DNA from: Polaromonas sp. | GTDB lineage: Bacteria; Pseudomonadota; Gammaproteobacteria; Burkholderiales; Burkholderiaceae_C | Direction of reading: 5' to 3' | Length of the DNA: 64,000 nt | NCBI RefSeq assembly: GCF_012927455.1 | Contig: NZ_JABBPE010000003.1 | Coordinates: 18,970-82,969, forward strand | Shown here: positions 1-64,000 of the stretch, piece after piece | Numbering within the stretch: position 1 is the first letter of the stretch | Layout of the letters: each line of letters opens with the position of its first letter | Translations under genes and position numbers: made by a program | The notes under the pieces: model-generated | Seen by the model: only the letters and a program-made list of their open reading frames with translations | What the model was told of the DNA's origin: nothing | Databases searched by the model: none

Positions 1-330
1 CAAGGTGGGTTGCTCGCCGATGAATTGCTTAAGGTCCAGCGAGGTGGAACCGCTCAGGCAATCGATGTCAAAGCGAAGCAGGGGATTGACGGCTTCCACG
101 CCATGAAAGCGCTCGACCACCAGCCGGTCCGGCAGCGCCAAGCCCTGGGCGGTTTCCAGCTCAATCAGCCGGGCGCGCTGGGACAGGCCGGTGCCGAACA
201 GGGCCAGCAAATCGGCGGGGTTCAGCCCTGGGGTGTTGAGGCCTTCGGCGCTGGCAAATGCCTGCCCGGCTGCGGCTGGGTTGTTCGTGGTTTTTTCCTC
301 CTCTGGTACCGACAAAAAACTTGGCCACAT
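1..330 (-). CDS. vgrG: VgrG/TssI-like type VI secretion tip protein, N-terminal part (runs off the window start)
   Basis: Not in the ORF track. Manual translation of the minus strand from ATG 330 is open to base 1: MWPSF...LLALFGTGLSQRARLIELETAQGLALPDRLVVERFHGVEAVNPLLRFDIDCLSGSTSLDLKQFIGEQPTL. This resembles the VgrG N-terminal pattern (L.vE.f.G.E.vn..frf.idcLS....ldLk.fiG). Alternative in-frame ATG at 357. Confidence 0.7.
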   Translation of the reverse strand, partial: MWPSFLSVPEEEKTTNNPAAAGQAFASAEGLNTPGLNPADLLALFGTGLSQRARLIELETAQGLALPDRLVVERFHGVEAVNPLLRFDIDCLSGSTSLDLKQFIGEQPTL

Positions 331-360
331 GCGTATTTTTGCGGCTCCTTGGAACATTAA

Positions 361-410
361 TTGCTATTATTTTGATAGCTGTTAGCGCCCGTATCTATTG
401 GGCTACAGCC
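361..410 (+). repeat. GCTAT-N7-ATAGC interspersed repeat, copy 1
   Basis: GCTAT-TATTTTG-ATAGC-TGTTAGCGCCCGTATCTATTGGGCTACAGCC. Confidence 0.85.
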
Positions 411-426
411 GTTTTTACAGCCTATT

Positions 427-681
427 TCAGCTCAATTCCGCAATCAGGTCGATGTACATCTGCATGGCTTCGTCCTGCGACGTGCCCTTGAGCTTGTTCC
501 AGGCGTCCCACTTGGCTCTGGCCACCATGTCGCTGAAACCGGGTTTTTGCTCAGTGTTGTCCCCCGTGCTGCCTTGCTTGTAGAGGGCGTAGATTTTCAG
601 CAGCGTGGCATTGTCGGGGCGCTCGCTGAGGTACTTCGAATCGGCCATGGCTTGGGCGAAGGTGGCTTGCAGGTCTGACAT
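427..681 (-). CDS. Acyl-CoA-binding protein (ACBP)
   Basis: 84 aa with ACBP motifs LLKIYALYKQGSTGD, KPGFSDMVARAKWDAW and AMQMYIDLI. Confidence 0.92.
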   Translation of the reverse strand: MSDLQATFAQAMADSKYLSERPDNATLLKIYALYKQGSTGDNTEQKPGFSDMVARAKWDAWNKLKGTSQDEAMQMYIDLIAELS

Positions 682-838
682 GGGAACGCTCCTTGTTCAA
701 AAAAATTGCACCCCGAAGAAGGGCTGGGGTCGTGGGGCTATCTTAGCGACCGCCTATTTTCCAAGGCAGGCGGCCTTGAGTTGCTGCTGCGGGGTTGCGG
801 TGAGTTGCGGTGGGCAGCACCAAGTCAGGGCTACTTAA

Positions 839-887
839 TGGCTGCAACCCAATGAAATCGTGCGCAAGTAGCTATGCTTTTAATAGC
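839..887 (-). repeat. GCTAT-N7-ATAGC repeat, copy 2
   Basis: Reverse complement GCTAT-TAAAAGC-ATAGC-TACTTGCGCACGATTTCATTGGGTTGCAGCC. Confidence 0.8.
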
Positions 888-900
888 TAACCAAGACCCA

Positions 901-1668
901 TCAGGGGGCAAAGCGGCGCGCGGCGACCTCCAGCAAGCCGTCAAAAATCAGGTTGTCCACCAGCTCAAACCTGACCGACAGGCTGGGTGCCATCTTCCAG
1001 CCGGCGCCGCCGGTCATGATGCACTCGGGCGTCTCGCCGCAATGGCGCGTGACGTTTTCCACCATGCGCTGCACCGCGCCGGCGATAGCGAAGGTGCCGC
1101 CGCTGGTCAGCGCGTCACTGGTGTTGGTGGGAAAGTCGCGCACGTCGCCGGTGGGCACATGCAGGCCGGCGGTGCCCGATTCAAGCGCGCGCAGCATGAT
1201 GCCGTGGCCGGGCAGGATGATGCCGCCCAGGAATTTTCCGGAGGCGTCAATCGCCTCGACCGTCACCGCCGTACCGACCATGACCACCACGCAGGGCTTG
1301 CGGCTGCCACGCGCCAGCAGGCGGTGGTACGCCCCTATCATGGCGACCCAGCGGTCGGCTCCCAGGCGCGCCGGGTGGTCGTAGCCGTTGCTCAGGCCGG
1401 CTTCCTGCGGACTTGACACGACCCAGACCGGGGCGACGTCCCACAGGTCCATCTGCTCTGCCAGGCGCCGCTTGATGGCGTCGCCCGCGACGATGCAGCC
1501 GAGAATTCGCGACGGTGGCGGCAAGGCGCGCCATTCGTCCTCGGCCAACCGGTCGATGTTTTCCAGAAACACCGCGCCTTGCGCCAGCAGCTTGGCGCCC
1601 ACCACGGGCGTGTCGTAGTGGGCCCATTTCAGGCGGGTGTTGCCTACGTCAAGCGCTAGAAAGGTCAT
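901..1668 (-). CDS. coaX: Type III pantothenate kinase
   Basis: [16 protein letters not shown] motif, [28 protein letters not shown]. Confidence 0.92.
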
Positions 1669-1755
1669 TGGGCTGAATTATGAACAGGTTTGCCGCGTGC
1701 GCCCGAGGTCGCCCGGCTAAAGTTTTTTGACTGGACACGGCGTCAGGGCTCGCCA

Positions 1756-2424
1756 TCAAATCAGGCCGAACCAGCAAGCGCGCTGCACCGCCGCCAGCTT
1801 GTTGTCGACCTTGAGCTTGGTCATGGCATTGGCCAGGTGAAAGTTGACGGTGCGCTCGCTGCAGAGCAACAACTCGCCGCTTTTGCGCGCCGTCGTGCCC
1901 TGAAAAGCCAGCTTCAGGCATTCGAGTTCGCGCGGACTCAAGGGGCTGCGGGCCTCTGCCAACGCCCGCTTGAGCAGCGGCCAGATGTTGAGCGCGGACC
2001 AGGCCAGCGCCGCCGCCTCGCTGCGGTCGTGCCACTGGCGCGGGCTGAAAAGATAGCACTCGAAAGCGCGCCCAACCGTCAACGGAAACGCGATTCGGAC
2101 GACGCTCTGGTAGCCATGACCGAGCCAGAGCCTGCGCCAGCGACTGAGATTTTCGAAAGCCGACTTGGATATATCCTGCCAGGCCACCAGCGGCGCATCG
2201 GAATCGCGCCAGAGCGCGCCAAAATCCCGGCTCTCGGCTAGCGCCTGGGCGGCTTCAAGCAGGCGCGGCGGATGCAGGGCCAGCACCAGTCGGTCCTCAT
2301 CACCGGCGAAAGGGTCAGGGCCCAGCACCATCAGGGCTTCGACCGAAAACTCATGCAGGGCGCACATCCAGTCGCTGATGACGCCGTCCAGGCTGACACT
2401 GTCAAAATTAGCAGGTAGCTGCAT
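1756..2424 (-). CDS. LuxR-family regulator with a degenerate autoinducer-binding domain (LuxR solo)
   Basis: C-terminal LuxR HTH (LSPRELECLK...SERTVNFHLANAMTKLKVDNKLAAVQRA). N-terminal ~160 aa has autoinducer-domain-like remnants (HPP, PLVAW, HGY). No luxI in the window. Confidence 0.8.
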   Translation of the reverse strand: MQLPANFDSVSLDGVISDWMCALHEFSVEALMVLGPDPFAGDEDRLVLALHPPRLLEAAQALAESRDFGALWRDSDAPLVAWQDISKSAFENLSRWRRLWLGHGYQSVVRIAFPLTVGRAFECYLFSPRQWHDRSEAAALAWSALNIWPLLKRALAEARSPLSPRELECLKLAFQGTTARKSGELLLCSERTVNFHLANAMTKLKVDNKLAAVQRACWFGLI

Positions 2425-2514
2425 TAGCTCGGCCGCAGGAGAACAAGGACAATGCAGCCAAATGTCAAATACGTCATCAGTGAGGATTCAGCTTGTGCTT
2501 GAGAGGTTTTTAAA

Positions 2515-3816
2515 GTGAGGGTGGTTGACGTCTACGCACGGCTTGCGCAGCGTCCCTGGTTTCAGTGGCTGCGCGAGGAGTTGGTCGTGCCGCCGTTGGA
2601 GCCTATTTTGCATCCATCGCCCCGGCGCCTTTGGTGGCTGGGGCTGATGATGCTTTTGGGCAATGCCTTGTTTGCCTGGATCTGGTCGGTCTGGCTGCCG
2701 CAACCCTACGAAAACCTGACGCTGCGGGTTATCGCCAGCCTGCTGGGCTTCAGCCTGATGGCGCCGCAAGTGAGCCTGCACCCCGACAGCGCGCTGGTGC
2801 AGAAAATTTTTGGTCTCCTGTTCTGGCTGGAGTTACCGGTCTTCTTCAGCTGGATGTACCTGTGCAACAGCGGCAGCGCCGTCTGGCTGGCGACGCTGGC
2901 GGTCATGGTGCTGGTTTACTACCATGTCACCGACTGGCGCTTCGCCACCCTGGGCATCATCACGGGCAGCCTGCTGGCTTGGGTGCTGTTTCGCTTCTTG
3001 GGACCGGGCGTCCCACCGATCGCGGAAAACCAGCGCATCGTCCATGCCGTGGTGTTTGCATTTGCGTGGACCTGCGCCCTCGTGCTCAGCCTGTCGTCGG
3101 CCACTTTGCGGCGGACACAACTGGCGCACGCGCTGACGACCATGGGCATCATGGCGCATGAACTGCGAACGCCGTTGTCTACGGCGGCGCTGATTGGTGA
3201 CGCGATTGAACTGGAAGTCGAGCGCCAACCGGACAATCCACGCTCGCCGCAGCTGGAAAAGCTGGCTTCGCGCCTGCACGCGCTGGCGCGCAACATGAAC
3301 CACCAGATCGACACGCAGATCGCCAATGCCAAACTGATGCAGCTGCCGAGCCACGCCGAGCGGATTTTTGCTGCCGAGCTGGTGCAGCAGGTGGTGGCGT
3401 CCTATCCCTTCGCCGCCAGCCGCCAGCGTGACTGCGTGCGGGTGCTGATCCACCGTGACTTTACCTTCCTCTCGTCATTCACCCAGTTTTCCCAGGTGCT
3501 CGACAACCTGATGAAAAATGCACTGTATTCGCTAATGGCAGCTGACTCCAGGTACCATCCGGGCGCGCTGCGCATCGAAGTCGGCATGCTGCACCAGCGT
3601 GGCCGCATCGTCGTGAGCGACGACGGCATGGGCATTGATGCTGCGCTGCTGCCGCATATTTTCAAACCGTTCTTCTCCAGCAACCACGGCACCGGCCACG
3701 GCCTGGGCCTGGCTTTTTGCCAGCAAGTGGTGCGCAGCGCGAGCGGCAGCATTTCCGTGAAATCACAATTCGCCGTTGGCGCCACGTTCACGATTGAGTT
3801 GCCGCTGGCGGGCTGA
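2515..3816 (+). CDS. CqsS/LqsS-like membrane sensor histidine kinase (no receiver domain)
   Basis: About six hydrophobic helices including LPVFFSWMYLCN; H-box MAHELRTPL; N-box DNLMKNA; G1 DDGMGI; F-box FKPFFS; G2 GHGLGL. Adjacent to the CqsA-like synthase. Confidence 0.85.
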   Translation: MRVVDVYARLAQRPWFQWLREELVVPPLEPILHPSPRRLWWLGLMMLLGNALFAWIWSVWLPQPYENLTLRVIASLLGFSLMAPQVSLHPDSALVQKIFGLLFWLELPVFFSWMYLCNSGSAVWLATLAVMVLVYYHVTDWRFATLGIITGSLLAWVLFRFLGPGVPPIAENQRIVHAVVFAFAWTCALVLSLSSATLRRTQLAHALTTMGIMAHELRTPLSTAALIGDAIELEVERQPDNPRSPQLEKLASRLHALARNMNHQIDTQIANAKLMQLPSHAERIFAAELVQQVVASYPFAASRQRDCVRVLIHRDFTFLSSFTQFSQVLDNLMKNALYSLMAADSRYHPGALRIEVGMLHQRGRIVVSDDGMGIDAALLPHIFKPFFSSNHGTGHGLGLAFCQQVVRSASGSISVKSQFAVGATFTIELPLAG

Positions 3817-3862
3817 GGCTGTGGCCATGACCGTGCTCCAGCGCTGATTTTCAGGAACCCAA

Positions 3863-4864
3863 ATGACTCCGACCCCCTTATCCTTTGCCCTGTACCGCCG
3901 CCCGGGCGGCGTGATTTTTCTCGATGACGATAGAGACTACCTTGAGATGCTGGCCGAAGTCATGCCGCCCGACTGGTACGTTCGCATGTTCCTGCGTCCC
4001 GTGGCCTGCATTGAGCAGTTGCTGAAGGAGACCCTACAGTGGGAGGCAGACGCCTGGGCACAGCAGGAAATCATCAATCGCTGGCGCGAGGGGGTCTCAC
4101 TGATTCCGCAGATCCTGCAGTACTGGCGTGACGACGGCATAGCGCGTTTTGCGCTCTCCCGGGTCTGCGTGGTGGACTACGCCATGCCGGCGATGAGCGG
4201 GCTGCGGGTCTTGAGCGAACTCACGGGCTGGTCCGGTTCGCGTATTTTGCTGACGGGCCGGGCCGATGAGCAACTCGCGGTATCGGCTTTCAATCGCGGT
4301 CTGATCGACCAGTTCATTGCCAAGCAGTCGCCCGGGATTCGCCTGCGCCTGACCGAGGCCATCCAGGGCCTGCGCCACATTCCAGACACACGCCATCAAC
4401 AGATCTGGCGCGCCACCTTGTCGCGCGCGCAGCATGCGCTGCTGTGTGAACCAGCGATTTCAAAAGCGCTGGAAAAGTTGACGCTGCAGCAGGGCTGGAT
4501 AGAGCGGGTGGTGATAGGCGCACCGTTCGGCATATTGGCGCTGCACCCGCAAGGTGGCGCAAGCTGGCTGCAACTGGAGCCCTCCGAAAACCTGCAGGAG
4601 CTCGCTGAAATGGCCGAATCCCAAGGCTTCGACGCGACCACAGTGGGGGACATCCGCGCCGGCAGACGACTCGTGGACCTGGAACTGCAGCTGGCCCTGG
4701 GTGGCGGCCAAAAACCCCGGCCGCAGCAGGCCTTTGCCATCGCCAGCGAGCCGGCGCGCCTGTACGCCGCCATCTTTGCGGTCCCGGAAAGCTTCAGCTC
4801 CGGTGAGGCGTCCAGTTACGCGCGTTTTATCACCACCGTGGGCGATCGTGAACTGCAGGACTAG
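3863..4864 (+). CDS. LqsR-like response regulator (split receiver, non-HTH output domain)
   Basis: VIFLDDD at the N-terminus, a long insertion, phospho-acceptor VVDYAMP at D105 (LqsR uses D108), ILLTG and FIAK. No recognisable DNA-binding domain. Confidence 0.8.
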   Translation: MTPTPLSFALYRRPGGVIFLDDDRDYLEMLAEVMPPDWYVRMFLRPVACIEQLLKETLQWEADAWAQQEIINRWREGVSLIPQILQYWRDDGIARFALSRVCVVDYAMPAMSGLRVLSELTGWSGSRILLTGRADEQLAVSAFNRGLIDQFIAKQSPGIRLRLTEAIQGLRHIPDTRHQQIWRATLSRAQHALLCEPAISKALEKLTLQQGWIERVVIGAPFGILALHPQGGASWLQLEPSENLQELAEMAESQGFDATTVGDIRAGRRLVDLELQLALGGGQKPRPQQAFAIASEPARLYAAIFAVPESFSSGEASSYARFITTVGDRELQD

Positions 4865-4873
4865 ACACCGGGA

Positions 4874-6139
4874 CTAAGAGGAAGCCTGAGCAGCGCGGGC
4901 ACGCCGTGCGATCGGCCAATCCCAAGGTTTGACGAGGGGCGCAATCTCGCGCGCCACCGCCTCTACGTGGTCCAGTTCCGAATCCATCAGGCCGGCGTTC
5001 AACGTGAGCCGCATCATCGCGCGCTTGCTGCTGGTGGCCGGCGCGCAAAACATGGCCGAAAACACGTCGCGCTCCTCCAGTCGGTCACGCAGCACCATGG
5101 TGTCGCATTCCATGCCAACTTCAAGCGCGATGATTTGCTGGCTTCCCTGGTGAATCGGGTAACCCAGATCACTCAGGCTGGCGCGCAGGCGCGTAGTGTG
5201 CGCCAGCAGGCGGCTGCGTGCCTCATCACTTTGGCGAATCACTTCCAGCGTGGCCGTCAGCCCGGCAATTTCGTGCGGCAGCAAGCTGGAGCTGAAAATA
5301 TTGGGAAAGCTGGTACAAAAAATGTAGTGCCGCATGTGCGCCGGTGCCGTGAAGAAACCGGCGCGCCCGGCAAAGGCTTTGGCCAGGCTGGCGGTGATGA
5401 AGTGCACCCGCTCCGACAAACCGAGCGCGGCGCACAGGCCGGCGCCCTGAGGGCCGTGGGTGCCCAGCGAGTGCGATTCATCGACCAGGATCATGCAGCC
5501 GTACTGTTCAGCGACCTCAACGACTTCCACCAGCGGGCAGAGCGCGCCTGTCGTGCTGTAGACGGAATCCACCACCACCAGGCCAGGTCCGGTCCTGGCA
5601 ATCATGCGCGCCAGGTGGGCCGGGTCGTTGTGCCGAAACGCACAGGCCGGCGCCCGTGCCGCATGGGCGCCCTCCCAGAGGGACGCATGCGCCAGCGAAT
5701 CCAGATAGACCGGTGTTTGCGCATCGGCAATGGCCTGCAGCAAACCCACATTGGCGGCATAGCCTGACTGGCAGATGAAGCCATCGTCTTTGCCAACCCA
5801 ATTGGCCAGGGCCAACTCCAGCGCACGGGCTGGATGCTGGTTGAGGTGAAACACGCCGGACTGGACCACAAACTCCTGCTGCTTGCGCAGCGCATCGACC
5901 TGGGCCTGGACGATGAGCGGGTGCCCCGTTAAGCCCAGGTAGTCATTGCCGTCCAGCCGTATTGCATTGGAGCCGGGCGGTTTGCCGTGCAGGACAAATT
6001 TTCCGCCCCACTGCTGATTCCAGCGCGGTGTGAAGTCGCGTGCGATGCGCTGGGTCAGCTGCGTTCCAAGGGAAGGGTTGCCCAAAGGGCGGGCGGCAGG
6101 GGCGAGTTTGCGTTCGAGTGCTTGCATGAAGAGTTCCAA
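4874..6139 (-). CDS. cqsA: Alpha-hydroxyketone autoinducer synthase (CqsA/LqsA/JqsA family, PLP-dependent AONS fold)
   Basis: GNDYLGL, VVDSVYSTTG, VDESHSLGTHG, PLP-lysine region ITASLAKAFAGRAG, IFSSSLLPHE. Clustered with CqsS/LqsR-like genes; no biotin genes nearby. Confidence 0.88.
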   Translation of the reverse strand: MELFMQALERKLAPAARPLGNPSLGTQLTQRIARDFTPRWNQQWGGKFVLHGKPPGSNAIRLDGNDYLGLTGHPLIVQAQVDALRKQQEFVVQSGVFHLNQHPARALELALANWVGKDDGFICQSGYAANVGLLQAIADAQTPVYLDSLAHASLWEGAHAARAPACAFRHNDPAHLARMIARTGPGLVVVDSVYSTTGALCPLVEVVEVAEQYGCMILVDESHSLGTHGPQGAGLCAALGLSERVHFITASLAKAFAGRAGFFTAPAHMRHYIFCTSFPNIFSSSLLPHEIAGLTATLEVIRQSDEARSRLLAHTTRLRASLSDLGYPIHQGSQQIIALEVGMECDTMVLRDRLEERDVFSAMFCAPATSSKRAMMRLTLNAGLMDSELDHVEAVAREIAPLVKPWDWPIARRARAAQASS

Positions 6140-6184
6140 TAGAAATGAACTCTCATTGAAAACTGTTACACAAATTGATACGTC

Positions 6185-6213
6185 TTACCCCCTGTTAGAA
6201 CTGTCAGGGGTAA
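6185..6213. promoter_or_regulatory. Lux-box-like inverted repeat upstream of cqsA
   Basis: TTACCCCCTG-TTAGAACTGT-CAGGGGTAA. The core CCTG-N10-CAGG (6191-6208) has the same geometry as the lux box ACCTGTAGGATCGTACAGGT. Centre lies 60 nt upstream of the cqsA start, in an AT-rich intergenic region. Confidence 0.55.
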
Positions 6214-6336
6214 AACGCTATCGCCATGAATTATCCAATTAGACTAGAACTATATAACTCATTACTAAATATTTTTGTAGTTATTTTTATTTACTCTAAC
6301 TGGTCTCAAAAAGTAACTTGTTGCAATACCGCACAC

Positions 6337-6789
6337 CTAACTCTGTTGCCATGGCAGCCCACGAAAGCGCCAGCCTCCCAGATGACCGCGCTGCCCCTGC
6401 GCGTCAGCATCTCCTTCGAAGCCTTCCAGAATGTTGTAGGCCTCTATCCCGAGTTCAGTGGCTCGTTGAGCAGCAGCGATAGAGCGGACCCCGCTGCGGC
6501 ACAACAGCACGACTTTCTTGCCCGGCGGCACGGCGGCTTTCAGGCATTCGTCAAAGCTGGGGTTGACCTCCATGCCAGGCCACTGCTTCCAGGCCAGCGC
6601 CACCGCGCCGGGCACATAACCGACCCAGGCGCGCTCGGCGTCGCTGCGCACATCCACCAACACTGCCTGGGCCGACTGCAGCCATGCAAAGGCCAGCTGC
6701 GGCAGAATGTCACCGGCGTAGCCCGGCGCCGGCTGTTTCTGCTGTCCCTGGAGCGGAGTAGGAGAGTCCGGTGGGGTGCTGATGCTCAT
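6337..6789 (-). CDS. Single-domain rhodanese-like protein
   Basis: LVDVRSDAE, active-site loop LLCRSGVRS, YNILEGFEG...GGWRFRGLPW. Start moved to MSIST (6789); ORF track begins at 6984. Confidence 0.88.
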   Translation of the reverse strand: MSISTPPDSPTPLQGQQKQPAPGYAGDILPQLAFAWLQSAQAVLVDVRSDAERAWVGYVPGAVALAWKQWPGMEVNPSFDECLKAAVPPGKKVVLLCRSGVRSIAAAQRATELGIEAYNILEGFEGDADAQGQRGHLGGWRFRGLPWQQS

Positions 6790-6999
6790 CTGGGAACCTG
6801 TCGTATTGAAAGTTGAATCATCTCCATGTTGCGCCGTCAGGCGTGCGTTGGGCAGTAGGCGACCATGGTGAAACTGAAAGTATTTTCCAGCGATCCACCA
6901 CTGCATGGCAAGTTGAGGAGGCAACTTTTGCAGTGCGCGTTCGATGGCAGGCAAAATCAAGCGAAGCGCAAACACAGCAAGCAACTACCGGAGACTCTA

Positions 7000-7914
7000 A
7001 TGCCCCCAAATGGTGACGCCCCTTACACGACGGACTCGCCGCCTACCAAGGCGGACCTCAAGTCCATGGCCAAAATGCTCGCCCCGTGGCAGCCGCCCGA
7101 GACCAGCGGCAGCGCCAATAACGCCAACAAAAAGGGCAAGGCCTGCAGCCTCAATGACTTCGATCCTGCAGCCAAGCCTTTTTCTAATGGAGACAAACAG
7201 CTTGACAAGGCGGCGGTCGAAGCCCTGGCCAACGAGCTCGACGAGCTGCAAAACTGCTTTTACGGCGACAAACGCTACAAGCTGCTGGTGATTCTGCAGG
7301 GCACCGACACGTCCGGCAAGGACGGCGTGCTGCGCGGCGTGTTCGGCCGCATCAGCCCGCTGGGGGTTCGCACCATGGGATGGAAAGCCCCCAGCGAAGA
7401 GGAGCGCGCCCACGACTATCTGTGGCGCATCCACCAGGCGGTGCCCGGCGCGGGCGAGTTGATGATTTTCAACCGCAGCCATTATGAAGATGTGCTGGTA
7501 CCGCCCGTCAATGGCTGGATCACGGCGGCGCAAACAGCGCAACGCTACCAGCACATCAACGATTTTGAACGCATGCTCAGCGAGACCGGCACCGTGATCT
7601 TGAAGTTCATGCTGCACATCAGCTTGGACGAGCAACGTGAGCGGCTGCAAGCCCGGCTCGACGACCCTGCCAAACACTGGAAGTTCAGCCTGGGTGATCT
7701 GGAAGTTCGCAAACAGTGGAAGCAGTACCAAAAGGCTTACGAAGGCCTGCTCAACGCAACCAGCACTGCCTGGGCGCCCTGGACCGTGGTGCCGGCCAAT
7801 TCCAAGACTCACCGCGACCTGATGATTGCAAAGCTGGTGCACCATGCCCTGCACAAACTCGATTTGCGCTACCCGCCGGGGGATCCTGCGTTGGAGGGCA
7901 TTAAGGTCAGCTGA
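7000..7914 (+). CDS. ppk2: Polyphosphate kinase 2 (single domain, probably class III)
   Basis: Walker A-like LQGTDTSGKDG, FKAP-like WKAPSEEERAHDYLWR, FNRSHYEDVL, WKFSLGDL. GGAG at 6990 supports the ATG at 7000. Confidence 0.9.
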   Translation: MPPNGDAPYTTDSPPTKADLKSMAKMLAPWQPPETSGSANNANKKGKACSLNDFDPAAKPFSNGDKQLDKAAVEALANELDELQNCFYGDKRYKLLVILQGTDTSGKDGVLRGVFGRISPLGVRTMGWKAPSEEERAHDYLWRIHQAVPGAGELMIFNRSHYEDVLVPPVNGWITAAQTAQRYQHINDFERMLSETGTVILKFMLHISLDEQRERLQARLDDPAKHWKFSLGDLEVRKQWKQYQKAYEGLLNATSTAWAPWTVVPANSKTHRDLMIAKLVHHALHKLDLRYPPGDPALEGIKVS

Positions 7915-7944
7915 CGAGCAAACCCGCGTCAGGGCTCGGCAATA

Positions 7945-8667
7945 TCAGTGGCCGCCCCCCAGGTAGGCCGCCCTGACAGCCGGATCGTCGCGCAGGCTGG
8001 CCGCCTCGCCGTGAACCGAGATGCGCCCGTTTTCCAGTACGTAGCCGTAGTCGGCCACCTTCAGGGCGGCGGCGGCGAACTGCTCGACCAGCAGCATGGT
8101 CACACCACGCGATTTCAGGTCGGCAATGATGCGAAAAACTTCTTCCACCAAAATGGGCGCCAGGCCCATGGAGGGCTCGTCGAGCAGGACGATTTCGGGG
8201 TTCAGCATGACCGCGCGCGCCATCGCCAGCATTTGCTGCTCGCCACCGGACAGCGTCCCGGCTAGCTGGGTGCGGCGCTCCTTTAAACGCGGAAACAGCT
8301 CCAGAGCGCGTTCCAGGTCGCCCGGCACATCGCCCTTGGGGCGGCTGCCGGTCAGGCGCGGAAAGGCGCCCAGCAGCAAGTTGTCGGTCACCGTCATGGT
8401 GGCAAACACGCGCCGGCCTTCGGGCGAATGCGCCAGGCCCTGCTTGGCAATGGTGTAGGACTCCAGCCCATCGACACGCTTGCCGTGCAGCGTGATTTCA
8501 CCAGAAGTAGGCTTGATCATGCCGGAGATGGCCCGCATGGTGGTGGTCTTGCCAGCGCCGTTCGAGCCAATCAGCGTGACCACTTTTCCCTTGGGCACCT
8601 CCATCGAAATGCCGTGCAGAACCTGCACTTTGCCGTAGCCAGCTTCGAGGTTTTTGATACTCAACAT
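7945..8667 (-). CDS. livF: LivF-like ABC ATPase
   Basis: GSNGAGKTT, LSGGEQQMLA, LLDEPSMGLAP, LLVEQ. Confidence 0.9.
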   Translation of the reverse strand: MLSIKNLEAGYGKVQVLHGISMEVPKGKVVTLIGSNGAGKTTTMRAISGMIKPTSGEITLHGKRVDGLESYTIAKQGLAHSPEGRRVFATMTVTDNLLLGAFPRLTGSRPKGDVPGDLERALELFPRLKERRTQLAGTLSGGEQQMLAMARAVMLNPEIVLLDEPSMGLAPILVEEVFRIIADLKSRGVTMLLVEQFAAAALKVADYGYVLENGRISVHGEAASLRDDPAVRAAYLGGGH

Positions 8668-8684
8668 ATTGAATTTCTCTTTAC

Positions 8685-10625
8685 TTATGCGGCCGTGCCA
8701 CCGAGGTAAGCCTCGATCACTTTTTCATCAGCCTGCACCTGGGCGGGCTTGCCTTCAGCGATCTTCTGACCGAAATCAAGCACCGACACCGAGTCGCAAA
8801 TGCTCATCACCACGTCCATGTGGTGCTCAATCAAAATCACCGTGATGCCGTGGTCGCGGATCTTGCGGATGATGGTGATCAGCTCCTTGATGTCGGGCGC
8901 GGTGAGGCCAGCCGCCGGTTCGTCAAGCAGCAGCAACTGCGGATCTAGCGCCAGCGCGCGGGCGATTTCGAGTAGGCGCTGCTTTCCGTAGGGCAGGTTG
9001 CGCGCCTCTTCAGTGGCCAGGTCCGCCAGACCGACAAAGCGTAGCAGGCCCAGGCCGCGTTCAGTCGCTGCTTTTTCTTCGCGCTGGTAGCGCGGCGTGT
9101 GCAGCGACACGTCAATGATGTTGCTGGCAAAGGTGTGATGCAAACCCACCTGCACGTTTTGAAGCGCCGTCATCTCGCCGAACAGCTGCACGTTCTGGAA
9201 CGTGCGTGCGATGCCCGACAGCGCGATATCGGACGAGGTGCGGCCCACCACCGAGCGGCCGGCAAACTCGATGCTGCCAGCGGTCGGTACGTAAATGCCA
9301 GTCAGCACATTCATCATGGTGCTTTTGCCAGACCCGTTGGGGCCAATCAGCCCGTGAATGGTGCCGCGCTTGACGTGCAAATCCACCTGGTTGATGGCCT
9401 TGAGGCCACCAAACTGCATGAGCACGCCTTGTGCGATCAAGAGGTCGCTTCCCGCCTCGCCAGCACCGGCGCTGGTAGCAACCATGACCGCGTCTTTGCC
9501 GGTATCGGCCGCCGCCAAGACCCCGGCATCTATATCGACCACCTTGGGCACATGAAACAGGCTTCGGACAAAACCGACGATGCCGTTCTGCAGGTAATAC
9601 ACCACGAACAGAATCATCAGACCGAAAATACTGAGGCGCCAGTCGGTGATCGATTGCAGCCAGAACGAAAAACCGGCCAACGCCATCGTGCCAACGACCG
9701 GAATCGCCATGGCTTTTGGGGTGGTGATTTTTTTGACCACCGCGACCACCGCGCCTACCGCAATCAGCAAGGCCAGTGCCGAAGCCACGATGCGGAATAG
9801 TTCAAGATCGTCCAACAGTTTGGGCAAAATCACAATGATGGCAGCGCCCAGCAAGGCCCCAGCGCGGCTCTTACGGCCACCCATGATGACGGCCAACAAA
9901 AACAATACCGTCAACTCAAAGTTGTAGGTGTTGGGCGAGATGTATTGCTCCGAGTAGGCATAGAGGCAGCCGGCCAGTCCGGCGAAGCCCGCGCTGATCA
10001 CAAACGCATATACCTTGTAGCGGTAGACCGACACACCCATACAGTCTGACGCGACAGGGCTGCCACGCAAGGCCTCAAAGGCGCGGCCCAGTTGCGATTT
10101 AAGAATGCGGTGCACCACCACCAGCGACACCACCATGAGCGTGAACACCAGCCAGTAAAAACCATGTTCATCGAGCTTGTAACTGCCGATGGACGGTTTG
10201 GGAATAGTGATGCCTAGCGGTCCTTCGGTAAGAAAAGTCATCTCGTTGATCAAGATCTGGATGATGGTGCCGAAAGCCAGCGTCACCATGGCCAGATAAG
10301 GGCCCGTAACGCGCAGGGCCGGCAAGGCCAGCAAAGCACCGAAAGCGGCTGTCACGGCGATGCTGGCGGGAATGATGACCCACAGCGGCGCGCCCAGCTT
10401 CATGAACAGCACGCCGGCCGTGTAGGATCCCACACCAAAAAGACCGGCATGGCCAAGCGACACCTGGCCGGTGTAACCCACCACAATGTCCAGGCCGAAC
10501 AGCAAAATTGCGTAGATCATGATCGTGCCGATCATGTGGATGTAATACGAGTTGCTGGTAAACAGCGGTGCGGCAGCCAGCAGGGCCAGGCCAATCACCG
10601 CCGCAATCAAAGTCTTGCGGTTCAT
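8685..10625 (-). CDS. Fused LivM permease / LivG ATPase
   Basis: N-terminal membrane domain (GYTGQVSLGHA, GPYLAMVTLAFG) fused to an ABC domain (GPNGSGKST, LPYGKQRLLEIARAL, LDEPAAG); 646 aa. Confidence 0.9.
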   Translation of the reverse strand: MNRKTLIAAVIGLALLAAAPLFTSNSYYIHMIGTIMIYAILLFGLDIVVGYTGQVSLGHAGLFGVGSYTAGVLFMKLGAPLWVIIPASIAVTAAFGALLALPALRVTGPYLAMVTLAFGTIIQILINEMTFLTEGPLGITIPKPSIGSYKLDEHGFYWLVFTLMVVSLVVVHRILKSQLGRAFEALRGSPVASDCMGVSVYRYKVYAFVISAGFAGLAGCLYAYSEQYISPNTYNFELTVLFLLAVIMGGRKSRAGALLGAAIIVILPKLLDDLELFRIVASALALLIAVGAVVAVVKKITTPKAMAIPVVGTMALAGFSFWLQSITDWRLSIFGLMILFVVYYLQNGIVGFVRSLFHVPKVVDIDAGVLAAADTGKDAVMVATSAGAGEAGSDLLIAQGVLMQFGGLKAINQVDLHVKRGTIHGLIGPNGSGKSTMMNVLTGIYVPTAGSIEFAGRSVVGRTSSDIALSGIARTFQNVQLFGEMTALQNVQVGLHHTFASNIIDVSLHTPRYQREEKAATERGLGLLRFVGLADLATEEARNLPYGKQRLLEIARALALDPQLLLLDEPAAGLTAPDIKELITIIRKIRDHGITVILIEHHMDVVMSICDSVSVLDFGQKIAEGKPAQVQADEKVIEAYLGGTAA

Positions 10626-10639
10626 CTTGAGGCTTTCTC

Positions 10640-11515
10640 TTAGACTTTTTTGATGGCGGTTTTACCAAACAGGCCCGCCGGTTTGAAGGCTAGCACCAGC
10701 AGCAACAGGACCAGACCGGGCACATCTTTGTAGCCGGTAGAAAGGTAATAACCGGTGGTGGTTTCAGCCACACCGAGGATGATGCCGCCCACAATAATGC
10801 CCATGCCGCTGGTCAGTCCGCCAATGATGGCGACCGCAAAAGCCTTGAGCCCCAGCACGGCACCCATGGTGGCGCCAGTCAATGTCAACGGTGCAATTAA
10901 CGCACCCGCAAACGCGGCAGAGGCGGAGGACAGCGCATAGGAAAAGGTGATCACCAAGCCGGTATTGATGCCCATCAGTTTGGCCGCATCGCGGTCGTTA
11001 AACGTGGCCACCACCGCTTTTCCGTAAATCGTCTTGCGATTGAAAAATTCAACCGCCAGCATCATCAGCACAGCACCCACCACCACGAGAATTTCCATGG
11101 GCAGCACATTGGCACCAAGAATCTTGAGGGGCGACTCGGGCAGCGGTGAGGGGAACTTCATGTCGTCCCGGCCCCAGACGTTCTCCGCCACGTTTTTGAA
11201 AATAATGCCCAGCGCGATGGTGGACATGATCCAGCCGAACTCGCTCTTGATCTTGATCGCGGGGCGCACGCCAATACGCTCGACCAGACCGCCCTGAAAC
11301 AGACCAAACACAATGACCAGCGGCAGCATGAGCCAGTAATTCACGCCCATATTTACCAGCGTCAAACCGACCATCGCGCCAAGCATGAGTGCATCGCCCT
11401 GGCCGAAATTAAGGGTGTCTGAAGTTTGAAATGTCAGCTGGTAGCCAAATGCAATGACGGCATAGATCATGCCCATCGCAATACCGCTGTAGACAAGTTG
11501 AAGCAGGATTTCCAT
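10640..11515 (-). CDS. livH: LivH-like ABC permease
   Basis: GIAMGMIYAVIAFG, LNFGQG, GLKAFAVAIIGG, KPAGLFG. Start set at MEILL. Confidence 0.88.
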   Translation of the reverse strand: MEILLQLVYSGIAMGMIYAVIAFGYQLTFQTSDTLNFGQGDALMLGAMVGLTLVNMGVNYWLMLPLVIVFGLFQGGLVERIGVRPAIKIKSEFGWIMSTIALGIIFKNVAENVWGRDDMKFPSPLPESPLKILGANVLPMEILVVVGAVLMMLAVEFFNRKTIYGKAVVATFNDRDAAKLMGINTGLVITFSYALSSASAAFAGALIAPLTLTGATMGAVLGLKAFAVAIIGGLTSGMGIIVGGIILGVAETTTGYYLSTGYKDVPGLVLLLLVLAFKPAGLFGKTAIKKV

Positions 11516-11553
11516 AGATTCACTTCCGCGCAATGGCCTTCAAACGGTGGCCG

Positions 11554-11591
11554 AAAAAAAAGCGCCGCGCCAGCCGTATCAGCTGGCGCGG
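11554..11591 (-). terminator. Hairpin/terminator after the substrate-binding gene
   Basis: Stem CCGCGCCAGC/GCTGGCGCGG with an A8 tract on the plus strand (U tract on the minus strand). Confidence 0.55.
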
Positions 11592-11618
11592 TTCCATCAT
11601 TCAATTTGAATCGAAAAA

Positions 11619-12854
11619 CTACTTCTTGACGACTGGCGTGCCCTTCGCGCTGGCGTCTTTCAAGCGAACTTCGGAAGCCTTTTTGAAGTCATCGGGATAG
11701 GCATACACCACGCGTTGGCCCTTGACCTCGCCGAAGACAGGGATGTTGGCTGTAATGGCTTCGTGGTCGTTGGCTGTAAATGGTTTGTTGTAGGTGGTCA
11801 CAACGCCCTCAACCGGAGCCTTCAGCTCTTCCAGCGCAGCCTTGATCTTCGGGCCTTCGGTCGAGTTGGCCTGCTTGATTGCCGCGGCCAGCAGGTACAC
11901 CGAGTCGTAGCCCTGGGCTGCCGACACTGGCGAGTCGATTCGCGCGTTCTTCGGGTTGAAGGTCTTGAGGTAGTTGATGATGAAGGACTGACGCTTGGGC
12001 GTTGTCGGCTCCTGGATAAAGGTTTGCGGCATGCGCGCGCCCTCCCCACCGGGGCCAGCGTTGTCGATGTAGTTGGCCATAGAGAGTGTCCAACTGCCGA
12101 CCATGGGAACTTTCCAGCCCAGTTTGGTCATGCCGTTGGCAATCTGCGCCAGCTCAGGGCCGATGCCGTAGGTCAGTACGGCTTCGGCGCCGGCTTCCTT
12201 GGCCTTGAGCAGTTGGGCGGTCATGTCAACATCCTTGATGTTGAACTTCTCGACGGCGACGGGCTTGATGCCTTTTGCCTCCAGCGCCTTTTCGAGGTCG
12301 GCGCGGCCGAGTTGGCCGTAGTTGGTGGAGTCAGCCAGGATTGCGACCTTTTTGAAACCGCGGCGTGTTATGGCTTCTTCCACAATCATCGGCGCCTGAA
12401 TGCTGTCATGCGCGGAGTTGCGAAAGATGTAATTTTCGGGCTGGTCTTTAAACTGCGTGGTGATGACACTGCCAGTTGCCACGTTATTCATCACAGGAAT
12501 TTTGGCTTCCTGAAAGAAGCGCTGCGATGCCAGTGCCACACCGGTATTGATGTAACCCACCACAGCGGTAACTTTTTCCTTGTTGATAAGTTCCTGGGCG
12601 ATTTGCACGCCGCGCTCGTTCTTGGCCTCATCGTCACGCTCAACCAGCTGGATTTTGCGGCCAAGAACGCCGCCAGCCTTGTTGATTTCTTCAGTGGCGA
12701 GCCGGACGCCATCACGCATGCTGACACCCATGGACGAAGAACCCCCGGTGAAAGGGCCGGCCACACCGATCTTGATAGGTTCGGCTGCAGCAGCCATTCC
12801 AGCGATGCTCAAAACCGCTGACGCAACGGCCAGTTTTGCAAAACGAATGTTCAT
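11619..12854 (-). CDS. LivK/Leu-Ile-Val-type periplasmic binding protein
   Basis: Signal peptide MNIRFAKLAVASAVLSIAGMAAA, then IKIGVAGPFTGG and INKAGGVLGRKIQLVERDD. GGAG RBS supports the start at 12854. Confidence 0.9.
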   Translation of the reverse strand: MNIRFAKLAVASAVLSIAGMAAAAEPIKIGVAGPFTGGSSSMGVSMRDGVRLATEEINKAGGVLGRKIQLVERDDEAKNERGVQIAQELINKEKVTAVVGYINTGVALASQRFFQEAKIPVMNNVATGSVITTQFKDQPENYIFRNSAHDSIQAPMIVEEAITRRGFKKVAILADSTNYGQLGRADLEKALEAKGIKPVAVEKFNIKDVDMTAQLLKAKEAGAEAVLTYGIGPELAQIANGMTKLGWKVPMVGSWTLSMANYIDNAGPGGEGARMPQTFIQEPTTPKRQSFIINYLKTFNPKNARIDSPVSAAQGYDSVYLLAAAIKQANSTEGPKIKAALEELKAPVEGVVTTYNKPFTANDHEAITANIPVFGEVKGQRVVYAYPDDFKKASEVRLKDASAKGTPVVKK

Positions 12855-13531
12855 GTTAGCTCCATAGTGATAAATAAACTTGACGCGCGGTGAACAGCGC
12901 GACAACGCCACTTCAGCTCCTGCAGATCGAGGTCGAGCGACTAATCTATCCGACTTGTCGGAAAAATCTGTTAGTGGTTTCCGCAAAAAAACCCCAATAC
13001 ACGGCAAAACGCCGTGAACATTTTTTAGGATTTCACCAAAAATATTTCAAACCTCCTTCTTGCACGATGCACAAGCGCGCAAGAATCTACGGGTTAACCC
13101 CACGCCGCAAGCCTCATCCAGCTGCCAGCCTTGCCGATCGCAGCGCGCATGAGGTGCCGTGCGCGCCAGCGCCTGGCGACTTTGCTGGCGTCGTGCATTC
13201 AGACGCTGCGGCGAGAGGGGCGCCGTCGTCACCGGTCCCGCTTCGGTGGTCGGACCGGGACAGCTGGCCCCAGGAGCGCACCCGCTGCACCTGCGCACTG
13301 CCATGACGCCTTTTCACCGTGCTCCGTATCGCGCTGCGATTTGATGCGAACCAGGTTGCGAGAAACCAGCACCGCCCGGCCCGACGGTCCGCCTTAATGG
13401 ACAAAGGCAGTTTCACCCCGGCCGGGCGGGTGAGGCAATTGCCGGCAAACCTTGGTAAAAACCCTCTTACACGCCGCGCGCCAAAGGCGAAAGATAACGT
13501 GCCAACGTTTTTTTACAAAAGGAGACAAACC

Positions 13532-14641
13532 ATGACAGATATCAAGACCCCCCGCCGCCGCGGCCTGCTGAAAGGCGCTGCTGTCGCCGTCGGCGCGATG
13601 TCCGCCCCCATGATCGCCAAGGCACAGACCACGTCTTTTCGTTTCCAGAGCACCTGGCCGGCCAAGGACGTCTTCCATGAATACGCCAATGATTTTGCGA
13701 AAAAGGTCAATGACATGGCCGGCGGGAAGCTGAAGATTGAAGTACTGCCTGCCGGTGCCGTGGTGCCCGCATTCCAGCTGCTGGAAGCCGTCAACAAGGG
13801 CACGCTAGACGGCGGTCACGGCGTGGTGGCGTACCACTACGGCAAGCAAGCAGCGCTCGCGCTGTGGGGCTCCGGCCCTGCTTATGGCATGGACCCCAAC
13901 ATGGTGCTCGCCTGGCATAACTACGGTGGTGGCAAGGCGCTGCTGGAAGAAATCTACAAATCGATCAACATGGACGTCGTGTCTTACCTCACGGGACCGA
14001 TGCCGACCCAACCGCTGGGCTGGTTCAAAAAGCCCATCGCCAAAGTCGCCGACATGAAGGGCCTGAAGTTCCGCACGGTTGGCCTGTCGGTGGACATCTT
14101 CACCGAGTTGGGCATGGCGGTCAACCCACTGCCGGGCGGAGAAATCGTGCCGGCACTGGACCGCGGCCTGATTGATGCAGCCGAGTTCAACAATGCCACA
14201 TCCGACCGTATCCTCGGCTTCCCAGACGTGGTGAAAAACTGCATGCTGCAGAGCTTCCACCAGAGTGGTGAGCAGTTCGAAATCCTGTTCAACAAGCCGA
14301 AGTACAACGCACTGCCGCAAGAACTCAAGTCCATCATCGACTACGCTGTGCAGGCCGCCAGCGCCGACATGAGCTGGAAGGCGGTCGAACGCAACTCGCA
14401 GGACTACATCGAGCTTAAGAAGCAAGGCATCAAGTTCTACAAGACACCCGATGCGATCCTGCGCGCCCAGCTAGAGGCTTGGGACAAGGTCATCGAAAAG
14501 AAGAGCAAGGACAATCCGCTGTTCGTCAAGGTGCTGGCCTCGCAAAAGGCCTTTGCGGCCCGCGCCAGTCAGTGGCAAAACGACTACATGGTGGATTTCA
14601 AAATGGCCTACAACCACTACTTCAGCAAGAAGAAAGTCTAA
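13532..14641 (+). CDS. dctP: TRAP substrate-binding protein DctP (TakP/keto-acid-like, Tat signal)
   Basis: Tat motif RRRGLLKGAA, FRFQSTWP, LKFRTVG, GEIVPALDRGLIDAAEF. AGGAG RBS before ATG 13532. Confidence 0.88.
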   Translation: MTDIKTPRRRGLLKGAAVAVGAMSAPMIAKAQTTSFRFQSTWPAKDVFHEYANDFAKKVNDMAGGKLKIEVLPAGAVVPAFQLLEAVNKGTLDGGHGVVAYHYGKQAALALWGSGPAYGMDPNMVLAWHNYGGGKALLEEIYKSINMDVVSYLTGPMPTQPLGWFKKPIAKVADMKGLKFRTVGLSVDIFTELGMAVNPLPGGEIVPALDRGLIDAAEFNNATSDRILGFPDVVKNCMLQSFHQSGEQFEILFNKPKYNALPQELKSIIDYAVQAASADMSWKAVERNSQDYIELKKQGIKFYKTPDAILRAQLEAWDKVIEKKSKDNPLFVKVLASQKAFAARASQWQNDYMVDFKMAYNHYFSKKKV

Positions 14642-14659
14642 GCCCGGACTTCAAGTACA

Positions 14660-14695
14660 CCAGCCATCCGGTTCATCTGGATGGCTGGTTTTTGT
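14660..14695 (+). terminator. Hairpin with U tract after dctP
   Basis: CCAGCCATCC-loop-GGATGGCTGG followed by TTTTTG. Confidence 0.65.
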
Positions 14696-14728
14696 TTGTG
14701 CGCCCCGCAAGGGCTAACAGGTATTTTT

Positions 14729-15355
14729 ATGCGTGTCCAACGAGTTCTTCATATGGCGGACGAGATCAGCACCTGGGTCGGCAAGGCGGCCGCCTGGCTC
14801 ATCGTGGCGCTGATGCTGCTGGTCTGCGCCGAAGTCTTCAAACGCTACGCACTCAACGCGCCGACCGCCTGGATTTATGACGTCAACAACATGCTGTACG
14901 GCACGCTGTTCATGCTGGGCGGAGCTTACACCCTGGCGCATGACGGGCACGTGCGCGGTGACTTTTTCTACGGCAACATGAAACCGCGCACGCAAGCCTC
15001 GCTGGATTTTGTGTTGTATCTGCTGTTTTTCATTCCAGGTATTGCGGCACTCACCTGGGCAGGGTGGACTTATTTTCAGGATTCCCTGGCGATGCATGAA
15101 CAGACCTTCAATGCCGATCCAATTCCGCTTTACCCTTTTAAGTTCGTCATTCCAGTGGCCGGAGCAATTGTGCTAATGCAGGGCATCGCCGAAATCGTTC
15201 GCTGCGTGGTGTGCATCAAGACCGGCGAATGGACCCCACGGCTGAAGGATGCCGAGGAGTCCGATGTGGTGGCGCAGCAACTCGCCGGCAGTGAATACGT
15301 CGACGAGGAAGCGCGTCAATTAGCCATCGAGAAATCCATCGGGATGAAGGGCTAA
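14729..15355 (+). CDS. dctQ: TRAP small permease DctQ
   Basis: Four TM helices; EVFKRYALNAPTAW and LAHDGHVRGD. Confidence 0.88.
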   Translation: MRVQRVLHMADEISTWVGKAAAWLIVALMLLVCAEVFKRYALNAPTAWIYDVNNMLYGTLFMLGGAYTLAHDGHVRGDFFYGNMKPRTQASLDFVLYLLFFIPGIAALTWAGWTYFQDSLAMHEQTFNADPIPLYPFKFVIPVAGAIVLMQGIAEIVRCVVCIKTGEWTPRLKDAEESDVVAQQLAGSEYVDEEARQLAIEKSIGMKG

Positions 15356-15358
15356 ATC

Positions 15359-17317
15359 ATGAGCAACGCAGCACTCGGCATGACCATGCTTTGCCTCATC
15401 GTGGTTGTCATCATGATGGGTTTTCCGACGGCTTTTACCCTGATGGGTCTGGGCATGCTGTTCGGCTATGTCGCCTTTTACGATCCCGCAGCCTCCTGGC
15501 TGGACAACCGGATTTTCGACCTGATGGTTCAGCGCGCCTTTGGCGCGATGACCAACGAGACACTACTGTCCATCCCGCTTTTTGTGTTGATGGGTTATGT
15601 GATGGAACGCGGCGCGCTGGTGGACAAGATGTTTCACAGCGTCCAGCTGGCGTTTCGCAGCGTGCCTGGCTCCCTGGCCGTCACCACCTTGATCATCTGC
15701 ACCTTCTGGGGCATTGCCAGCGGCTTGGTGGGTGCCGTGGTGGTGCTGATGGGTGTGATCGCGATGCGGCCCATGCTCAACGCCGGTTACGACACGCGGC
15801 TGGCCGCCGGCGTGATTACCGCCGGAGGCACCCTGGGCATCCTGATCCCGCCGTCGGTGATGATCATTGTGTATGCCGCCGTGGCCGGCCAGTCTGTCGT
15901 CAAGCTCTATGCGGCGGCGATGTTCCCCGGTTTCTTCCTGGCGCTGCTTTATCTCATTTACATCATCGGCTGGGTGCTGATCAATCCGAAAATTGCCCCA
16001 AAGCTTCCGCCTGAGCAACAACAGGTGCCGGTGCCGCCTTGGCTCAAGCACCTGTCGAATGCCTATTCCCGCCGCATATTGCCTGCCTTGGCCACTGCGG
16101 TGGCTGCGCCGGACAAAGCGCTGCGGCGCAGCGTGGAAGGCGCGCAAATCACCTGGGGCCTGCTGGTTCGCAGCCTGGCGATGTCCCTCGTACCGGTGGC
16201 GTTGGTAGCGCTCACGCTGGGTACCGTTTGGTGGTACGTGGTCATTCATTCCCAGGAAGATAACCATAAGCTCCAAATGACGCAGCAAGCGGAAGTCAAC
16301 ACCGATACCGGCGCGACTACTTCCTTGACCAAGCCAGCGGCCAGCGGCGTGCAAGAAGCGCCAGGCGCTACTGGTCTGCAGGAGCCACCCGCCGAAGGCG
16401 AACTCAAGGAACTCGGTAATGACGGCGGCCTGGAAGCCCCATCGGGCTCTAGCGAAATGCAGGCCCCCCCCGCAGGTGGCAAAGAACCAATCGAGCCGGC
16501 GATGCAGCAGTTGGGCGACCCCGCGGAGCAGGGGCCGCTGACTCCGGCCGTACCTCCAGCCTTTTATACGGGGTTCTGGATCACCTGCGCGCTGGCGCTG
16601 CTGCTGCTGGCCTGGTATTACTGGCGTTTTGATGCCGAACAGTTCGAGATCCTCAGAATGCTGGTGTCATCGGTGATGCCGCTGGCCCTCCTGACCTTCT
16701 TGGTGCTGGCCGTCATCTTGTTTGGCCTCACCACCGCCACCGAGTCAGCGGCGGTGGGGGCTGCCGGAGCTTTCCTGATGGCCTGGCAGGCGCGCACGCT
16801 GAACTTCCAGCGCATCAAGGAAGCGGTGTTCCTGACCGCCAAGACCACCTCCATGGTGTGCTGGCTATTTGTCGGCTCGGCGCTCTTCTCGGCCGTATTC
16901 GCCCTGCTAGGCGGCCAGCGTGTGGTGGAAGAATGGGTTCTGTCCATGAACCTGTCGCCGATGCAGTTCCTACTGCTGTCGCAGGCCATCATCTTCATTC
17001 TCGGCTGGCCGCTGGAGTGGACCGAGATCATCGTGATTTTCGTGCCCATCTTCCTGCCGCTGCTGGCGCATTTCCAGATCGATCCCATCTTGTGGGGTGT
17101 GCTGGTGTTCGTCAACTTGCAGGCGGCCTTCCTGTCGCCACCGGTGGCCATGTCAGCCTTTTACCTGAAAGGGGTGTCGCCGGCGCACGTGACTATCAAC
17201 CAGATTTTCGCGGGCATGATGCCCTATATGCTGATCGTCATTCTCTGCATGGTGTTCATGTACATCTGGCCGGGGCTGACACTGTGGCTGCCCAACTACC
17301 TGTACGGTGGCGGCTAA
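15359..17317 (+). CDS. dctM: TRAP large permease DctM with an internal hydrophilic insertion
   Basis: LLSIPLFVLMG, GTLGILIPPS, TATESAAVG, AFLSPPVA; about 100 aa acidic Pro/Gly-rich insert in the middle. Confidence 0.88.
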   Translation: MSNAALGMTMLCLIVVVIMMGFPTAFTLMGLGMLFGYVAFYDPAASWLDNRIFDLMVQRAFGAMTNETLLSIPLFVLMGYVMERGALVDKMFHSVQLAFRSVPGSLAVTTLIICTFWGIASGLVGAVVVLMGVIAMRPMLNAGYDTRLAAGVITAGGTLGILIPPSVMIIVYAAVAGQSVVKLYAAAMFPGFFLALLYLIYIIGWVLINPKIAPKLPPEQQQVPVPPWLKHLSNAYSRRILPALATAVAAPDKALRRSVEGAQITWGLLVRSLAMSLVPVALVALTLGTVWWYVVIHSQEDNHKLQMTQQAEVNTDTGATTSLTKPAASGVQEAPGATGLQEPPAEGELKELGNDGGLEAPSGSSEMQAPPAGGKEPIEPAMQQLGDPAEQGPLTPAVPPAFYTGFWITCALALLLLAWYYWRFDAEQFEILRMLVSSVMPLALLTFLVLAVILFGLTTATESAAVGAAGAFLMAWQARTLNFQRIKEAVFLTAKTTSMVCWLFVGSALFSAVFALLGGQRVVEEWVLSMNLSPMQFLLLSQAIIFILGWPLEWTEIIVIFVPIFLPLLAHFQIDPILWGVLVFVNLQAAFLSPPVAMSAFYLKGVSPAHVTINQIFAGMMPYMLIVILCMVFMYIWPGLTLWLPNYLYGGG

Positions 17318-17335
17318 TTCTTCCAGCCTGAGTAT

Positions 17336-17363
17336 AAAAAAGGGTGCTTGGGCACTCGTTTTT
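17336..17363. terminator. Probable bidirectional terminator after dctM
   Basis: AAAAAA-GGGTGC-TTGG-GCACTC-G-TTTTT. Confidence 0.55.
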
Positions 17364-17380
17364 AGGCAAAGCAGGTAAGA

Positions 17381-17402
17381 TTGACGTTTACGTAAACGTC
17401 AA
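17381..17402. promoter_or_regulatory. Perfect 22-bp palindrome, probable LiuR operator
   Basis: TTGACGTTTACGTAAACGTCAA is its own reverse complement. It contains the ACGT-nn-ACGT pattern of LiuR (MerR-family branched-chain amino acid regulator) sites and lies 63 nt before icmF. Confidence 0.7.
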
Positions 17403-17464
17403 CTAGAACCACAATTTCGTTGAGTATTGCCTTACCCTCAAGTCGCAGCTACCCGGAGATCTGC

Positions 17465-20400
17465 ATGACCGACCTGTCCGCCGAATACAAAGCGCTCGCC
17501 AATTACCGCCCCACGCACAAGGTGCGTTTTGTCACGGCCGCCTCGCTGTTCGACGGACACGATGCCGCCATCAACATCATGCGGCGCATTTTGCAGGGCA
17601 TGGGCGCCGAGGTGATTCACCTGGGCCACAACCGCAGCGTCGAAGAGGTGGTGACGGCCGCCCTGCAGGAAGACGCGCAGGGCATCGCCATCAGCTCCTA
17701 CCAGGGTGGCCATGTCGAGTACTTCAAATACATGGTCGACTTGCTGAAAAGCCGCGGCGGCGAGCATATCCAGGTCTTTGGCGGCGGCGGCGGCGTGATT
17801 GTGGGCCCGGAAATCCGCGAGCTGCAGGCCTACGGCGTGGCGCGCATTTTCAGCCCCGAGGACGGCCAGAAGATGGGCCTGGCCGGCATGATTGGCGAAA
17901 TGGTGATGCGCTGCGACCAGGACCTGACCGGCTTTGCGCCGACCGACGTGCAAGCCATCGAAGGCCATGGCGAAATGGCCTGGCGGGCGCTCGCGCAACT
18001 CATCACTGCGCTTGAAAACGAGAAGGCTAATGAGGCTGTAGTCCAAGCGGTACGGGCGCAAGCTGCTATCAAAAAGATACCAGTTTTGGGCATCACGGGC
18101 ACCGGTGGCGCCGGCAAGTCATCGCTCACCGACGAGCTGATCCGCCGGCTGCGGCTGGACCAGAACGACCAGTTGCGCATCGCCATCATCAGCATAGACC
18201 CGTCGCGCCGCAAGAGCGGCGGCGCCCTGCTGGGCGACCGCATCCGCATGAACGCCATCAATCCCTGGAATTCACAGGCCCCCACGCTTGTCGCTTCGCG
18301 TGCCGCGCTGCCCCCCGAGGGGGCTGAACTTGCTTGGGGCGGCCCGGCGCTGCGTTCGTTGCCACCCGGCGGCCAACGTGTTTTCATGCGCTCACTCGCC
18401 ACGCGCGACTTCGGCTCGGAAATCAGCCCGGCCTTGCCCGACGTGATTGCCGCCTGCAAGGCCGCCGGCTTCGACCTGATCGTGGTTGAAACCTCCGGCA
18501 TTGGGCAGGGCGACGCCGCCATCGTGCCGCATGTCGATGTGCCGATGTATGTGATGACGCCGGAGTTCGGCGCCGCCAGCCAGCTGGAAAAAATCGACAT
18601 GCTGGACTTTGCCGAGTTCATTGCCATCAACAAGTTTGACCGCAAGGGCTCGCTCGATGCGCTGCGTGATGTGGCAAAACAGGTGCAGCGCAACAAGGAA
18701 GCCTGGAGCACGCCGGCCGATCAGATGCCGGTGTTTGGCACCATGGCCGCGCGCTTTAACGACGACGGTGTGACAGCGCTGTACCAGGCGCTCAAGCCCC
18801 GCCTGGCCGCGCTCGGCCTGCATTTTGAGGACGGCATACTGCCCGAGGTCAAGGTGCGCCACAGCACCAACCAGACCCCCGTGGTGCCGGCGGCCCGCAC
18901 GCGCTACCTGGCCGAAATTACCGATACCGTGCGCGGCTACAAGAAACGCGGCCACGAGCAAGCCACGCTGGCCCGCGAAATCCAGCAGTTGCGCGCCGCC
19001 GCCGCCATGCTGACCGCGAGCAAGCCCGACAAGGCCCGAGCCGCCGAGGCCGCCATCGACCTGGCGGTGCAGCGCGAGCAAATTCAGGAGCCGTCTGCTA
19101 AAAAACTGCTGGCCCAGTGGCCGTTGATGCAGAAAGCTTATGCCGGCGACGAATACGTGGTGAAGATCCGCGACAAGGAAATCCGCACGGCGCTGACCAC
19201 CAAATCACTTTCCGGCACCACCATTCGCAAGGTTTGCCTGCCCAAATACGAAGACCACGGTGAAATCCTCAAGTGGCTGATTCTGGACAATGTGCCCGGC
19301 AGCTACCCCTACACAGCCGGAACCTTTGCCTTCAAGCGCGAGGGCGAAGACCCGACCCGCATGTTCGCCGGCGAAGGCGACCCGTTTCGCACCAACACGC
19401 GCTTCAAGTTGCTGAGCGACGGCATGGCCGCGAAGCGCCTGTCCACCGCGTTTGACTCGGTCACGCTGTATGGCAACGACCCGCATGTGCGGCCTGACAT
19501 TTACGGCAAGGTCGGCAATTCGGGCGTGTCGATTGCCACGCTGGACGACATGAAGGTGCTGTACGGCGGCTTTGACCTGTGCAGCCCGACCACCAGCGTG
19601 TCCATGACCATCAACGGCCCGGCACCGAGCATTCTGGCCATGTTCATGAACACCGCCATCGACCAGAACCTGGAAAAATTCAAGGCCGACAACGGCCGCG
19701 AAGCCACCGATACGGAAGCCCTGAAGATCCGGGAATGGGTGCTGGAGAACGTGCGCGGCACGGTGCAGGCCGACATCCTGAAAGAAGACCAGGGCCAAAA
19801 CACCTGCATCTTCTCGACCGAGTTCAGCCTGAAAGTGATGGGCGACATCGCCCAGTACTTCGTGCACAACCGGGTGCGCAACTTCTACAGCGTCTCAATC
19901 AGCGGCTACCACATCGCCGAAGCCGGCGCCAACCCGATCAGCCAGCTGGCCTTCACGCTGTCCAACGGCTTTACCTTTGTGGAAGCCTACCTGGCGCGCG
20001 GCATGCACATCGACGACTTCGCGCCCAACCTGTCCTTTTTCTTCAGCAATGGCATGGACCCCGAATACACCGTGATGGGCCGCGTGGCGCGCCGCATCTG
20101 GGCCGTCGCCATGAAAGAGAAATACGGCGCCAACGAACGCAGCCAGAAGCTGAAATACCACATCCAGACCTCAGGCCGCAGCCTGCACGCGCAGGAAATC
20201 CAGTTCAACGACATCCGCACCACGCTGCAGGCGTTGATCGCGATTTACGACAACTGCAATTCGCTGCACACCAACGCCTTTGACGAAGCCATCACCACGC
20301 CGACCGAAGACTCGGTGCGCCGCGCCATGGCGATCCAGCTCATCATCAACCGCGAATGGGGCCTGGCGAAAAACGAAAATCCGTCACAGGGCGCTTTCAT

Positions 20401-20854
20401 CATCGAGGAGCTGACCGAACTGGTCGAAGAAGCCGTGCTGATCGAATTCCAGAACATCGCCGATCGCGGCGGCGTGCTGGGCGCGATGGAAACCGGCTAC
20501 CAGCGCGGTCGTATCCAGGACGAATCGATGCATTACGAAATGCTCAAGCACACCGGCGAGCTGCCCATCATCGGCGTCAACACCTTCCGTAACCCGCATG
20601 GCGACGCGGTTCACGACAAGCTGGAACTGGCGCGCTCGACTGATGAAGAAAAGCAGAGCCAGCTGACGCGGCTGGCCGACTTCCAGCAGCGCCACGCCAA
20701 AGAGTCACCGGCGATGCTCAAACGCCTGCAGACGGCGGTGATCGAGAACAACAACGTGTTCGAAGTGCTGATGGACGCGGTGCGCGTCTGCTCGTTGGGG
20801 CAGATCACCAACGCGCTGTTTGAAGTGGGCGGGCAGTACCGCCGCAATATGTAA
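17465..20854 (+). CDS. icmF: Fused isobutyryl-CoA mutase / MeaB-like GTPase
   Basis: B12-binding [10 protein letters not shown]-loop [36 protein letters not shown], and mutase barrel motifs [13 protein letters not shown] and [16 protein letters not shown] before ATG 17465. Confidence 0.95.
18032..18081 (-). repeat. GCTAT-N7-ATAGC repeat copy inside the icmF reading frame
   Basis: Reverse complement reads GGTAT-CTTTTTG-ATAGC-AGCTTGCGCCCGTACCGCTTGGACTACAGCCTC, matching the intergenic copies. Encodes [16 protein letters not shown] just before the P-loop. Confidence 0.8.
18278..18375 (+). repeat. GC-rich palindromic element inserted in frame in icmF
   Basis: CCCCCACGCTTGTCGCTTCGCG...GCCCCCCGAGGGGGC...GCTTGGGGCGGCCCGGCGCTGCG; perfect hairpin GCCCCC-CGA-GGGGGC. 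Encodes [30 protein letters not shown] between MNAINPW and [10 protein letters not shown]. Confidence 0.65.
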
Positions 20855-20910
20855 AAAGGCGAAACGCATGGGCCTAAAATATTCCCTTATTCATTAGGGA
20901 AGAATTAACG

Positions 20911-21576
20911 ATGGCAATGCGAAATTCAGTGGCACTGGCCACTTTGCTGGTGTCAATGTTTGTCGCTTTTCCGGCCATCTGCCAGCCCGTCAAAGCCATT
21001 CCGGCAGCAAGCCTGGACCTGGCTGCGCGCCTGCAAGAGGAGGAAAGCCATCCGGGTCAACGCGAGGCAGCCTACAAGGCCGGCGGCAAGGTCGCGGCTT
21101 TCTGCGCCAACTGTCATGGCGAGGGCGGCAACAGCAACAATGCCGCCATTCCCAACCTGGCAGGGCAGAACCCCACGTATTTGCTGGAGCAGCTGCGCCA
21201 ATTCAGCGATGGGAGCCGCCGCAACGAGTTCATGGAGCGAATGATCAAGGCTCTCAGCCCCGCCGAAAAAATCGGTATCGTTGTTTTCTATTCCAGCCAG
21301 GAAGTCACGCACAAGCCATCGGCGAACGCCGCACTGGTCGGCCAGGGATTGGCGTACTACAACAATGTTTGTGCGCGTTGCCATGGCGCGCAGGGTCGCG
21401 GAAATGCGAAAGTCGCACGAGTCGCCGGACAGCAGCCAGACTATCTGAACGTGACGCTCAAGCGCTACCGGGACGGTTCAGGTGTGCGCAACGAGCCCCT
21501 GATGGCGGCCAATACGCGGCTGATGACAGACGCCGATATCGCCGCCGTCGTTGCCTACGTCTCGTCCATGAAATAG
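20911..21576 (+). CDS. Diheme cytochrome c4/c553
   Basis: Signal peptide, two CxxCH motifs (CANCH, CARCH), PNLAGQ...YLLEQL, ARVAGQQPDYL. Confidence 0.9.
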   Translation: MAMRNSVALATLLVSMFVAFPAICQPVKAIPAASLDLAARLQEEESHPGQREAAYKAGGKVAAFCANCHGEGGNSNNAAIPNLAGQNPTYLLEQLRQFSDGSRRNEFMERMIKALSPAEKIGIVVFYSSQEVTHKPSANAALVGQGLAYYNNVCARCHGAQGRGNAKVARVAGQQPDYLNVTLKRYRDGSGVRNEPLMAANTRLMTDADIAAVVAYVSSMK

Positions 21577-21631
21577 GAGGTCTTGCGCCTGCCCGCTGCG
21601 CGCGCAACGGGTGCGGCAAGACCATCCAGGC

Positions 21632-21669
21632 AAAAAAAAACACCTGAGGCGCCATAGGCTTGAGGTGTT
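21632..21669 (-). terminator. Probable terminator for the minus-strand small ORF
   Basis: Stem ACACCT/AGGTGT followed on the minus strand by U9. Confidence 0.5.
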
Positions 21670-21716
21670 CAGGTGGCAGGCGCGGCGGCGAACAGACAAC
21701 TCCCGCCGACGCGCAA

Positions 21717-21881
21717 TTAACCGCCTTTTTTCGGGCGTTTGCCGGCGTTTTTCTTGTTGCGGGTTGAAGAACCGCGCTCAAGGCTGATCTTCTGGCCATG
21801 GCCAGAGCTGGGGGTGAAGCCCTTGGGGGGCACTGGCTTGGGGGCGCAGATGTCGGCTTCGACTCTGATTTTCTTGGGCAT
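21717..21881 (-). CDS. Small Lys/Arg-rich protein (54 aa), unknown function
   Basis: Below the ORF-track cutoff: MPKKIRVEADICAPKPVPPKGFTPSSGHGQKISLERGSSTRNKKNAGKRPKKGG. GGAG about 5 nt before the ATG and a terminator downstream. Confidence 0.6.
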   Translation of the reverse strand: MPKKIRVEADICAPKPVPPKGFTPSSGHGQKISLERGSSTRNKKNAGKRPKKGG

Positions 21882-21931
21882 GAAGACTCCGGGTTTAAAA
21901 ATGGCTTAACGCGTGATTTTAAGCCACAGCG

Positions 21932-23002
21932 CTACACCGGCTTGCGCAGCGGCAGGTTGATCAGCAAATTCTGTGGTTTCAACCTGAACACGCTTTCGGT
22001 ATTCATCATCAGTCCCAGATAAACCGGCTTGCCCGCCACATCGGCGCGCATCTCCTGCGGATCGGCAAAATCCAGCCGGAACAGGCTGACCAGGCGCTGC
22101 ATCCGGTCCGGCTCAATCTCTTGGCCTTCATACAAATCGTTGAGTAGCGCCGTCGCTTCAACATCCAGTCCGACGTGCCAGCGCCAAGCCGCGTCATCGA
22201 CTTTTTGCAGCGGCTTGATGCTGACGGCGATGCCCAGAAAGTGTTGCACCCACCTGGCCAGCACGCTGGTCAGCGCCTTCAGTCCTGATCGGGCGCGCGT
22301 CATCTTGAACACCAGACCGTGGCTCAGGTCGTTGCTGACTTCATGGGTCAAATCGAGCAGAAAGCTGTGGCGACCGCTGCTTTGCCAGTAGTCGGGCGCG
22401 TTGATGTCGGTCAGCACCTGCATGTCAATACTGCGCAGCGGCGCCTTGGCTTCCGCCAGAAAGCGCCCAAAGTCGCCCAGTCCGCCGGTCTCATGGAGCA
22501 TGTCGATCACCTCGCGGTCACCGCTCAGCACTTGGCCGTCCTGCGTGCTGATACGCTGGCTGCGAAACAGCATTTCTGCGGCGCGCAGCTCGTAGGCATC
22601 GGTGCCCTGTTCCAGCAGGCTGTGCGTGATGGCCTGCACCAGCAGATCGATGAAAAGCGGCGGGATGTCGATGCGGCCCGCGCCGTCGCGCGGAAACAAA
22701 CTCAGGTAATAGGCCTCCAGCGTGCCGGCGGCCAGCAGGCCATCGCGAAAGCGCAGAAACAGCGTATAGCTTTCCCGCGCATCGGCATCCTGCACGGCCT
22801 GCAAGGCGCTGACCGCGACCAGACCCGAAGGAGAATTAACCAGCGCCGCGTGCAGGGCACGCTCGGCCGGGCAGGATTCGGGCAGCAGCGCCAGCTCGGG
22901 CCGGGCCAGAAAAAGCCGCAGGTAGTCGTCGGTGGGCAGCAACCAGCCGCGCGGGTTGCGCTGAAGCTGAAGAAACCCACTAGAAGGCCAGAAATTTTGC
23001 AT
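21932..23002 (-). CDS. Conserved hypothetical protein (DUF6352-like)
   Basis: FWPSSGF...LLPTDDYLR...RPELAL..ESC.AERALH N-terminus, WRWHVGLD, and C-terminal PVYLGLMM...LKPQNLLINLP. Family recalled from memory. Confidence 0.65.
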   Translation of the reverse strand: MQNFWPSSGFLQLQRNPRGWLLPTDDYLRLFLARPELALLPESCPAERALHAALVNSPSGLVAVSALQAVQDADARESYTLFLRFRDGLLAAGTLEAYYLSLFPRDGAGRIDIPPLFIDLLVQAITHSLLEQGTDAYELRAAEMLFRSQRISTQDGQVLSGDREVIDMLHETGGLGDFGRFLAEAKAPLRSIDMQVLTDINAPDYWQSSGRHSFLLDLTHEVSNDLSHGLVFKMTRARSGLKALTSVLARWVQHFLGIAVSIKPLQKVDDAAWRWHVGLDVEATALLNDLYEGQEIEPDRMQRLVSLFRLDFADPQEMRADVAGKPVYLGLMMNTESVFRLKPQNLLINLPLRKPV

Positions 23003-23052
23003 GGACGCAATCGTCGCATATTGCACGGCTGGTTTTTTATTGCCTCTAAAGC

Positions 23053-23100
23053 GCTACTGTTTTAATAGCTGCTTGCGCCTGTATTTATTGGGCTAGACCC
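23053..23100 (+). repeat. GCTAT-N7-ATAGC repeat, copy 4
   Basis: GCTAC-TGTTTTA-ATAGC-TGCTTGCGCCTGTATTTATTGGGCTAGACCC. Confidence 0.85.
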
Positions 23101-23290
23101 ATATTTCATTACTTATTTTGCGTTCAGACGGTCGGCTGGCCAGCCAGTGTTATGCCTTACATCCGCTTGCATGACCTGACCAAATGGCGCACTCTTTACC
23201 GGCGCTTAGCAGCCCCACCCGCCGGCTGGCCCGTTATCAGGCTTAGTGCCTCATCAAATGCGGCATGCAACACAGGAAGTGAGCGACCAC

Positions 23291-25738
23291 ATGACAACAT
23301 CCCGCATTGAATCCCGCACTGTTTTGGCAAGCCCTGGTTTTCGGTTTCTCCCGCGTTTTATGGGGAATTTGCTGCTGTTCGCCGCCCCGTTGCTGCTGTC
23401 GCTGGCAGCGCTGCCCTCCGTGGCATCGGCGCAGAACACCACGCAGCAAGGCGCGCCGCTAGACCCCCCGGGCCGCGTCGGCCGGCTCAGCCTGACCGAA
23501 GGGGCCGTGAGCCTGGCGCCGGCCGACCGCGACGGGCGGCCCGGCAACGATGCATGGACCCCCGCGTCGCTGAACAGGCCCCTGACCAGCGGCGACAAAT
23601 TGTGGACCGGCCCCCGCGCCCGCTCGGAACTGCACATCGGCTCAACCGCGGTACGCATGAGCGAGCAGACCAGCCTGGATTTACTGGCCCTGGACGACGA
23701 CGTGACCCAGCTGCGCCTGGCGCAGGGCAGCCTCAAGCTGCGCGTGCGCACCTTGTTTGAAGGCCAGCGCCTGGAAGTCAACACGCCCAACCTGGCTTTC
23801 GTCATTACCCAGCCTGGCGACTACCGCCTCGACGTCAACCCCGCCAGCGACGTCACCCGAGTGGTGGCGCAGTCGGGTGGCGGCGTGATTTATGGCGACA
23901 ACGGCGCGCGGGTAGAGCTGGGCAGCCAGCAACAGGCCAATTACAGCGGCACGCAACTGACACCCGCCGCACTGGGCGCCGCGCAACAAGACGGCTTTGA
24001 CGCCTGGGCCACGGCGCGCGACCGGCGTGAGGACCGGTCGGTGTCGGCGCGCTATGTGCCACGCGAAACCGTCGGCTACCAGCAACTCGACAACTACGGC
24101 GACTGGAGTCAGGATCCGACCTATGGCGCGGTCTGGCAGCCGCGCGCCGTACCGGCCAACTGGGCGCCCTACCGGGCCGGCCACTGGAGCTGGATAGCGC
24201 CCTGGGGCTGGACCTGGGTGGACGACGCGCCCTGGGGCTTTGCCCCGTTTCACTACGGCCGCTGGGCCCAGATCGGCCCGCGCTGGGCCTGGGTGCCGGG
24301 GCGCATGGCAGCGCAACCGGTCTACGCTCCGGCGCTGGTCGCCTTTGTCGGCGGCAGCAGCGGCGGCGTGAACTGGAACATCTCGATCGGCTCGGGCGGC
24401 CAAGCGCGGCCCGGCCTGGGCTGGTTCCCGCTGGCACCGGGCGAGGCCTACCGTCCGGCTTACCGAGCCAGTCCGCGCTACGTGACTCAGGTCAACCAGA
24501 ACATCGTGGTCAACAACACGGTGAACGTGACTAACATCTACCGCTACCAGCGCCAGCCCGCCGCCGTCACGGCGGCCAGCCGGGAAGACTTTGTGCGTGG
24601 CCGGCCTCTGCGTGGCAGCCAGCAGGTGCTGAGCGCCATCGACTTGAACCGCGCCCAAGTTGTGCGCGACCACAGCGCGCTGCCGCAGCGCCCTGAACGC
24701 AACGAGCGCGAACGGCCAAGGTCTGTTGCAGCCGCCGCCCTGCCACCTGCCGCGCTGGCCGCACGGCCTGTCGTGGGCAGTCGTGACGAGCGCCGCCAAG
24801 AAAGGCGCGATGACAGGCGGCCAGATGAAAACCGCGCTGAAAAACGCGATATGGGCCAGCCCGGTCGTATCGACAATCGTTTGAACGGCGCTGATGACGC
24901 GCGCCGCGCTGGCCGGCCCGACAACAGGGAGCGCAATGGCCGCACCCTGCCGCCCGTGTCTGCGCCGCCAGCCGCCGTCGGACTTCTGGGCGCGCAGCCA
25001 CCTGTCACCAAGCCGATGCCGGTCGCGCCGCCGGGCGCGCGTCCAGCCCAGTCGCCGCCTATTGACCGCACCGCCCAGGAAGCCGAACAACGGGCCAGGC
25101 GCGAGCAGCAGCGTCAGCAACGTGACGTAGACCGGAAGCAAAACGTCCAGCGCTCGCCAACTGAAGCATCGCCGGGGCAGCGCGCCATGCGTGAGCAGCC
25201 GCAGAAAAACGGCAACGCCCCGCCAGCGGCTGTGCAGGCGCCAGCCGCACCGGAGCGTCGTGCGGCAGAGCAGGCGCAGCAACTTGAGCGTGACCAGCAG
25301 CGCCAGCAAACCGAAGCGGCGCAAGGCCAGCGCGCCCAGCGCGAGCAGGTACAAAAGCAGCAGGCATCCGATCAGGCCGCGCTGGCACAGCGACAACAGC
25401 AACGTGCCCAACAAGACCAGCAGGGCCAAGCCCGTCAGCAACAGGCACAACAGCAACTGCGTGACCAGCAGCGCCAGCAAAACGAAGCAGCCCAAGGCCA
25501 GCGCACCCAGCGTGAGCAGGCGCAAAAGCGGCAGGCATCCGATCAGGCCGCGCAAGCACAGCAACAACAGCAACGTGCCCAACAAGACCAGCAACGCCAA
25601 GCCCGCGAACAGCCGCAACCGCCGCCACAGGAGCGGCAAAGGGCACCAGACCCGGAACGGCAGAAAAAGCGCCGGGCAGACACCGCCAACACAGCGGGCA
25701 ACCCCCAGCCTGATGGCGAGCCCAATCGCAACCGCTAG
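23291..25738 (+). CDS. Exported FecR-like/DUF6600-domain protein with a Pro/Arg/Gln-rich tail
   Basis: Hydrophobic leader, DPPGRVGRLS, FecR-like beta region (RLAQGSLKLRV, YRLDV), Trp-rich WAPYRAGHWSWIAPWGWTWVDDAPWGFAPFHYGRW, low-complexity C-terminus. Confidence 0.78.
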   Translation: MTTSRIESRTVLASPGFRFLPRFMGNLLLFAAPLLLSLAALPSVASAQNTTQQGAPLDPPGRVGRLSLTEGAVSLAPADRDGRPGNDAWTPASLNRPLTSGDKLWTGPRARSELHIGSTAVRMSEQTSLDLLALDDDVTQLRLAQGSLKLRVRTLFEGQRLEVNTPNLAFVITQPGDYRLDVNPASDVTRVVAQSGGGVIYGDNGARVELGSQQQANYSGTQLTPAALGAAQQDGFDAWATARDRREDRSVSARYVPRETVGYQQLDNYGDWSQDPTYGAVWQPRAVPANWAPYRAGHWSWIAPWGWTWVDDAPWGFAPFHYGRWAQIGPRWAWVPGRMAAQPVYAPALVAFVGGSSGGVNWNISIGSGGQARPGLGWFPLAPGEAYRPAYRASPRYVTQVNQNIVVNNTVNVTNIYRYQRQPAAVTAASREDFVRGRPLRGSQQVLSAIDLNRAQVVRDHSALPQRPERNERERPRSVAAAALPPAALAARPVVGSRDERRQERRDDRRPDENRAEKRDMGQPGRIDNRLNGADDARRAGRPDNRERNGRTLPPVSAPPAAVGLLGAQPPVTKPMPVAPPGARPAQSPPIDRTAQEAEQRARREQQRQQRDVDRKQNVQRSPTEASPGQRAMREQPQKNGNAPPAAVQAPAAPERRAAEQAQQLERDQQRQQTEAAQGQRAQREQVQKQQASDQAALAQRQQQRAQQDQQGQARQQQAQQQLRDQQRQQNEAAQGQRTQREQAQKRQASDQAAQAQQQQQRAQQDQQRQAREQPQPPPQERQRAPDPERQKKRRADTANTAGNPQPDGEPNRNR
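25288..25606 (+). repeat. 171-bp (57-aa) tandem duplication in the Gln-rich tail
   Basis: GCGTGACCAGCAGCGCCAGCAAA starts at 25288 and again at 25459; the protein repeats RDQQRQQ.EAAQGQR.QREQ.QK.QASDQAA. Confidence 0.8.
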
Positions 25739-25770
25739 GCCACGTCGCATTTTGGACCCCGCCTTAGTTC

Positions 25771-25820
25771 GCTATGTTTTTTATAGCTGACTGCGCCCGT
25801 AAAACATGGGCTAGAGGCTC
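25771..25820 (+). repeat. GCTAT-N7-ATAGC repeat, copy 5
   Basis: GCTAT-GTTTTTT-ATAGC-TGACTGCGCCCGTAAAACATGGGCTAGAGGCTC. Confidence 0.85.
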
Positions 25821-26218
25821 TTTTTAATCAGAATTTGTACTCAATCAAGTGACGCCCTGACCGGTGTCCCTGAACCGGTGCAGTTCCGGCGCAGTTCCGG
25901 TGCAGTTCATTCCCTCATTGAACGGAAGGCGCAGAACAGGTCATCAGCCGGTTCAGCAACGAGCCGCCGGGCCACTGCCCGCGTTTGACCGCACCGAATC
26001 TGACGGGCTGGCTGGCTGGCTGGCTTTGTCCGTCCGTTCACACCCAAGCCGCAGCTGCTTTGGAGATGGCGCGCCTGGCGCTTAACGCAAAACTACTTAA
26101 GGGTCTTACCCGGTAGCACGGCCCTGCCCCCGTAGCTACGATTGGCATAGCGTTTCACGGCGGTTAGCCTGCGCTTGTAGCGGTGCCCAGCCCGACTCCG
26201 TGAATTCAATCCCATCAC

Positions 26219-27007
<789 letters not shown>

Positions 27008-27067
27008 TGCATAGCGCCCTTACGCTTTTCACTTCATGCAATACGCCGCCCTCCATTGAAGCCTCGC

Positions 27068-27772
27068 ATGACTAAAGAACTGCTCCGCATCGAAGACCTG
27101 CACGCCTGGTATGGCGAATCGCACATCCTGCATGGCGTGAACCTCTCGGTGAACGAGGGAGAAGTCGTGACCCTGCTGGGCCGCAATGGCGCGGGTCGCA
27201 CCACCACACTGCGCGCCATTGTTGGCATGACGGGTGCCCGCAAGGGCTCGATTCGCATCAATGGCGAAGAAGCCCTGAAACTGGCACCGCACAAAGTGGC
27301 GCGGTTGGGCGTCGGCTACTGCCCGGAAGAACGCGGCATTTTCGCCAGCCTGTCGGCCGAGGAAAACCTGATGCTGCCGCCGACGATTGGCCCGGACGGC
27401 ATGAGTCTGGCCGAAATTTACGCGATGTTTCCCAACCTGAAGGAGCGTGCCAGCAGCCCTGGCACCCGCCTGTCGGGCGGCGAGCAGCAGATGCTGGCGG
27501 TGGCGCGCATCTTGCGCACTGGCGCCCGCCTGCTGCTGCTCGATGAAATCTCTGAAGGCCTAGCGCCTGTCATTGTGCAAAAGCTGGCCGAGATGATCCT
27601 AAACTTGAAGGCCAAAGGCTACACCATCGTGCTGGTCGAGCAGAACTTCCGCTTTGCCGCGCCGCTAGCCGACCGTTTCTACGTCATGGAACACGGCCAA
27701 ATCGTCAAGCAATTTGCACAGACCGAGCTGCAGCAAAACATGGGCATGCTGCAGGAATACTTGGGGGTCTAG
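27068..27772 (+). CDS. livF: LivF-like ABC ATPase
   Basis: GRNGAGRTT, LSGGEQQMLA, LDEISEGLAP. Confidence 0.9.
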   Translation: MTKELLRIEDLHAWYGESHILHGVNLSVNEGEVVTLLGRNGAGRTTTLRAIVGMTGARKGSIRINGEEALKLAPHKVARLGVGYCPEERGIFASLSAEENLMLPPTIGPDGMSLAEIYAMFPNLKERASSPGTRLSGGEQQMLAVARILRTGARLLLLDEISEGLAPVIVQKLAEMILNLKAKGYTIVLVEQNFRFAAPLADRFYVMEHGQIVKQFAQTELQQNMGMLQEYLGV

Positions 27773-27860
27773 GCGGTTTACGCTGCCTGCCCCGTTTTTT
27801 TTACGCTAACTCAGCGTAATCCCGCCTAACCTCAACTCATCGATTTAACAGGAGAACTCC

Positions 27861-29054
27861 ATGAAACTGAAAGCACTTGTCGCCGCCCTGGCCATTGGTT
27901 TGGGCGCAACCGCTTACGCGCAGAACACCGGCCCGGTCAAAATCGGCTTCATCACCGACATGTCCAGCCTGTACGCCGATATCGACGGGCCGGCTGGCGG
28001 CGAAATGATCAGGTGGGCAGCGCAGGACTTTGGCGGCAAGGTGCTGAATCGCCCCATCGAAGTGTTGACCGCCGACCACCAGAACAAGGCCGACGTGGCC
28101 AGTTCCAAGGCGCGCGAGTGGATGGACAAAGACGGGCTGAGCATGCTGATAGGCGGCACCAGTTCGGGCACGGCGCTGGCCATGTCCAAAATCGCGGCCG
28201 AAAAGAAGCGCCCCTTCATCTCCATAGGCGCGGGCTCTGCCCGCCTGACCAATGAAGACTGCACGCCTTACACCGTGCATTACGCCTATGACACCGTGGC
28301 GCTGGCCAAAGTGGCCGGCTCGGCCCTGGTCAAGGCTGGCAACAAGAACTGGTTCTTCCTGACAGCCGACTACGCATTTGGCTATTCGCTGGAGGGCGAC
28401 GCTTCCACCGTGGTCAAGGCCAACGGCGGCACCGTGGCGGGCGCCGTGCGGCACCCCCTCAATGCCTCTGACTTTTCATCGTTCCTGTTGCAGGCGCAAT
28501 CTTCCAAGGCGCAGATCCTCGGTCTGGCCAACGCCGGCGGTGACTTCACCAACGCGATGAAGGCGGCCAAGGAATTCGGCATCACCAAGACCATGAAAGT
28601 GGCGGGCTTGCTGGTGTTCATCAACGACGTGCACAGCCTGGGCCTAGCCAATACTGAGGGCCTGCAACTGGCCGACAGCTGGTACTGGAACCAGGACGAC
28701 GCCTCCCGCAAGTTTGCCAAGCGCTTTTTTGACAAGTACAAGCGCATGCCTTCAAGCCTGCAAGCGGCTGATTACTCTGCCGCCACCAACTACCTGAAGG
28801 CCGTGCAAACCGCCGGCACGACTGATGCCGACAAGGTGATGAGCACACTCAAGAGCATGAAGATTGACGACTTCTACAACAAGGGCCAGATCCGCGCCGA
28901 TGGCCGCATGATTCACGACATGTACCTGTTCGAAGTAAAGAGCGCCAAGGAGTCCAGCACGCCATGGGATTACTACAAAACCGTGGCCAAGGTTCCGGGT
29001 GAACAGGCCTTCACGACGGCTGCCGAGTCCAAGTGTTCGCTAATGAAGAAATAA
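27861..29054 (+). CDS. ABC substrate-binding protein (Liv-type, Peripla_BP_6)
   Basis: Signal peptide, VKIGFITDMSSLYADIDG, DHQNKADVA, TADYAFG. Confidence 0.9.
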   Translation: MKLKALVAALAIGLGATAYAQNTGPVKIGFITDMSSLYADIDGPAGGEMIRWAAQDFGGKVLNRPIEVLTADHQNKADVASSKAREWMDKDGLSMLIGGTSSGTALAMSKIAAEKKRPFISIGAGSARLTNEDCTPYTVHYAYDTVALAKVAGSALVKAGNKNWFFLTADYAFGYSLEGDASTVVKANGGTVAGAVRHPLNASDFSSFLLQAQSSKAQILGLANAGGDFTNAMKAAKEFGITKTMKVAGLLVFINDVHSLGLANTEGLQLADSWYWNQDDASRKFAKRFFDKYKRMPSSLQAADYSAATNYLKAVQTAGTTDADKVMSTLKSMKIDDFYNKGQIRADGRMIHDMYLFEVKSAKESSTPWDYYKTVAKVPGEQAFTTAAESKCSLMKK

Positions 29055-29065
29055 GCCGATCCCCG

Positions 29066-29100
29066 GTGGCTGTGCGCGCTTGCATGCGGCCACTTCTTTC
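29066..29100 (+). terminator. Weak hairpin after the substrate-binding gene
   Basis: GTGGC...GCCAC stem followed by TTCTTTC. Confidence 0.35.
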
Positions 29101-29146
29101 GCTTATTCTCTTTTCATCTCCTCACGACGTGCACTGACGGGTCCTC

Positions 29147-30031
29147 ATGGAAATTTTCGGCATTCCCCTTCAAGCGTTTTTGGGCCAGCTTTTGCTCGGT
29201 CTGGTCAATGGCGCGTTTTACGCCCTGCTCAGCCTGGGGCTGGCGGTTATTTTTGGGCTGCTCGGCATCGTCAACTTTGCGCACGGTGCGCTGTACATGC
29301 TGGGCGCGTTTGCCGCCTGGATCATGCTTGACCAGTTCGGTATCAACTACTGGGCCGCGCTGTTTCTGGCCCCGCTGGTCGTAGGCGTCCTCGGCATGGT
29401 GATCGAGCGCCTGTTCCTCAAACATCTGTACAAGCTTGACCCGCTGTACGGGTTGCTGCTGACCTTTGGCCTGGCGCTGATCGCTGAAGGCCTTTTCCGC
29501 GAGATGTATGGCGTGTCGGGCCAGAACTACAACGTGCCCGAACTGCTGTCCGGCGCGACCAATCTCGGTTTCATGATACTGCCCAACTACCGCGCCTGGG
29601 TGGTCCTGGTGTCGCTGGTGGTTTGCCTGGGCACCTGGTTTCTTATTGAGCGCACGCGGCTGGGCGCCTATCTGCGCGCCGGTACCGAGAACGCGCCGCT
29701 GGTGCAGGCGTTTGGCGTCAACGTTCCCATAATGGTGATGTGCACTTATGGCGCGGGCGCCGCACTGGCCGCGCTGGCCGGCGTGCTGGCCGCGCCCATC
29801 ATCCAGGTCAACCCGCTGATGGGCTCCAACCTGATCATCGTGGTGTTTGCCGTGGTAGTCATAGGCGGCATGGGCTCGATTCTGGGCTCCATCGTGACCG
29901 GCCTGGGGCTGGGTTTGATCGAGGGCATGACCCGCGTTTTTTACCCGGAGGCGTCCAATATCGTGGTGTTTGTCATCATGGTCCTGGTGCTGATGGTCAG
30001 GCCGGCAGGCCTGTTTGGCAAGGAGGCATGA
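29147..30031 (+). CDS. livH: LivH-like permease
   Basis: GLVNGAFYALLSLGL, VNFAHGALYMLG, VVIGGMGSILG, RPAGLFG. Confidence 0.9.
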   Translation: MEIFGIPLQAFLGQLLLGLVNGAFYALLSLGLAVIFGLLGIVNFAHGALYMLGAFAAWIMLDQFGINYWAALFLAPLVVGVLGMVIERLFLKHLYKLDPLYGLLLTFGLALIAEGLFREMYGVSGQNYNVPELLSGATNLGFMILPNYRAWVVLVSLVVCLGTWFLIERTRLGAYLRAGTENAPLVQAFGVNVPIMVMCTYGAGAALAALAGVLAAPIIQVNPLMGSNLIIVVFAVVVIGGMGSILGSIVTGLGLGLIEGMTRVFYPEASNIVVFVIMVLVLMVRPAGLFGKEA

Positions 30032-30034
30032 GCC

Positions 30035-31066
30035 ATGACTGAAGCTGTGAACCCTACCACCTCCACCTCCGCGCCGTTGAAGCCGCCCGCGAACCCTGCG
30101 AGCAGATTCAAACAGATCACTCGCATCACCTATCTGGCGTTGCTGGCGCTGGCGCTACTGGCACCCATGATTGGCCTGTACCCGGTGTTTGTCATGAAGC
30201 TGCTGTGCTTCGCGCTGTTTGCGTGCGCCTTTAATTTGTTGCTGGGCTTTACCGGTTTGCTGTCGTTTGGCCACGCCGCCTTCTTCGGCTCGGCCGCCTA
30301 CGTGACCGGCTGGTTTGTCAAATCACAAAACTGGACGCCCGAGATGGCCGTGCTGGCTGGCGCCGTGGCGGCCGGGCTGATTGGTCTAGTGGTGGGTCTG
30401 GTCGCCATCCGGCGTCAGGGCATTTACTTTGCCATGATCACGCTGGCGATTGCGCAAATGGTGTATTTTGTCTGCCTGCAGGCATCTTTTACCGGCGGCG
30501 AGGACGGCTTGCAGGGGGTGCCGCGCGGCCAGCTACTGGGCCTGTTCTCGCTCGAATCCGACACCGCGATGTATTACTTTGTCGTGGCGGTTTTTGTACT
30601 GTGCTTTCTGTTCATCGCGCGCATCGTCAATTCACCGTTTGGCCAGGTGCTCAAGATGATCCGCGAGAACGAGCCGCGCGCCATCTCGCTGGGCTACCAG
30701 GTCGACCGCTACAAGTTGCTGGCTTTCATGCTGTCGGCTGCGCTGGCCGGGCTGGCGGGCTCGCTCAAGACGCTGGTTATGGGTTTTGCCACACTGTCCG
30801 ATGTGCACTGGTCCATGTCGGGCGAGGTAATTTTGATGACGTTGCTGGGCGGCGTGGGCACCTTCTTCGGCCCGGTCTTCGGCGCAGGCGTGGTGATCTC
30901 GCTGCAAAACCTGCTGGCCGACAAAGTCGGTTCCTGGGTCACAGTGATCATTGGCGCCATCTTCGTGATCTGCGTGCTGGCCTTCCGCAAAGGTGTGGTC
31001 GGCGAACTGCAGGCGTTCATGGAACGCCGGCGCAATGCTGCTTTGAAGGCCAAGCCGGCCAATTAA
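30035..31066 (+). CDS. livM: LivM-like permease
   Basis: GFTGLLSFGHAAFFG, GIYFAMITLA, TGGEDG, IRENEPRAISLG. Confidence 0.9.
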   Translation: MTEAVNPTTSTSAPLKPPANPASRFKQITRITYLALLALALLAPMIGLYPVFVMKLLCFALFACAFNLLLGFTGLLSFGHAAFFGSAAYVTGWFVKSQNWTPEMAVLAGAVAAGLIGLVVGLVAIRRQGIYFAMITLAIAQMVYFVCLQASFTGGEDGLQGVPRGQLLGLFSLESDTAMYYFVVAVFVLCFLFIARIVNSPFGQVLKMIRENEPRAISLGYQVDRYKLLAFMLSAALAGLAGSLKTLVMGFATLSDVHWSMSGEVILMTLLGGVGTFFGPVFGAGVVISLQNLLADKVGSWVTVIIGAIFVICVLAFRKGVVGELQAFMERRRNAALKAKPAN

Positions 31067-31274
31067 GCCGCCTCCAATGAAACGCTTCGGAGCCCCATTT
31101 CTGACCGTCAGCCGCCAGCCAATCAAGCCAGCGCCGGCCCGCACCGCCTGGCGCATGAAAAACCTGCACCCGCGCGACAAAATCTGACGCAAACCGCGGT
31201 GCAGCACCATGGCACTATTCGCACTATTCGCACTATTCGCCCAGTTTCCCCCGGCTTCAAGCTGCAGAGGCACC

Positions 31275-31660
31275 ATGAACCTCGCCTCCCTGCGTATCGC
31301 CATCAGCGCTTGGCGCCTGCGCTTCCATCAGCGTCAACCCGCCTGGCGTGTATGGCCGCGTGAACAGGGGCGAGCCCGTTCCCCAAGCCGCATGGGTCAA
31401 CGCCCGCCCGGCGGTAATTACGCAAACGCCTGTGGCTGTGCAGCGCCAGCCCATCGACCTCTATGCGCTGCCGGCACACTCCAAGCAACTGGTCGCGTTG
31501 TAGCGGCCGTTACAACGCCTGCGCCCAGCCCGTCGTCTTTGGGACCGTTGGGTACGCAACCGCCATGCGCAGGCGCTCTGCGGAAATAATCGCGACCGTG
31601 ATGGCTACGGCGTGCGCAGCTCGCGGGGCGGTCAGCCTAACAACCCCAACCGGCGTTGAC
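31275..31660 (+). pseudogene. Frameshifted remnant of a small secreted Pro-rich hypothetical protein
   Basis: Pieces in different frames: SISVNPPGVYGRV...ITQTPVAVQRQPIDLYALPAHSKQ, then NWSRCSGRYNACAQPVVF. These match my recollection of a betaproteobacterial family (QPGVYGRV..IYLxVPPGH.K.W..hC.RY.ACgqPVYFV). Confidence 0.55.
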
Positions 31661-31695
31661 TGACACCGACCGTTGGGACAGCAAGACGGTGATTT

Positions 31696-31745
31696 GCTAT
31701 AAATTTAATAGCTGCTCGCGCAAGCAGCGCTTGCGTCAGGGGACT
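31696..31745 (+). repeat. GCTAT-N7-ATAGC repeat, copy 6 (divergent tail)
   Basis: GCTAT-AAATTTA-ATAGC-TGCTCGCGCAAGCAGCGCTTGCGTCAGGGG. Confidence 0.75.
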
Positions 31746-31763
31746 AAAATGCTTAAAAATTAC

Positions 31764-32489
31764 TTAAAACGGCAGTTTTTGATTCCGGTAGTCCACCAGA
31801 CACCCTGTATCAGCCGGCACCAGCCCGCCGAGCACCGCCAGCAAATCATCAGCGGCGTCTTGCGCCGGCCGCACCTTCAAACCCGTTTTGGCAAAGGGCT
31901 GGCTTAACGCCGTATCTACCGTACCCGGATGCAGCGCCACGCAAATGCTTTGCCGGTTGCGGCGCGTCAACTCAATCGATGCGGTTTTGACCAGCTGGTT
32001 CAACGCCGCCTTGGACGCCCGATAACCGTACCAGCCACCCAGTGCGTTGTCGCCAATGCTGCCGACCCTGGCCGATACAAACCCCGCCACGCAGCGACCC
32101 TGCCGGGGCAACAGCGGCAGGAAATGCTTCATCACCAGCGCCGGGCCCAAAGTGTTGATGGCGAACACGTGGGTCAGGTAGGCCGCGTCCAGATTAGCCC
32201 AGCTGCGTTCAGGCTGGCCGGGCTCACCATGAAGAAAACCGGTGGCAACCACCAGCAGGCGAAGCTCAAGACTCGCCTGCCTGCACACCGCTGCCACCGC
32301 CTGCGCTGCGGCAGCGATGCTGCTTTCATCCAGGTAGTCGATGCGCAACTCCGCATGGCGCCCCAAACCCAGCACGCGGGCGTAGCTGCCCTGCTGCAAT
32401 CGGGCCAGCAAGGCAGCGCCCAGCCCGCCACCCGCGCCTATCACTGCGGCCAGGCCGGCAGACGCGATGGCAGCGGGCGTCCCGGTCAT
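31764..32489 (-). CDS. Short-chain dehydrogenase, CsgA/C-factor-like
   Basis: VIGAGGGLG, SARVGSIGDNALGGWYGYRASKAALN (YxxxK), LHPGTVDT. Start at MTGTP, 1 nt after the dbpA stop. Confidence 0.85.
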   Translation of the reverse strand: MTGTPAAIASAGLAAVIGAGGGLGAALLARLQQGSYARVLGLGRHAELRIDYLDESSIAAAAQAVAAVCRQASLELRLLVVATGFLHGEPGQPERSWANLDAAYLTHVFAINTLGPALVMKHFLPLLPRQGRCVAGFVSARVGSIGDNALGGWYGYRASKAALNQLVKTASIELTRRNRQSICVALHPGTVDTALSQPFAKTGLKVRPAQDAADDLLAVLGGLVPADTGCLVDYRNQKLPF

Positions 32490-32490
32490 C

Positions 32491-33897
32491 TCAAGCCTCG
32501 TCCATGAAACGCACTTTGACGCTTTTCCCCTTGACCTTGCCGCTGGAGAGCTTTTGCTGCGCCTCATTGGCAATCGCGCGATCCACTGCGACATAGGTGG
32601 AAAACTCGTTGACGTTGATCTTGCCGACCTGCTCGCGCGTGAAACCGGCCTCGCCGGTGAGAGCACCCAGCACATCACCGGCGCGGATTTTCTCCTTGCG
32701 GCCGCCGACAATTTGCAGCGTGACCATGGGCGGCAGCAAGGGCTCGTTGCTGGCCGGCGTCAGATCGCCCAGCTTGTGCCATTCGGACTCGGCTTTTTGC
32801 AGCTGCTCGATTTTTCCGACCGAGCCCATCTCGTCCATGCTGGCCAGGCTGATCGCCCAGCCTTCTTCGTCGGCACGGCCGGTGCGGCCAATGCGGTGAA
32901 TGTGGACTTCGGCATCGGGCGTGACATCGACATTGATGACCATCTCAAGCTGCGAAATATCGAGCCCGCGCGCCGCCACATCGGTGGCCACCAGCACCGA
33001 GCAGCTGCGATTGGAAAACTGCACCAGTACCTGGTCGCGCTCGCGCTGCTCCAGCTCACCGAACAGCGCCAGCGCACTGAAGCCCTGGCTTTTGAGCAGC
33101 GCCACCAGCGCGCGGCATTGCGACTTGGTGTTGCAAAAAGCCAGTGTGCTGGCGGGCCGGTAGTGGCGCAGCACTTGCGCCACGGCATTGAGGCGCGCCT
33201 CGTCATGGTCGCTATCGGGCACCTGGTACCAGCGCTGGCGGATTTTGCTTTTTTCGTGCTGCGCCTGCACCGCGATGGTTTGCGGCTGCTTCATGAACTG
33301 CTGGCTGATTTTGGCGATACCTTCCGGGTAGGTCGCCGAAAACAGCAGGGTTTGCCGTTCTTTAGGGCACTGTTTGGCCACCGTCGCAATGTCGTCATAG
33401 AAGCCCATGTCGAGCATGCGGTCGGCCTCATCCAGCACCAGCGTGTTCATGGCCTCCAGATTGAGGTTGCCGCGCCCCAAGTGGTCCATGATGCGGCCCG
33501 GCGTGCCGACCACAATGTGCGCGCCGTTCTCCAGGCTAGCCGTCTGGTTGCGCAACGGAACACCGCCGCACAGCACCACCACCTTGACGTTTTCTTCAGC
33601 CCGCGCCAGGCGGCGGATCTCGGTCGCGACTTGATCGGCCAGTTCACGCGTCGGGCACAGCACCAGGGCCTGCACGGCAAAACGCCGAACGTTGAGCTTG
33701 GCCAGCAGCGCCAGCGCAAACGCCGCCGTCTTGCCGCTGCCGGTCTTGGCCTGGGCAATCAGGTCTTTGCCGAGCAGCGCCACCGGCAGGCTGGCAGCCT
33801 GAATCGGCGTCATCTGCAGGTACCCGAGCTGCTGCAGATTGGCCAGCACGTGGGCCGGTAGCGAGAGGGCGCTGAAGTCAGTAGGAGAAGTAGTCAT
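32491..33897 (-). CDS. dbpA: ATP-dependent RNA helicase DbpA
   Basis: Q motif, AKTGSGKT, PTRELA, DEAD, SAT, ARGLD, HRIGRTGR, and the DbpA C-terminal RNA-binding domain (GGRKEKIRAGDVLGAL). Confidence 0.93.
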   Translation of the reverse strand: MTTSPTDFSALSLPAHVLANLQQLGYLQMTPIQAASLPVALLGKDLIAQAKTGSGKTAAFALALLAKLNVRRFAVQALVLCPTRELADQVATEIRRLARAEENVKVVVLCGGVPLRNQTASLENGAHIVVGTPGRIMDHLGRGNLNLEAMNTLVLDEADRMLDMGFYDDIATVAKQCPKERQTLLFSATYPEGIAKISQQFMKQPQTIAVQAQHEKSKIRQRWYQVPDSDHDEARLNAVAQVLRHYRPASTLAFCNTKSQCRALVALLKSQGFSALALFGELEQRERDQVLVQFSNRSCSVLVATDVAARGLDISQLEMVINVDVTPDAEVHIHRIGRTGRADEEGWAISLASMDEMGSVGKIEQLQKAESEWHKLGDLTPASNEPLLPPMVTLQIVGGRKEKIRAGDVLGALTGEAGFTREQVGKINVNEFSTYVAVDRAIANEAQQKLSSGKVKGKSVKVRFMDEA

Positions 33898-33968
33898 ATA
33901 CCCCGATTATCGTGACTCGCGCCTTGCCCGCAGTGCAGCAGGGCTGGCAAGCAACATACCGGTAGGCC

Positions 33969-34330
33969 GTGGACGGTCCCGCTGGCTTGAACTTTTTGGC
34001 CGCTTTTGATGATTCAGCACCCCATGCAACTTGGATTAACTCAAGCGACGGCAAGGCACTTGGCGTGTTGGACCAGTTGTTTTCAGACACAGTTCAAACA
34101 ACGCTTTCGCCAGGCGTTTTCCGGGCATTTGCCTTGTTGACTCACCTTGGCGATCGTTCATGCTGACCGGCCTGGCCGTGGCAGGCGACTTTGCTCTGGC
34201 AACGCAGTGACGGCCGTGGTCCTCGTCGTTTGCGCCAGCCGGGGTTTTAGTACGGATGCATTTCACCACCGATGTGCTGGCCGGCATGGCTGGCGGTCTG
34301 CATCGGCGCGGTTTTCTGGTACCGTACCGC
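33969..34330 (+). pseudogene. Degraded PAP2-family phosphatase
   Basis: Fragments LDQLFS...FRAFALLTHLGD and, after frameshifts, VCASRG/VRMHFTTDVLAGM, resembling the PAP2 C3 motif SRvylgvHf.sDvlaG. The middle region is missing. Confidence 0.5.
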
Positions 34331-34466
34331 CGGCATGGGTGGGCAGGCACCCCGGCCTGAAACCTGCCTCTGGCCATAGGTCGCCTGGCGAGATCGGCGT
34401 ATCCCGGACCCAAAAACGATGCCCCGGCGACCTCGCGCGCAAAGCGCGATTCCGGCGAGCAGGTTA

Positions 34467-34505
34467 TTATATATTGCGTGCAATTTAATTTTTCTCAATA
34501 TATAA
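34467..34505. promoter_or_regulatory. Nested AT-rich palindromes upstream of the haloperoxidase gene
   Basis: TTATATATTG (34467-76) and CAATATATAA (34496-505) form a perfect 10-bp inverted repeat; ATTGC-GT-GCAAT overlaps at 34473-84. Confidence 0.5.
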
Positions 34506-34569
34506 CGGCGCCCCAAACTCATGATGCCGTTCTCTGCTTTTTTAACCTGACAACGAAAGCGAACCCTCC

Positions 34570-35550
34570 ATGTCCAAAAACAACGTCACTGCCAACGCAG
34601 GTCAATCGCGTCGCCATCTGCTTGTTGGCAGCCTTGCCGTGGCAGCCAGTGCAGGCGCGGCGGCTGCAACCCATGCCGGCAACGCTGCCCCCATGAAAGC
34701 TGACCACACAGCAGCCCGCCGCACCAACATGATCACCACCAAAGACGGCACCCAAATTTCTTACAAAGACTGGGGCTCCGGCCCGAACACCGTGGTCTTC
34801 AGCCATGGCTGGCCTTTAAGCGCTGACGCCTGGGAAGACCAGATGATGTATCTGGCCTCCAACGGCTACCGCTGCATTGCGCATGACCGGCGCGGACACG
34901 GCCGTTCCAGCCAGCCCTGGGAAGGTAACAACTACGACACCTTTGCGGCCGACCTCGACACCCTGGTGACGACACTGGACCTCAAAAACGCAACCTTCAT
35001 CGGTCACTCCATGGGCGGCGGTGAAGTCGCTCGCTACCTTGGCAAGTTCGGCAGCGCGCGCGCTTCCAAAGCGGTGCTGATCGCTGCGGTGACGCCGCTG
35101 ATGCTCAAGACCGACAACAACCCCGAAGGCACACCCATGAGTGCTTTTGACGGCATCCGCGCCGGCCTGCAGGCTGACCGCGCGCAGTTCTACAAGGATC
35201 TGACCACCCCGTTTTTCGGCTTCAACCGCACCGGCATCAAGGACTCGCAAGGCCGCCGCGACACCTTCACCGCGCTCGGCATGCAGTCCAGCCTGCGCAG
35301 CTCGTACGAGTGCGTCAAGCAGTTTTCAGAAACCGACTTCACGCAAGACCTGAAAAAAATGACGCTGCCGACGCTGGTCATCCACGGAGATGACGACCAG
35401 ATCGTGCCTATCGCCCCGTCCGCCATTGCGGCATCAAAGATTCTGAAAAATGCCCGTCTTGAAGTTTACAAAGGCGGCTCGCACGCGATTCCGCAAATGA
35501 ACAAGGACAAGCTCAATACGGACTTGCTGGCGTTCCTTAAGCAGGTCTGA
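34570..35550 (+). CDS. Non-heme haloperoxidase / aryl-esterase-type alpha/beta hydrolase
   Basis: [16 protein letters not shown], nucleophile [18 protein letters not shown]. Tat-like leader precedes the classical MITTKDG start at 34729. Confidence 0.88.
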
Positions 35551-35727
35551 GCAGCGACGGGCGGCGGCTTTACGGGAGCAACAGTCAAATAGGCGCCAGG
35601 TTTTTGATGCATTGAGCCGCCCATCTGCCGGTATGCTGGCATGCGCGGGGACATGACCCCACCGGCGAGCGGTTGCTGCCCGGTGGTAAGGTCAGTACGC
35701 CCCTTCGCGTAAACAGGAAAAACCTAT

Positions 35728-37137
35728 ATGCAGACTTTCGACTTCGATCTTTTTGTTATCGGCGGCGGTAGTGGCGGTGTGCGCGCCGCCCGCATGGCGG
35801 CCCAGCGCGGCGCCCGTGTTGGCTTGGCTGAAGTGGCCAAGATGGGCGGCACCTGTGTCAATTTGGGCTGCATCCCGAAAAAGCTCTACAGCTACGCGGC
35901 GCACTTTGCCGAAAGCTTTGAAGAATCGCACGGCTTTGGCTGGGTTGGCGAGGCGCCCAGGCTGAACTGGGAAACCCTCAAATCCAATCGCGCCCGCGAG
36001 ATTTCGCGGCTCAACGGCATTTATCTGCAGCTACTCCAAGGCTCGGGCGTACACATTCTTGAAGGCTGGGCCACGCTGGTCGATGCGCACACGGTAGCGG
36101 TAGCCGGCCAGCACTACACGGCTAAGTCGATCCTGATTGCCACCGGCGGCAAACCCAGCATTCCCGCCGTGGCGGGCTGCGAGCATGTCATCACGTCCAA
36201 CGAGATGTTTGACTTGTCGCCCTTCCCGCAGCGCCTGCTGGTGGTGGGCGGCGGCTACATCGCCTGCGAGTTTGCCTCGATCTTCAACGGGCTTGGCAGC
36301 CAGGTCACGCAACTCTACCGCGGCCATCAGGTGCTGCGCGGCTTTGATGAGGAAGTTCGCGCCTTCATTGCCAGTGAAATGGTCAAGACCGGCATCACCC
36401 TGCACCTCAATACCGACGTGGCCGCCATAGCGCGCTCCGGCAAGGACCTGCAGGTGCGGCTGGTCGATGGCAGCCACATCAGCGTCGATGCGGTGCTGTA
36501 CGCCACCGGCCGGGTTCCGCTGGTCGAGGGTTTGGGCCTGGAAACAGCGGGCGTCAAGCAAAACGCGCTCGGGGCGATTCAAGTGAACGAGCAGTACCAG
36601 ACCTCGGTGCCGTCTATCTACGCGCTGGGCGATGTGACCGCGCGCATCCAGCTCACGCCGGTGGCGCTGGGCGAAGCCATGGTGGTAGTCGATCAGCTGT
36701 TTGGCCCGCAAGCAGGCCAAAAACCGCGCAGCATGAGCTACGAGTTCATTCCCACGGCGGTGTTTACCCATCCGAATATCGGCACGGTCGGCTATTCCGA
36801 GGCGGATGCGTGCGAAAAATTCGGCAAAATCCGCGTTTACCGCAGCGACTTCAAAGCGCTCAAGCACACGCTGAGCGGCAGCACCGAGCGCACGCTGATG
36901 AAGCTGCTGGTTGAAGACGCCACCGACCGCGTGGTCGGCCTGCACATGGTCGGGCCGGACGCCGGCGAGATCGTGCAGGGTTTTGCCGTGGCCATGAAGG
37001 CCGGAGCCACCAAGGAAATCTTCGACAGCACCATTGGCATACACCCCACCGTGGCTGAAGAATTTGTGACGATGCGCGAGCCCGTCAACGCCGGTGCCGG
37101 GTTGCCGACCGTGACGACACGCATTGACAGCCCTTGA
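35728..37137 (+). CDS. gor: Glutathione reductase
   Basis: GGGSGG, redox-active GGTCVNLGCIPKK, GGGYIACE with downstream YRG, TIGIHPTVAEEF. Confidence 0.92.
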   Translation: MQTFDFDLFVIGGGSGGVRAARMAAQRGARVGLAEVAKMGGTCVNLGCIPKKLYSYAAHFAESFEESHGFGWVGEAPRLNWETLKSNRAREISRLNGIYLQLLQGSGVHILEGWATLVDAHTVAVAGQHYTAKSILIATGGKPSIPAVAGCEHVITSNEMFDLSPFPQRLLVVGGGYIACEFASIFNGLGSQVTQLYRGHQVLRGFDEEVRAFIASEMVKTGITLHLNTDVAAIARSGKDLQVRLVDGSHISVDAVLYATGRVPLVEGLGLETAGVKQNALGAIQVNEQYQTSVPSIYALGDVTARIQLTPVALGEAMVVVDQLFGPQAGQKPRSMSYEFIPTAVFTHPNIGTVGYSEADACEKFGKIRVYRSDFKALKHTLSGSTERTLMKLLVEDATDRVVGLHMVGPDAGEIVQGFAVAMKAGATKEIFDSTIGIHPTVAEEFVTMREPVNAGAGLPTVTTRIDSP

Positions 37138-37194
37138 TGACCCAGCTCAGCATCACCGTAGCGCCCGCCTCCATCCAAAAAGCTAAAGCCCCCC

Positions 37195-38694
37195 ATGCCC
37201 TACCTGTCGCCCTTCATCGCCCCCACCCGCTACAACGATCCGGCAGCGGCGCTGGCGCAGGTCCGCGCCATTTACGACCAGCAGATTGCCCATCTGCGCA
37301 GCGCCATGCAACGCTACGTCGCTGGCGAAACGCTGCCCGGCCATGTGCGGGCCTGTTACCCCTTCGTGCGCCTGCACACCGAGACCGTGGCGCGCGCCAT
37401 TCTTGAAACGCCTGACATCTCACAACTCAGCTACGGCTTTGTGGCCGGCCCCGGCCGCTATGAAACCACGCTGACGCGGCCCGATCTGTACGGCCACTAC
37501 TACCTGGAACAATTCCGGCTGCTACTGCAAAACCACAACGTTGAACTTGAAGTCGGCACCAGCACCCAACCCATCCCGGTCCACTTTTCATTCGCCGAGA
37601 ACGATCACATCGAAGGCGCCATGAGCGCTGAACGCCACATGCTGATGCGCGACCTGTTTGACTTGCCTGATTTGGCCGCGATGGACGACGGCATTGCCAA
37701 TGGCACATATGAACCACGCCCGGGCGAGCCACAACCGCTGTCGCTGTTCACGGCGGCGCGGGTCGACTACTCGCTGCAGCGGCTACGCCACTACACCGGC
37801 ACCTCACCCGACTGGTTCCAGAATTTTGTGCTGTTCACTAATTACCAGTTTTATATTGACGAGTTCGTTCGCCTTGGCCACGAAACCATGGCGGACCCGA
37901 ACAGCGAATACATCGCGTTTATCGAGCCCGGCAACCTGGTGACCCGGCGCGTCGGCTTGCCTGCTCGGGCCGGCGACGAACTGGGCGTGGCACCGCCCCG
38001 CCTGCCGCAAATGCCGGCGTATCACCTGCTGCGCGCGGACCGCAGTGGCATCACCATGGTTAACATCGGCGTCGGGCCGGCCAATGCCAAAAACATCACC
38101 GACCACATCGCGGTGCTGCGCCCCCACGCCTGGATCATGCTGGGCCACTGCGCCGGCCTGCGCAACAGCCAGCAGCTTGGTGACTATGTGCTGGCGCACG
38201 GCTATGTGCGCGAAGACCATGTACTCGACGAAGACCTGCCACTGTGGGTGCCGATTCCGGCGCTCGCTGAAATCCAGCAAGCACTCGAGCAAGCCGTGCA
38301 GGACGTGACACACGCCGAAGGGCTGGACCTCAAGCGCATCATGCGCACCGGCACCGTCGCATCCACCGACAACCGCAACTGGGAACTGTTGCCCAGCAAC
38401 CAGGTGCAACGGCGCTTCAGCCAGAGCCGCGCCATTGCACTGGACATGGAGAGCGCCACCATTGCCGCCAACGGCTTTCGCTTTCGCGTGCCTTACGGTA
38501 CCCTGCTGTGCGTCAGCGACAAGCCACTGCACGGCGAGATCAAGCTGCCGGGTATGGCTAACCACTTTTACCGCGAACGCGTTGACCAGCATCTGCGCAT
38601 CGGCATACGCGCCGTAGAACTGCTGCGCCCGCCAGGCAGCAGCCAGCTGCACAGTCGCAAGCTGCGCAGCTTTTCGGAAGTGGCTTTTCAGTAA
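37195..38694 (+). CDS. amn: AMP nucleosidase
   Basis: RVDYSLQRLRHYTGT, FTNYQFYIDEF, NIGVGPANAKNITDH, DMESATIAANGFRFRVPYGTLLCVSDKPLHGE. Confidence 0.93.
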   Translation: MPYLSPFIAPTRYNDPAAALAQVRAIYDQQIAHLRSAMQRYVAGETLPGHVRACYPFVRLHTETVARAILETPDISQLSYGFVAGPGRYETTLTRPDLYGHYYLEQFRLLLQNHNVELEVGTSTQPIPVHFSFAENDHIEGAMSAERHMLMRDLFDLPDLAAMDDGIANGTYEPRPGEPQPLSLFTAARVDYSLQRLRHYTGTSPDWFQNFVLFTNYQFYIDEFVRLGHETMADPNSEYIAFIEPGNLVTRRVGLPARAGDELGVAPPRLPQMPAYHLLRADRSGITMVNIGVGPANAKNITDHIAVLRPHAWIMLGHCAGLRNSQQLGDYVLAHGYVREDHVLDEDLPLWVPIPALAEIQQALEQAVQDVTHAEGLDLKRIMRTGTVASTDNRNWELLPSNQVQRRFSQSRAIALDMESATIAANGFRFRVPYGTLLCVSDKPLHGEIKLPGMANHFYRERVDQHLRIGIRAVELLRPPGSSQLHSRKLRSFSEVAFQ

Positions 38695-38740
38695 ACATCC
38701 CTGACACTTTTTTTGCCGCTGCAGCGACCCAGATTCAGGG

Positions 38741-40564
38741 GTGGAAGATAAATCCATGTTTTTGTTCCGCCAGATAGTCCAGTTCGGGCTCTTGTTGATG
38801 GGTTCGGGTTTCTTATTTCAGCCGTCTATTGCCGACAGCGGCGATAAGGCGGTAGTACGCATTGGCGTGTTGGCCTATAGAGGTCCAGAGGCCGTACAGG
38901 AGGACTGGTCTGCTCTCAGAAACTGGCTTGACGCCGCTCTTCCGGACCGCCGTTTTATTCTGCTTGATTTCGATCAGTCCGGCCTGACGCGTGCAGTGCA
39001 TGACCAAGCCATTGACTTCGTCATCACCAGCAGCGGTCACTATGTCGCCCTCGAAGACAGCGAAGGCGCCAGCCGCATTGCCACCATCGATTCGCCCTGG
39101 GCTGTGTCACCGCGGAAATCGATTGGATCGACCATCGTGGTTCGTCGCGACGCACCGCTCCAGACGCTGGCCGATCTGGCCGGCAAGCATGTCATGGCGG
39201 TCGGACCGGATGCCTTCGGCGGTTACCAGATTGCCGCCGGTGAACTGCTGTGGGCAGGTGTCGATCCCGAGCGCGATCTGGGCCGCCTGCAGTTCACGGG
39301 TTTTCCGATTCAGAAAATCGTCCATGCGGTTCGCGCCGGCCAGGCCGATGCCGGCATCATTCGATCCTGCCTGCTGGAGCAGATGATCCGAAGCGGCGAA
39401 ATCGGCAAAGAAGAATTGCGCGTGCTGGCGCCCATCGCCACTCCAGGCATGAAGTGCCAAACATCATCAAAGCTTTATCCCGACTGGCCCTTCGTCACCT
39501 TGCATCAGACCCCGGCGGATTTATCCAAACGTGTCGCCATGGCTTTGCTGGCGATGCCCAACAGCGCCGAGGGCTATAGCTGGACAGTGCCCAGTGATTA
39601 CAAGGTGGTCGATGACTTGTTTCGGGAACTCAAAATCGGCCCCCATCGCTATCTGCGCGAATGGACTTTCGAGTGGCTCTTGCGGCGCTACTGGGGCTGG
39701 CTACTGCTGGCTCTGGCCCTGCTGGTGGTCTGGGCCGTCTACACCGTGCGGGTCGAACAGTTGGCAAGCCAGCATAGCCGCGCACTGCGCGCCGCACAGG
39801 AAGATCAGCGCCGCATGGCCGAGGAGGCACGCCTGCGCCAGGCCACGCTGGACCATACCGCGCGACTGGCCATTCTTGGTGAAATGGCCAGCGCGATTGC
39901 GCACGAATTGAACCAGCCGCTGGCGGCGATCGGCAACTTCGCCCAAGGCATGGCTAGGCGCATTGGCGCAGGACGACTGGAGCCGGAGGTATTGCTGGAA
40001 GGAACCGGTGAAATCGTCACGCAAAGCGAACGGGCTGCCAGCATCATTCGCAACATCCGCGCTTTTGCCCAAAAAAGACCGCCTGAACGGAAGTCGCTCG
40101 ACTTCAGCGCAGTCGTGGGTGAGACCATCGCCCTGTTCAGCGGTGCCCATCCGCAAGCGCGCCTGAGCTGGCAGCCCGCCGCCACACAGACACCAGCCAT
40201 CGTGATGGCCGACGCCTTGCAGCTTCAGCAGGTCATGATGAATCTGCTGAAAAACGCACTTGATGCGCAGCAGACTGCCGGTCATGCCCAGGCGCCCATC
40301 AAGCTGCAATTGCGAACCGATGACGGCGCCTGCCTGGTCACCGTCAGCGACGCCGGCTGCGGTCTTGCGCCCGAACAGTTTGCGCGCCTGTTCGAACCTT
40401 TTTTCACCACCAAACCCGATGGCCTGGGCCTGGGTTTGTCGCTGAGCAAAGGCATCATCGAATCGTTTGGGGGAACGCTGTCGGCCAGGCCCAATGATGG
40501 CCAGGCCGGGCTGACGGTTTGCATCAGCCTGCCACTGCAAGCGTTATCCTGCACTGCCGCTTAA
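38741..40564 (+). CDS. ttrS: Tetrathionate sensor histidine kinase TtrS-like
   Basis: Periplasmic PhnD-like domain (VRIGVLAYRG, AVGPDAFGGY, YPDWPF), one TM, H-box IAHELNQPL, NLLKNALDA, FFTTKPDGLGLGL. Alternative ATG at 38756. Confidence 0.85.
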   Translation: MEDKSMFLFRQIVQFGLLLMGSGFLFQPSIADSGDKAVVRIGVLAYRGPEAVQEDWSALRNWLDAALPDRRFILLDFDQSGLTRAVHDQAIDFVITSSGHYVALEDSEGASRIATIDSPWAVSPRKSIGSTIVVRRDAPLQTLADLAGKHVMAVGPDAFGGYQIAAGELLWAGVDPERDLGRLQFTGFPIQKIVHAVRAGQADAGIIRSCLLEQMIRSGEIGKEELRVLAPIATPGMKCQTSSKLYPDWPFVTLHQTPADLSKRVAMALLAMPNSAEGYSWTVPSDYKVVDDLFRELKIGPHRYLREWTFEWLLRRYWGWLLLALALLVVWAVYTVRVEQLASQHSRALRAAQEDQRRMAEEARLRQATLDHTARLAILGEMASAIAHELNQPLAAIGNFAQGMARRIGAGRLEPEVLLEGTGEIVTQSERAASIIRNIRAFAQKRPPERKSLDFSAVVGETIALFSGAHPQARLSWQPAATQTPAIVMADALQLQQVMMNLLKNALDAQQTAGHAQAPIKLQLRTDDGACLVTVSDAGCGLAPEQFARLFEPFFTTKPDGLGLGLSLSKGIIESFGGTLSARPNDGQAGLTVCISLPLQALSCTAA

Positions 40565-40666
40565 AGTTTGACAGCTAAAAAATCTCTTAATGAAAACACT
40601 TTTCTCTGACTTCCAACCTACTCACTTTTGGGCTCAAGGCACCGCTTACCCCGTGCGGTTTGCAGC

Positions 40667-41335
40667 ATGACAGCTCAGCCTATAAACGCACGCGATGCCA
40701 TGCTTTTTGTCGTTGACGACGATGCGGCCATGCGCCGCTCGCTGGCCTACCTGTTTGATTCAGCAGGCTGGCGCGTCGCGTCTTTCGAGTCGGCGCATGA
40801 CTTTCTTGACCGCTACGACGGACATGTGCCGGGGTGCCTGGTGCTTGACGTGCGCATGCCGCTGATGAGCGGGCTGGAACTGCAGCAAGCGCTCAAGAAT
40901 CGTGCTATCAGCTTGCCCATCATCTTTCTGACCGGCCACGGCGATCTGGCGATGGCGGTACAGGCGATGAAAACAGGCGCCTGCGACTTCCTCGAAAAAC
41001 CCTGCAAGGACCAGGTGTTGCTCGATGCGGTGACACGCGCGGTGCAGCGCAACATCAGGGACTGCGAGGCAAACACCCAATGTCACACGGCCCAGGCGGC
41101 ACTAGCTGCCCTAACGACACGCGAGCGCGAGGTGGCGGAACTGCTGGCGCTTGGCAAACCCAACAAGATTATTGCCCGCGAACTTGGAATCAGCGAAAAA
41201 ACGGTCCAGGTGCATCGCCACAACACCATGGAAAAACTCGGCATCCATTCGGCAGCGGAAATCACCCGTTTGCTGATGGCATCAAAGACGGCGCCAGCCG
41301 ATTCACATCAGGAACCGCCCGGTCAAGCTGCATAG
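40667..41335 (+). CDS. ttrR: FixJ/TtrR-type response regulator
   Basis: VVDDD, LDVRMPLMSG, FLTGHG, FLEKP and a LuxR-type HTH (LTTREREV...SEKTVQVHR). Confidence 0.85.
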   Translation: MTAQPINARDAMLFVVDDDAAMRRSLAYLFDSAGWRVASFESAHDFLDRYDGHVPGCLVLDVRMPLMSGLELQQALKNRAISLPIIFLTGHGDLAMAVQAMKTGACDFLEKPCKDQVLLDAVTRAVQRNIRDCEANTQCHTAQAALAALTTREREVAELLALGKPNKIIARELGISEKTVQVHRHNTMEKLGIHSAAEITRLLMASKTAPADSHQEPPGQAA

Positions 41336-41337
41336 CC

Positions 41338-42153
41338 TTATCGAGGCTGCGTGCGCAAGCGATTCAATTTACTCGCCAGCGAAGCAGCCGATAGCTCGCC
41401 CAGGTGGGTATCCACCAGCCTTCCGCCGGCGTCATAGAACAAGGTGGTTGGCAAGGACCCGGAGCCGACCTCGCGGCCAATGCCGGAAGAAGCATCGAGC
41501 AAGACATTGGCAAGGTCGAGCCGATCGGCGGCCAGATACTTCTGCGCGGTGGCTGCGGCTTCACCCTGATTGATAAACACAAAACTCACCCCGGTTTCCC
41601 GCTTTTGCGCGGCAGCGAGCACCGGCATTTCGCGCCGGCACGGCGGGCACCAGGTGGCCCAGAGGTTGACGACCATCGGCTTCCCGGCAGCCAGCACGGC
41701 AAGCTGGGTTGGCGCACCGGCCAGCGTCGTCAACGCCTGTTGGGGCAGCGCCGGTTGTTGCGTCAGACTTTGCCCCACGAACATCGCGCCGCCCCAGACC
41801 AGCGTGCCGGCCACCAGTCCCGAGGCCAGCGGCTTACGCAGTGCGGGCCGGCGCCAGCCACGCCAGAGAGCCAGCAGCAGCGCCGCGCCGATTCCGGCCC
41901 AGGGTGTGAAACCGCCATCCCGGATATCGAGCATGGACCAGGGCGCGCTGCGGTAAGTGTCGAACCAGATGACGATGAAAGCCAGGCGCGCCACCAGCGC
42001 AGCGGCAATCACCATGTCACTCAAGGTATTGCCCAAGCCCGTCGGCTGGCCGCGCCCGGCCAGCTTGCCCACCCATGCCGCCACCAAGAATGCCAGCGCC
42101 ATCAGCAGCAAGTTAACCGACACCGCCAGCGGGCCCAGATTCACGGTCAGCAT
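41338..42153 (-). CDS. Membrane-anchored TlpA-family disulfide reductase with an Lgt-like N-terminus
   Basis: Four TM helices (ARLAFIVIW..Y...PWSMLDIRDGGF), then WATWCPPCRREMP and LPTTLFYD. Confidence 0.85.
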   Translation of the reverse strand: MLTVNLGPLAVSVNLLLMALAFLVAAWVGKLAGRGQPTGLGNTLSDMVIAAALVARLAFIVIWFDTYRSAPWSMLDIRDGGFTPWAGIGAALLLALWRGWRRPALRKPLASGLVAGTLVWGGAMFVGQSLTQQPALPQQALTTLAGAPTQLAVLAAGKPMVVNLWATWCPPCRREMPVLAAAQKRETGVSFVFINQGEAAATAQKYLAADRLDLANVLLDASSGIGREVGSGSLPTTLFYDAGGRLVDTHLGELSAASLASKLNRLRTQPR

Positions 42154-42315
42154 ATTCCGACTCCTGACAACAGCATGGCAACTGCCGGCAGTCGCTGCAC
42201 GGTCTGTCCATGCGCCACCCAATCGGCTATCGCACCGGGCAGCAAGTTCTTATTGATTCGCATAGTGGCTTCCTGTTGGCTTGCAAAATTGGCTCCAGAG
42301 TAACCTGCCATGCGC

Positions 42316-42346
42316 AAAAGCCCAGGCGGGGCAGATCCGCCTGGGC
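42316..42346 (-). terminator. Terminator after the sulfurtransferase gene
   Basis: Stem GCCCAGGCGG/CCGCCTGGGC with AAAA on the plus-strand 5' side. Confidence 0.6.
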
Positions 42347-42410
42347 GCGCGAAGGGGAAGGCTGCTAACGCGGTCACACGGTAAACGTTACCGCACTTGC
42401 TGCGGCTATG

Positions 42411-43388
42411 CTATTGCCGCGCAACCGACTCGAGCGCCCGCTTTTCCAGCGTCCACTGATGCATGGAGCCGTCATACAGGCGCGCCTGCTTGTTGCCGAG
42501 AATCTCTGACAGCACAAACCAGTTGCCGGCGGCCAGGCTGCCGGTATTGCAATAAGTAATTACGGGGGCTTGCGGATCGACGCCGCTGGCCTTGTAGACA
42601 TTGCGGTAAGTCGCCAGGGAAAGCATGCGGGTCGCAGCGCCATCGGTCGTCAGCAATTCCGAGGAAACGTTTTTGGCGCCCGGAATATGACCATAGCCCG
42701 ACACCATGTCTTTTTTGCTCAGCCCCAGATACTGGGAAGTGATGCGCGCATCCACCAGCTGCACGCTCTTGCCGGCAAGCGCTTTTTCAACATCTTCCGA
42801 AGTTGCCACCATCTGTGCGCGCTCAGGCTTGGCCACCCAGTTGCCCTCAAGCACTTTGGACGGTGCCGTAGTAAGGTCACGGCCTTCGGCAAGCCACGCC
42901 GCTGTACCGCCGTTGACGATGGCAATGTTGTCTTCGCCATACACCTTGAATTGCCAGTACAGACGGGCCGCCTCATTCAAGTCGGAAGGATGCTGACCTG
43001 CCGCCACGATCACGACCGGACGGCCCTGCTGCACCCCCCATTGGCGTGCCAGCTTTTCAAAGTCGGCGCGCTGCGGCAGCATGAACTTGACCTTGAGCGC
43101 CCCGATGACGCGCTCGACTCGCACGCTGGCGTTATCAACTGGCGCGGCATCCTGAATGTGGCCGCCAAGTTCGCGCAGCACCTTTTTGCCACTCTTCTTG
43201 TCGGTCTCAAACTGCGCTGTCGTCAGAAAGGTCTTCTGATCCGGACGAACATCGAGCACCGTGACTTCGGCCTTGTTGCTGGCCAGCCATTCGCCATCCA
43301 CCACGGGACCTGGTACCTGCAAGGCCCAGCCCCATTGGGCGACGCAAAGCAGGGCAGCGCCCGTCATGTACTTCATCGGCATTTTCAT
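42411..43388 (-). CDS. Exported tandem-domain rhodanese (sulfurtransferase)
   Basis: Signal-peptide-like N-terminus, LDVRP, VDAR, GHIPGAKN, active-site loop YCNTGSLA, YDGSMHQW. Confidence 0.85.
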   Translation of the reverse strand: MKMPMKYMTGAALLCVAQWGWALQVPGPVVDGEWLASNKAEVTVLDVRPDQKTFLTTAQFETDKKSGKKVLRELGGHIQDAAPVDNASVRVERVIGALKVKFMLPQRADFEKLARQWGVQQGRPVVIVAAGQHPSDLNEAARLYWQFKVYGEDNIAIVNGGTAAWLAEGRDLTTAPSKVLEGNWVAKPERAQMVATSEDVEKALAGKSVQLVDARITSQYLGLSKKDMVSGYGHIPGAKNVSSELLTTDGAATRMLSLATYRNVYKASGVDPQAPVITYCNTGSLAAGNWFVLSEILGNKQARLYDGSMHQWTLEKRALESVARQ

Positions 43389-43499
43389 CTTGATTCCTTC
43401 AGTGATGTTGATTTGGAACCTGGGCTTGCAGATACAAGCGCGTCTGGCAGCCTCTTATGTCGGTTATGTCCGCTACGTCCGCTCTGTCCGCAATGTCCA

Positions 43500-46400
43500 T
43501 CAGGCCCGCACCAGCCTTGCCGGCAAGCCCTGCCGCACCGTGCTGCCCGCCACCGGATCGACAAACACATTGCGTCCGTTGCGCGTCGGGTCGCTCAATC
43601 CGAGATCGTTGAGATTGATGCCAGCGCCTATCGCCGCTTCGTGCGGTTGCGCTCTGTCGCCGATGCGGTGCGAGCGCGCACCGAGTTCGCGATGGCCAAA
43701 GCCGTGTTCCACCGCCACCACGCCGCGCTGCACGCCGTGGCGCAGCAGCACGGTCGCCCTGGCGCGGCCTCCCGGGGTTTCGAGATAGACCTGGTCGCCG
43801 CTGCGCAGGTCCAGCCCGGCCGCATCGTCCGGATGCAGCGCCACCGGGTTGTCCGGATGGATGCCGCGCAAGCGCCGCGCGCCAATACTGTAGGAGTTTT
43901 GCAGCGGCGATTTGTAGCTGATCAATTGCAGCGGCCATTGCGCCTCGGGGTAGTGGCTGCGCACCAGAGTCCCATCCGCGAAAGCCGGTTGCTGCCAGGT
44001 CGGACTGCCCGAAAAGCGCTTGCCACTCAAGCTGCTTTTGCTGGTGCCGACATTTTCGTTGTACAGCATCATGGGTTTGGTGAAGCGGTACGTGGACCAG
44101 TCTGACGGATAAGGCGCTTCTTCCTGCGCTGCAGCAACGACAGCGCCCACGGCCAACGGTAGCCTCATGCCGAACATTTCCTGCAAGCTTTGATAACGCC
44201 CTCCCCGCGCCAGCATAAACGCCACCTTGCGCCACTCTTCGGGCTTGAGGGTTTTTTCCAGCTGGGGTCGAATGCGGCTCACGCCCGACAGCAAGAGATC
44301 GTCGTCGCTCGCGTCAGGCACCGGCGCCTTGCCCTGCCACGCAATATTGGCACCGCCGCGCAGGTACCAGTCTTCGGGCCGTTCCAGCGCGCAGGGCTCG
44401 CCGCTGCTGTCGGTCAGCCCGGCCGCGCCGAAGCCGGGCAGGGCCAGGGCCTTGGCCAGCGCCAGGAAGAAAGTTTCCATGCCGATAGCCTGGCCGTCGG
44501 CCAGCTTCTGGGCTTTGGGCTCGACCACTGGCCAGCGTGCCGTGCTCAGTTTGACGGCCACGCCAGCCCAGGCGCCGGCCCAGCCCCAACTTTCATACAT
44601 CAGCGAATCCGGAACGATGTAGTCGGCAAAAGCGTTGGTTTCGTTGGTGAACGGATCGACGGACACGATCAGTGGCAGCTTCTTCGGATCAGCCAGATCC
44701 TTTTCAATCTGGGCGCGCAGCCCGGTGATGCCGTAGAGCGGATTGCAGCTCCACAGGATCAGCGCCTTGAGCGAATACGGATAGCCATTGACGGCGCTGC
44801 TCAGCCATTCAGATGCCAGGCCGGGCGCATTGGGGTACCACGGTGCTTGCGCCGGGTAGGCCTTGCCCCCGGCCTTTTTGCGCTTGAACTCGGCGGTTTT
44901 TTCGTAAGCAACGTTGCGTCCGAGCGGCATGCCGCCGGGCTTGACCGCGCCGGCAAAGCTTTCCAGGTTGTAGCGCGGCCCGTCGCCGGCATCTTTGAAG
45001 CTGCCACCGTTGACCAGCGTGCCGCCCTGGCGGTTCAGATTGCCGATCAGGGTGTTGAGCATGAGCAGCGCGTAGGCATTGTAAAAGCCGCTGCCGGCCA
45101 TCATGCCGCCATGCGCACTGAGCGCGGCGCGCTTGCCGTGGCTGGTGAATTCGCGCGCCAGCCCCTCGATGACGGGCACGGGAATGCCGCAGGCAGCCGA
45201 ATAATCGGCCAGGCTGTGCTTGAAGGACTGGTCGCGCAACAGGCTCATCGCGCTTTGCAGCTTCAGCGTTTCGCTGCCGATTTGCAGCGCGCCGTCAAAA
45301 AACAGTTCCGCCTTGGCTTTGGCATCGGTGTGAATGACGGCTTGTTGCGCCGCGAGATCGAAGACGACGAAAGGATCCTTTTCCTGGTAGCGCTCTTCTT
45401 CGGCCAAAGCCATGCCGAGATCCGAGCCACGCAGGTAGCGGCCATCGCGCGCATGACCGGGCTGCACGATCACCAGGTGGGTGGCGTTGCTCCAGCTCGC
45501 CTCGCCGGCGGCCTCGGCCGCCTTCAAGTTGGGCTGAACCAGATAGTGCCGGTCATAGCGTTCCTGCTCGATGATCCAGCGGATCATCGCCATCGCCAGC
45601 GCGCTGTCGGTGCCCGGCTTGATCGGCACCCAGCGGCTGCGCTCGGCTGAAGCCAGGCTGTCGGCGTGGCTCAGCACCGGATCGACCACCACGTAGCTGA
45701 ATTGGCTGTTGCCCGCGCGCGCCTTGGCCAGCAGCGTGCCTTGCCGCTTGAACGGGTTGCCGGCATTGCCGGGCGCGGTGCCGACAAAGATGCAGAACTC
45801 GACATGCTCCAGGTCCGGCTTGGCATGCGGCATTTTCTTCATGTCGCCGAACATTGCGCCCGAACCGCTGCGGTAGGCGCCGCCGCAGTAGGACCCATGG
45901 CCCACCATGTTCAGGCTGCCGTAAGACTGTTTGAAGAAACGCTCGACAAAGGGCTCGCGGCCCTCGTTGGTGCTCGACATCAGGCCGACCTGGTTGACCC
46001 TGGGGCCAAGTTCGGGTTGCTGCGCATCGATCGGCGTTTGCAGGTCGCGCAAGGCGCGCAAACCCTGCACCTCGCCTTCACCGAACAAATTGCCGCCTTC
46101 GACGATCTCCTTGACCAGCTGGTCGAACGCGATCGGCTGCCACTGGCCGCTGCCGCGCGGGCCGACACGCTTCATCGGCGCCAGCACGCGAAAGGGCGAA
46201 TCCATTTGCTCCAGCACGCCGTTGCCGCGCCCGCAGGCGGTCGAGCGGCCTTTCAGTCCTTTTTCCTGGTAGCGCGTGAGCGAGACAAAGCTGCCCCTGA
46301 TCGAGGTCTGAAAAGGCAGCGGCGGATCAGCTGACAGCGGGCTGTACGGGTTACCGGCCACGCGCAGTACCTTGCCGCCTTTTTTATCAATGCGCACCCG

Positions 46401-46658
46401 CACACCGCAAAAGGTGGTGCAGCCCATGCACATCGTGTAGCTGACCTGCTGCTCCGGGTTGATGCGCAAGGCGCCGGTGGCCGGATTGACGCTGAACTCG
46501 GGCACCAGCGAATTGCCGTGCAGGCGCTGCTGAGGCTTGTCCTTGCCGAGCACATGATCAAGCATGCGCCCTGCCGTTGTCGAGGCGCCGGCGGCAAAGG
46601 CCGTGAGGCCGCCGCCAATGGCAGCCTTGCGTAAAAATGAACGCCGTTTGTCTTCCAT
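43500..46658 (-). CDS. ttrA: Tetrathionate reductase catalytic subunit A (Mo-bisPGD, 4Fe-4S)
   Basis: Tat motif KRRSFLR, CMGCTTFCGVRVR, NPYSPLS, STACGRG, HGSYCG, C-terminal GVVAVEHGFGH. Follows ttrB and ttrC. Confidence 0.92.
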   Translation of the reverse strand: MEDKRRSFLRKAAIGGGLTAFAAGASTTAGRMLDHVLGKDKPQQRLHGNSLVPEFSVNPATGALRINPEQQVSYTMCMGCTTFCGVRVRIDKKGGKVLRVAGNPYSPLSADPPLPFQTSIRGSFVSLTRYQEKGLKGRSTACGRGNGVLEQMDSPFRVLAPMKRVGPRGSGQWQPIAFDQLVKEIVEGGNLFGEGEVQGLRALRDLQTPIDAQQPELGPRVNQVGLMSSTNEGREPFVERFFKQSYGSLNMVGHGSYCGGAYRSGSGAMFGDMKKMPHAKPDLEHVEFCIFVGTAPGNAGNPFKRQGTLLAKARAGNSQFSYVVVDPVLSHADSLASAERSRWVPIKPGTDSALAMAMIRWIIEQERYDRHYLVQPNLKAAEAAGEASWSNATHLVIVQPGHARDGRYLRGSDLGMALAEEERYQEKDPFVVFDLAAQQAVIHTDAKAKAELFFDGALQIGSETLKLQSAMSLLRDQSFKHSLADYSAACGIPVPVIEGLAREFTSHGKRAALSAHGGMMAGSGFYNAYALLMLNTLIGNLNRQGGTLVNGGSFKDAGDGPRYNLESFAGAVKPGGMPLGRNVAYEKTAEFKRKKAGGKAYPAQAPWYPNAPGLASEWLSSAVNGYPYSLKALILWSCNPLYGITGLRAQIEKDLADPKKLPLIVSVDPFTNETNAFADYIVPDSLMYESWGWAGAWAGVAVKLSTARWPVVEPKAQKLADGQAIGMETFFLALAKALALPGFGAAGLTDSSGEPCALERPEDWYLRGGANIAWQGKAPVPDASDDDLLLSGVSRIRPQLEKTLKPEEWRKVAFMLARGGRYQSLQEMFGMRLPLAVGAVVAAAQEEAPYPSDWSTYRFTKPMMLYNENVGTSKSSLSGKRFSGSPTWQQPAFADGTLVRSHYPEAQWPLQLISYKSPLQNSYSIGARRLRGIHPDNPVALHPDDAAGLDLRSGDQVYLETPGGRARATVLLRHGVQRGVVAVEHGFGHRELGARSHRIGDRAQPHEAAIGAGINLNDLGLSDPTRNGRNVFVDPVAGSTVRQGLPARLVRA

Positions 46659-46668
46659 GAATAACCCC

Positions 46669-47748
46669 TTAGTGCTCAGCCATCGCGCTATCGGGGAGCG
46701 CACTGGCTGGCTGAGTTTTGCGGCTGGCAACGCTGTCAAAGGCCGGCCCGGCCCATGGCAGGTAATCAATCATCAAGATCAGCAATGCGATCCATAAACC
46801 AAAGGTGCCGACGATGCCGAGCAGGCCGTCGCTGCCCAGCGGCAGCTGGTAGTCGTACAGGCCTGCGCCGGTTTTAGGAATGTCCTGGCCGCCGATGAGG
46901 ATGGTCCAGCGCATCATCCAGGCACTGTGCACGGCAATCAGACCGGTCATCAGGCCGCTGCTAGCCGGGCGCCAGATCGCCAGCGCCATCGGCAGGATGC
47001 TTGCCAGCACCGCCCACACCGCCGTGAGCTGCCAACGCGGCAGGCCGGCCACCTGATTCAGGGCGGCGCTGTGCGAGGGGCTGAGGCCGGACAGGCTGAC
47101 GAACAGCCAGCTTCCGCCCAGCGTCAGCACCGCCGCCAGCGCGAGCACCAGCAGGCGGCTCAAACTGATTTCCAGCTGCCTGTCGTGGCGGCCAATCAAG
47201 CGGTTGAACAGCAGCAGCAAGCCGACGGCGCCGACAAAGGCCGTCGCGGCAAACTGCAGGGGCAGAAAAGGCGTGTTCCACAGCGGCCGCGCTTGCACCA
47301 CCATCACCTCCATGCCGGTATACAGCGCCACCAGCACGGCGCCTGCCAGCGTCAGCAGCGCCGCGGCGGCGAGGGCCGGCCGCCTGGCCGGGCCGCCGCG
47401 CAGCGCCAGCCACGCATACAGCATCAGGCCGCCGAGATACACCGGAATAAAAAAGGAGCCCCACGACATCCACGATTGCGGCTGGAAATACAGGTAGAAA
47501 TAATAAAACCGCCCCGGACCGTGCAGGTCGGCCAGCAAGGCCACCGGCGCTGTCAGTCCGCAAACCAGCGCGCCGAGCAGCGCCAAACGGCCCTGTCTCT
47601 CATGCTGGGCGCGACCGAAAACAAAATACGGCAGCGTCAGCATGAAGCTGCCATAGCTCAGCCCGATCAGGAAAAAGTACTGCACGGCCCACGGCAACCA
47701 GGCGGCGCCGCTGGTCACGTTGAACACTTCGATGATTTGACTGTTCAT
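46669..47748 (-). CDS. ttrC: Tetrathionate reductase membrane anchor (NrfD family)
   Basis: WLPWAVQYFFLIG, LADLHGPGRF, SWMSWGSFF, ALYTGME, RWTILIGGQ; multi-TM. Confidence 0.9.
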   Translation of the reverse strand: MNSQIIEVFNVTSGAAWLPWAVQYFFLIGLSYGSFMLTLPYFVFGRAQHERQGRLALLGALVCGLTAPVALLADLHGPGRFYYFYLYFQPQSWMSWGSFFIPVYLGGLMLYAWLALRGGPARRPALAAAALLTLAGAVLVALYTGMEVMVVQARPLWNTPFLPLQFAATAFVGAVGLLLLFNRLIGRHDRQLEISLSRLLVLALAAVLTLGGSWLFVSLSGLSPSHSAALNQVAGLPRWQLTAVWAVLASILPMALAIWRPASSGLMTGLIAVHSAWMMRWTILIGGQDIPKTGAGLYDYQLPLGSDGLLGIVGTFGLWIALLILMIDYLPWAGPAFDSVASRKTQPASALPDSAMAEH

Positions 47749-47751
47749 GGT

Positions 47752-48462
47752 TCACGCTCCAGCATCGCTTGGTTGCCATAGAGTGCCTTCGCCCTCGACG
47801 CGGCCCTGAAAATGCGTTTCCAGTCCCAGGTAAAACACCTGCGGCTGCGATCCCATTTCCGGCTTCAGCACCTTGACCTTGTTTTGCTCAAGCAACTGGC
47901 GAACCTGGCTGCCCGCAGCGTTGAGGTCGCCAAAGATGCGCGCCCCGCCCACGCAGCTTTCAACACAGGCCGGTAGCAGTCCGGCATCGATCCGGTGGGC
48001 GCAAAACGTGCACTTGTCCGCCTTTCCGGTGTCGTGGTTGATGAAGCGCGCGTCGTAGGGGCAGGCCTGCACGCAGTAGGCGCAGCCCACGCAGCGATCG
48101 CCGTCAACCACCACGATGCCGTCGGCGCGCTGGAAAGTCGCGCCGACCGGGCAGACCGGAATGCAGGGCGGCTCCTCGCAGTGGTTGCACAGGCGCGGCA
48201 GCATGTAGGTGCCGGTATGCGCGCCGTCATGCACTTCGTAGGTGGAAACGAGGGTGCGAAAACGGTTTTCCGGCACGGCGTTCTCCATGATGCAGGCCAG
48301 CGTACAGGCTTGGCAGCCAATGCACTTTTGCAGGTCAACCACCATGGCCCAGCGCTGTTTTCCATCACCTGCTACGGCTTGCGCAGCGATGGCGGGAACC
48401 ATCGCCGCGCCGGCGCTGATGGCTGGCAGCACGCGTAAGAAGTTGCGTCGTGAGTGAATCAA
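47752..48462 (-). CDS. ttrB: Tetrathionate reductase Fe-S subunit B
   Basis: Tat motif SRRNFL and four cysteine clusters (CIGCQACTLAC, CNHCEEPPCIPVCP, CVGCAYCVQACP, KCTFC...ACVESC). Confidence 0.92.
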   Translation of the reverse strand: MIHSRRNFLRVLPAISAGAAMVPAIAAQAVAGDGKQRWAMVVDLQKCIGCQACTLACIMENAVPENRFRTLVSTYEVHDGAHTGTYMLPRLCNHCEEPPCIPVCPVGATFQRADGIVVVDGDRCVGCAYCVQACPYDARFINHDTGKADKCTFCAHRIDAGLLPACVESCVGGARIFGDLNAAGSQVRQLLEQNKVKVLKPEMGSQPQVFYLGLETHFQGRVEGEGTLWQPSDAGA

Positions 48463-48521
48463 TTGAAGCCCCTGGTGCTGATCGCTTCGCCGCCACCCCT
48501 GCCATCAAGGCAGCTGTAATT

Positions 48522-48570
48522 GCTATTAATTCAATAGCTGCCTGCGCCCGTCCTGATTGGGCTAGAGCCT
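48522..48570 (+). repeat. GCTAT-N7-ATAGC repeat, copy 7 (between tsdA and ttrB)
   Basis: GCTAT-TAATTCA-ATAGC-TGCCTGCGCCCGTCCTGATTGGGCTAGAGCC. Confidence 0.85.
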
Positions 48571-48601
48571 TATTTGATACATAAATTCGGCTCAAACCCG
48601 G

Positions 48602-49690
48602 TCAATAACCCCAATAGGCCTTGGCTTTCGCCAGCGCATCGGTGATCGGCTGGAACGGCCCGTACTTGTGCTGCGCCAGCGGGAACATCGGCGCAAAGCG
48701 CGGGTCATCGCTGGCCAGCCCGAGTCCATCGACGCGCGGCATGGTGTAGTCATAGGCGGCGTCCGGGGCTTTTGAAAACCAGTTCGGCACACCGGTCGGG
48801 CTGGTGCCGGTCCAGTCATTGACAAACCTGGCGTCAAACGGGCGGTCTTTCGACAGGATGTAGGCCGTGACGTCCCAGGCATCCTGCGGCGACATCCGCG
48901 TGCTCGGGTCCAGGCTGTTGACCTTGTCGTACGGCATGTTGCCATTGACCAGCGTTACCGCCGTGGCCAGCCGTCCCATGCCCGCCATCAGGCCAAAGCT
49001 GTTGGCGCCCCACAGCGCCGGGTAGCGGTAGCGCTTCTCGTCGTCGCGCCACACGCCCTGGCCATCTTCCTGGTGGCAACTCTGGCAGCTGTCCTTGTAA
49101 ATGGTGGCGCCGCGCTGCGGATTGGCGGCGGTGGTCAGCAGGGGCAGCTTGGGAAATTCCTGGCCTGGCACCTGCTTGTAGGTGTAGCCCGCTTGCAGGC
49201 CGGTCGACAGAAAGCCGAAGTAGGCAACGATGTCCTGCATCGCCGGGCTGCCTGTGGGCAGCGCCTCGCCGGCCAGCGAGCGCTCGAAGCAGCCGTTGAT
49301 GCGCGCGGGCAGGTCACGTTTTATGTTCTCCCGCGCACTGAAGGCGCCGGGCGCCGCGTATTTGTAGGTACCCACTACCCAGGGTGAGGCGTTGGGACGC
49401 GTGCCATCGTCCAAGTGACAGTTGGCGCATGACAGACGGTTGCCGACGTAGGGCTTGCCATTGGCGGCGCGCTGGGTGCTCTCGGCGCCCAGGTACTTGT
49501 AAGTGCTGTGGATGAGTTCCTTGCCCCGAGTGGCTGACGCGTTCATCGTGGCCGGATCAGGCAGCTTGTACGACGGAGCGTAAAAGGCGTTGAAATCCCC
49601 GGGGTCGGTGCCGCTGCCCGCCAGCACTGGGCCGGACGCGGCCATGGACGCCGCCAGGACTGTTAACAGCAGATATTGACGTGTTTTCAT
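48602..49690 (-). CDS. tsdA: TsdA-like diheme cytochrome c, divergent paralogue
   Basis: GNRLSCANCH, catalytic-type RINGCFERSLAG, CQSCH, YPALWGANSF..AGM, NMPY. AAGGA RBS supports the start at 49690. Confidence 0.78.
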   Translation of the reverse strand: MKTRQYLLLTVLAASMAASGPVLAGSGTDPGDFNAFYAPSYKLPDPATMNASATRGKELIHSTYKYLGAESTQRAANGKPYVGNRLSCANCHLDDGTRPNASPWVVGTYKYAAPGAFSARENIKRDLPARINGCFERSLAGEALPTGSPAMQDIVAYFGFLSTGLQAGYTYKQVPGQEFPKLPLLTTAANPQRGATIYKDSCQSCHQEDGQGVWRDDEKRYRYPALWGANSFGLMAGMGRLATAVTLVNGNMPYDKVNSLDPSTRMSPQDAWDVTAYILSKDRPFDARFVNDWTGTSPTGVPNWFSKAPDAAYDYTMPRVDGLGLASDDPRFAPMFPLAQHKYGPFQPITDALAKAKAYWGY

Positions 49691-49828
49691 AACAAGGTTC
49701 CTTCTGAGAGACTGTTCGACTTTGCGAAAAGCGCTTGACAAATTGGCGCTGGCCAAGGGCCTGGGCCAGCCGGCCAGCGCGCCCCGTAAGACGCGATGGC
49801 CTGGCGGCCTGAAGCGCGCGCTACGGCG

Positions 49829-50860
49829 TCATTTGGCCGGAGACACGCCTTTTTCACGCGCTGCCTGAATCGGCTGCCACGGGCCATACTTGTGCTGCTC
49901 GGCCGAAAAGCCCGGCGTGTAGGGCGGGAACGCCGCATCGACCGGCTTGTTCTTGCGCGCCGGAAAATCCGCCACGGTATTGGCCTTGACCGGGCGCGGC
50001 TGGCTGTTGATGAAAGCGGCGACGTCGAAGGCCTGCTCATCGGTCAGCACCGCGTTCAGGTGCGTGATGCCGCTGGGCATGTTGCCCTTGATGAAGCCGG
50101 CGGCAAGCGTGATGCGTGCCATACCAGCGCCGTCGTTGTAGCTGTCGGCGCCCCAGAGCGGTGGAAATTGGTAGCCGTTGGCATCGCCGGCCTTGCCGCG
50201 CCGCACGCCCTGGCCGTTCTCGCCATGGCAGGCCACGCAGGTGCTTGCATAGACTTGCTTTCCAGCCACCGGGTCGGCTGCGCGTGCCAGCGCTTTAAGC
50301 TTGAGCGTGCCGCCGCCTTCCAGCTTGACGCCAACCGGCAGGCCGGTCGACAAGAAGTGCAGGTAGGACATGATCGCCTTCATCTCGGCACTGTCCAGCG
50401 GCAGTTTTTTGCCGTTCATGCTGCGTTCCATGCAGCCGTTGACGCGCTCCTCGGTGGTCGAAACCGCGTCTTCGCGGCCGCGGTACTGCGGAAAGCTGAC
50501 AAAGGTGCCGACCCAGGGGTTGCCGAACTTGCGCCCGCCCGCGTCCATGTGGCACGAGACACAGCCCAGGTTGTTGCCGGCGTAGCGCTTGCTCACGTCC
50601 TTCACCTCCGGGCCGATGTGCTTGTAGGTTTCTTCCATCAGGGCCTTGCCCTGGCGCACCGACTGGCCGTACTTGTCGTCGGGCAGTTTGCTGATGTCGG
50701 GCGCTTGCCAGTCTTTCTGGACTGGCGCGGCTGCGGCTGGTACAGCGGGTGTGGCGGCAGCCGCCGGTGCAGCAACAACGGCGGGGCTTTGCGCCAAGGC
50801 GTTCACCGTCAAGCCTGCGCCTACGGCCAATGCCATGATCAATCTGTGTGTGTGTTTCAT
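49829..50860 (-). CDS. tsdA: TsdA thiosulfate dehydrogenase / tetrathionate reductase (diheme cytochrome c)
   Basis: Signal peptide, GNNLGCVSCH, FPQYRGR, RVNGCMERSMNG, CVACH, PPLWGADSYNDGAGM, NMP. Confidence 0.88.
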   Translation of the reverse strand: MKHTHRLIMALAVGAGLTVNALAQSPAVVAAPAAAATPAVPAAAAPVQKDWQAPDISKLPDDKYGQSVRQGKALMEETYKHIGPEVKDVSKRYAGNNLGCVSCHMDAGGRKFGNPWVGTFVSFPQYRGREDAVSTTEERVNGCMERSMNGKKLPLDSAEMKAIMSYLHFLSTGLPVGVKLEGGGTLKLKALARAADPVAGKQVYASTCVACHGENGQGVRRGKAGDANGYQFPPLWGADSYNDGAGMARITLAAGFIKGNMPSGITHLNAVLTDEQAFDVAAFINSQPRPVKANTVADFPARKNKPVDAAFPPYTPGFSAEQHKYGPWQPIQAAREKGVSPAK

Positions 50861-51087
50861 TTCAAATTCCTGTTTGCTGCAAGTTAGGCCTGAGGGCTTA
50901 CATGCATCCTAGGAGCGAAGGGGTCTTGAAGCTATTGGATGTTTGCGGCGGTCGCCTATACAAAGTTGCCAATTTACACAGAGTGGAATTTGTGGCAGGC
51001 AGTAGCTAGCCATGCAGCTGCGCGCAGGCCTGCGCGCCACAAGACTGCTGAGCGGCTTCCCAGAAGTGGCTCTCCAGCAGAACTTTT

Positions 51088-51136
51088 GCTATGTTTTTCA
51101 TAGCTACTTACGCCCGTATTTATTGGGTTATAGCCA
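51088..51136 (+). repeat. GCTAT-N7-ATAGC repeat, copy 8
   Basis: GCTAT-GTTTTTC-ATAGC-TACTTACGCCCGTATTTATTGGGTTATAGCC. Confidence 0.85.
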
Positions 51137-51299
51137 TTTTTCTTGTAAAAACATGACTTATCGCCCCCCATTGCAAGCGGTCTTTGCAGTTCGTCCCTGT
51201 TTCCGGGCAAAAAGCGCGGCAGTTCTGCGCGCGCTGATTGAAGCCGAACGCCACGCTCCAGGCGTCAAACAAAACCCCCTGACCTCTTTCCGCCAATCC

Positions 51300-51313
51300 T
51301 TGATTTTGCGCAA
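51300..51313. promoter_or_regulatory. Possible FNR/CRP-family site in the tsdA-adh divergent region
   Basis: TTGAT-TTTG-CGCAA versus the FNR consensus TTGAT-N4-ATCAA (two mismatches in the right half). Confidence 0.3.
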
Positions 51314-51602
51314 ACCCGCCTGCACGGTCTGGTATGAGACTGTTGCATATTTAACAAGATCTACCAGGCTTTTGAAATAGGGCGAGCGGCAAAATCATTC
51401 TTGGCTTAGCCAGCTCCGCCAAATAGCCTAGACAGGCGCTTTCGCCGGGAACCCGGCCATCCATGCGCGACAAAAAAACAAGCATTAAAAATGCAGTGCT
51501 GCACGCAAGAACTTTCCGGTGACGCAGCCCAGGCAAGATCCATGAACAACCGATTCCCTCAACCCTGCTAATTAAAAGACCGGCCCTGAAAGGACCCTCG
51601 CC

Positions 51603-52640
51603 ATGAAAGCTCTCGTTTACAACGGCCCTGGAAAAAAAGCTCTGGAAGAAAGACCCAAGCCAACCATCAAGGACCCCACCGACGCCATCATCAAGGTGAG
51701 CAAGACGACGATTTGCGGCACCGACCTGCACATCCTCAAGGGCGATGTCGCCACCTGCAAGCCCGGGACCATTCTGGGGCACGAAGGGGTGGGGGTCGTT
51801 GACTCCGTCGGACCGGGCGTCACCGCGTTCAAGGCAGGTGATCGGGTTCTGATGTCCTGCATCAGCGCCTGCGGCCGCTGCGAATACTGCCGCAAGAGCA
51901 TGTACTCGCACTGCACGACCGGGGGCTGGATACTGGGCAACAGCATCGACGGCACGCAAGCCGAGTTCGTGCGCATTCCCTATGCCGACACCAGCCTGTA
52001 CCCAATTCCGAAGGGTGCCGATGAAGAGGCCCTTGTCATGCTCAGCGACATCTTGCCGACCGGCTTTGAGTGTGGCGTGCTGAACGGCAAGGTTCAACCT
52101 GGCTCCAGCGTCGCCATCGTCGGCTCCGGCCCCATCGGGCTGGCGGCCCTGCTCACGGCACAGCTCTATTCGCCGGCCGAAATCATCATGATCGATCTGG
52201 ACGACAACCGCTTGGCCGTGGCCAAACGCTTTGGTGCAACCGCCACCGTGAACAGCGCCGATGGTAAAGCGGCGGCGAAGGTGCTGAAAATGACGGGCGG
52301 GCGCGGTGTGGACACGGCCATCGAGGCGGTGGGCATTCCCGCCACCTTCGAGCTTTGTACTGACATCGTGGCGCCGGGCGGCACCGTTGCAAATGTCGGT
52401 GTGCACGGCGTGAAGGTCGATCTGCATCTGGAAAAGCTGTGGTCGCACAACGTGACCATCACCACGCGGCTGGTCGATACGGTGTCCACGCCCATGCTGC
52501 TCAAAACCGTGCAGTCCAAACGCATCGACGCCAGCCAGCTGATCACGCATCGCTTCAAACTCGACCAGATACTTGACGCCTACGAGACCTTCGGCAAGGC
52601 CGCTGACACCAAGGCGCTGAAAGTGATTATTGAGGCGTGA
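51603..52640 (+). CDS. Zinc-dependent alcohol dehydrogenase (MDR family)
   Basis: ICGTDLH, GHEGVG, CGRCEYCRKSMYSHC, GSGPIG. AAGGA RBS. Confidence 0.92.
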   Translation: MKALVYNGPGKKALEERPKPTIKDPTDAIIKVSKTTICGTDLHILKGDVATCKPGTILGHEGVGVVDSVGPGVTAFKAGDRVLMSCISACGRCEYCRKSMYSHCTTGGWILGNSIDGTQAEFVRIPYADTSLYPIPKGADEEALVMLSDILPTGFECGVLNGKVQPGSSVAIVGSGPIGLAALLTAQLYSPAEIIMIDLDDNRLAVAKRFGATATVNSADGKAAAKVLKMTGGRGVDTAIEAVGIPATFELCTDIVAPGGTVANVGVHGVKVDLHLEKLWSHNVTITTRLVDTVSTPMLLKTVQSKRIDASQLITHRFKLDQILDAYETFGKAADTKALKVIIEA

Positions 52641-52721
52641 GAACCAGGGGCCGGTGACCTGCTTGCTGCGGGCACCACCCGCAGCCGGCGGCTCGCCTGG
52701 ATGGACGGCAGCAGTCAATAT

Positions 52722-52769
52722 GCTATGTTTTTTATAGCAATTTGCGCACGTAAGCCCTGGGCTACCGGC
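52722..52769 (+). repeat. GCTAT-N7-ATAGC repeat, copy 9
   Basis: GCTAT-GTTTTTT-ATAGC-AATTTGCGCACGTAAGCCCTGGGCTACCGGC. Confidence 0.85.
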
Positions 52770-52826
52770 TTGAAACACCTCTACTCAAGGGTTTACTCTC
52801 AGTCTCGAAACCAATGTCCCGGGAAG

Positions 52827-52856
52827 CTCGGGTTAGCGCGGCGTAACCCGACCTAC
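52827..52856 (-). repeat. GTAG-type REP-like hairpin
   Basis: Minus strand reads GTAGGTCGGGTTA-CGCCGCGC-TAACCCGAG: a GTAG tetranucleotide followed by an imperfect palindrome. Confidence 0.55.
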
Positions 52857-52896
52857 ATGTGAAGAGCAACGAGTGGCGACGTTCGTTGTATAAATA

Positions 52897-52944
52897 AGCC
52901 GCAGCGCGCTAATTACGTGCGTTAGCAGCTATTTATTTAATAGC
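52897..52944 (-). repeat. GCTAT-N7-ATAGC repeat, copy 10
   Basis: Reverse complement GCTAT-TAAATAA-ATAGC-TGCTAACGCACGTAATTAGCGCGCTGCGGC. Confidence 0.8.
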
Positions 52945-52996
52945 AAATGCAATGCCAAAAAACTGATTTCTTCGACGAAGAACATGAAGCAAGCCG

Positions 52997-55771
52997 ATGA
53001 CAGTCCATAAGACCCCTGCACCGGTCAGCCACAGCGATTCGGACGCCGCGCCGCATGCGCTGACGATCGACGCGCTGGCCGCGCAGCATGATGTTCAACT
53101 GGAACTTGGTCTGTCAGCAGAGCAACTTGGACAGCGCAAGAAAAAATACGGGCCCAATCGGCTGCCCGAAGCCCCGCCGCGTTCTGCCTGGCGAGTGTTT
53201 TTCGCGCAGTTCAAAAGTATTTTGATCATGATTTTGATCGGTGCGGCGACGCTTGCCGCGCTGATCGGCAACACCAAGGATGCACTTGTCATTGTGGCTG
53301 TCGTCCTGATCAATGCCACCGTCGGCTTTTACCAGGAATACCGCGCTGAACAAAGTCTGGCGGCCCTCAAGGGCATGTTGCCGGTGCGGGCACGCGTGCG
53401 CCGGGAAGGCAAAAAAATTGAAGTCCCGGCTGAGGATCTGGTGCCTGGGGATGTGGTGCTGCTGGAGGCGGGCGACCCGGTGCCGGCTGACGGCAGATTG
53501 CTTCTTGCGGCGGGGCTGGAAGTAGACGAGTCAGCCTTGACGGGCGAGTCGCTGCCGGTCGGCAAGCAGCTTGACGCGCTTCAAGCGCCGGACGTTCCCC
53601 TGGCCGAGCGCACCAACATGCTCTACATGAACACCCTGCTCACGCGCGGCCGGGCCGAGATCATCGTCACGGCAACAGGTGCCCACACGGAGATGGGACA
53701 GTTGTCGCAGGAACTCGCTGCAACGACTGAAGTGCCCACGCCGCTGCAACTCCAACTCGACCAGTTGGGCAAGCGCCTGGGCGCGATTGCCCTAACGCTG
53801 GTAGCCCTGCTGTCCGGCCTGGCGCTCTGGCGCGGCGACGGCCTGGCGCATATTGCGCTGGACGCGATTGCGCTGGCCGTCGCCGCCATGCCCGAAGGTC
53901 TGCCGGTGGTGGTGACGGTGACACTCGCGCTAGGCATGCGCAACATGGCGCGCCACCAGGCCATTGTCAAGCGCCTGGCTAGTGTTGAAACACTGGGATG
54001 CACGACCGTCATCTGCTCTGACAAGACCGGAACGCTGACGCTTAACCAGATGACGGCGCGCGCTTTCTTTTATCAAGGCGCACGCTTTGACGTCTCTGGC
54101 GAGGGGTATGCGACGGATGGAGAAATCAGTGCGGCCGGCGCGGTGGACGCGGCTTCAGCCCTTCCCGATCTGCATGCGCTGTTGCTGCCGCTGGTCGCCT
54201 GCAACGACAGCCGGGTTGACAATGGAAAAGTCATCGGTGACCCGATGGAGGGGGCATTGCTGGTGCTGGCGCACAAAGGCGGCCTCAATCCCGCGCAGGT
54301 CGCCGAAACACTGCCGCGCCTGGCGGAAATTCCGTTCGATGCGGTCCACAAGTTCATGGCCACTTTTCACCGTGAAGACGGCCAGGTGCGGATGTTCGTC
54401 AAAGGTGCGCCTGACGTGTTGCTGGCGCTTTGCACGCAGGTGCTCAATGCAAATACACAAGGTGCGGAAGGTGCGGAAGTTGCGGGGGGTCCGCTCGACG
54501 TTGCTGCACGCCAGCTCATAGAGGCGCACTACACGGAACTCGGCAACCAGGGCCTGCGCGGGCTGCTGGTCGCCTCGCGGAGCATTTCTGACAGCGCGTT
54601 TGACGCATCAGGCGATCTCGCTGCATGGGTCCGCGACCTCAGCTTCGTCGGCTTGATCGGGCTGATGGACCCACCCCGCGCCGAGGCCAAGGTAGCCATC
54701 GCCGAATGCCGGGCGGCGGGCGTTACCGTCAAGATGATCACCGGTGACCACCAGCTAACCGCATCAGCCATCGCGGCTGAACTTGGGCTCAAGGGCAAAG
54801 CCATGACGGGCGCAGAGCTTGACCGAATGAATGCGGAACAGCTGGCCGCCGCCATAGACAATGTCGCCGTTTTCGCCCGCGTGACCCCCACTAACAAGGT
54901 CAAGATCGTGCGCGCGCTGCAGAAAAAGGGCCATGTAGTGGCCATGACCGGCGACGGCGTGAATGACGCACCGGCTTTAAAAAGCGCCGACATTGGCGTT
55001 GCCATGGGCAGCGGCACGGCGGTTGCAAAGGCCGCCGCCACTGTGGTCCTGCTTGATGACAACTTCGCGACGCTGGTCAGCGCGGTACGGCAGGGGCGCA
55101 CACTCTACGACAACATCGTGAAGTTCGTGCGCTTCCAGTTGTCCACCACCATAGGCGCCATCCTGTCCGTATTCCTTGCGCCGCTGCTGGGCCTGCCCGA
55201 ACCCTTTACAGCGGTGCAAATTCTGTGGGTCGCGATCATCATGGACGGACCGCCCGCTGTGTCGCTCGCGCTCGACGCCGCGCGCCCGGGCATCATGCAC
55301 GAGCCGCCGCGCAGCCGGTCCACGCCGCTGCTCACCCTCAACCGCCTGGGCAAGGTCATTGCCTACGGCGTCACCATGACGGTGGGAACGCTGGCGGTGC
55401 TGTACTTCTGCCTGCAGGCCGGCATGGCCCAGCAGGCCCCAACCCTGGCGTTCACTACCTTCGTGCTGTTCCAGTTTTTCAACGTGTTCAACGCACGCGT
55501 CGAACGCGGCACGGCATTCAACCGGCAGTTCTTCAAAAACGCGATGCTCTGGGCTTCGCTGGCCGGCGTGATCGGCCTGCAGGTTGTTGCCGTGCATTGG
55601 CCGCCTGCCCAGTCCATTTTTGGAACCTGGCCCCTGTCCCTCGGTGAATGGGGCATCGCCACCGGCGTAGCGGCCACCATCTTGCTGCTGGAAGAAGCGC
55701 GCAAGCTGACGGTGGCTTTGTTTGAACGCCTGCGTTCAGGAACGAAGAAGCCTGGACCCCGCACACAGTAG
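52997..55771 (+). CDS. Cation-translocating P-type ATPase (type IIA, Ca2+-like)
   Basis: TGES, M4 PEGL, CSDKTGTLT, KGAPD, MITGD, GDGVNDAPAL. Confidence 0.92.
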   Translation: MTVHKTPAPVSHSDSDAAPHALTIDALAAQHDVQLELGLSAEQLGQRKKKYGPNRLPEAPPRSAWRVFFAQFKSILIMILIGAATLAALIGNTKDALVIVAVVLINATVGFYQEYRAEQSLAALKGMLPVRARVRREGKKIEVPAEDLVPGDVVLLEAGDPVPADGRLLLAAGLEVDESALTGESLPVGKQLDALQAPDVPLAERTNMLYMNTLLTRGRAEIIVTATGAHTEMGQLSQELAATTEVPTPLQLQLDQLGKRLGAIALTLVALLSGLALWRGDGLAHIALDAIALAVAAMPEGLPVVVTVTLALGMRNMARHQAIVKRLASVETLGCTTVICSDKTGTLTLNQMTARAFFYQGARFDVSGEGYATDGEISAAGAVDAASALPDLHALLLPLVACNDSRVDNGKVIGDPMEGALLVLAHKGGLNPAQVAETLPRLAEIPFDAVHKFMATFHREDGQVRMFVKGAPDVLLALCTQVLNANTQGAEGAEVAGGPLDVAARQLIEAHYTELGNQGLRGLLVASRSISDSAFDASGDLAAWVRDLSFVGLIGLMDPPRAEAKVAIAECRAAGVTVKMITGDHQLTASAIAAELGLKGKAMTGAELDRMNAEQLAAAIDNVAVFARVTPTNKVKIVRALQKKGHVVAMTGDGVNDAPALKSADIGVAMGSGTAVAKAAATVVLLDDNFATLVSAVRQGRTLYDNIVKFVRFQLSTTIGAILSVFLAPLLGLPEPFTAVQILWVAIIMDGPPAVSLALDAARPGIMHEPPRSRSTPLLTLNRLGKVIAYGVTMTVGTLAVLYFCLQAGMAQQAPTLAFTTFVLFQFFNVFNARVERGTAFNRQFFKNAMLWASLAGVIGLQVVAVHWPPAQSIFGTWPLSLGEWGIATGVAATILLLEEARKLTVALFERLRSGTKKPGPRTQ

Positions 55772-55782
55772 GAGGACGCACC

Positions 55783-57309
55783 GTAACCACCGCACCCAAC
55801 CCGTCCTCCGGGGCATCGTCGTCGCCCAGGTCCAGCGCCAGCATCGTCAAACGCGCCGGCCTGTTTGTCGCGCTGGCCGCATTGCTGGCCATCTTGTGGA
55901 TGCCCACGCCACAGGGCCTGCCACCCGCCGGTCAGGTGATGCTGGCCATCCTCGCCTTAGCCGTGGTGGTCTGGATGACCGAGGCGCTCGACTATGCGGT
56001 GAGTTCGGTGGTGATAGGCGCGCTGATGATTTTCCTGCTGGCCTATGCGCCCGATTCGGCCAAGCCCCTGGCTGCCGACATGGGCACCGGGGCGGCGCTC
56101 GGCCTGGCCTTGTCGGGGTTTTCCAACAGCGCCGTCGCGCTGGTGGCGGCGGCCTGCTTCATTGCCGCGGCGATGACCGCCACCGGGCTGGACCGGCGCA
56201 TCGCGCTGGTGGTGCTGTCCAAAGTGGATGCCGACACCAACCACATCGTGTTGGGCGCCATGGTGGTGGGTCTTCTGCTGTCCTTCGTCGTGCCGAGCAC
56301 GACTGCGCGCGTGGCCTGCCTGGTGCCCATCATGATGGGCTTCATCCTGGCCTTCAAGGTCGACAAACGAAGCCGCTTTGCCGGACTGCTGGTCATCACC
56401 GCCGCGCAGACCGCCAGCGTCTGGAACATCGGCATCAAGACCGCCGCAGCCCAGAACATGGTGGCGGTGGGCTTCATTGAAAAACAGTTTGGCACCAGTA
56501 TCAGCTGGACCGAGTGGTTCATCGCCGGCGCGCCGTTTTCGGCCTTCATGAGCATCGCGGTTTACTTCATCATGACCCGCATGATGAAGCCCGAGATGAA
56601 AGAGATTGCCGGCGGCCGCGCCACCATACAGTTGCAGCTTGAGGCCATCGGGAAGATGACGCTGAAGGAGTGGAAGCTGCTGGTGATCGTGCTGGTGTTG
56701 CTGGGTTTTTGGTCCACCGAAAAGGTGCTGCACAACTTCGACACCTCGTCGACCACGATTGCCGCCATTGCCCTGATGCTGGTGCCGCGCCTGGGCGTGA
56801 TGGACTGGAAGGCATCGCAGCGCGGATTCCCGTGGGGGACGGTGGTGCTGTTCGCCGTCGGCATCAGCGTGGGCACCGCCCTGCTGAAGACGAACGCCGC
56901 CGGCTGGCTGGCCAACCTGATCGTGCACAACCTCGGGCTGCAGCAGGCCAGCGCCTTCGCCATCCTGATGCTGCTGTCGCTGTTTTTGATCGTTATTCAC
57001 CTGGGCTTCGCCAGTGCCACGGCGCTGGCGTCCACCATGATTCCGATCATCATCAGCGTACTCACGGCGGTGCAGACGCCGGGCATCAACGTGATCGGCA
57101 TGACCATGCTGTTGCAGTTCGTGGTGAGCTTTGGTTTCATCCTGCCGGTGAATGCGCCGCAAAACATGATTGCCTACAGTACGGACACCTTCGACGCCCG
57201 CGACTTCATCCGCACCGGCCTGGTGATCACACTGGCCGCCGCCGTGTTGCTGGTGATCTTCGCGCTGACCTATTGGCCGTGGATGGGCTACATGAGCAAG
57301 GCGGTCTGA
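55783..57309 (+). CDS. DASS-family (SLC13) di/tricarboxylate or anion symporter
   Basis: About 12 TM; WMTEAL, TGLDRRIAL, VPSTTAR, ILPVNAPQNMIAY. ORF track starts at TTG 55882, but the frame is open from an AGGAGG-preceded GTA at 55783. Confidence 0.85.
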   Translation, partial: VTTAPNPSSGASSSPRSSASIVKRAGLFVALAALLAILWMPTPQGLPPAGQVMLAILALAVVVWMTEALDYAVSSVVIGALMIFLLAYAPDSAKPLAADMGTGAALGLALSGFSNSAVALVAAACFIAAAMTATGLDRRIALVVLSKVDADTNHIVLGAMVVGLLLSFVVPSTTARVACLVPIMMGFILAFKVDKRSRFAGLLVITAAQTASVWNIGIKTAAAQNMVAVGFIEKQFGTSISWTEWFIAGAPFSAFMSIAVYFIMTRMMKPEMKEIAGGRATIQLQLEAIGKMTLKEWKLLVIVLVLLGFWSTEKVLHNFDTSSTTIAAIALMLVPRLGVMDWKASQRGFPWGTVVLFAVGISVGTALLKTNAAGWLANLIVHNLGLQQASAFAILMLLSLFLIVIHLGFASATALASTMIPIIISVLTAVQTPGINVIGMTMLLQFVVSFGFILPVNAPQNMIAYSTDTFDARDFIRTGLVITLAAAVLLVIFALTYWPWMGYMSKAV

Positions 57310-57393
57310 AACTACTGCAACGCAATGGTCCAAATACCCAGGAAACAGCATTGTTGCCGCAGCATCGGTTGAATTCGGATCTGCCTGTAAATT

Positions 57394-57441
57394 GCTATTT
57401 ATTTTATAGCTGCTTATGCCCGTGTATGTTGGGCCATGGCC
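57394..57441 (+). repeat. GCTAT-N7-ATAGC repeat, copy 11 (between convergent DASS and tcuB)
   Basis: GCTAT-TTATTTT-ATAGC-TGCTTATGCCCGTGTATGTTGGGCCATGGCC. Confidence 0.85.
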
Positions 57442-57463
57442 TTGTTCTGCACCCGATATCGAG

Positions 57464-58624
57464 TCAGTCGCTGCCCAGTTTCAGGCGGCTGGGCTGACGT
57501 TTTTCAATCGCCCATTTCAGCAGCGCAGCACAGCGGAAAACACCATGGGCAAACTTGCCGTAAGGCAGCGTGGCAAACAGCGCCATCACCACGCCCAGGT
57601 GCAGCGCCAGCAGCACAGCCATGGCAGCGCTGTCGCGCCAGAGCAGCAGGGCCAAGCCGCTCAGGCTGGTAAAAAACAGCAGGGCGATGAAGCCGCGGTC
57701 CATCGGTTGTTGCGCCGCATCGCCGTGCTGCGGGTGGCGCCGCAGGTTCAGCCACAGCAACCCGGCCGGGCCTATCAACAGGCCGATGCCGCCTGCGCTG
57801 CCGAGCAACACCGGCACGCTGTTGAAGCTGTAGGGCGCCGGCCACTTGAGCAGATAGTGGTACAGCGTGGCCACGCAGGTCGCGGCAAAACACAGCATGA
57901 AGCCATAAAAAGTCAGGTGGTGAAAACGCCGCCGCCACAGCGTGAAAGCGTCGTCAGCTTCGTTGCAGCCTTCGCCATGGCCGCCGCCCAGATACTTCAG
58001 GCGCAGGGAATCCGAGGCCGCTTCGGCCATGGCAGCCCCCGATACATGGCCTGGCGAGACCTCGCGCCAGAACTTGCGCACGCCCAGGCCGAGTGCCAGC
58101 GCGGCAAATATAAAAACTGGCGCGAACATTGACACCAGCAGGTTGTGCGGAAAGATGGCGTAGAAGTTGCCCGCCAGCGGCGCGTGCAGCAGCGTGCCTT
58201 GCAACGCCACCGCCAGCAGCAAAAACAGCGCCAAGCCTGCTGCCAGCGCCAGCGAAAGCGTCAGGCCGTTGCGCTGGTACAGCGCGCCCAGCGCCGGTGG
58301 CCAGGCGTAGTCGGCATAGCTTTGGCCGCGCACCCGGGCCATGGCCTGCGGCACATTGACGGCAAACTCGTGCGGCGGCGCGTACTGGCAGGCGTGCAGG
58401 CAGGCGCCGCAGTTGTGGCACAAATTGGCCAGGTAGTGGATGTCGGCCTTGCCAAATTCCAGGCGCCGCGTCATGGCGGGGAACACCGCGCAAAAACCTT
58501 CGCAATAGCGGCATGCGTTGCAGATCTGCAGCTGCCGGCTCACTTCGGACTCGTACCGCGTCAGCACCGCTTCACCGCTTGCGAGCGCGCGCGCTTCACG
58601 CGTCAAGGCTTCAAGCTGCTGCAT
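57464..58624 (-). CDS. tcuB: Tricarballylate utilisation Fe-S membrane protein
   Basis: [58 protein letters not shown]. Confidence 0.93.
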
Positions 58625-60017
58625 GAACTGCTCCTGTATTTATGGCAGCCTGCGCAGCCTGTACGCCGGCTATACGGCCAAAGGCAGTGCCGATCGTCAT
58701 GCCGACACCGGCCGTATAACCCTTGCCCAGCACGTTGCCGGCCATGATTTCACCGGCGGCAAACAGGTTGGCACTGGGCACTCCGCCAAATCGCACGGCG
58801 GTGGTTTCATCGGTCTTCAGGCCGAGGTAGGTGAAGGTGATGCCGGGCTTGAGCGCGTAGCCATAAAACGGCGCCGTGTCGATGGGCCGGGCCCAGTGCG
58901 ACTTGGCCGGTGCCAGGCCGTCGGTGTGGCAGTCGTCGAGCGCGGTATGGTCGAAGCTGCCGCCGCGGCAAGCGGCGTTGTAATGGTTCAGGGTCTGCGC
59001 GAACGTGGCCTGGTCCAGTCCCAACTGGCGCGCCAGATCGGTCAGGCTGTCGGCCTTGACCCCGGCAAACACCGGCGGCATGAAGCGGCCAACGGCCTTG
59101 GCGTCGATGATGGAATAAGCCATCTGCCCGGGCTGCTGCGCCACCAGCCGTCCCCAGATCGCATAGCGCTTGGGCCAGAAATCTTCGCCCTCATCGTAAA
59201 AGCGCTCGGCCTTCTGGTTCACCACCACGCCAAGCGACACGCAATCGATCCGCGTGCAAATGCCGCCGTCGTAGAGCGGCGCGCGCGCGTCGATGGCCAC
59301 CATATGCGCCTGCGTCGGCTCGCCAATCGTGTCGGCGCCCTGCTCTATCAGGTCGCGCAGCAGCACGCCCATGTTGAAGCGCGTGCCGCGTATGGCAAAG
59401 TTGTCGGCTGGCCATTCACCGGCCTCGTTCTGACCCCAGGCTTCGCGCAGCCACGCGAGGTTGGACTCGAAGCCGCCGCTCGCCACCACGCAGGCACGCG
59501 CCTCAATGCGCTTTGACGCGCAGTGCGCCGCGACAAAGCGGCCTGCCTCCAATTCCAGTCGGTCCACTGGCGAGTCGTAGCAGACCTGCACGCCCAGCGC
59601 TTCGGCGCTGCGGTAGTAGGCGTTCATCAACGCCTTGCCGCCGCCCATGAAAAAGGCATTGGTGCGCGACAGCTGCAATGTGCCCGACAGCGAGGGCTGA
59701 AAGCGCACGCCGTGCTGGCGCATCCAGCCGCGGCAGTGCGAAGACGCCCGAATCGCCAGCCGCGCCAGCGCCTCGTTGGTCTGCCCGCCGGTGACCTTGA
59801 GCAGGTCCTGCCAGTACTCCTCTTCCGGATAGGCCTCGCTCAACACGTCCTGCGGCGCATCGTGCATGCAGCGCAGATTGCGCGTGTGCTGCGAGTTGCC
59901 GCCGCGCCATTCACGCGGCGCCGCTTCCAGCAGCAACACGCTGGCGCCGGCCTCAACCGCCATCAGCGCGGCGCACAGCGCGGCATTGCCGCCGCCAATC
60001 ACCAGCACATCAACCAT
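58611..60017 (-). CDS. tcuA: FAD-dependent tricarballylate dehydrogenase
   Basis: [64 protein letters not shown]. Confidence 0.92.
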
Positions 60018-60036
60018 GCAACACCATACTAGTTCC

Positions 60037-61038
60037 TCAATCGGCGTGAATGCCGGCGCGCTTGACGATGTCGCTCCAGATTTTTTGCTCGTCCGCAATG
60101 AAGGACGCAAACTCGTTGGAAGGCCCGCCGCCGCTTATTGCGTTGTCGCTAGCAAAGCGCGCCGTCACGGCCGACGATTTGAGCGCCTTGAGCGATTCTT
60201 CCTGCAGGCGTTTGACGATGTCCGCCGGCGTTCCGGCCGGTGCCAAAATGCCGTACCACTGTGAGGTCTCGAAGTTCTTGAAACCCATTTCAGCTACCGT
60301 CGGCACGTCGGGCAGCGCCGAGATGCGCTGGCTGGTTCCGACCGCGATGGCGCGCAGCTTGCCGCTCTTGATGTACGCGCTCAAGGCGGGCAGGCCAGCC
60401 GACGAAGCCTGGGTGCGGCCCGACAGCAGATCGGTCAGTTGCGGGCCGGTGCCGCGGTAGGGAATGTGCGTGATGAACATGCCGCTGACCAGCTTGAGGT
60501 ATTCCATTGCCAGGTGCCCGGCGCTGGCGTTGCCGGCCGAGCCGTAATTGAGCACGCCCGGATTCTTCTTGGCGTAGGCCACAAACTCCTTAAAGTTTCT
60601 CGCCGGTACATCGGGATGAATCACAAAGACGTTGGGTACCTTGGCCAGCAAGGTCACCGGGATGAAATCCTTGTTCACGTCATAAGGCTGGTTTTTCAGC
60701 ATGTAGGGGTTGACGGCCAGCGTGCCGACATGGCCCAGGATGATGGTGTGGCCGTCGGGCGCAGACTTTGCCACCTCCTGCATCGCCACTGTGCCGGCCC
60801 CGCCCGGCTTGTTCTCTACATAGACGCTTTGCCCAAGCTGTTTGCTAAGTTCGGCGGCCACCGAGCGCGCGACGATTTCAGACGTTCCGCCAGGCGCAAA
60901 CGGCACCACAAAGCGGACCGCGCGAGATGGCCAGGCCGCTTGCGCCATGGCCGGCAGGCCCAGCGCCAAAGCTCCCAGACCAGCGCCCAGGCCAGCGGCC
61001 TGCAGCAGGGTGCGGCGGGAAATTGAATGCTTCATCAT
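60037..61038 (-). CDS. Bug/TctC-family periplasmic binding protein (Tat-like signal)
   Basis: SRRTLLQ, WPSRAVRFVVPFAPGG, ENKPGGAG, SAGNAS.GHL, HIPYRGTGP. Confidence 0.9.
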   Translation of the reverse strand: MMKHSISRRTLLQAAGLGAGLGALALGLPAMAQAAWPSRAVRFVVPFAPGGTSEIVARSVAAELSKQLGQSVYVENKPGGAGTVAMQEVAKSAPDGHTIILGHVGTLAVNPYMLKNQPYDVNKDFIPVTLLAKVPNVFVIHPDVPARNFKEFVAYAKKNPGVLNYGSAGNASAGHLAMEYLKLVSGMFITHIPYRGTGPQLTDLLSGRTQASSAGLPALSAYIKSGKLRAIAVGTSQRISALPDVPTVAEMGFKNFETSQWYGILAPAGTPADIVKRLQEESLKALKSSAVTARFASDNAISGGGPSNEFASFIADEQKIWSDIVKRAGIHAD

Positions 61039-61087
61039 GAGATGTCTCTTTCTTTTGGGTTATTGCGCGGGCATCCGGCCGGAACAT

Positions 61088-61843
61088 TTAGAACTGGTAG
61101 CGGCGCAAGCCACCATCCACCGGAATCACAGCGCCAGTGATGTAGCTGGCCAGCGGCGACGACAAAAAGCACACCAGGTTGGCCAGGTCTTCCGGCTCGC
61201 CATAACGGCCCACGGGGATTTCGTTGTCGCACTGCCACTGCCGGTACTCGGGCGTGTAGTTGCGAAAAATCTGTTCTGAATGAATCCGCCCCGGCGCAAT
61301 GGAATTGACCGTGATGCCGTTCTTGCCCACCATGCGGCTTAGCCCCTTGGCCCAGCTGTGAATGCCGGCCTTGGCGCAGAACGCGCCATTGACATGGTCG
61401 GGCTCGCTCTTGCCGGTGATGCAGATGATGCGGCCCCAGTTGCGTGCAATCATCTGATCGAGCAGCGCCTGCGCGACCTGGCGCGGGCGGTGAAAGTTCA
61501 GGGTGATGGCTTCCTGCCAGCGCTCTTCACTGACATGCAGGTCGGCAAAGGAGCGCGAGCCACCGGCGTTGTTGACCAGAATGTCTAGGCCGCCCAGGCC
61601 CGCCAGGGCAGCATCGGTCAGCGTTTTGGCGGCGTCTTCAGCGTACAGATCGGACTCGATCACCACCGGACGGTGGCCGCCCCGACTGACAATTTCATCG
61701 GCCACCTGGTTGAGCAGCGCCACGCGCCGCGCCGAAATCGCCAGCCTGACGCCCTCGGCCGCCAGCGCCAGCGCAATGCCGCGGCCAATGCCGGTGCTGG
61801 CGCCCGTGACCAGCGCGGTCTTATCTTTGAGTTGCAGATCCAT
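61088..61843 (-). CDS. Short-chain dehydrogenase-like protein lacking the canonical YxxxK Tyr
   Basis: TGASTGIG, ILVNNAG, NSIAPGRI, YITGAVIPVDGG. The active-site segment reads NGAFCAK. Confidence 0.8.
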   Translation of the reverse strand: MDLQLKDKTALVTGASTGIGRGIALALAAEGVRLAISARRVALLNQVADEIVSRGGHRPVVIESDLYAEDAAKTLTDAALAGLGGLDILVNNAGGSRSFADLHVSEERWQEAITLNFHRPRQVAQALLDQMIARNWGRIICITGKSEPDHVNGAFCAKAGIHSWAKGLSRMVGKNGITVNSIAPGRIHSEQIFRNYTPEYRQWQCDNEIPVGRYGEPEDLANLVCFLSSPLASYITGAVIPVDGGLRRYQF

Positions 61844-61975
61844 GGTGTCTCTCGGTGGCAAAGGTGAACGGTCTTTGAAGCGCAATGTAGCGCTTAAAGC
61901 CGCTCGGCGAAAGCCGGCCTCACGCATGAGGCCATCACAAATCGTGATGGCAAAGGCGTGGCCGGCACGGCGGCC

Positions 61976-62908
61976 TCAGCGGGCCAGCAGCTTGGCCCCG
62001 ACCCAGCGGCCTGAGCGCACCGCTTCGCTCGCGCAATCGGCCAGCACCACGCGCGCGGCCAAGGCGGCGGGCGACAACTCGTCGTCCGACAGGCTGCACA
62101 GCGCGTTGCCGCGACGCGCCAGCGTGTCGGTGATTTGCGCCAGATGAAAGCGCTGCGGCGCATCCTGAAAACGGCTCACCGCAGCCCACGGCTGCAGCGT
62201 ACAGCCCAGGCCGCTGTCGACCGCATCCATCAGCATGGCCAGCGAGTCGATTTCGGCCACCAGCGTGGGCCTGAATTTGGCCCGCGCAAAGGCGCTTTCC
62301 AGCGTGCTGCGCAAACCGTGCAGCCCGGTCGGCAAGATCAGCGGCAGCCCGGCCAGCTGCGCCAGCTTGACGCGGGCCGCTGGTTCGCGCAACAGGGAGC
62401 GGCGCGACTGGATCAGGAACAGTTTTTCCTCCAGCAGCGGCATGACGCTCCAGCGCCGCCCTGCCTGGGTGTTGAAGAGCATGGCCAGGTCCAGCTGGCG
62501 CGCATTGAGCATGGCCGTCAGGTGCCCGGACAGGCTCTCTACCATGTGCAGGCGCACATCGGGATAGCGTTCACGCATGGCCAGCAGCAAGGGCAGACCC
62601 AGCACGGCGGCGGTGCTGGGCGCCAAACCAACGCTGACCGTGCCCGACAGGCGCGACTGCTGCGCCGCACGCGCGGCCTGCTCGGCATGGCGCAGCACCA
62701 ATTGCGCCTCGCGAAAAAAAGCCAGCCCGGCCTCGGTCGGCGTCACCCCCTTGGGGCTGCGCTGCAGCAACCGGGTCGACAGCTCGCTTTCAAGCCGGCT
62801 GATCTGCTGGCTCAAGGCCGATGGCACCAGCTCCAGGTCCAGCGCGGCCCGGCTGATGCTGCCCATCTCAATCACCCGGACCAGATAACGCAGCTGGCGC
62901 AGTTCCAT
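61976..62908 (-). CDS. tcuR: LysR-family regulator TcuR
   Basis: MELRQLRYLVRVIEMGSISRAA..ALSQQISRLESEL, ESLSGHL, HGLRS; upstream of tcuAB. Confidence 0.85.
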   Translation of the reverse strand: MELRQLRYLVRVIEMGSISRAALDLELVPSALSQQISRLESELSTRLLQRSPKGVTPTEAGLAFFREAQLVLRHAEQAARAAQQSRLSGTVSVGLAPSTAAVLGLPLLLAMRERYPDVRLHMVESLSGHLTAMLNARQLDLAMLFNTQAGRRWSVMPLLEEKLFLIQSRRSLLREPAARVKLAQLAGLPLILPTGLHGLRSTLESAFARAKFRPTLVAEIDSLAMLMDAVDSGLGCTLQPWAAVSRFQDAPQRFHLAQITDTLARRGNALCSLSDDELSPAALAARVVLADCASEAVRSGRWVGAKLLAR

Positions 62909-63289
62909 GCAGATTCTCCTTGCGTCGCGCTAGACCATCACCATTTGTGATGCCCTCAATGATCGCATGGTGCAGCGCTCCAGCGTCGAAAACGATGATT
63001 CCGGCGCGCGCACCCGGTATTGTTGCGGCTGAGAGGCGCGGGTGTTTTCATGATCTGCGTCATCATGCGGCTTGTTGTCAGCTGGCAAACTGAGGCTCTG
63101 AGTACTTGGGGTAGCGGCCGCTGCAGAAGGCAAACCGGCTTTGTATATCTTATTTTCACGGAAGCGTTACACCATGAATGCCCATGAAATCCTCCCATGG
63201 CCGGCCGGCGCGACTAACTATGATAATCAGCGGAGCGGCACCCTGGCATCGCGCAGCAACAAACTCCCGGTGACTGACGGAATTTTTCA

Positions 63290-64000
63290 ATGACCTCTCC
63301 TGTCGCATCCCTCCCAGTGGCGGCCGGCCTTGCCGCATCGCCTAACGCAGCCCTGATCAAGGTGCTCAACAGCAAATGTTTTTGCATCAGCCTGGACGCC
63401 GACGCGCTGCAGCAAGCATTGCAATCGGAAATTGGCCAACCCGACCTGTTTGAGCTGATACGCGAGCGCTGCCCGTACCTGTTCGCGGCGCGCCCGGTGT
63501 TTGTGTCGCAAACCCACACGGCGCGCATGGCGCAGTTGGTGCAGTCCATTGAGGCGGTCGTCGCACTGCCGGCTTACCGTGAGGAGGTGTTGGCGCAGTC
63601 GCCCGCCATCGCGCGGCATGACCCGGGCGGCGCCAAAGGGGTTTTTTTTGGCTACGATTTTCATGTCACCGAAGACGGCTTCGGACTGATAGAGATCAAC
63701 ACCAACGCGGGCGGCGCCATGCTCAATGCCGTGCTGGCGCGGGCGCAACGTGCCTGCTGCCCGGCGATCGACGAAATGGTGCCGACGCCGGCCAGGGCCG
63801 ATGCGCTGGAACAACGCATCGTGGCGATGTTCCGCAATGAATGGTCGCTGTCGGGTCATGAAGGGCCGCTGCGCAGCATCGCCATTGTTGACGAAGCGCC
63901 AGAGCAACAGTACCTGTACCCCGAGTTTCTGCTGTTTCAGCAACTGTTCCAGCGCCACGGCTTGCAGGCGGTGATCGCTGGCCCGGCCGATTTCAGTTTG
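63290..64000 (+). CDS. ATP-grasp-like hypothetical protein, N-terminal part (runs off the window end)
   Basis: Not in the ORF track. Open from ATG 63290: ...NSKCFCISLD...GVFFGYDFHV...LIEINTNAGG...IAIVDEAPEQQYLYPEFLLF. The DFH/EINTNAG pattern is typical of glutathionylspermidine-synthase-like or circularly permuted ATP-grasp folds. Confidence 0.6.
   Translation, partial: MTSPVASLPVAAGLAASPNAALIKVLNSKCFCISLDADALQQALQSEIGQPDLFELIRERCPYLFAARPVFVSQTHTARMAQLVQSIEAVVALPAYREEVLAQSPAIARHDPGGAKGVFFGYDFHVTEDGFGLIEINTNAGGAMLNAVLARAQRACCPAIDEMVPTPARADALEQRIVAMFRNEWSLSGHEGPLRSIAIVDEAPEQQYLYPEFLLFQQLFQRHGLQAVIAGPADFSL

Follow-up and report, generated by a model that had tools for sequence, protein, structure and literature searches.

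A composite palindromic repeat interspersed in Polaromonas and related genomes

Eleven copies of one element lie between and within the genes of the window

The window, by which we mean the whole stretch of DNA analysed here, comprises 64,000 nucleotides of a Polaromonas sp. genome (assembly GCF_012927455.1, contig NZ_JABBPE010000003.1, positions 18,970 to 82,969). Interspersed among its genes are 11 copies of a short element with the core GCTAT-N7-ATAGC, all of them listed in a preliminary description of this sequence and all of them real. Nine have the exact core (starting at 363, 871, 25771, 31696, 48522, 51088, 52722, 52928 and 57394), compared with 0.03 on average, and never more than 1, in the shuffled window, and the cores at 18065 (GCTAT..ATACC) and 23053 (GCTAC..ATAGC) carry one mismatch each. 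With a profile HMM trained on 116 copies, of which 108 came from other genomes, we recovered exactly these 11 sites with scores of 27.8-67.3 bits, the next match in the window (9.6 bits) being the reverse-strand echo of a palindrome. Eight copies are on the plus strand and three (871, 18065 and 52928) on the minus strand, in agreement with the initial view of a high-copy element interspersed in both orientations. Two 17-kb stretches of the window are free of copies, and the copies are therefore not regularly spaced.

Copy 1 (359-419, plus strand, core 363-379; 50.0 bits, exact core) lies between the stop of an ACBP gene (427-681, minus strand) and the next minus-strand gene, antisense to both. 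Copy 2 (832-889, minus strand, core 871-887; 27.8 bits), which has a degenerate tail, begins 12 nt past the stop of coaX (901-1668, minus strand) on that gene's strand, and the same site downstream of coaX is occupied in at least 12 Polaromonas species. Within icmF, and antisense to it, is copy 3 (18023-18082, minus strand, core 18065-18081, GGTAT..ATAGC on the element strand; 40.1 bits). Copy 4 (23049-23113, plus strand, core 23053-23069, GCTAC..ATAGC; 46.4 bits) occupies the divergent region between a DUF6352 gene (minus) and a DUF6600 gene (plus), and the bin that contains it has a metagenome word depth 18-360 times that of adjacent bins. Thirty nucleotides past the stop of the DUF6600 gene begins copy 5 (25768-25835, plus strand, core 25771-25787; 50.1 bits), in sense orientation and followed by a plus-strand ABC ATPase gene.

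Copy 6 (31692-31760, plus strand, core 31696-31712; 32.5 bits) sits between convergent genes and has another inverted repeat, GCGCAAGC-AGC-GCTTGCG, in place of the second palindrome described below. The best copy, copy 7 (48518-48591, plus strand, core 48522-48538; 67.3 bits), lies antisense between minus-strand genes for a cytochrome c and a 4Fe-4S protein, and copy 8 (51086-51156, plus strand, core 51088-51104; 39.6 bits) occupies the divergent region between a cytochrome c gene (minus) and an alcohol dehydrogenase (ADH) gene (plus). Copies 5 and 8 are both present in the related strains X1 and X7. Copies 9 (52718-52790, plus strand, core 52722-52738; 34.3 bits) and 10 (52883-52948, minus strand, core 52928-52944; 33.3 bits) form a tail-to-tail pair 93 nt apart; copy 9, which is spanned by an X1 contig, begins 78 nt past the ADH stop, and copy 10, which has a variant second palindrome (ACGCACGT..GCGCGC), precedes the gene for a P-type ATPase by 49 nt. 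Copy 11 (57389-57460, plus strand, core 57394-57410; 32.5 bits) is again between convergent genes, one for a Na/sulfate symporter and one unassigned, and is followed by a separate terminator-like hairpin at 57473-57494. The convergent, divergent and co-directional settings had been described correctly, except that the core at 18065 sits in the icmF coding sequence.

The repeat unit joins two palindromes at fixed spacing

The unit is about 65-75 bp long and has a sharp 5' edge, conserved positions extending between about -4 and +64 as counted from the start of the core, so that the oriented tail of about 30 nt noted earlier is real but longer. In order, it consists of an A/T lead, palindrome 1, the linker TGC-N2, palindrome 2, a second linker TAGAGGCC and an ATTT..AAAA tail, together about 45-50 bits of information over about 65 nt. 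Palindrome 1, GCTAY-N7-RTAGC, is identical in sequence across all lineages. Palindrome 2 has the summary consensus GCGCCCGT-N6-TGGGC and a 7-nt centre like that of palindrome 1, and is lineage-specific, occurring as GCCCG-N7-TGGGC, GCGC..GCGC or (CTA)GCGCTT-N7-AAGCGC(TAG). That it keeps its inverted repeat while its sequence shifts by lineage hints at a structural requirement (hairpin or cruciform) or at a co-evolving protein.

Among 80 copies whose selection did not depend on the search pattern, perfect 5' arms were confined to spacer 7 (48 of 80), and an arm with at least four of five matches was found at that spacing in 70, all other spacings being at chance level. The claim of a fixed 7-nt spacer is upheld, free variation in its length not being seen; that its sequence is free holds only in part, as the spacer is variable but 82% A/T with a favoured central A-T-T (1.0-1.4 bits). 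The 5' end of the element is a palindrome and its 3' end an A/T tail, with no inverted repeat shared between the two termini, and no direct repeat indicative of target duplication was found in the flanks of the copies. The tetranucleotide that follows palindrome 2 is CTAC (GTAG when reverse-complemented) in 13 of 72 copies, CTGG in 11, CTAG in 8 and something else in the rest; no conserved GTAG or CGTC is thus present at the foot of the palindrome.

The family is chromosome-bound and extends to Acidovorax-type genomes

The HMM detected 198 copies in 350 genome loci and the window, and an exact 30-nt pattern was found in more than 110 genome loci, nearly all of them from Polaromonas. The 11 copies in 64 kb extrapolate to several hundred per Polaromonas genome. 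A second dialect of the same architecture, containing GCTTAT-N5-AAGCG, was recovered from more than 120 metagenome contigs, and in a search that allowed 3-12 nt between the modules the gap was 7 nt in 119 of 119 copies; it is as this dialect that the family reaches Acidovorax-type genomes. Plasmid pPNAP01 of strain CJ2 has two copies in 150 kb, compared with about 25 expected at the density of the window. Copies are therefore about ten-fold depleted on this Polaromonas plasmid, and the family is chromosome-bound.

No window sequence matched Rfam at the gathering score, and the best copy (copy 7) gave only noise at E values up to 10. As the preliminary description supposed, the element has no name, but fragments of it are already listed as unnamed candidate motifs by Tong, Schliekelman and Mrazek (2017, PMC5217627). 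These authors reported ATAGCT(N)22CAAAAG with 125 copies in P. naphthalenivorans CJ2 (81% intergenic, 34 copies between convergent genes) and GCTTAT(N)5AAGCG with 114 copies in Acidovorax ebreus TPSY (44 convergent and 4 divergent). Judged by their sequence, both motifs are fragments of the window element: the ATAGCT of the CJ2 pair corresponds to the 3' arm of palindrome 1 plus a T, with one copy (L019) matching the CJ2 pair exactly, and the A. ebreus pair corresponds to palindrome 2 of the second dialect, always 7 nt after the core. The earlier study gave the two pentamer/hexamer pairs and their gene context only, with no full unit, linkage, name or function. New here are the full unit and the linkage of the two motif pairs; the kind of repeat is already known.

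Copies favour gene ends and are randomly oriented

Of 94 intergenic copies, 40 lie between convergent genes, 11 between divergent genes and 43 between co-directional genes, the last comprising 25 in sense and 18 in antisense. The published counts for CJ2 and A. ebreus independently show the same pattern. Copies are enriched at gene 3' ends, where the core ends at a median of 14-16 nt past the stop codon. Among 117 classified copies, 23 fall inside called ORFs; examination of 14 such copies identified 4 spurious ORFs and about 10 real coding copies. Using GC skew over 4-8 kb (and over the 64-kb window), which is a weak proxy for replication direction, we found the top strand on the G-rich strand in 50 copies and on the C-rich strand in 44, and hence no replication-strand bias. 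These counts show that orientation is random relative to both genes and GC skew.

None of five copies overlapped a terminator-like or sigma-70-like site. The copies also lack the features of intrinsic terminators, having stems of 4-5 bp and no T-tract and being antisense in 18 of 43 co-directional cases. Together with the 11 divergent copies, this bears out the view that a simple terminator role is insufficient.

The two arms of the core vary independently

We assessed pairing across both palindromes and observed that 83.1% of cells were paired, the same value as the shuffled mean (83.1%), with 6 cells changed on both sides compared with 7.5 expected. Hairpin covariation is absent in both palindromes. 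The two core arms accept the same change equally, with GCTAC in 14 copies, GTAGC in 14 and both together in 3, so that the core presents two equivalent half-sites, at spacer 7 only, in which symmetric substitutions occur independently. This pattern, and the lack of orientation bias, fit the earlier suggestion that the core is the site of a dimeric, and still putative, protein. At the base of palindrome 2 a G-T pair is present on the top strand in 40 of 80 copies, and the top strand folds better in 48 copies, the bottom strand in 29; the fold z-score of the copies is -0.8 versus -0.3 for flanks.

Copies are old

Over 73 nt, identity among the copies of the window averages 57% and does not exceed 70%; it is 96% in the arms, 36-48% in the loops and 26-37% in the flanks. 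Across the repeat copies, pairwise identity has a median of 55% and a 99th percentile of 71%; no near-identical paralogue pair was present, and the most similar pairs were orthologues. Twelve same-site copies downstream of coaX, from different species, gave similar values (arms 94%, loops 56% and 30%, flanks 30-37%). Similarity is near random outside the arms and the GC box, which shows that the copies are old and are not products of recent transposition.

Across species the coaX site holds the element, a decayed copy or another repeat, between flanks that cannot be aligned. When contigs of six related metagenome runs (X1, X3, X5, X7, X10) were compared with 7.6 kb containing five copies, no joint skipping an element was found. 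Likewise, no gain or loss of a copy was seen among related strains in metagenomes, where the repeat interrupts the Logan contigs. For an empty-site comparison, the ACBP protein was looked up by exact match, which returned no record; the genes downstream of ACBP vary among species and therefore permit no clean site comparison, and the ADH orthologous loci are uninformative on empty sites because that gene has been widely transferred.

Copies within genes leave protein length unchanged

The three intragenic copies that we studied, in icmF, putA and an alpha-2-macroglobulin gene, add no length to the protein; their alignments with the orthologues of other genera are gap-free or differ by a single residue. 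Their match to the element arises through rare A/T-ending codons and amino-acid changes, and the verified coding copies with an A-I-x-x-I/V-A reading all use one frame of the core. The icmF copy (copy 3), with a PSSM score of 48 against a null maximum of 16.5, encodes 20 residues just before the P-loop that align ungapped to orthologues of other genera. The same place is element-like in five other loci (L114, L116, L118, L113 and L180) and decayed in four (L111, L112, L115 and L117); given this decay in some lineages, not every copy is under selection. Synonymous sites gave a mixed result, with identical codons at 10 of 11 positions against L114 and 1 of 10 against L112, and icmF genes of the L114 type have 11 extra residues that match the 3' part of the element. 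We considered copy 3 as an in-frame insertion of the RPE kind and rejected this, since the orthologues of other genera are equally long; the same applies to putA and alpha-2-macroglobulin.

The same icmF gene contains, at 18269-18376, a copy of BRE, an often tandem betaproteobacterial repeat element of about 90 bp and 69% G+C (Hot et al. 2011, PMC3110155). This copy is a true 36-aa insertion, and BRE copies are 89-96% alike. The element itself is not BRE: the BRE sequences of list S1 in PMC3110155 match window 18269-18376 but are unrelated to the element.

A RAYT-like gene is linked to gltB and unflanked by the element

A tblastn search with the E. coli RAYT, whose sequence was checked against PDB 4ER8, gave no match in the window or in 270 loci, and one distant match in a metagenome contig that led to a gltB-linked Y1 gene; a weak match in L103 was not a transposase. 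A Y1_Tnp protein on an element-bearing contig scored 73.6 bits against the NCBIfam model for REP-associated tyrosine transposases, for which the cut-off is 80. Homologues of this protein occur on chromosome-sized contigs in 5 of 10 Acidovorax clusters read, the named chromosome-sized member being on a single contig in each, and also in Verminephrobacter. In four loci, which represent three genera or lineages, the Y1 gene adjoins gltB. Co-occurrence with a RAYT had been proposed as a check; the element does not flank the Y1 gene in any of four loci (L405, L474, L476 and L478), and a Y1 gene was found neither in the window nor in some 1 Mb of sequence from Polaromonas loci. Close inverted pairs number about 5 among about 190 copies, and we observed neither inverted doublets (REPINs) as a replicating unit nor many near-identical copies.

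Discussion

Our best reading, held tentatively and with slightly less than even confidence, is that the element is an ancient, vertically inherited, chromosome-confined composite intergenic repeat of Polaromonas and further Comamonadaceae, REP/BIME-like in habit, whose palindromes are read as DNA by a putative protein. The constant feature would then be a DNA sequence recognised by protein rather than an RNA hairpin, with the putative reader binding palindrome 1 as a dimer and making a second contact on palindrome 2. Its role would be independent of orientation and exerted at gene ends, possibly as a nucleoid, topology or insulator site comparable to those that the BIMEs of E. coli provide for gyrase and IHF. 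Since the order and spacing of the linked modules never vary, the family probably first spread by duplication, and the single-copy RAYT-like Y1 protein encoded beside gltB in Acidovorax is a candidate reader or mover. Counting against this reading, the information content of the unit far exceeds the needs of one binding site.

The arm conservation could stem from transposase recognition rather than from host function, in which case the repeat would be mobile but non-autonomous, as REP/REPIN or MITE elements are, and moved by a transposase encoded elsewhere, for example the single-copy RAYT-like Y1 (HUH) enzyme of Comamonadaceae acting on its palindromes in single-stranded hairpin form. A dispersed, high-copy, modular repeat with a sharp 5' edge and lineage-own dialects is what such an origin would leave, the varied occupancy of the coaX site agrees with it, and the Y1 gene, on a single contig in half of the Acidovorax clusters read and adjacent to gltB, has the profile of a domesticated RAYT that is also represented, below cut-off, on an element-bearing contig. 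However, the element has neither terminal inverted repeats nor target duplications, near-identical paralogues are absent, inverted doublets are rare, a GTAG head is present in only 13 of 72 copies, the Y1 gene is unflanked by the element and absent from the Polaromonas sequence searched, and all three intragenic copies add no length, unlike the 36-aa BRE insertion in icmF; we consider this explanation unlikely. The length-neutral copies point instead to a motif written in place by substitutions, through short-patch conversion, preferential DNA uptake of the USS/DUS type or direct selection. The shared core frame of the coding copies, the enrichment on the chromosome over the plasmid, the equal use of both strands and the lineage dialects would all follow. 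Yet a linked 65-nt unit of this information content exceeds the length that substitution could produce hundreds of times over, copies 57% alike are a poor substrate for conversion, and the family is strongly intergenic (23 of 117 copies in called ORFs here, 14% in PMC5217627). Moreover, because L079 and L098 were picked out of 596 Gb by pattern scanning, the alpha-2-macroglobulin case may reflect a conserved protein motif combined with chance codon choice, and the 11 extra residues of L114-type icmF genes match the element's 3' part. We judge this origin improbable. Scarcely more probable is its fuller form, in which the element is not a transposon at all but a chromosomal signature motif, installed and kept by substitution (through conversion, an uptake-like drive or selection for a DNA-binding protein specific to the Comamonadaceae) and able to overwrite icmF and putA coding sequence at constant protein length; such a motif would correspond to uptake sequences or architecture-imparting motifs but be long and composite.

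A role at the RNA level, as a two-hairpin 3'-UTR module for transcript stabilisation or processing, read-through attenuation or ribosome stalling near the stop codon, would account for the position of the core just past stop codons, the enrichment at 3' ends, the top-strand G-T pair in half of the copies and the better folding of the top strand (48 versus 29). A strongly asymmetric unit acting as RNA should nevertheless prefer one orientation, and none is seen (25 sense, 18 antisense); the stems are only 4-5 bp and lack a T-tract, covariation and an Rfam match are missing, the fold z-score barely departs from that of the flanks, and copies also lie in divergent promoter regions and within genes, so that we regard this role as very doubtful. 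As an alternative, the preliminary description proposed that a tyrosine recombinase or IS110/Piv-type enzyme crosses over at the core, the 7 bp that separate the 5-bp arms being its overlap, a view that draws on the fixed spacer between inverted arms and on Neisseria dRS3 sites as a precedent for short dispersed recombination targets. Known tyrosine-recombinase cores have arms of 9-13 bp around a 6-8-bp overlap, and the variation of the spacer from copy to copy would prevent the copies from recombining with one another. The window copies have no recombinase in their vicinity, and we saw neither an element integrated in a core nor a polymorphism due to insertion or excision. We find this proposal hardly credible and retain the protein-read repeat as our preferred reading.

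In many bacterial genomes, dispersed palindromic repeats account for a measurable share of the sequence, and their function and spread are known for few, chiefly the gamma-proteobacterial REP/RAYT systems. The present family departs from the REPIN model in its extreme divergence with invariant arms, the lack of a GTAG tag and of a flanked RAYT gene, and its length-neutral gene-internal copies. Should the family have a specific binding protein, it would mark a layer of chromosome organisation or transcription insulation hitherto unknown in a host group that is ecologically important in glaciers, freshwater and polluted sites; if the gltB-linked Y1 protein is its partner, RAYT biology would extend to beta-proteobacteria with a new type of substrate. 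In practical terms, the repeat breaks metagenome assemblies, whose contigs tend to end there, and can be misread as coding sequence.

Among known systems, classical MITEs, one of which the Polaromonas JS666 genome paper is said to describe, have terminal inverted repeats and target-site duplications that the element lacks. BRE resembles it as a dispersed repeat of Bordetella and Comamonadaceae able to sit in coding sequence. The USS of Pasteurellaceae and DUS of Neisseriaceae are likewise found on both strands, enriched on the chromosome, divided into lineage dialects and present as length-neutral copies within genes, but measure 10-30 bp and are much more frequent inside genes, whereas the element is a composite of about 70 bp. 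Neisseria dRS3/NIME, put forward initially as a structural analogue, holds as an analogy only: it too combines short inverted arms with a centre of constant length and variable sequence, in hundreds of dispersed copies, but dRS3 has 6-bp arms and an 8-nt centre, brackets variable repeat units and serves as a phage or IS110-type integration target, none of which was seen here. With the REPIN-RAYT systems of Pseudomonas and enterobacteria the family shares an old, vertically inherited, chromosome-bound population and, at least in the Acidovorax branch, a single-copy RAYT-like Y1 gene at gltB (four loci); it differs in that this gene is unflanked by the repeat, inverted doublets are rare, and neither a near-identical cloud around a master sequence nor a GTAG tag is present. 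The REP/BIME sequences of E. coli and other enterobacteria, to which gyrase, IHF and Pol I bind in E. coli, are unrelated in sequence, and in place of REP's single imperfect palindrome of 35-40 nt the element has two different palindromes with 7-nt centres and 5-bp arms, no conserved GTAG head and far more diverged copies. In habit, however, it resembles REP/BIME, with short imperfect palindromes joined by fixed linkers into a mosaic, a species-specific consensus and chromosomal copies that number in the hundreds, run in either orientation, lie mostly outside genes (past their 3' ends or between convergent genes) and are rare in divergent promoter regions and on plasmids.

Anatomy of the GCTAT repeat

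The interspersed GCTAT repeat is real. The 64 kb contain nine exact GCTAT-N7-ATAGC cores, where dinucleotide-preserving shuffles lead one to expect 0.03, and the cores at 18065 and 23053 carry one mismatch each. Using a profile HMM built from copies oriented by their tails, together with copies gathered from other genomes, we recovered exactly 11 sites in the window (27.8-67.3 bits; 8 on the + strand, 3 on the - strand), all of them those claimed in the preliminary description and nothing further; the next match, at 9.6 bits, is merely a reverse-strand echo of a palindrome. That description was accurate overall, but the unit is longer than it stated, contains a second palindrome, and has one of its copies inside a gene.

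We computed position-wise information content from 116 copies (108 from other genomes) and from 80 copies not chosen by a search pattern, here called unbiased. Relative to the core start, the unit extends from about -4 to about +64 and comprises, in order, a brief A/T lead (often ..ATT); palindrome 1, GCTAY-N7-RTAGC; TGC-N2; a box, GCGCCCGT, followed by a variable 6 nt and TGGGC; TAGAGGCC; (G/T)ATTT or TAAAA; and a few free bases before YTNAAAA. The box and TGGGC form palindrome 2, GCCCG-N7-TGGGC, whose centre is 7 nt, as in palindrome 1. The invariant length proposed for the core spacer was borne out, since a perfect 5' arm of palindrome 1 occurs at spacer 7 only (48 of 80 unbiased copies) and an arm with at least four of five matches does so in 70 of the 80, other spacings being at noise level. 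Its sequence, previously described as free, is 82% A/T with a favoured central A-T-T (1.0-1.4 bits). Variant forms occur in loci fetched from other genomes or contigs: in symmetric variants (L029 4016-4088, L067 2804-2881 and L012 1693-1775) the TGCTTGCGCC.. tail flanks a single core on both sides, giving ..GGCGCAAGCA-GCTAT-N7-ATAGC-TGCTTGCGCC.., and in L277 (~3095-3115) a solitary core, GGCTAT-TGATTTC-ATAGCC, has arms of 6 bp and no tail of the usual kind. In the fetched loci, about 16% of exact cores have no recognisable tail.

Conservation as sequence and proposed action at gene ends

To assess pairing we used an ungapped alignment of 72 unbiased copies and shuffles that break the partner relation. 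Paired cells in the two would-be helices made up 83.1%, the shuffle mean being 83.1% (314 of 500 shuffles reach 83.1%), cells altered on both sides numbered 6 against 7.5 expected, and no covariation was found in either would-be helix across these copies. The innermost pair of palindrome 1 is T-A in 44 copies, C-A in 14, T-G in 14 and C-G in 3, the last against 3.6 expected under independence; therefore both arms accept the same transition, at an equal rate and independently. Such a pattern is expected of two equivalent half-sites whose sequence is read, and not of a hairpin kept by pairing. The equal, independent substitutions thus fit the dimeric protein site suggested earlier. The palindrome 2 region folds only weakly better than shuffles (z -0.8 versus -0.3 for flanks), and a symmetry requirement, from structure or from a co-evolving dimer, appears to exist there because both sides change between lineage dialects yet the inverted repeat persists.

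Copies prefer the 3' ends of genes. Neighbouring genes were called for 94 intergenic copies: convergent pairs flank 40, divergent pairs flank 11, and co-directional genes flank 25 copies in sense and 18 in antisense. The median distance from core end to stop codon is 14-16 nt. The ratio of sense to antisense copies (25:18) is not different from even, and the element's top strand coincides with the locally G-rich strand in 50 cases and with the C-rich one in 44. That an asymmetric 65-nt unit shows no orientation preference speaks against roles in RNA or on a replication strand, and in favour of one on double-stranded DNA. The view that a simple terminator does not explain the copies also holds: those in 47.5-58.5 kb overlap no terminator-like or sigma-70-like site, and 11 of the 94 sit between divergent genes. 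We found against the suggested tyrosine-recombinase-style core, as the repeat lacks the features that define one and no transposase or recombinase is among the genes adjoining window copies, which are ordinary metabolic and transport genes.

Two local arrangements are worth recording. Between an ADH gene and a P-type ATPase gene, copies 9 and 10 (52718-52948) face each other tail to tail as an inverted pair separated by 93 nt; few such close pairs occur elsewhere (L020, L012, L015). Just past copy 11, a terminator-like hairpin, GCCCAGTTTCAGGCGGCTGGGC, followed by a T-run (57473-57494, +), overlaps the 3' end of a convergent gene and seems to be a real terminator separate from the repeat.

Age and mobility

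As judged from sequence comparison, the evidence says that the GCTAT element has not been recently mobile. Similarity between copies in the window's genome is 57% across 73 nt and at most 70%; by segment it is 96% in the arms, 36-48% in the loops, 35% in the 3' part and 26-37% in the flanks. Among 193 copies, pairs that are very similar are all orthologous. Element copies show neither terminal inverted repeats nor target duplications, and no empty site was found at five window copies in related strains from six metagenome runs, a comparison limited by the tendency of contigs to end at the repeat. Downstream of coaX, twelve copies occupying one site in different species repeat the profile seen among paralogues (94% in the arms, 56% and 30% in the loops, 30-37% in the flanks), and loop variants there are shared within sub-clades, indicating vertical descent. 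On pPNAP01, the plasmid of Polaromonas naphthalenivorans CJ2, 150 kb hold 2 copies versus ~25 expected at window density. These two (L351 36070-36138 and 37423-37493; pPNAP01 186-187.5 kb) share one orientation and bracket an ATPase gene in a BREX-2 cluster, between pglX and pglW.

The window also holds a repeat with the look of recent mobility, which the GCTAT element does not share. At 18269-18376 (+), icmF contains an in-frame, G+C-rich 108-nt copy of the betaproteobacterial repeat element (BRE), as shown by homology to sequences in list S1 of Hot et al. 2011. It is a true insertion of 36 residues, missing from most icmF orthologues, and copies 89-96% identical to it occur in L083, L052, L108, L082, L048 and L047. 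Other variants lie at the same spot in the orthologues L111, L115, L118 and L124.

Copies inside genes

Window copy 3 (18023-18082) is antisense to icmF and falls in the linker that precedes the G-domain P-loop; it scores 48 by PSSM against a null maximum of 16.5 over 34,000 positions. The protein aligns there without gaps to orthologues from Limnohabitans, Ramlibacter, Cupriavidus and others, so that the copy adds no length. A clade of relatives has element-like sequence at this place (45 in L114, 41 in L118, 35 in L116, 28 in L113 and L180); it is decayed in L111 (4) and L112 (-26), with outgroups at about -40 to -90. The match is built from A/T-ending codons (ATA, GTA, CAA, AAA, TTG) and several amino-acid changes, in a genome whose third-position G+C is ~80%; a synonymous-site test gave mixed results.

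In icmF genes of the L114 type, 11 extra residues match the 3' part of the element. Such intragenic copies have two readings. One holds that each is an old insertion, later trimmed back to a functional linker length. On the other, existing sequence was remodelled where it stood, either through conversion from the many copies, started at chance resemblances, or through selection or drive for the motif. Two more genes behave as icmF does. putA (L017, L077) carries the 30-nt pattern exactly, together with most of the tail, its length differs by at most 1 residue from orthologues as distant as alpha-proteobacteria, and distant orthologues natively have A-I-x-x-I-G/A at the element spot. Verified coding copies with the A-I-x-x-I/V-A reading use a single frame of the palindrome. 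In an alpha-2-macroglobulin gene (L079, L098) the pattern falls inside a conserved native motif, and because this case was picked from a 596 Gb scan, much of the match may come from the protein motif combined with codon choice.

Distribution, dialects and earlier sightings

In a scan with one genome per species, the exact 30-nt pattern occurs at more than 110 loci among the matches listed, nearly all in Polaromonas, with a few in Xylophilus, Hylemonella, Simplicispira and unnamed Comamonadaceae. At coaX loci, selected by gene and not by presence of the repeat, a copy or decayed remnant directly follows the stop codon in most top-ranked listed Polaromonas loci and in none of ~15 loci labelled Hydrogenophaga. 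In some species without the element there, a different ~100-nt repeat (..CCAGCGGGGGCCGCGGAACTGGCTTTGCCAGGCCGCAGGCCCCGTCCCCTGCAAGGGGAGAGGAGGCTACACGAAGTGAGCCTCAACAGGGGTGA..) lies downstream of coaX, in L273, L284, L286 and L293 (~2790-2890) and inverted in L279, L281 and L282. Extrapolating from 11 copies in the 64-kb window gives several hundred per genome; in metagenome runs holding the window's organism, element depth spikes 18- to 360-fold versus adjacent bins. The organism behind the window appears to be uncultured and Polaromonas-like. The window has only 87-90% protein identity to the best species representatives, 36-74% of its 31-mers are present in sediment, glacier and ice metagenomes, and an exact look-up of its ACBP protein returned no match on record.

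We then scanned metagenomes for the core followed by GCTTAT-N5-AAGCG at a permitted gap of 3-12 nt, which returned more than 120 contigs; the gap is exactly 7 nt in 119 of 119 copies. Palindrome 2 of this second dialect is (CTA)GCGCTT-N7-AAGCGC(TAG), and the remainder (TAGAGGCC, ATTT.., AAAA) is the same as in the Polaromonas unit. Between dialects the sequence of palindrome 1 is constant; that of palindrome 2 is altered, with its inverted-repeat form and 7-nt centre retained. The family therefore extends across Comamonadaceae in the form of lineage dialects.

We found no name for the element in the literature, and the preliminary description knew of none, but fragments of it appear on a published list. 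Two 'potential novel motifs' given by Tong, Schliekelman and Mrazek (2017, PMC5217627) are both pieces of the GCTAT unit. ATAGCT(N)22CAAAAG, with 125 copies in CJ2, of which 81% are intergenic, 14% fall within genes and 34 have convergent neighbours, fits the L019 copy exactly, and GCTTAT(N)5AAGCG, with 114 copies in A. ebreus (44 convergent, 4 divergent), is palindrome 2 of the second dialect. The element has been glimpsed in the literature and never characterised.

A candidate RAYT-like partner

An E. coli RAYT query, its sequence checked against PDB 4ER8, found no homologue in the window or in Polaromonas loci. One second-dialect contig encodes a 242-residue Y1 protein that scores 73.6 bits against the NCBIfam 'REP-associated tyrosine transposase' (cut-off 80). 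Homologues with 63-97% identity lie on chromosome-sized contigs in 5 of 10 Acidovorax clusters read, each of the five seen through a single contig of its named chromosome-sized member, and also in Verminephrobacter. The Y1 gene immediately precedes gltB in four of four loci (L405, Acidovorax sp. 69, Acidovorax LjRoot129 and V. eiseniae); the Y1_Tnp gene (~232 aa) directly upstream of gltB spans 3998-4726 in L405 and 4001-4720 in L474, L476 and L478. A conserved motif, TTTTGATATGTCCCC(A/G)AT, lies between the two genes. Chromosome-sized contigs and a fixed place upstream of gltB are the signature of a domesticated RAYT. A link between the Y1 protein and the GCTAT repeat is possible but unsupported, because no repeat adjoins the Y1 gene in any of the four loci examined.

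Comparison with known repeat families

The best-supported reading is that the GCTAT element is an ancient, chromosome-confined, REP/BIME-like composite repeat, with two 7-nt-centred palindromes conserved as DNA sequence that would serve as putative protein recognition sites. Most likely these act at gene ends independently of orientation; we infer the protein binding and any function, as well as the original mode of spread. A MITE is reportedly on record for Polaromonas strain JS666. BRE (Hot et al. 2011, PMC3110155), considered as an identity for the element, is a different, G+C-rich repeat. The GCTAT family lacks the features that define REPIN-RAYT systems, MITEs, terminators, Rfam RNAs and recombinase cores, and is best filed with the dispersed palindromic intergenic repeats.

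Follow-up and report, generated by a model that had tools for sequence, protein, structure and literature searches.

The palindrome upstream of the synthase gene cqsA in the stretch of Polaromonas sp. DNA analysed here (64,000 nucleotides, referred to below as the window) is probably an operator on cqsA for the LuxR-type regulator encoded in its neighbourhood. Read together, the palindrome and this atypical LuxR-family protein point to a hybrid quorum-sensing circuit. In the circuit that we propose, a dimer of the regulator would bind an 18-22 bp dyad upstream of cqsA (box 1) and would also bind a second copy of it (box 2), which lies among the first codons of the regulator gene itself and faces the operon that encodes the sensor kinase and the response regulator. 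Transcription of cqsA, and probably that of the sensor genes and of luxR as well, would thus be tied to regulator activity, and an autoregulatory loop would be closed via both boxes. Binding of the regulator at the box is itself inferred, as are the sign of regulation and the input. The features discussed are collected in Table 1.

Table 1. Genes and sequence elements of the cqsA locus, in window coordinates.
Feature	Position	Strand	Sequence or description
LuxR-family regulator gene (luxR)	1756-2424	-	222 aa; GerE helix-turn-helix and N-terminal domain
Box 2, putative second operator copy	2398-2415		+ strand ACTGTCAAAATTAGCAGG; luxR direction CCTGCTAATTTTGACAGT; luxR codons 4-9
ACAAT	2449-2453	+	within GGACAATG; 33 nt past box 2, on the kinase side
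Membrane sensor histidine kinase gene	2515-3816	+	hydrophobic N-terminal half, without receiver domain
LqsR-like response regulator gene	3863-4864	+	333 aa; receiver domain
cqsA, CqsA/LqsA-type alpha-hydroxyketone autoinducer synthase gene	4874-6127	-	ATG at 6127
cqsA leader hairpin	6128-6153	-	GAGAGTTC...GGAACTCTTC
Invariant TTTTCAATG element	6154-6162	-	TCAAT at 6159..6155 on the minus strand; 31 nt past the core of box 1
Extended arms of box 1	6181-6217		CGTCTTACCCC / GGGGTAAAACG; arms 6181-6191 and 6207-6217, 91% complementary
Box 1, putative lux-type operator	6190-6209		+ strand CCCTGTTAGAACTGTCAGGG; core 18-mer 6191-6208
Rhodanese-domain gene	6337-6984	-	upstream of cqsA

The synthase is a true CqsA-type enzyme, as the original prediction had held. 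It scores 559.9 bits against the NCBIfam equivalog NF005526 (cutoff 428), and its best PDB matches are 3hqt and 2wk8, which represent the CAI-1 synthase CqsA, with E-values of 8e-96 to ~1e-95; BioF matched at ~1e-41. For the LqsR-like response regulator the best PDB match is 6sy9, entitled 'Response regulator' (E 7e-16, residues 14-262), which we take to be Legionella LqsR. No DNA-binding domain was detected in this 333-residue protein. By its position the membrane kinase is LqsS/CqsS-like within the module. Synthase, membrane kinase and LqsR-like regulator thus occur together, the combination that characterizes an Lqs/Cqs-type cluster. The kinase and LqsR-like genes are convergent with cqsA, and luxR, which is divergent from the kinase gene, lies 3.7 kb from box 1. 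The four-gene module is conserved across orthologous loci, the gene upstream of cqsA differing by lineage, and of its products only the LuxR-family regulator contains a DNA-binding domain. Among Polaromonas of glaciers, rivers and roots the module is widespread.

Both the letters and the coordinates that had been given for box 1 were confirmed. The box lies in a 200-bp AT-rich gap between two minus-strand genes, and the AT-rich setting claimed for positions 6140-6340 is borne out by a GC content of 0.28-0.42, as against ~0.62 in the flanks. Read in the direction of cqsA the box is CCCTGACAGTTCTAACAGGG, which agrees with the consensus CCTGTCA-N4-TGACAGG at 12 of 14 positions, and 7 of the 10 pairs of the 20-mer are symmetric in the window copy. 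The lux-box frame that had been recognized in it, CT-N12-AG and CCTG-N10-CAGG within an 18-20 bp dyad, is present. Two other details of the original prediction needed correction. The outer arms TTACCCC/GGGGTAA do exist, but they are one base off register with respect to the inner CCTG/CAGG axis, because the left arm has five C and the right arm four G. The distance of 60 nt to cqsA was counted from the centre of the box (6199.5) to a TTG at 6139, the non-conserved opener of the longest open reading frame, whereas the centre lies 72.5 nt upstream of the ATG that is kept as the start in all orthologues. The distance from box centre to cqsA start is 62-110 nt among orthologues, mostly 72-82 nt.

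Within the window the palindrome is no rarer than chance would have it. CCTG-N10-CAGG was found twice, with 1.86 occurrences expected, and CCCTG-N10-CAGGG with at most one mismatch was found three times, with 3.7 expected. The significance of the box comes from comparison across loci and not from its frequency in the window. For this comparison we used 80 loci with CqsA orthologues that are 67-89% identical, taken from Polaromonas, Hydrogenophaga, Ramlibacter, Variovorax and related MAGs, with one genome per species scanned. A match was scored when at least 12 of the 14 positions of CCTGTCA-N4-TGACAGG agreed, and box 1 was counted in those 75 orthologous loci whose sequence extends 150 nt or more upstream of cqsA. 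At this threshold the box is found at the equivalent position in 72 of the 75 loci. Conservation of the motif upstream of cqsA orthologues, a check that had been proposed earlier, is thereby established, and a chance palindrome can be ruled out despite the ordinary frequency of the motif in the window.

The family consensus is CC-CCTGTCA-N4-TGACAGG-GG, in which a 4-nt spacer separates the halves of a perfect 9+9 dyad. Across 73 distinct promoter sequences the core positions vary little or not at all; in the alignment of these sequences (A3), C14, T15 and G16 on one side and C27, A28 and G29 on the other are invariant. The intergenic DNA around the box, unlike the box, is unconserved, so that the box stands out as a phylogenetic footprint. 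In ~1 Mb of locus DNA, matches at 12 or more of the 14 positions are essentially limited to box 1 and box 2, the exceptions being 9 related loci with a palindrome internal to the rhodanese gene and 2 loci with a match within cqsA. One observation counts against the operator reading: the window copy of box 1, at 12/14, is the most degenerate in its genus. Its core position 5 is A, which is unique among the 73 sequences, the position being otherwise invariant. In the window the site is thus present in a weakened form.

The second copy lies within the luxR coding sequence. Its motif, CCTGYYAAYTTTGACAGY, overlaps the codons for P-A-N-F-D-S, sits 100 nt upstream of the kinase open reading frame and faces the divergent kinase/LqsR-like regulator operon. 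Synonymous sites in this segment are frozen: Pro4 is encoded by CCT in 62 of 62 cases, Phe7 by TTT in 63 of 63 and Asp8 by GAC in 63 of 63. Elsewhere in luxR the conserved Pro, Phe and Asp residues are encoded by freely varying codons, with a preference for GC-ending forms, and CCT and TTT are rare codons. Since the segment has no RNA fold (z -0.37) and its synonymous sites are nevertheless frozen, the constraint acts at the level of the DNA. The ACAAT on the kinase side of box 2 is offset from it by 32-33 nt in 60 of 73 loci and is the counterpart of the TCAAT that accompanies box 1; an nCAAT sequence follows both boxes at a fixed spacing of 31-33 nt. The placement of a second box inside luxR points to autoregulation.

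The regulator had been described as a LuxR solo, a label that does not hold in the canonical sense. Its C-terminal GerE helix-turn-helix is readily recognized (PF00196, E 1e-14), and the best solved-structure matches of this domain are QscR and RhlR, with a common recognition helix, RTV.FH..NAM.KL. The Autoind_bind domain (PF03472), on the other hand, was not detected in the window regulator, in 30 close relatives at E<=10 or in 10 distant relatives at E<=0.1, which counts against the operator reading insofar as the protein is no canonical QS receptor, and GerE is the only Pfam domain found in the window regulator and the ~40 relatives scanned. In an hhalign comparison with LasR, only residues 130-222 aligned. 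The AlphaFold model (pLDDT 87.5, pTM 0.82) has a five-stranded alpha/beta/alpha N-domain followed by a four-helix HTH. The top 33 Foldseek matches of this model are full-length QscR, TraR, RhlR, SdiA, LasR and CviR, with a probability of 1.0 and TM-scores of 0.30-0.51; GAF domains matched too, over the N-domain alone. For the whole protein it is the predicted fold alone that is TraR/QscR/RhlR-like.

An exhaustive search with residues 1-150 retrieved 83 clusters among 1.84 billion representatives. Invariant in the N-domain family are G35, P36, P52, W96, G104, E122, W148 and P149, a set that differs from the canonical AHL-contact pattern (TraR W57, Y61, D70 and others), with the qualification that the alignment of the N-domains is unreliable. 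The N-domain, compact and GAF-like in the model, thus forms a small separate family built on a QS-LuxR scaffold. Fused as it is to a QS-type HTH, this small family is a new one among sensory domains.

The box co-occurs with the neighbouring LuxR-family gene, and is lost with it, in agreement with the link drawn originally between the two. It is present in 67 of the 69 Comamonadaceae loci that have an intact neighbouring luxR. The co-loss was seen in a single locus, L011 (Polaromonas sp. OV174), where luxR is cleanly deleted and the promoter remnant runs straight into coaX. The cqsA box of this locus is gone, with 8/14 as the best match, and TTTAAT stands in the place of TTCAAT. The two loci with an intact luxR and a poor box, L068 (10/14) and L069 (7/14), count against the operator reading; the regulator of L069 is only 46% identical.

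The box architecture also survives in lineages in which the LuxR protein is ~38-43% identical. Loci L082 and L083, with a regulator that is 38% identical, have one P450 and one hydrolase gene upstream of cqsA on the same strand, and regulator, kinase and luxR follow cqsA. Upstream of the true cqsA start they carry the box CCTGACA-AGGT-TGTCAGG, then 31 nt, then TCAAT. Locus L090 (~40%) contains the module with a diverged CCCGTAA-N3-TTACAGG, followed again by 31 nt, TCAAT and a hairpin.

These data bear on the possibility that the box is the operator of another transcription factor encoded elsewhere, its linkage to luxR being coincidental synteny. Such an explanation could draw on the span examined, which was that of 13-kb neighbourhoods, and on the two luxR loci that have no good box. 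However, motifs of this class belong specifically to LuxR proteins of the QS type, and the HTH of the regulator is closest to those of QscR and RhlR; moreover, one copy of the motif lies in luxR itself, box and luxR are co-lost in L011, and the association holds at ~38% regulator identity. We therefore regard an unrelated factor as extremely improbable.

A palindrome of this type might also act mainly as a nucleic-acid hairpin, be it an RNA leader stem-loop, an insulator or terminator-like structure, or a DNA cruciform. The flanks of box 1 speak for such a role. In the window the extended arms would, if transcribed, form a 13-bp stem (-20 kcal/mol, z -5.3 in the RNA fold). Outside the 22-bp core the two flanks complement each other by sequences that change from locus to locus; at the paired alignment columns 10-33 of A3, for instance, CG is found in 21 sequences and AU in 19. 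The covariation of the flanks amounts to 0.181, compared with 0.127 +/- 0.010 for shuffled alignments, none of 500 of which reached the observed value, and with at most 0.106 for slid controls. This hairpin-like covariation is left unexplained by a protein site alone and to that extent counts against the operator reading. The covarying flanks suggest an added hairpin or structural component beside the putative protein site. Their pattern is that of a stem, or of flanks homogenized by template switching, as can happen in a long palindrome.

The core of box 1, however, behaves like a protein site, being invariant in sequence and composed of half-sites that decay independently. Its 14 positions are conserved as letters and not just as pairs, whereas the leader hairpin of cqsA, described below, covaries freely, and in the window and in loci L059 and L065 the decay of half-sites has produced C-A and A-A mismatches. 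A pure hairpin is also unlikely in view of box 2, which has the same core and does not fold: this core is frozen at synonymous sites of luxR where no RNA fold exists. No intrinsic terminator was called on either strand and no T-run or U-tract follows the stem, and an Rfam search gave only a sub-threshold CRISPR-repeat match (E 0.32) and no known RNA family. A terminator of the upstream rhodanese gene was rejected, as there is neither a U-tract nor a terminator call and the box follows cqsA in lineages where the upstream gene is a different one. On this evidence a mainly structural role for the box is improbable, and we retain the operator as the preferred interpretation.

The geometry of the cqsA promoter is as constant as the box. 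In all lineages the box 1 core is followed, after a fixed 30-31 nt, by the invariant TTTCAATGG, and the TTTTCAATG element that contains the TCAAT in the window is a putative core promoter or transcription-start element of cqsA. If the A of TCAAT is +1, the centre of box 1 is at -42.5, the classical position of a lux box, as in V. fischeri luxI, and that of class II activation. If TTCAAT is instead the -10 element, the centre is at about -51.5, an atypical placement that would count against the operator reading. A search for a sigma-70 consensus promoter upstream of cqsA gave no good match, and no matching upstream element was found by eye for sigma-E or sigma-54 readings of TCAAT. The ATG inside TCAATG was discarded as an alternative start or uORF, since it lies 29-31 nt from the cqsA ATG in variable frame; some loci carry TCAATA in place of TCAATG.

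A leader hairpin that starts 1-2 nt after TCAAT is found in nearly all loci. Its 3' arm holds the Shine-Dalgarno sequence GGA(A/G) and ends at the ATG. The stems differ from locus to locus with compensating changes (GGGGGTTCC/GGAGCTCCC, AAGTTTGTT/AACAAACTT, GGTGTTAC/GTAACACC and GTGACGC/GTGTCAC), and because even the outermost pairs covary, the transcript must begin at TCAAT or upstream of it. Metatranscriptome assemblies from ice, root and river samples contain cqsA sequence and contigs that span the box, for which carry-over of DNA is possible; no 5' ends were found in the assembled ice, root and river contigs searched.

With respect to the sign of regulation, we give activation, as in the positive feedback originally proposed, an even chance; the centre of the box would then lie near -42.5 relative to a start in TCAAT. 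It is favoured because the spacing stays rigid even between deeply diverged lineages and because the change from TTCAAT to TTTAAT accompanies the loss of the regulator in L011. Alternatively, the same protein could act at the same operator as a repressor or roadblock, with cqsA de-repressed once the regulator is inactivated. A repressor of this sort would be EsaR-like, or would block transcripts that come from the AT-rich region or from rhodanese read-through. Repression by a lux box that overlaps a promoter has been suggested before (PMC4074388). Several features of the loci are consistent with repression: many Polaromonas loci keep a -10-like ATAGTT upstream of the box, at a distance of ~40-45 nt, the position of the leader hairpin implies transcripts that begin at or upstream of TCAAT, the metatranscriptome contigs span the box (with the same proviso of DNA carry-over), and the coding region of luxR, where box 2 lies, is a classic position for autorepression. 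The fixed distance between box and TCAAT in all lineages, however, fits an activator placed beside RNA polymerase better, the TTTAAT of L011 is what would be expected of compensation after the loss of an activator, and a sigma-70-like promoter was not detected upstream. We judge repression to be unlikely.

The kinase, the regulator and the LuxR protein are kept without cqsA in loci L085, L087 and L089, and no recognizable box was found in these three. L085 is plasmid-like and lies beside IS605/TnpB genes; L087 is a conjugative element. The regulator family is always linked to an LqsS/LqsR-like pair, even where cqsA is missing, so that the invariant unit comprises the kinase, the LqsR-like regulator and the LuxR-type factor. 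Because this triad persists without cqsA, the LuxR-type factor is suggested to act downstream of, or together with, the phosphorelay; it may be that the regulator acts downstream of the LqsS/LqsR-like phosphorelay and is not an independent ligand receptor. As the input of the proposed circuit, the product of CqsA could bind the GAF-like domain directly, or the LqsS/LqsR-like phosphorelay could exert control. We favour the phosphorelay, or both routes, again because the triad of kinase, regulator and LuxR protein persists without cqsA.

The proposed circuit can be compared with several known systems. The CT-N12-AG frame is the most conserved feature of lux-type boxes (PMC4074388). The lux, las-rhl and tra boxes (V. 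fischeri luxI, P. aeruginosa lasB and rhlA, A. tumefaciens traI) have in common with box 1 an 18-20 bp dyad and this frame, and lux-type boxes likewise lie upstream of an autoinducer synthase gene and have a partner with a QS-type LuxR HTH. The consensus, CCTGTCAGTTCTGACAGG, is very close to the lasB OP1 box, which we take to be ACCTGCCAGTTCTGGCAGGT, and it also shares CCTGT...ACAGG with what we take to be the V. fischeri lux box. Unlike in LuxI systems, the synthase here is a PLP-dependent enzyme of the CqsA/LqsA type, the sensory domain of the regulator is not Autoind_bind, and genes for a sensor kinase and an LqsR-like regulator belong to the module as well. Further differences are the second box, placed in the coding sequence of the regulator, and the extended, covarying palindrome flanks.

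The same clustering of synthase, kinase and LqsR-like genes is found in Legionella (lqsA-lqsR-(hdeD)-lqsS), Vibrio (cqsA-cqsS) and Janthinobacterium (jqsA-jqsS-jqsR), but the descriptions of these systems that we found contain no LuxR-family gene or lux-type box, and in Vibrio the signal runs through LuxU/LuxO/Qrr. Among the LuxR solos with non-AHL ligands are PluR and PauR of Photorhabdus and the OryR/XccR group, which binds plant signals. Such solos resemble the present regulator in their two-domain form, a diverged ligand domain, the lack of a luxI and a non-AHL pathway. In contrast to the regulator described here, they still show the Autoind_bind domain, and no pairing of them with a two-component system is known. 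Polaromonas clusters have already been placed among the lqs homologues, with no LuxR-family partner mentioned (PMC3376566). In Janthinobacterium a palindromic JAI-1 motif, TTGA-N6/7-TCAA, lies upstream of jqsA and has no assigned binding protein (PMC5080296). Since this motif precedes jqsA, autoregulation of the synthase gene has a precedent; the box is not itself the JAI-1 motif, the two sequences being different (PMC5080296). Our literature search, which covered sources other than subscription journals, found no LuxR-family gene or lux box tied to cqsA/lqsA clusters of the Comamonadaceae, and no account of a hybrid of this kind.

The results presented here allow us to consider how an alpha-hydroxyketone signal might reach a promoter. 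Quorum sensing by alpha-hydroxyketones (CAI-1, LAI-1 and JAI-1) operates in Vibrio, Legionella and Janthinobacterium. Outside Vibrio the route from signal to promoter is poorly understood, because LqsR-type regulators have no recognized DNA-binding domain. We suggest, tentatively and as a less than even prospect, that the LuxR-type protein supplies the DNA-binding output that Lqs/Cqs-type alpha-hydroxyketone signalling has so far been missing in these betaproteobacteria. It would act within a three-component unit made up of an LqsS-like kinase, an LqsR-like regulator, in which no DNA-binding domain is detected, and a LuxR-fold factor whose GAF-like sensory domain is new. The LuxR-fold factor would be switched by the LqsR-like protein or by the alpha-hydroxyketone itself and would then drive cqsA and the sensor operon from lux-type boxes. 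Such a unit would be an evolutionary graft of a LuxR/lux-box output onto a non-AHL signal that is sensed by a kinase.

The analysis offers a conserved DNA-binding candidate, an operator sequence, two target promoters and a loss-of-function variant that occurs naturally, and the question can now be tested in culturable strains of Polaromonas, Hydrogenophaga and Ramlibacter. If the proposal is true, the LuxR/lux-box paradigm would extend to a synthase that is not of the LuxI type, and alpha-hydroxyketone signalling may have found in this regulator a DNA-binding output.

The leader of cqsA, the alpha-hydroxyketone synthase gene, contains a covarying hairpin, found at the equivalent position in the compared loci L001-L080, L082 and L090. 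In this hairpin the Shine-Dalgarno sequence (GGAG or GGAA) is base-paired with TTCC or CTCC upstream. The stems retain their complementarity across the loci despite widely divergent sequences. The comparison suggests that the synthase is under translational control via sequestration of its ribosome-binding site. This sequestration is possibly temperature- or factor-dependent.

Two further conserved elements lie in intergenic DNA. In many Polaromonas loci an ATAGTT/TATAGT-like element is located approximately 40-45 nt upstream of the lux-type palindrome (the box) that precedes cqsA, and could be the -10 element of a second promoter situated upstream of the box. Most loci also have a TATTGTCC...GTTC element between luxR and the kinase gene, which reads GAAC...GGACAATA when written in the kinase direction; in many Polaromonas loci TTGACA is found near it.

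Coordinates of the conserved elements, cqsA-less gene sets and matched cqsA regions
Feature	Position	Strand	Context
Covarying hairpin in cqsA leader	window 6128-6153	minus	spans TCAAT-to-ATG interval
ATAGTT/TATAGT-like conserved element	window 6255-6262	minus	AT-rich region upstream of box
TATTGTCC...GTTC conserved element	window 2425-2470		between luxR and kinase gene
Rhodanese-internal palindrome	L017:5442, L028:4013, L031:3831, L036:3968, L037:3966, L040:3954, L051:3960, L075:3909
Kinase, LqsR-like regulator and LuxR-type genes, without any cqsA	L085:509-3743		plasmid-like contig, adjoining IS605/TnpB genes
Same, without any cqsA	L087:4557-7684		on conjugative element
Same, without any cqsA	L089:1073-4134		adjoining rhodanese gene
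cqsA regions matched in metatranscriptome assemblies	window 4874-6119; L056:5000-10400

Within the rhodanese coding sequence, a set of related Polaromonas loci carries a las-box-like palindrome; its usual form is CCTGCCAGTGGTGGCAGG, and L037 and L040 show slight variants of it. The palindrome matches the box consensus at 12/14 positions and is probably a coding coincidence. In the window, the rhodanese gene on the minus strand is divergent from the PPK2 gene on the plus strand, and the 5' ends of their longest ORFs share 120 nt (6865-6984). Since orthologue alignments begin at residue 60-85 in the rhodanese and at residue 40-90 in PPK2, the real starts of both genes are probably further in.

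In the distant locus L082 (1065-4609), genes for an alpha/beta-hydrolase and a cytochrome P450 precede the cqsA-like gene on the same strand, hinting that the alpha-hydroxyketone signal is modified in this lineage. The cqsA ORF as annotated there is about 50 codons too long and overlaps the P450 gene; its true start lies near position 3331, which is downstream of the box. A role as signal "listeners" is possible for the three cqsA-less sets of kinase, LqsR-like regulator and LuxR-type genes; this triad appears to be mobile.

In metatranscriptome assemblies from ice, root and river there are cqsA sequences that share 95-99% identity with the window or with orthologous loci. These matches are consistent with expression of cqsA in situ, though DNA carry-over may be their origin.

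In Polaromonas sp. OV174 (L011; 9500-9800 and 5740-6003) luxR is deleted and its promoter remnant adjoins coaX. The cqsA box is missing as well, and TTTAAT replaces the conserved TTCAAT. This strain, without luxR and without the box, provides a naturally occurring comparison for experiments.

Follow-up and report, generated by a model that had tools for sequence, protein, structure and literature searches.

Small bacterial repeats are usually thought to enter genes as insertions, as for the Rickettsia palindromic elements (RPE), the Beta-proteobacterial repeat element (BRE) and MITEs, while uptake sequences do so as very short motifs that accumulate. RPEs in protein-coding genes were reportedly the subject of work by Ogata et al. 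in 2000, and they receive mention in PMC1779305. Length-preserving replacement templated from elsewhere can also arise, by ectopic short-patch gene conversion or by quasi-palindrome template-switch mutagenesis, and accounts of such events usually concern close paralogues or one imperfect palindrome. To our knowledge, there is no account in which a dispersed intergenic repeat was the source and unrelated coding DNA the target.

In Pasteurellaceae and Neisseria, coding regions contain the uptake sequences USS and DUS (Findlay and Redfield 2009, PMC2817400). BRE, which occurs in Comamonadaceae and Bordetella, sometimes lies wholly within coding sequences (Hot et al. 2011, PMC3110155). The repeat examined here, of about 55 nt, is found across the genus Polaromonas in two or more conserved enzymes, in each at an orthologous position whose length is conserved, on one strand and in one frame, and both synonymous sites and some residues have been pulled towards the repeat.

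The intergenic repeat family

The DNA analysed is a 64,000 nt stretch from Polaromonas sp., here called the window, and it contains 9 exact GCTAT-N7-ATAGC sites where 0.03 would be expected. A unit of roughly 60 nt is common to the aligned copies, namely GCTAT-N7-ATAGC-tgcttgCGCCCGTa-N5-tTGGGCTAnAGCC followed by a T-rich end. Copies occur in both orientations and also between convergent genes, at a density of about 10 per 64 kb or about one per 6 kb, and most are located just 3′ of genes (Table 1). Among 181 hits, 48 of the 52 intergenic copies that could be classified by context were at gene 3′ ends, and 21 hits were inside ORFs, 14 of these being the icmF site itself. A pair of copies brackets a 90 aa ORF (427–696) and was considered as a possible small transposon, but the ORF encodes an ordinary acyl-CoA-binding protein and this candidate was rejected.

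Table 1. Location of icmF, the repeat copies and associated features in the window
Feature	Position	Strand	Evidence and remarks
icmF	17465..20854	+	1129 aa; ORF and phmmer match to PDB 4xc6 IcmF, E=0, 1820 bits
P-loop coding stretch	18089..18124	+	12 residues; ORF translation
In-frame icmF copy of the Polaromonas intergenic repeat, full length and antisense	18028..18082	-	nhmmer, independent profile, codon resampling, AF2
Core palindrome of this copy, GCTAT-CAAAAAG-ATACC	18065..18081	.	9/10 arm bases; encodes A201 I202 K203 K204 I205 P206
Repeat tail of this copy, AGCTTGCGCCCGTACCGCTTGGACTACAGCC on minus strand	18028..18064	-	Alignment; encodes 11 residues
BRE, GC-rich in-frame insertion in icmF	18276..18368	-	Adds about 31–37 residues in G-domain loop
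Intergenic copy	359..417	+	Both profiles; just 3′ of acyl-CoA-binding-protein gene
Intergenic copy	836..890	-	Both profiles; just 3′ of gene 901–1668(-)
Intergenic copy	23048..23110	+	Both profiles; orthologous copy present in L001, absent in L003
Intergenic copy	25767..25829	+	Both profiles
Intergenic copy, weaker	31692..31750	+	25.3 bits (9-copy profile); 29.6 bits (121-copy profile)
Intergenic copy, best in window	48518..48582	+	66.5 bits (121-copy profile)
Intergenic copy	51086..51143	+	Both profiles
Intergenic copy	52717..52777	+	Both profiles; convergent with 52888..52949 copy
Intergenic copy	52888..52949	-	Both profiles
Intergenic copy	57389..57449	+	Both profiles; between convergent genes

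An Rfam scan of the whole window returned no family, and a literature search turned up BRE, a distinct element, but no account of the GCTAT family. Folding of the consensus on both strands gave only a core stem of 5–6 bp and a weak second stem of 4 bp, with no supporting covariation. Both core half-sites are invariant across 121 copies from other genomes, and no compensatory pairs were seen in the core of these copies, a biased set in that many were fetched by exact pattern. Four intergenic copies were folded, of which three gave z values of -1.2 to -1.8 and one gave +0.4. The icmF copy gave z values of +0.3 to +0.4, whichever strand was folded. The repeat does not form the stable long-palindrome hairpin of an RPE, and the 121-copy consensus does not include the conserved GTAG or CGTC head of the 20–40 nt imperfect palindromes of REP/REPIN. 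At the orthologous intergenic sites that were compared, neither target duplications nor clean presence/absence edges were found, and synteny breaks at these copies. In its location, the family behaves like a REP-type element at gene 3′ ends.

A copy of the repeat in icmF

The product of icmF is a fused isobutyryl-CoA mutase made up of a B12 domain, a MeaB-like GTPase and a mutase barrel, and its match to 4xc6 is full length, in keeping with the single-chain IcmF architecture. The repeat copy lies 563 nt inside the 3.4 kb CDS and hence does not have the extragenic position at a gene 3′ end that is typical of the family. A profile made with nhmmer from the nine non-icmF copies in the window, leaving out the icmF copy, matches 18082..18028 on the minus strand over model positions 5–59 of 62 (36.4 bits, E=1.6e-10), and a profile made only from the 121 copies in other genomes matches 18079..18027 on the minus strand (38.1 bits, E=5.2e-11) and ranks the icmF copy above four of the window's own intergenic copies. 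The match of the reverse complement to both core and tail of the intergenic repeat, first noticed in a preliminary description of this DNA, is thus upheld, and translation of the CDS agrees with that description in placing the copy in frame, antisense and just before the P-loop, with the 18 residues encoded by the segment directly preceding the P-loop stretch and the reading frame kept.

The core in icmF, GCTATCAAAAAGATACC at 18065–18081, is one mismatch away from GCTAT-N7-ATAGC. It is not a perfect 5+5 palindrome, having GCTAT..ATACC, because the Pro206 codon, CCA, breaks the ATAGC arm, and orthologues with Ala in place of Pro206 (L009, L237 and L209) have ATAGC or GTAGC. The codons of the segment are locally atypical, as had been proposed, and in 19 genes of the window their usage is 0.10 for GCT, 0.05 for GTA, 0.26 for CAA, 0.16 for CGG, 0.05 for ATA, 0.09 for CCA, 0.08 for GTT and 0.14 for TTG. 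When the peptide encoded by the segment was re-encoded 200,000 times using the codon usage of the window and scored against the repeat, the resampled scores had a mean of 5.2, a standard deviation of 6.9 and a maximum of 39.7, and the observed score was 52.4 bits (z about 7). No resample reached the observed score and the nucleotide match therefore far exceeds what the peptide dictates. Hence, the icmF segment is confirmed as a genuine antisense copy of the common intergenic repeat of this genome. Scans of 17800–18400 detected no promoter-like site and one terminator-like site, which was not above shuffles. Among sequencing runs, the sequence is present only in metagenomes and in metatranscriptome contigs that carry no strand information.

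The segment encodes E190–P206, which correspond to a native helix and the linker to strand 1. It aligns without gaps with Cupriavidus metallidurans IcmF (4XC6), and a related peptide of the same length, with the segment peptide ending in [T/I]KKIPV, is present at this position in all of 120 homologues and 160 orthologous loci. The helix reads DPELVSALHAQAKAAAVPVLG in 4XC6 and SVVQAVREQAASKKVPVL in Limnohabitans, and the outgroups have the same helix in ordinary codons. AF2 predicts a helix at residues 190–202 (pLDDT 91–97) leading into strand 1 and the P-loop. Though it had been suggested that other IcmF proteins have an unrelated helix of similar length here, the helix is homologous and identical in length and, therefore, the copy is not an RPE-style insertion that adds foreign peptide. 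The associated suggestion that native sequence was replaced rather than extended is consistent with these alignments. Neither a target duplication nor a change in length can be seen at the segment and, judged from the alignments, nothing was inserted at 18028–18082 and the number of codons is unchanged.

A separate insertion in icmF

A true RPE-like in-frame insertion is present in icmF, and it is the BRE at 18276–18368, which lies 200 nt downstream of the GCTAT-family copy. Hence, the parallel with RPEs drawn in the preliminary description fails for the GCTAT copy, which adds no residue, and holds for this separate element. The BRE site corresponds to a gap relative to 4xc6 at query residues 268–304, and the sequence has an alignment score of 73 with the published Bordetella BRE when the latter is reverse-complemented, compared with 25 in the other orientation. 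Using blastn, matches to the BRE were found at loci other than icmF, some of them in tandem (L121, L105, where it is tandem, L102, L004, L109 and others). The residues that it encodes have pLDDT below 50, and the loop is predicted to be disordered.

Copies in LhgO and further genes

Copies of the repeat lie inside several genes, namely icmF, LhgO, an FtsX-type permease gene and a DAO-family gene, and all four of the non-icmF antisense copies that are inside stop-to-stop ORFs use the icmF frame. In Polaromonas orthologues of the LhgO-like oxidoreductase, rare codons encode SPLAQAECAQSAIxLIAED, with repeat scores of up to 70 and z of 4–8, and the outgroups have SPLARARCTPDGIVLTMxD in ordinary codons. 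The strand and frame are as in icmF. About six LhgO residues have been changed to repeat-encoded ones, and the anchor spacing is 154 aa in carriers and outgroups alike, with no change in length. With this replicate, chance is excluded, and so is the derivation of the family from icmF.

Distribution across relatives

A match at the DNA level is confined to most of the Polaromonas lineages and a Rhodoferax-like group, which are the taxa that carry the repeat, and it follows a gradient from strong to absent. About 30 Polaromonas icmF genes share GCT GCT A[CT]N AAA AAG ATA CCN GTT, with resampling z of 3–8. In icmF of the outgroups (Limnohabitans, Ramlibacter, Cupriavidus and others) z is about 0; conservation of the nucleotide segment in lineages that lack the repeat, which would have spoken for convergent similarity, is thus not seen. 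A genome scan for the repeat returned almost only Polaromonas. On the IcmF tree, which is a rough neighbour-joining tree, the state of the copy is patchy and graded, and nested clades have lost the icmF copy completely yet kept the intergenic family. Many of the genomes are MAGs, and the gene calls behind the context assignments are crude.

Amino acid changes go towards the residues encoded by the repeat. GCTAT arises through T→I, ATAGC through P→A in icmF of L237, L209 and L009, and TAGCCC through V→A in icmF of the L223 clade. In a set of 45 other Polaromonas icmF genes, 68 % retain ATA and 59 % retain GCT201, and retention of other rare codons averages 22 %; this comparison repeats an earlier column test that was partly circular, the group having been picked by z, without that choice. 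Retention of the core rare codons above other rare codons hints at ongoing maintenance rather than passive carriage. Identity at four-fold sites between clades is 0.56–0.71, which makes an old event followed by partial decay feasible. Strong codon bias inflates synonymous identity throughout the icmF comparison. A sliding-window analysis of synonymous codon identity in 10 species, with carriers and non-carriers mixed, did not single out the segment (rank 1056/1086).

Origin of the genic copies

The reading that we prefer, though we hold it only with evenly balanced confidence, is that repeat DNA was copied over existing icmF codons in place and was tolerated where the antisense frame fits. The route may have been template switching or short-patch gene conversion, with one of the genome's many copies as the source, possibly in an ancestor of most Polaromonas. 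The site would be a suitable one in that the usable antisense frame of the repeat (..[P/A][L/V]AQxIRAQAAIxxIA) nearly spells the native peptide (..ALVQAVRxQAAxKKIP), and selection on IcmF could therefore have tolerated overwriting. The changes tolerated would have been synonymous changes and the conservative T→I, L→V and V→A, together with P→A in some lineages, and later lineages may have retained the copy, strengthened it (this window and the L223 clade) or lost it by a return to preferred codons (the JS666 / P. aquatica clade). For the copying mechanism, its timing, the number of events and the status of the segment as a tolerated passenger in IcmF, this is what we infer. No donor copy or conversion-tract boundary was identified among the copies examined. 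The matches in icmF concentrate at the conserved positions of the family, a pattern that point-mutation drive or motif selection would also give, and outgroup DNA, which serves as a proxy for the state before the event, is only about 55–65 % like the repeat, too little for ordinary RecA-dependent conversion. It is rather doubtful that the motif instead accumulated in place, with the repeat favoured by molecular drive or selection, for example via a DNA-uptake bias as with USS/DUS or as a site for an abundant DNA-binding protein, and the genic copies arising via successive tolerated point mutations. The unchanged lengths of icmF and LhgO, the grading of match quality across species, the better preservation of the core, which is the part with the highest information, and the use of one antisense reading frame would all fit such accumulation, the last as for uptake sequences in coding regions (PMC2817400), and half-sites that are each invariant without compensatory pairs are what is expected for protein binding. 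However, a unit of about 55 nt and 40–70 bits is far above any known uptake sequence (9–12 nt core) and hard to build by point mutation, only about 4 % of non-icmF copies are genic compared to 35–65 % for USS/DUS, and the intergenic family is still carried by nested clades without any icmF copy.

The remaining explanations fare considerably worse. Insertion of an RPE-like mobile palindromic element that replaced an unrelated helix of similar length, as originally proposed, is improbable. Though the family is dispersed with copies inside several genes and about six LhgO residues are now repeat-encoded, repeat-free genera and 4xc6 have a peptide of identical length that is homologous to that of icmF at each position, no target duplication is visible, and the element folds weakly. 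Even less credible is the reverse direction, in which a fragment of icmF was the progenitor of the intergenic family, a candidate ruled out after the LhgO replicate. Scored with the repeat matrix, even outgroup icmF DNA is, at about -11, among the top few when ranked with the 128,000 positions of the window (best non-family position -0.8), but unrelated LhgO has an embedded copy too, ordinary codons are found both in the outgroups and in nested clades of Polaromonas, icmF has changed, amino acids included, towards the family consensus, and this consensus in the icmF frame reads CAA TAA and so includes a stop codon. A resemblance due to chance or composition, or to selection on the peptide alone, is scarcely conceivable, for while the expected score is already raised by the native peptide alone (resampled mean +5, with nearly all random window positions well below zero), the match has E=1.6e-10 and 5e-11, 0/200,000 resamples reach the observed score, and about 30 species and a second gene repeat the finding.

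More broadly, and only tentatively, a genus-specific repeat of 55 nt may be actively propagated onto pre-existing DNA, overwriting coding sequence without indels. If so, propagation would occur via biased conversion, template switching or a drive based on uptake or binding, short segments of conserved enzymes (the IcmF helix and the LhgO beta-hairpin) would have been remodelled, and the mode of spread would be distinct both from transposition and from simple point-mutation drift. Should this be general, coding DNA can be rewritten in place by dispersed repeats, and this would account for local rare-codon islands, and for residue changes confined to particular lineages, beside functional sites such as the IcmF P-loop. 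In practice, rare codons clustered in a GC-rich gene do not necessarily imply horizontal transfer or translational pausing. The strong, decayed and absent copies in different species provide a natural system for the study of ectopic conversion or motif drive.

Comparison with known elements

The GCTAT family shares with RPEs a dispersed distribution, in-frame copies in ORFs and locations that the protein tolerates. However, RPEs are insertions of 100–150 nt that add 30–50 foreign residues, whereas the GCTAT unit is about 55 nt, adds no residue and has weak self-pairing. BRE, like the GCTAT repeat, is present inside this same icmF, but it has about 69 % GC, is 75–91 nt long, is often in tandem, is unrelated in sequence and is a true loop insertion. 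Like USS/DUS, the family is genus-specific, is found both between and within genes, and causes no change in length, with favoured frames and some residues shifted. USS/DUS differ in having a core of 9–12 nt (about 30 nt extended), in occurring about once per kb and in being 35–65 % genic; the GCTAT family, at about 55 nt and about one copy per 6 kb, is mostly intergenic and does not have a short core. In common with REP/BIME and small MITEs (Correia/NEMIS and ERIC), it has hundreds of short copies per genome, located at gene 3′ ends and in both orientations, but it is without the strong hairpin of REP and MITEs and, unlike REP, consists of a 5 bp palindrome with an AT-rich spacer of 7 nt and an asymmetric tail of 35 nt, and has no GTAG/CGTC head. 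The likeness to template-switch mutagenesis is that the palindromic core of the repeat could seed a strand switch.

The icmF segment as a copy of the repeat

The repeat unit is approximately 60 nt long and consists of GCTAT-N7(AT-rich)-ATAGC-tgcttgCGCCCGTa-N5-tTGGGCTAnAGCC and a T-rich end, with an asymmetric tail that is common to the copies. Exact GCTAT-N7-ATAGC sites occur nine times in the window (0.03 expected), and the site in icmF (18065-18081; GCTATCAAAAAGATACC) was found once one mismatch was allowed. As noted in the preliminary description, the reverse complement of the icmF segment aligns to both the core and the tail of the repeat. A profile of the nine other window copies matched it at model positions 5-59 of 62 (36.4 bits, E=1.6e-10). 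A profile made solely of 121 copies from other genomes gave 38.1 bits (E=5.2e-11), and by this measure the icmF segment outscores four intergenic window copies, the family profile being built in part from pattern-selected copies.

The segment lies in frame in icmF (fused isobutyryl-CoA mutase), and its 18-residue peptide runs directly into the 12-residue P-loop stretch. Atypical codons had been remarked on earlier, and codons of the segment are indeed rare in this genome (GCT 0.10, GTA 0.05, ATA 0.05, CCA 0.09, GTT 0.08, TTG 0.14). When the peptide was re-encoded 200,000 times using the codon usage of the window and scored against the repeat, the mean score was 5.2 (sd 6.9) and the maximum 39.7. 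The observed score of 52.4 exceeds this maximum, so the nucleotide match is genuine and goes beyond what the peptide alone would produce.

It had also been stated that other IcmF proteins include an unrelated helix at this position, and this was wrong. The segment aligns without a gap to C. metallidurans IcmF (PDB 4xc6), 25 residues pairing with 25, and a related sequence of equal length is found in 120 homologues and 160 orthologous loci, for example SVVQAVREQAASKKVPVL in Limnohabitans and ALVDAVRNQAAGRKIPVL in Polaromonas JS666. In the AlphaFold model, residues 190-202 form the helix that was anticipated (pLDDT 91-97), followed by a strand (207-212) and then the P-loop; from this placement, the repeat tail encodes the native helix and the core encodes the helix end and linker (A201-P206). 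Thus, a full copy of the repeat lies over native codons, with no indel, and encodes a peptide homologous to the native one. The proposal that the element replaced native sequence holds in that native DNA was overwritten and a copy is embedded; nothing was inserted and no unrelated helix was displaced.

Genes and repeat elements in the window and, where an L-number is given, in loci fetched from other genomes
Feature	Location	Strand or orientation	Remarks
icmF	17465-20854	+	1820 bits to PDB 4xc6
Repeat copy in icmF	18028-18082	antisense	
BRE, in-frame insertion, GC-rich	18276-18368 (icmF residues about 268-304)	reverse orientation	G-domain loop
Copy in LhgO-like FAD oxidoreductase gene	L144/L246 (Polaromonas sp. 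P2-4) 4913-4967	antisense	42.7 bits; LNTPLAQAERAQSAIILIAE
Copy in FtsX-type permease gene, between domains	L149 7369-7425	antisense	inside stop-to-stop ORF
Copy in glyoxalase-family C-terminal tail	L132 1591-1647	antisense	inside stop-to-stop ORF
Copy in ZIP transporter N-terminal region, possibly upstream of true start	L162 6254-6310	antisense	inside stop-to-stop ORF
Copy in DAO-family enzyme gene	L084 6170-6220	sense frame	AIDSVAVCARVLGATG; inside stop-to-stop ORF

Distribution of the icmF copy

One genome per species was scanned for the core and tail pattern, and carriers among the matches listed were almost exclusively Polaromonas, together with a few Burkholderiales MAGs. The icmF segment of 160 orthologues was scored against the repeat matrix, with codons resampled for each. 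Scores above codon expectation (z 3-8) were confined to Polaromonas, with approximately 30 species, and to a Rhodoferax-like group (L241, L004 and L006). In other genera z is about 0, and conservation of the nucleotide segment in lineages lacking the repeat, a case raised in the preliminary description, was not found. Carriers usually have GCT GCT A[CT]N AAA AAG ATA CCN GTT, and the best copies (L223, L243, L225) have GTA GCC CAA CAA ATA CGG GCG CAA GCT GCT ACT AAA AAG ATA CC.

In a rough neighbour-joining tree of IcmF, built with the segment masked and including many MAGs, the repeat state is patchy and graded: several subclades have a strong match, one has a fading match and nested clades have none. 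The clades without the icmF copy include JS666 and P. aquatica, and the latter still has intergenic copies. Three residue changes are toward repeat-encoded residues: T to I (ACT to ATC/ATT) completes GCTAT, P to A yields ATAGC or GTAGC (L009, L237, L209), and V to A yields TAGCCC. In a test made without pre-selection of species, eight of the 60 rare codons of the window at conserved residues fell in the 24-codon stretch. Core codons were common to 45 other Polaromonas genes at 0.68 (ATA) and 0.59 (GCT) versus a mean of 0.22 for other rare codons, and four-fold sites are not saturated, as they are 56-71 % identical between clades. These figures fit an old event after which copies decayed unevenly and were occasionally reinforced.

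A family copy, often degenerate and inverted relative to the copy within the gene, lies directly 3' of the icmF stop codon in many Polaromonas species (L167, L169, L170, L172, L173, L191, L217, L223, L225, L245), though not in the window. In L179, L232, L214 and L201 the stop codon is followed by a short recurrent motif, TGCTACTTAACCCATAGTTTG(G/C)CCAAAAG, common to several species.

Copies in other genes and the origin of the icmF copy

The fetched loci gave 181 hits to the family, which were screened for position within long, high-GC3 ORFs. All four antisense copies found outside icmF use the icmF frame, GCT|ATN|NNN|NNN|ATA|GCN, and read ..LAQxxRAQAAIxxIA. For LhgO, a second enzyme gene with an embedded copy, 80 orthologues (L246-L325) were compared. 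In nearly every one, whether carrier or outgroup, the flanking anchors are 154 residues apart; the spacing is 158 or 166 in three loci. The peptide of Polaromonas and of some Rhodoferax is SPLAQAECAQSAIxLIAED, encoded with rare codons and scoring up to 70 (z 4-8); Variovorax, Pseudorhodoferax, Ramlibacter and others have SPLARARCTPDGIVLTMxD with ordinary codons (z about 0). Approximately six residues have shifted to repeat-encoded ones, and the match is graded over Polaromonas and absent in the outgroups. The icmF copy is restricted to the clade that carries the repeat, with the same pattern in a second gene. Since LhgO replicates the icmF pattern, transfer was from the family to the gene. The replicate excludes both a chance origin of the icmF match and descent of the family from icmF.

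We consider the chances roughly even that the repeat was copied over existing codons by short-patch conversion or template switching. The repeat sequence would overwrite icmF codons in place, using one among many donor copies, with the palindromic core possibly seeding the copying, and a copy would survive where the usable antisense frame of the repeat encodes a tolerable peptide. Few changes to IcmF would be required, as the native helix already had six of 13 repeat-specified residues and two conservative matches. The main alternative, which appears less likely, is that the match accumulated in place via point mutations, with the motif under drive or selection, in the way that uptake sequences build up in genes (PMC2817400). 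At conserved positions such a process would yield the same pattern, and it is favoured by the extra retention of core codons. However, the 55 nt length of the unit, the small share of copies that lie within genes and the fact that nested clades have lost the icmF copy altogether all count against it.

Properties of the repeat family

The family is absent from Rfam, as judged from a scan of the window, and a literature search found no description of a GCTAT-N7-ATAGC family. With flanking genes assigned from crude gene calls, 26 classified copies lie between convergent genes, 22 between co-directional genes (in either orientation) and four between divergent genes. The family favours gene 3' ends, a preference likewise seen for REP-type elements. 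It is a weak folder: the consensus forms a core stem of 5-6 bp and nothing more, of four intergenic copies folded, three had fold z values between -1.2 and -1.8 and one had +0.4, and the icmF copy gave +0.3 to +0.4 on both strands. No compensatory pairs were found in the core half-sites, each being invariant on its own. Between species, some copies hold position and others decay in place.

A few copies (L084, L145, L147) are long perfect palindromes, ACGGGCGCAAGCAGCTAT-N7-ATAGCTGCTTGCGCCCGT, and, because their arms show compensating changes, the common form may be a one-armed derivative. Inverted copies at 359-417 (+) and 836-890 (-) flank a gene for a 90 aa acyl-CoA-binding protein (427-696, minus strand), and a second convergent pair is at 52717-52777 and 52888-52949. 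A copy at 23048-23110, 25-30 nt upstream of a gene start, is also present in L001 (15648-15703) and absent in L003 (about 14930); as synteny stops exactly there in all three, family copies may mark rearrangement boundaries. Nearby, long, very GC-rich ORFs on opposite strands overlap (23246-25738 (+) and 23681-25750 (-)), with the same GC pattern and GC3 of about 0.76.

The BRE insertion and comparison with known systems

The parallel drawn earlier with Rickettsia palindromic elements (RPEs) fails for the repeat segment, which adds no residues. The true RPE-like case in icmF is an insertion of the Beta-proteobacterial repeat element (BRE), for which a Bordetella sequence is published (Hot et al. 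2011, PMC3110155). The reverse complement of the inserted DNA scores 73 against the Bordetella BRE and the other orientation 25, and matching sequences, dispersed and in tandem, occur at other Polaromonas loci. The window IcmF is approximately 37 residues longer than 4xc6 at this loop; the insertion is absent from 4xc6 and most homologues, and the loop has low confidence in the AlphaFold model and is predicted to be disordered. In homologues (P0001-P0120, L166-L245) the loop is mostly 10 residues, otherwise 20-55, and carries at least four recurrent repeat-derived peptides, with BRE in either orientation: one represented by a 16-residue start, PAQAAEPALPGGRRAAPSGGSEPHAVGSVGA (BRE, other orientation), LPPLGEGxDGG..PSPSGGGS and VRPEPVEGL..TGSARTD. 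The G-domain loop is an insertion hot spot.

The icmF segment is of interest because a long dispersed repeat has overwritten coding DNA with length preserved, in two genes and across a genus. The nearest known kinds are repeats in genes and assimilation of the uptake-sequence type, and the overwrite described here is a variant of these.
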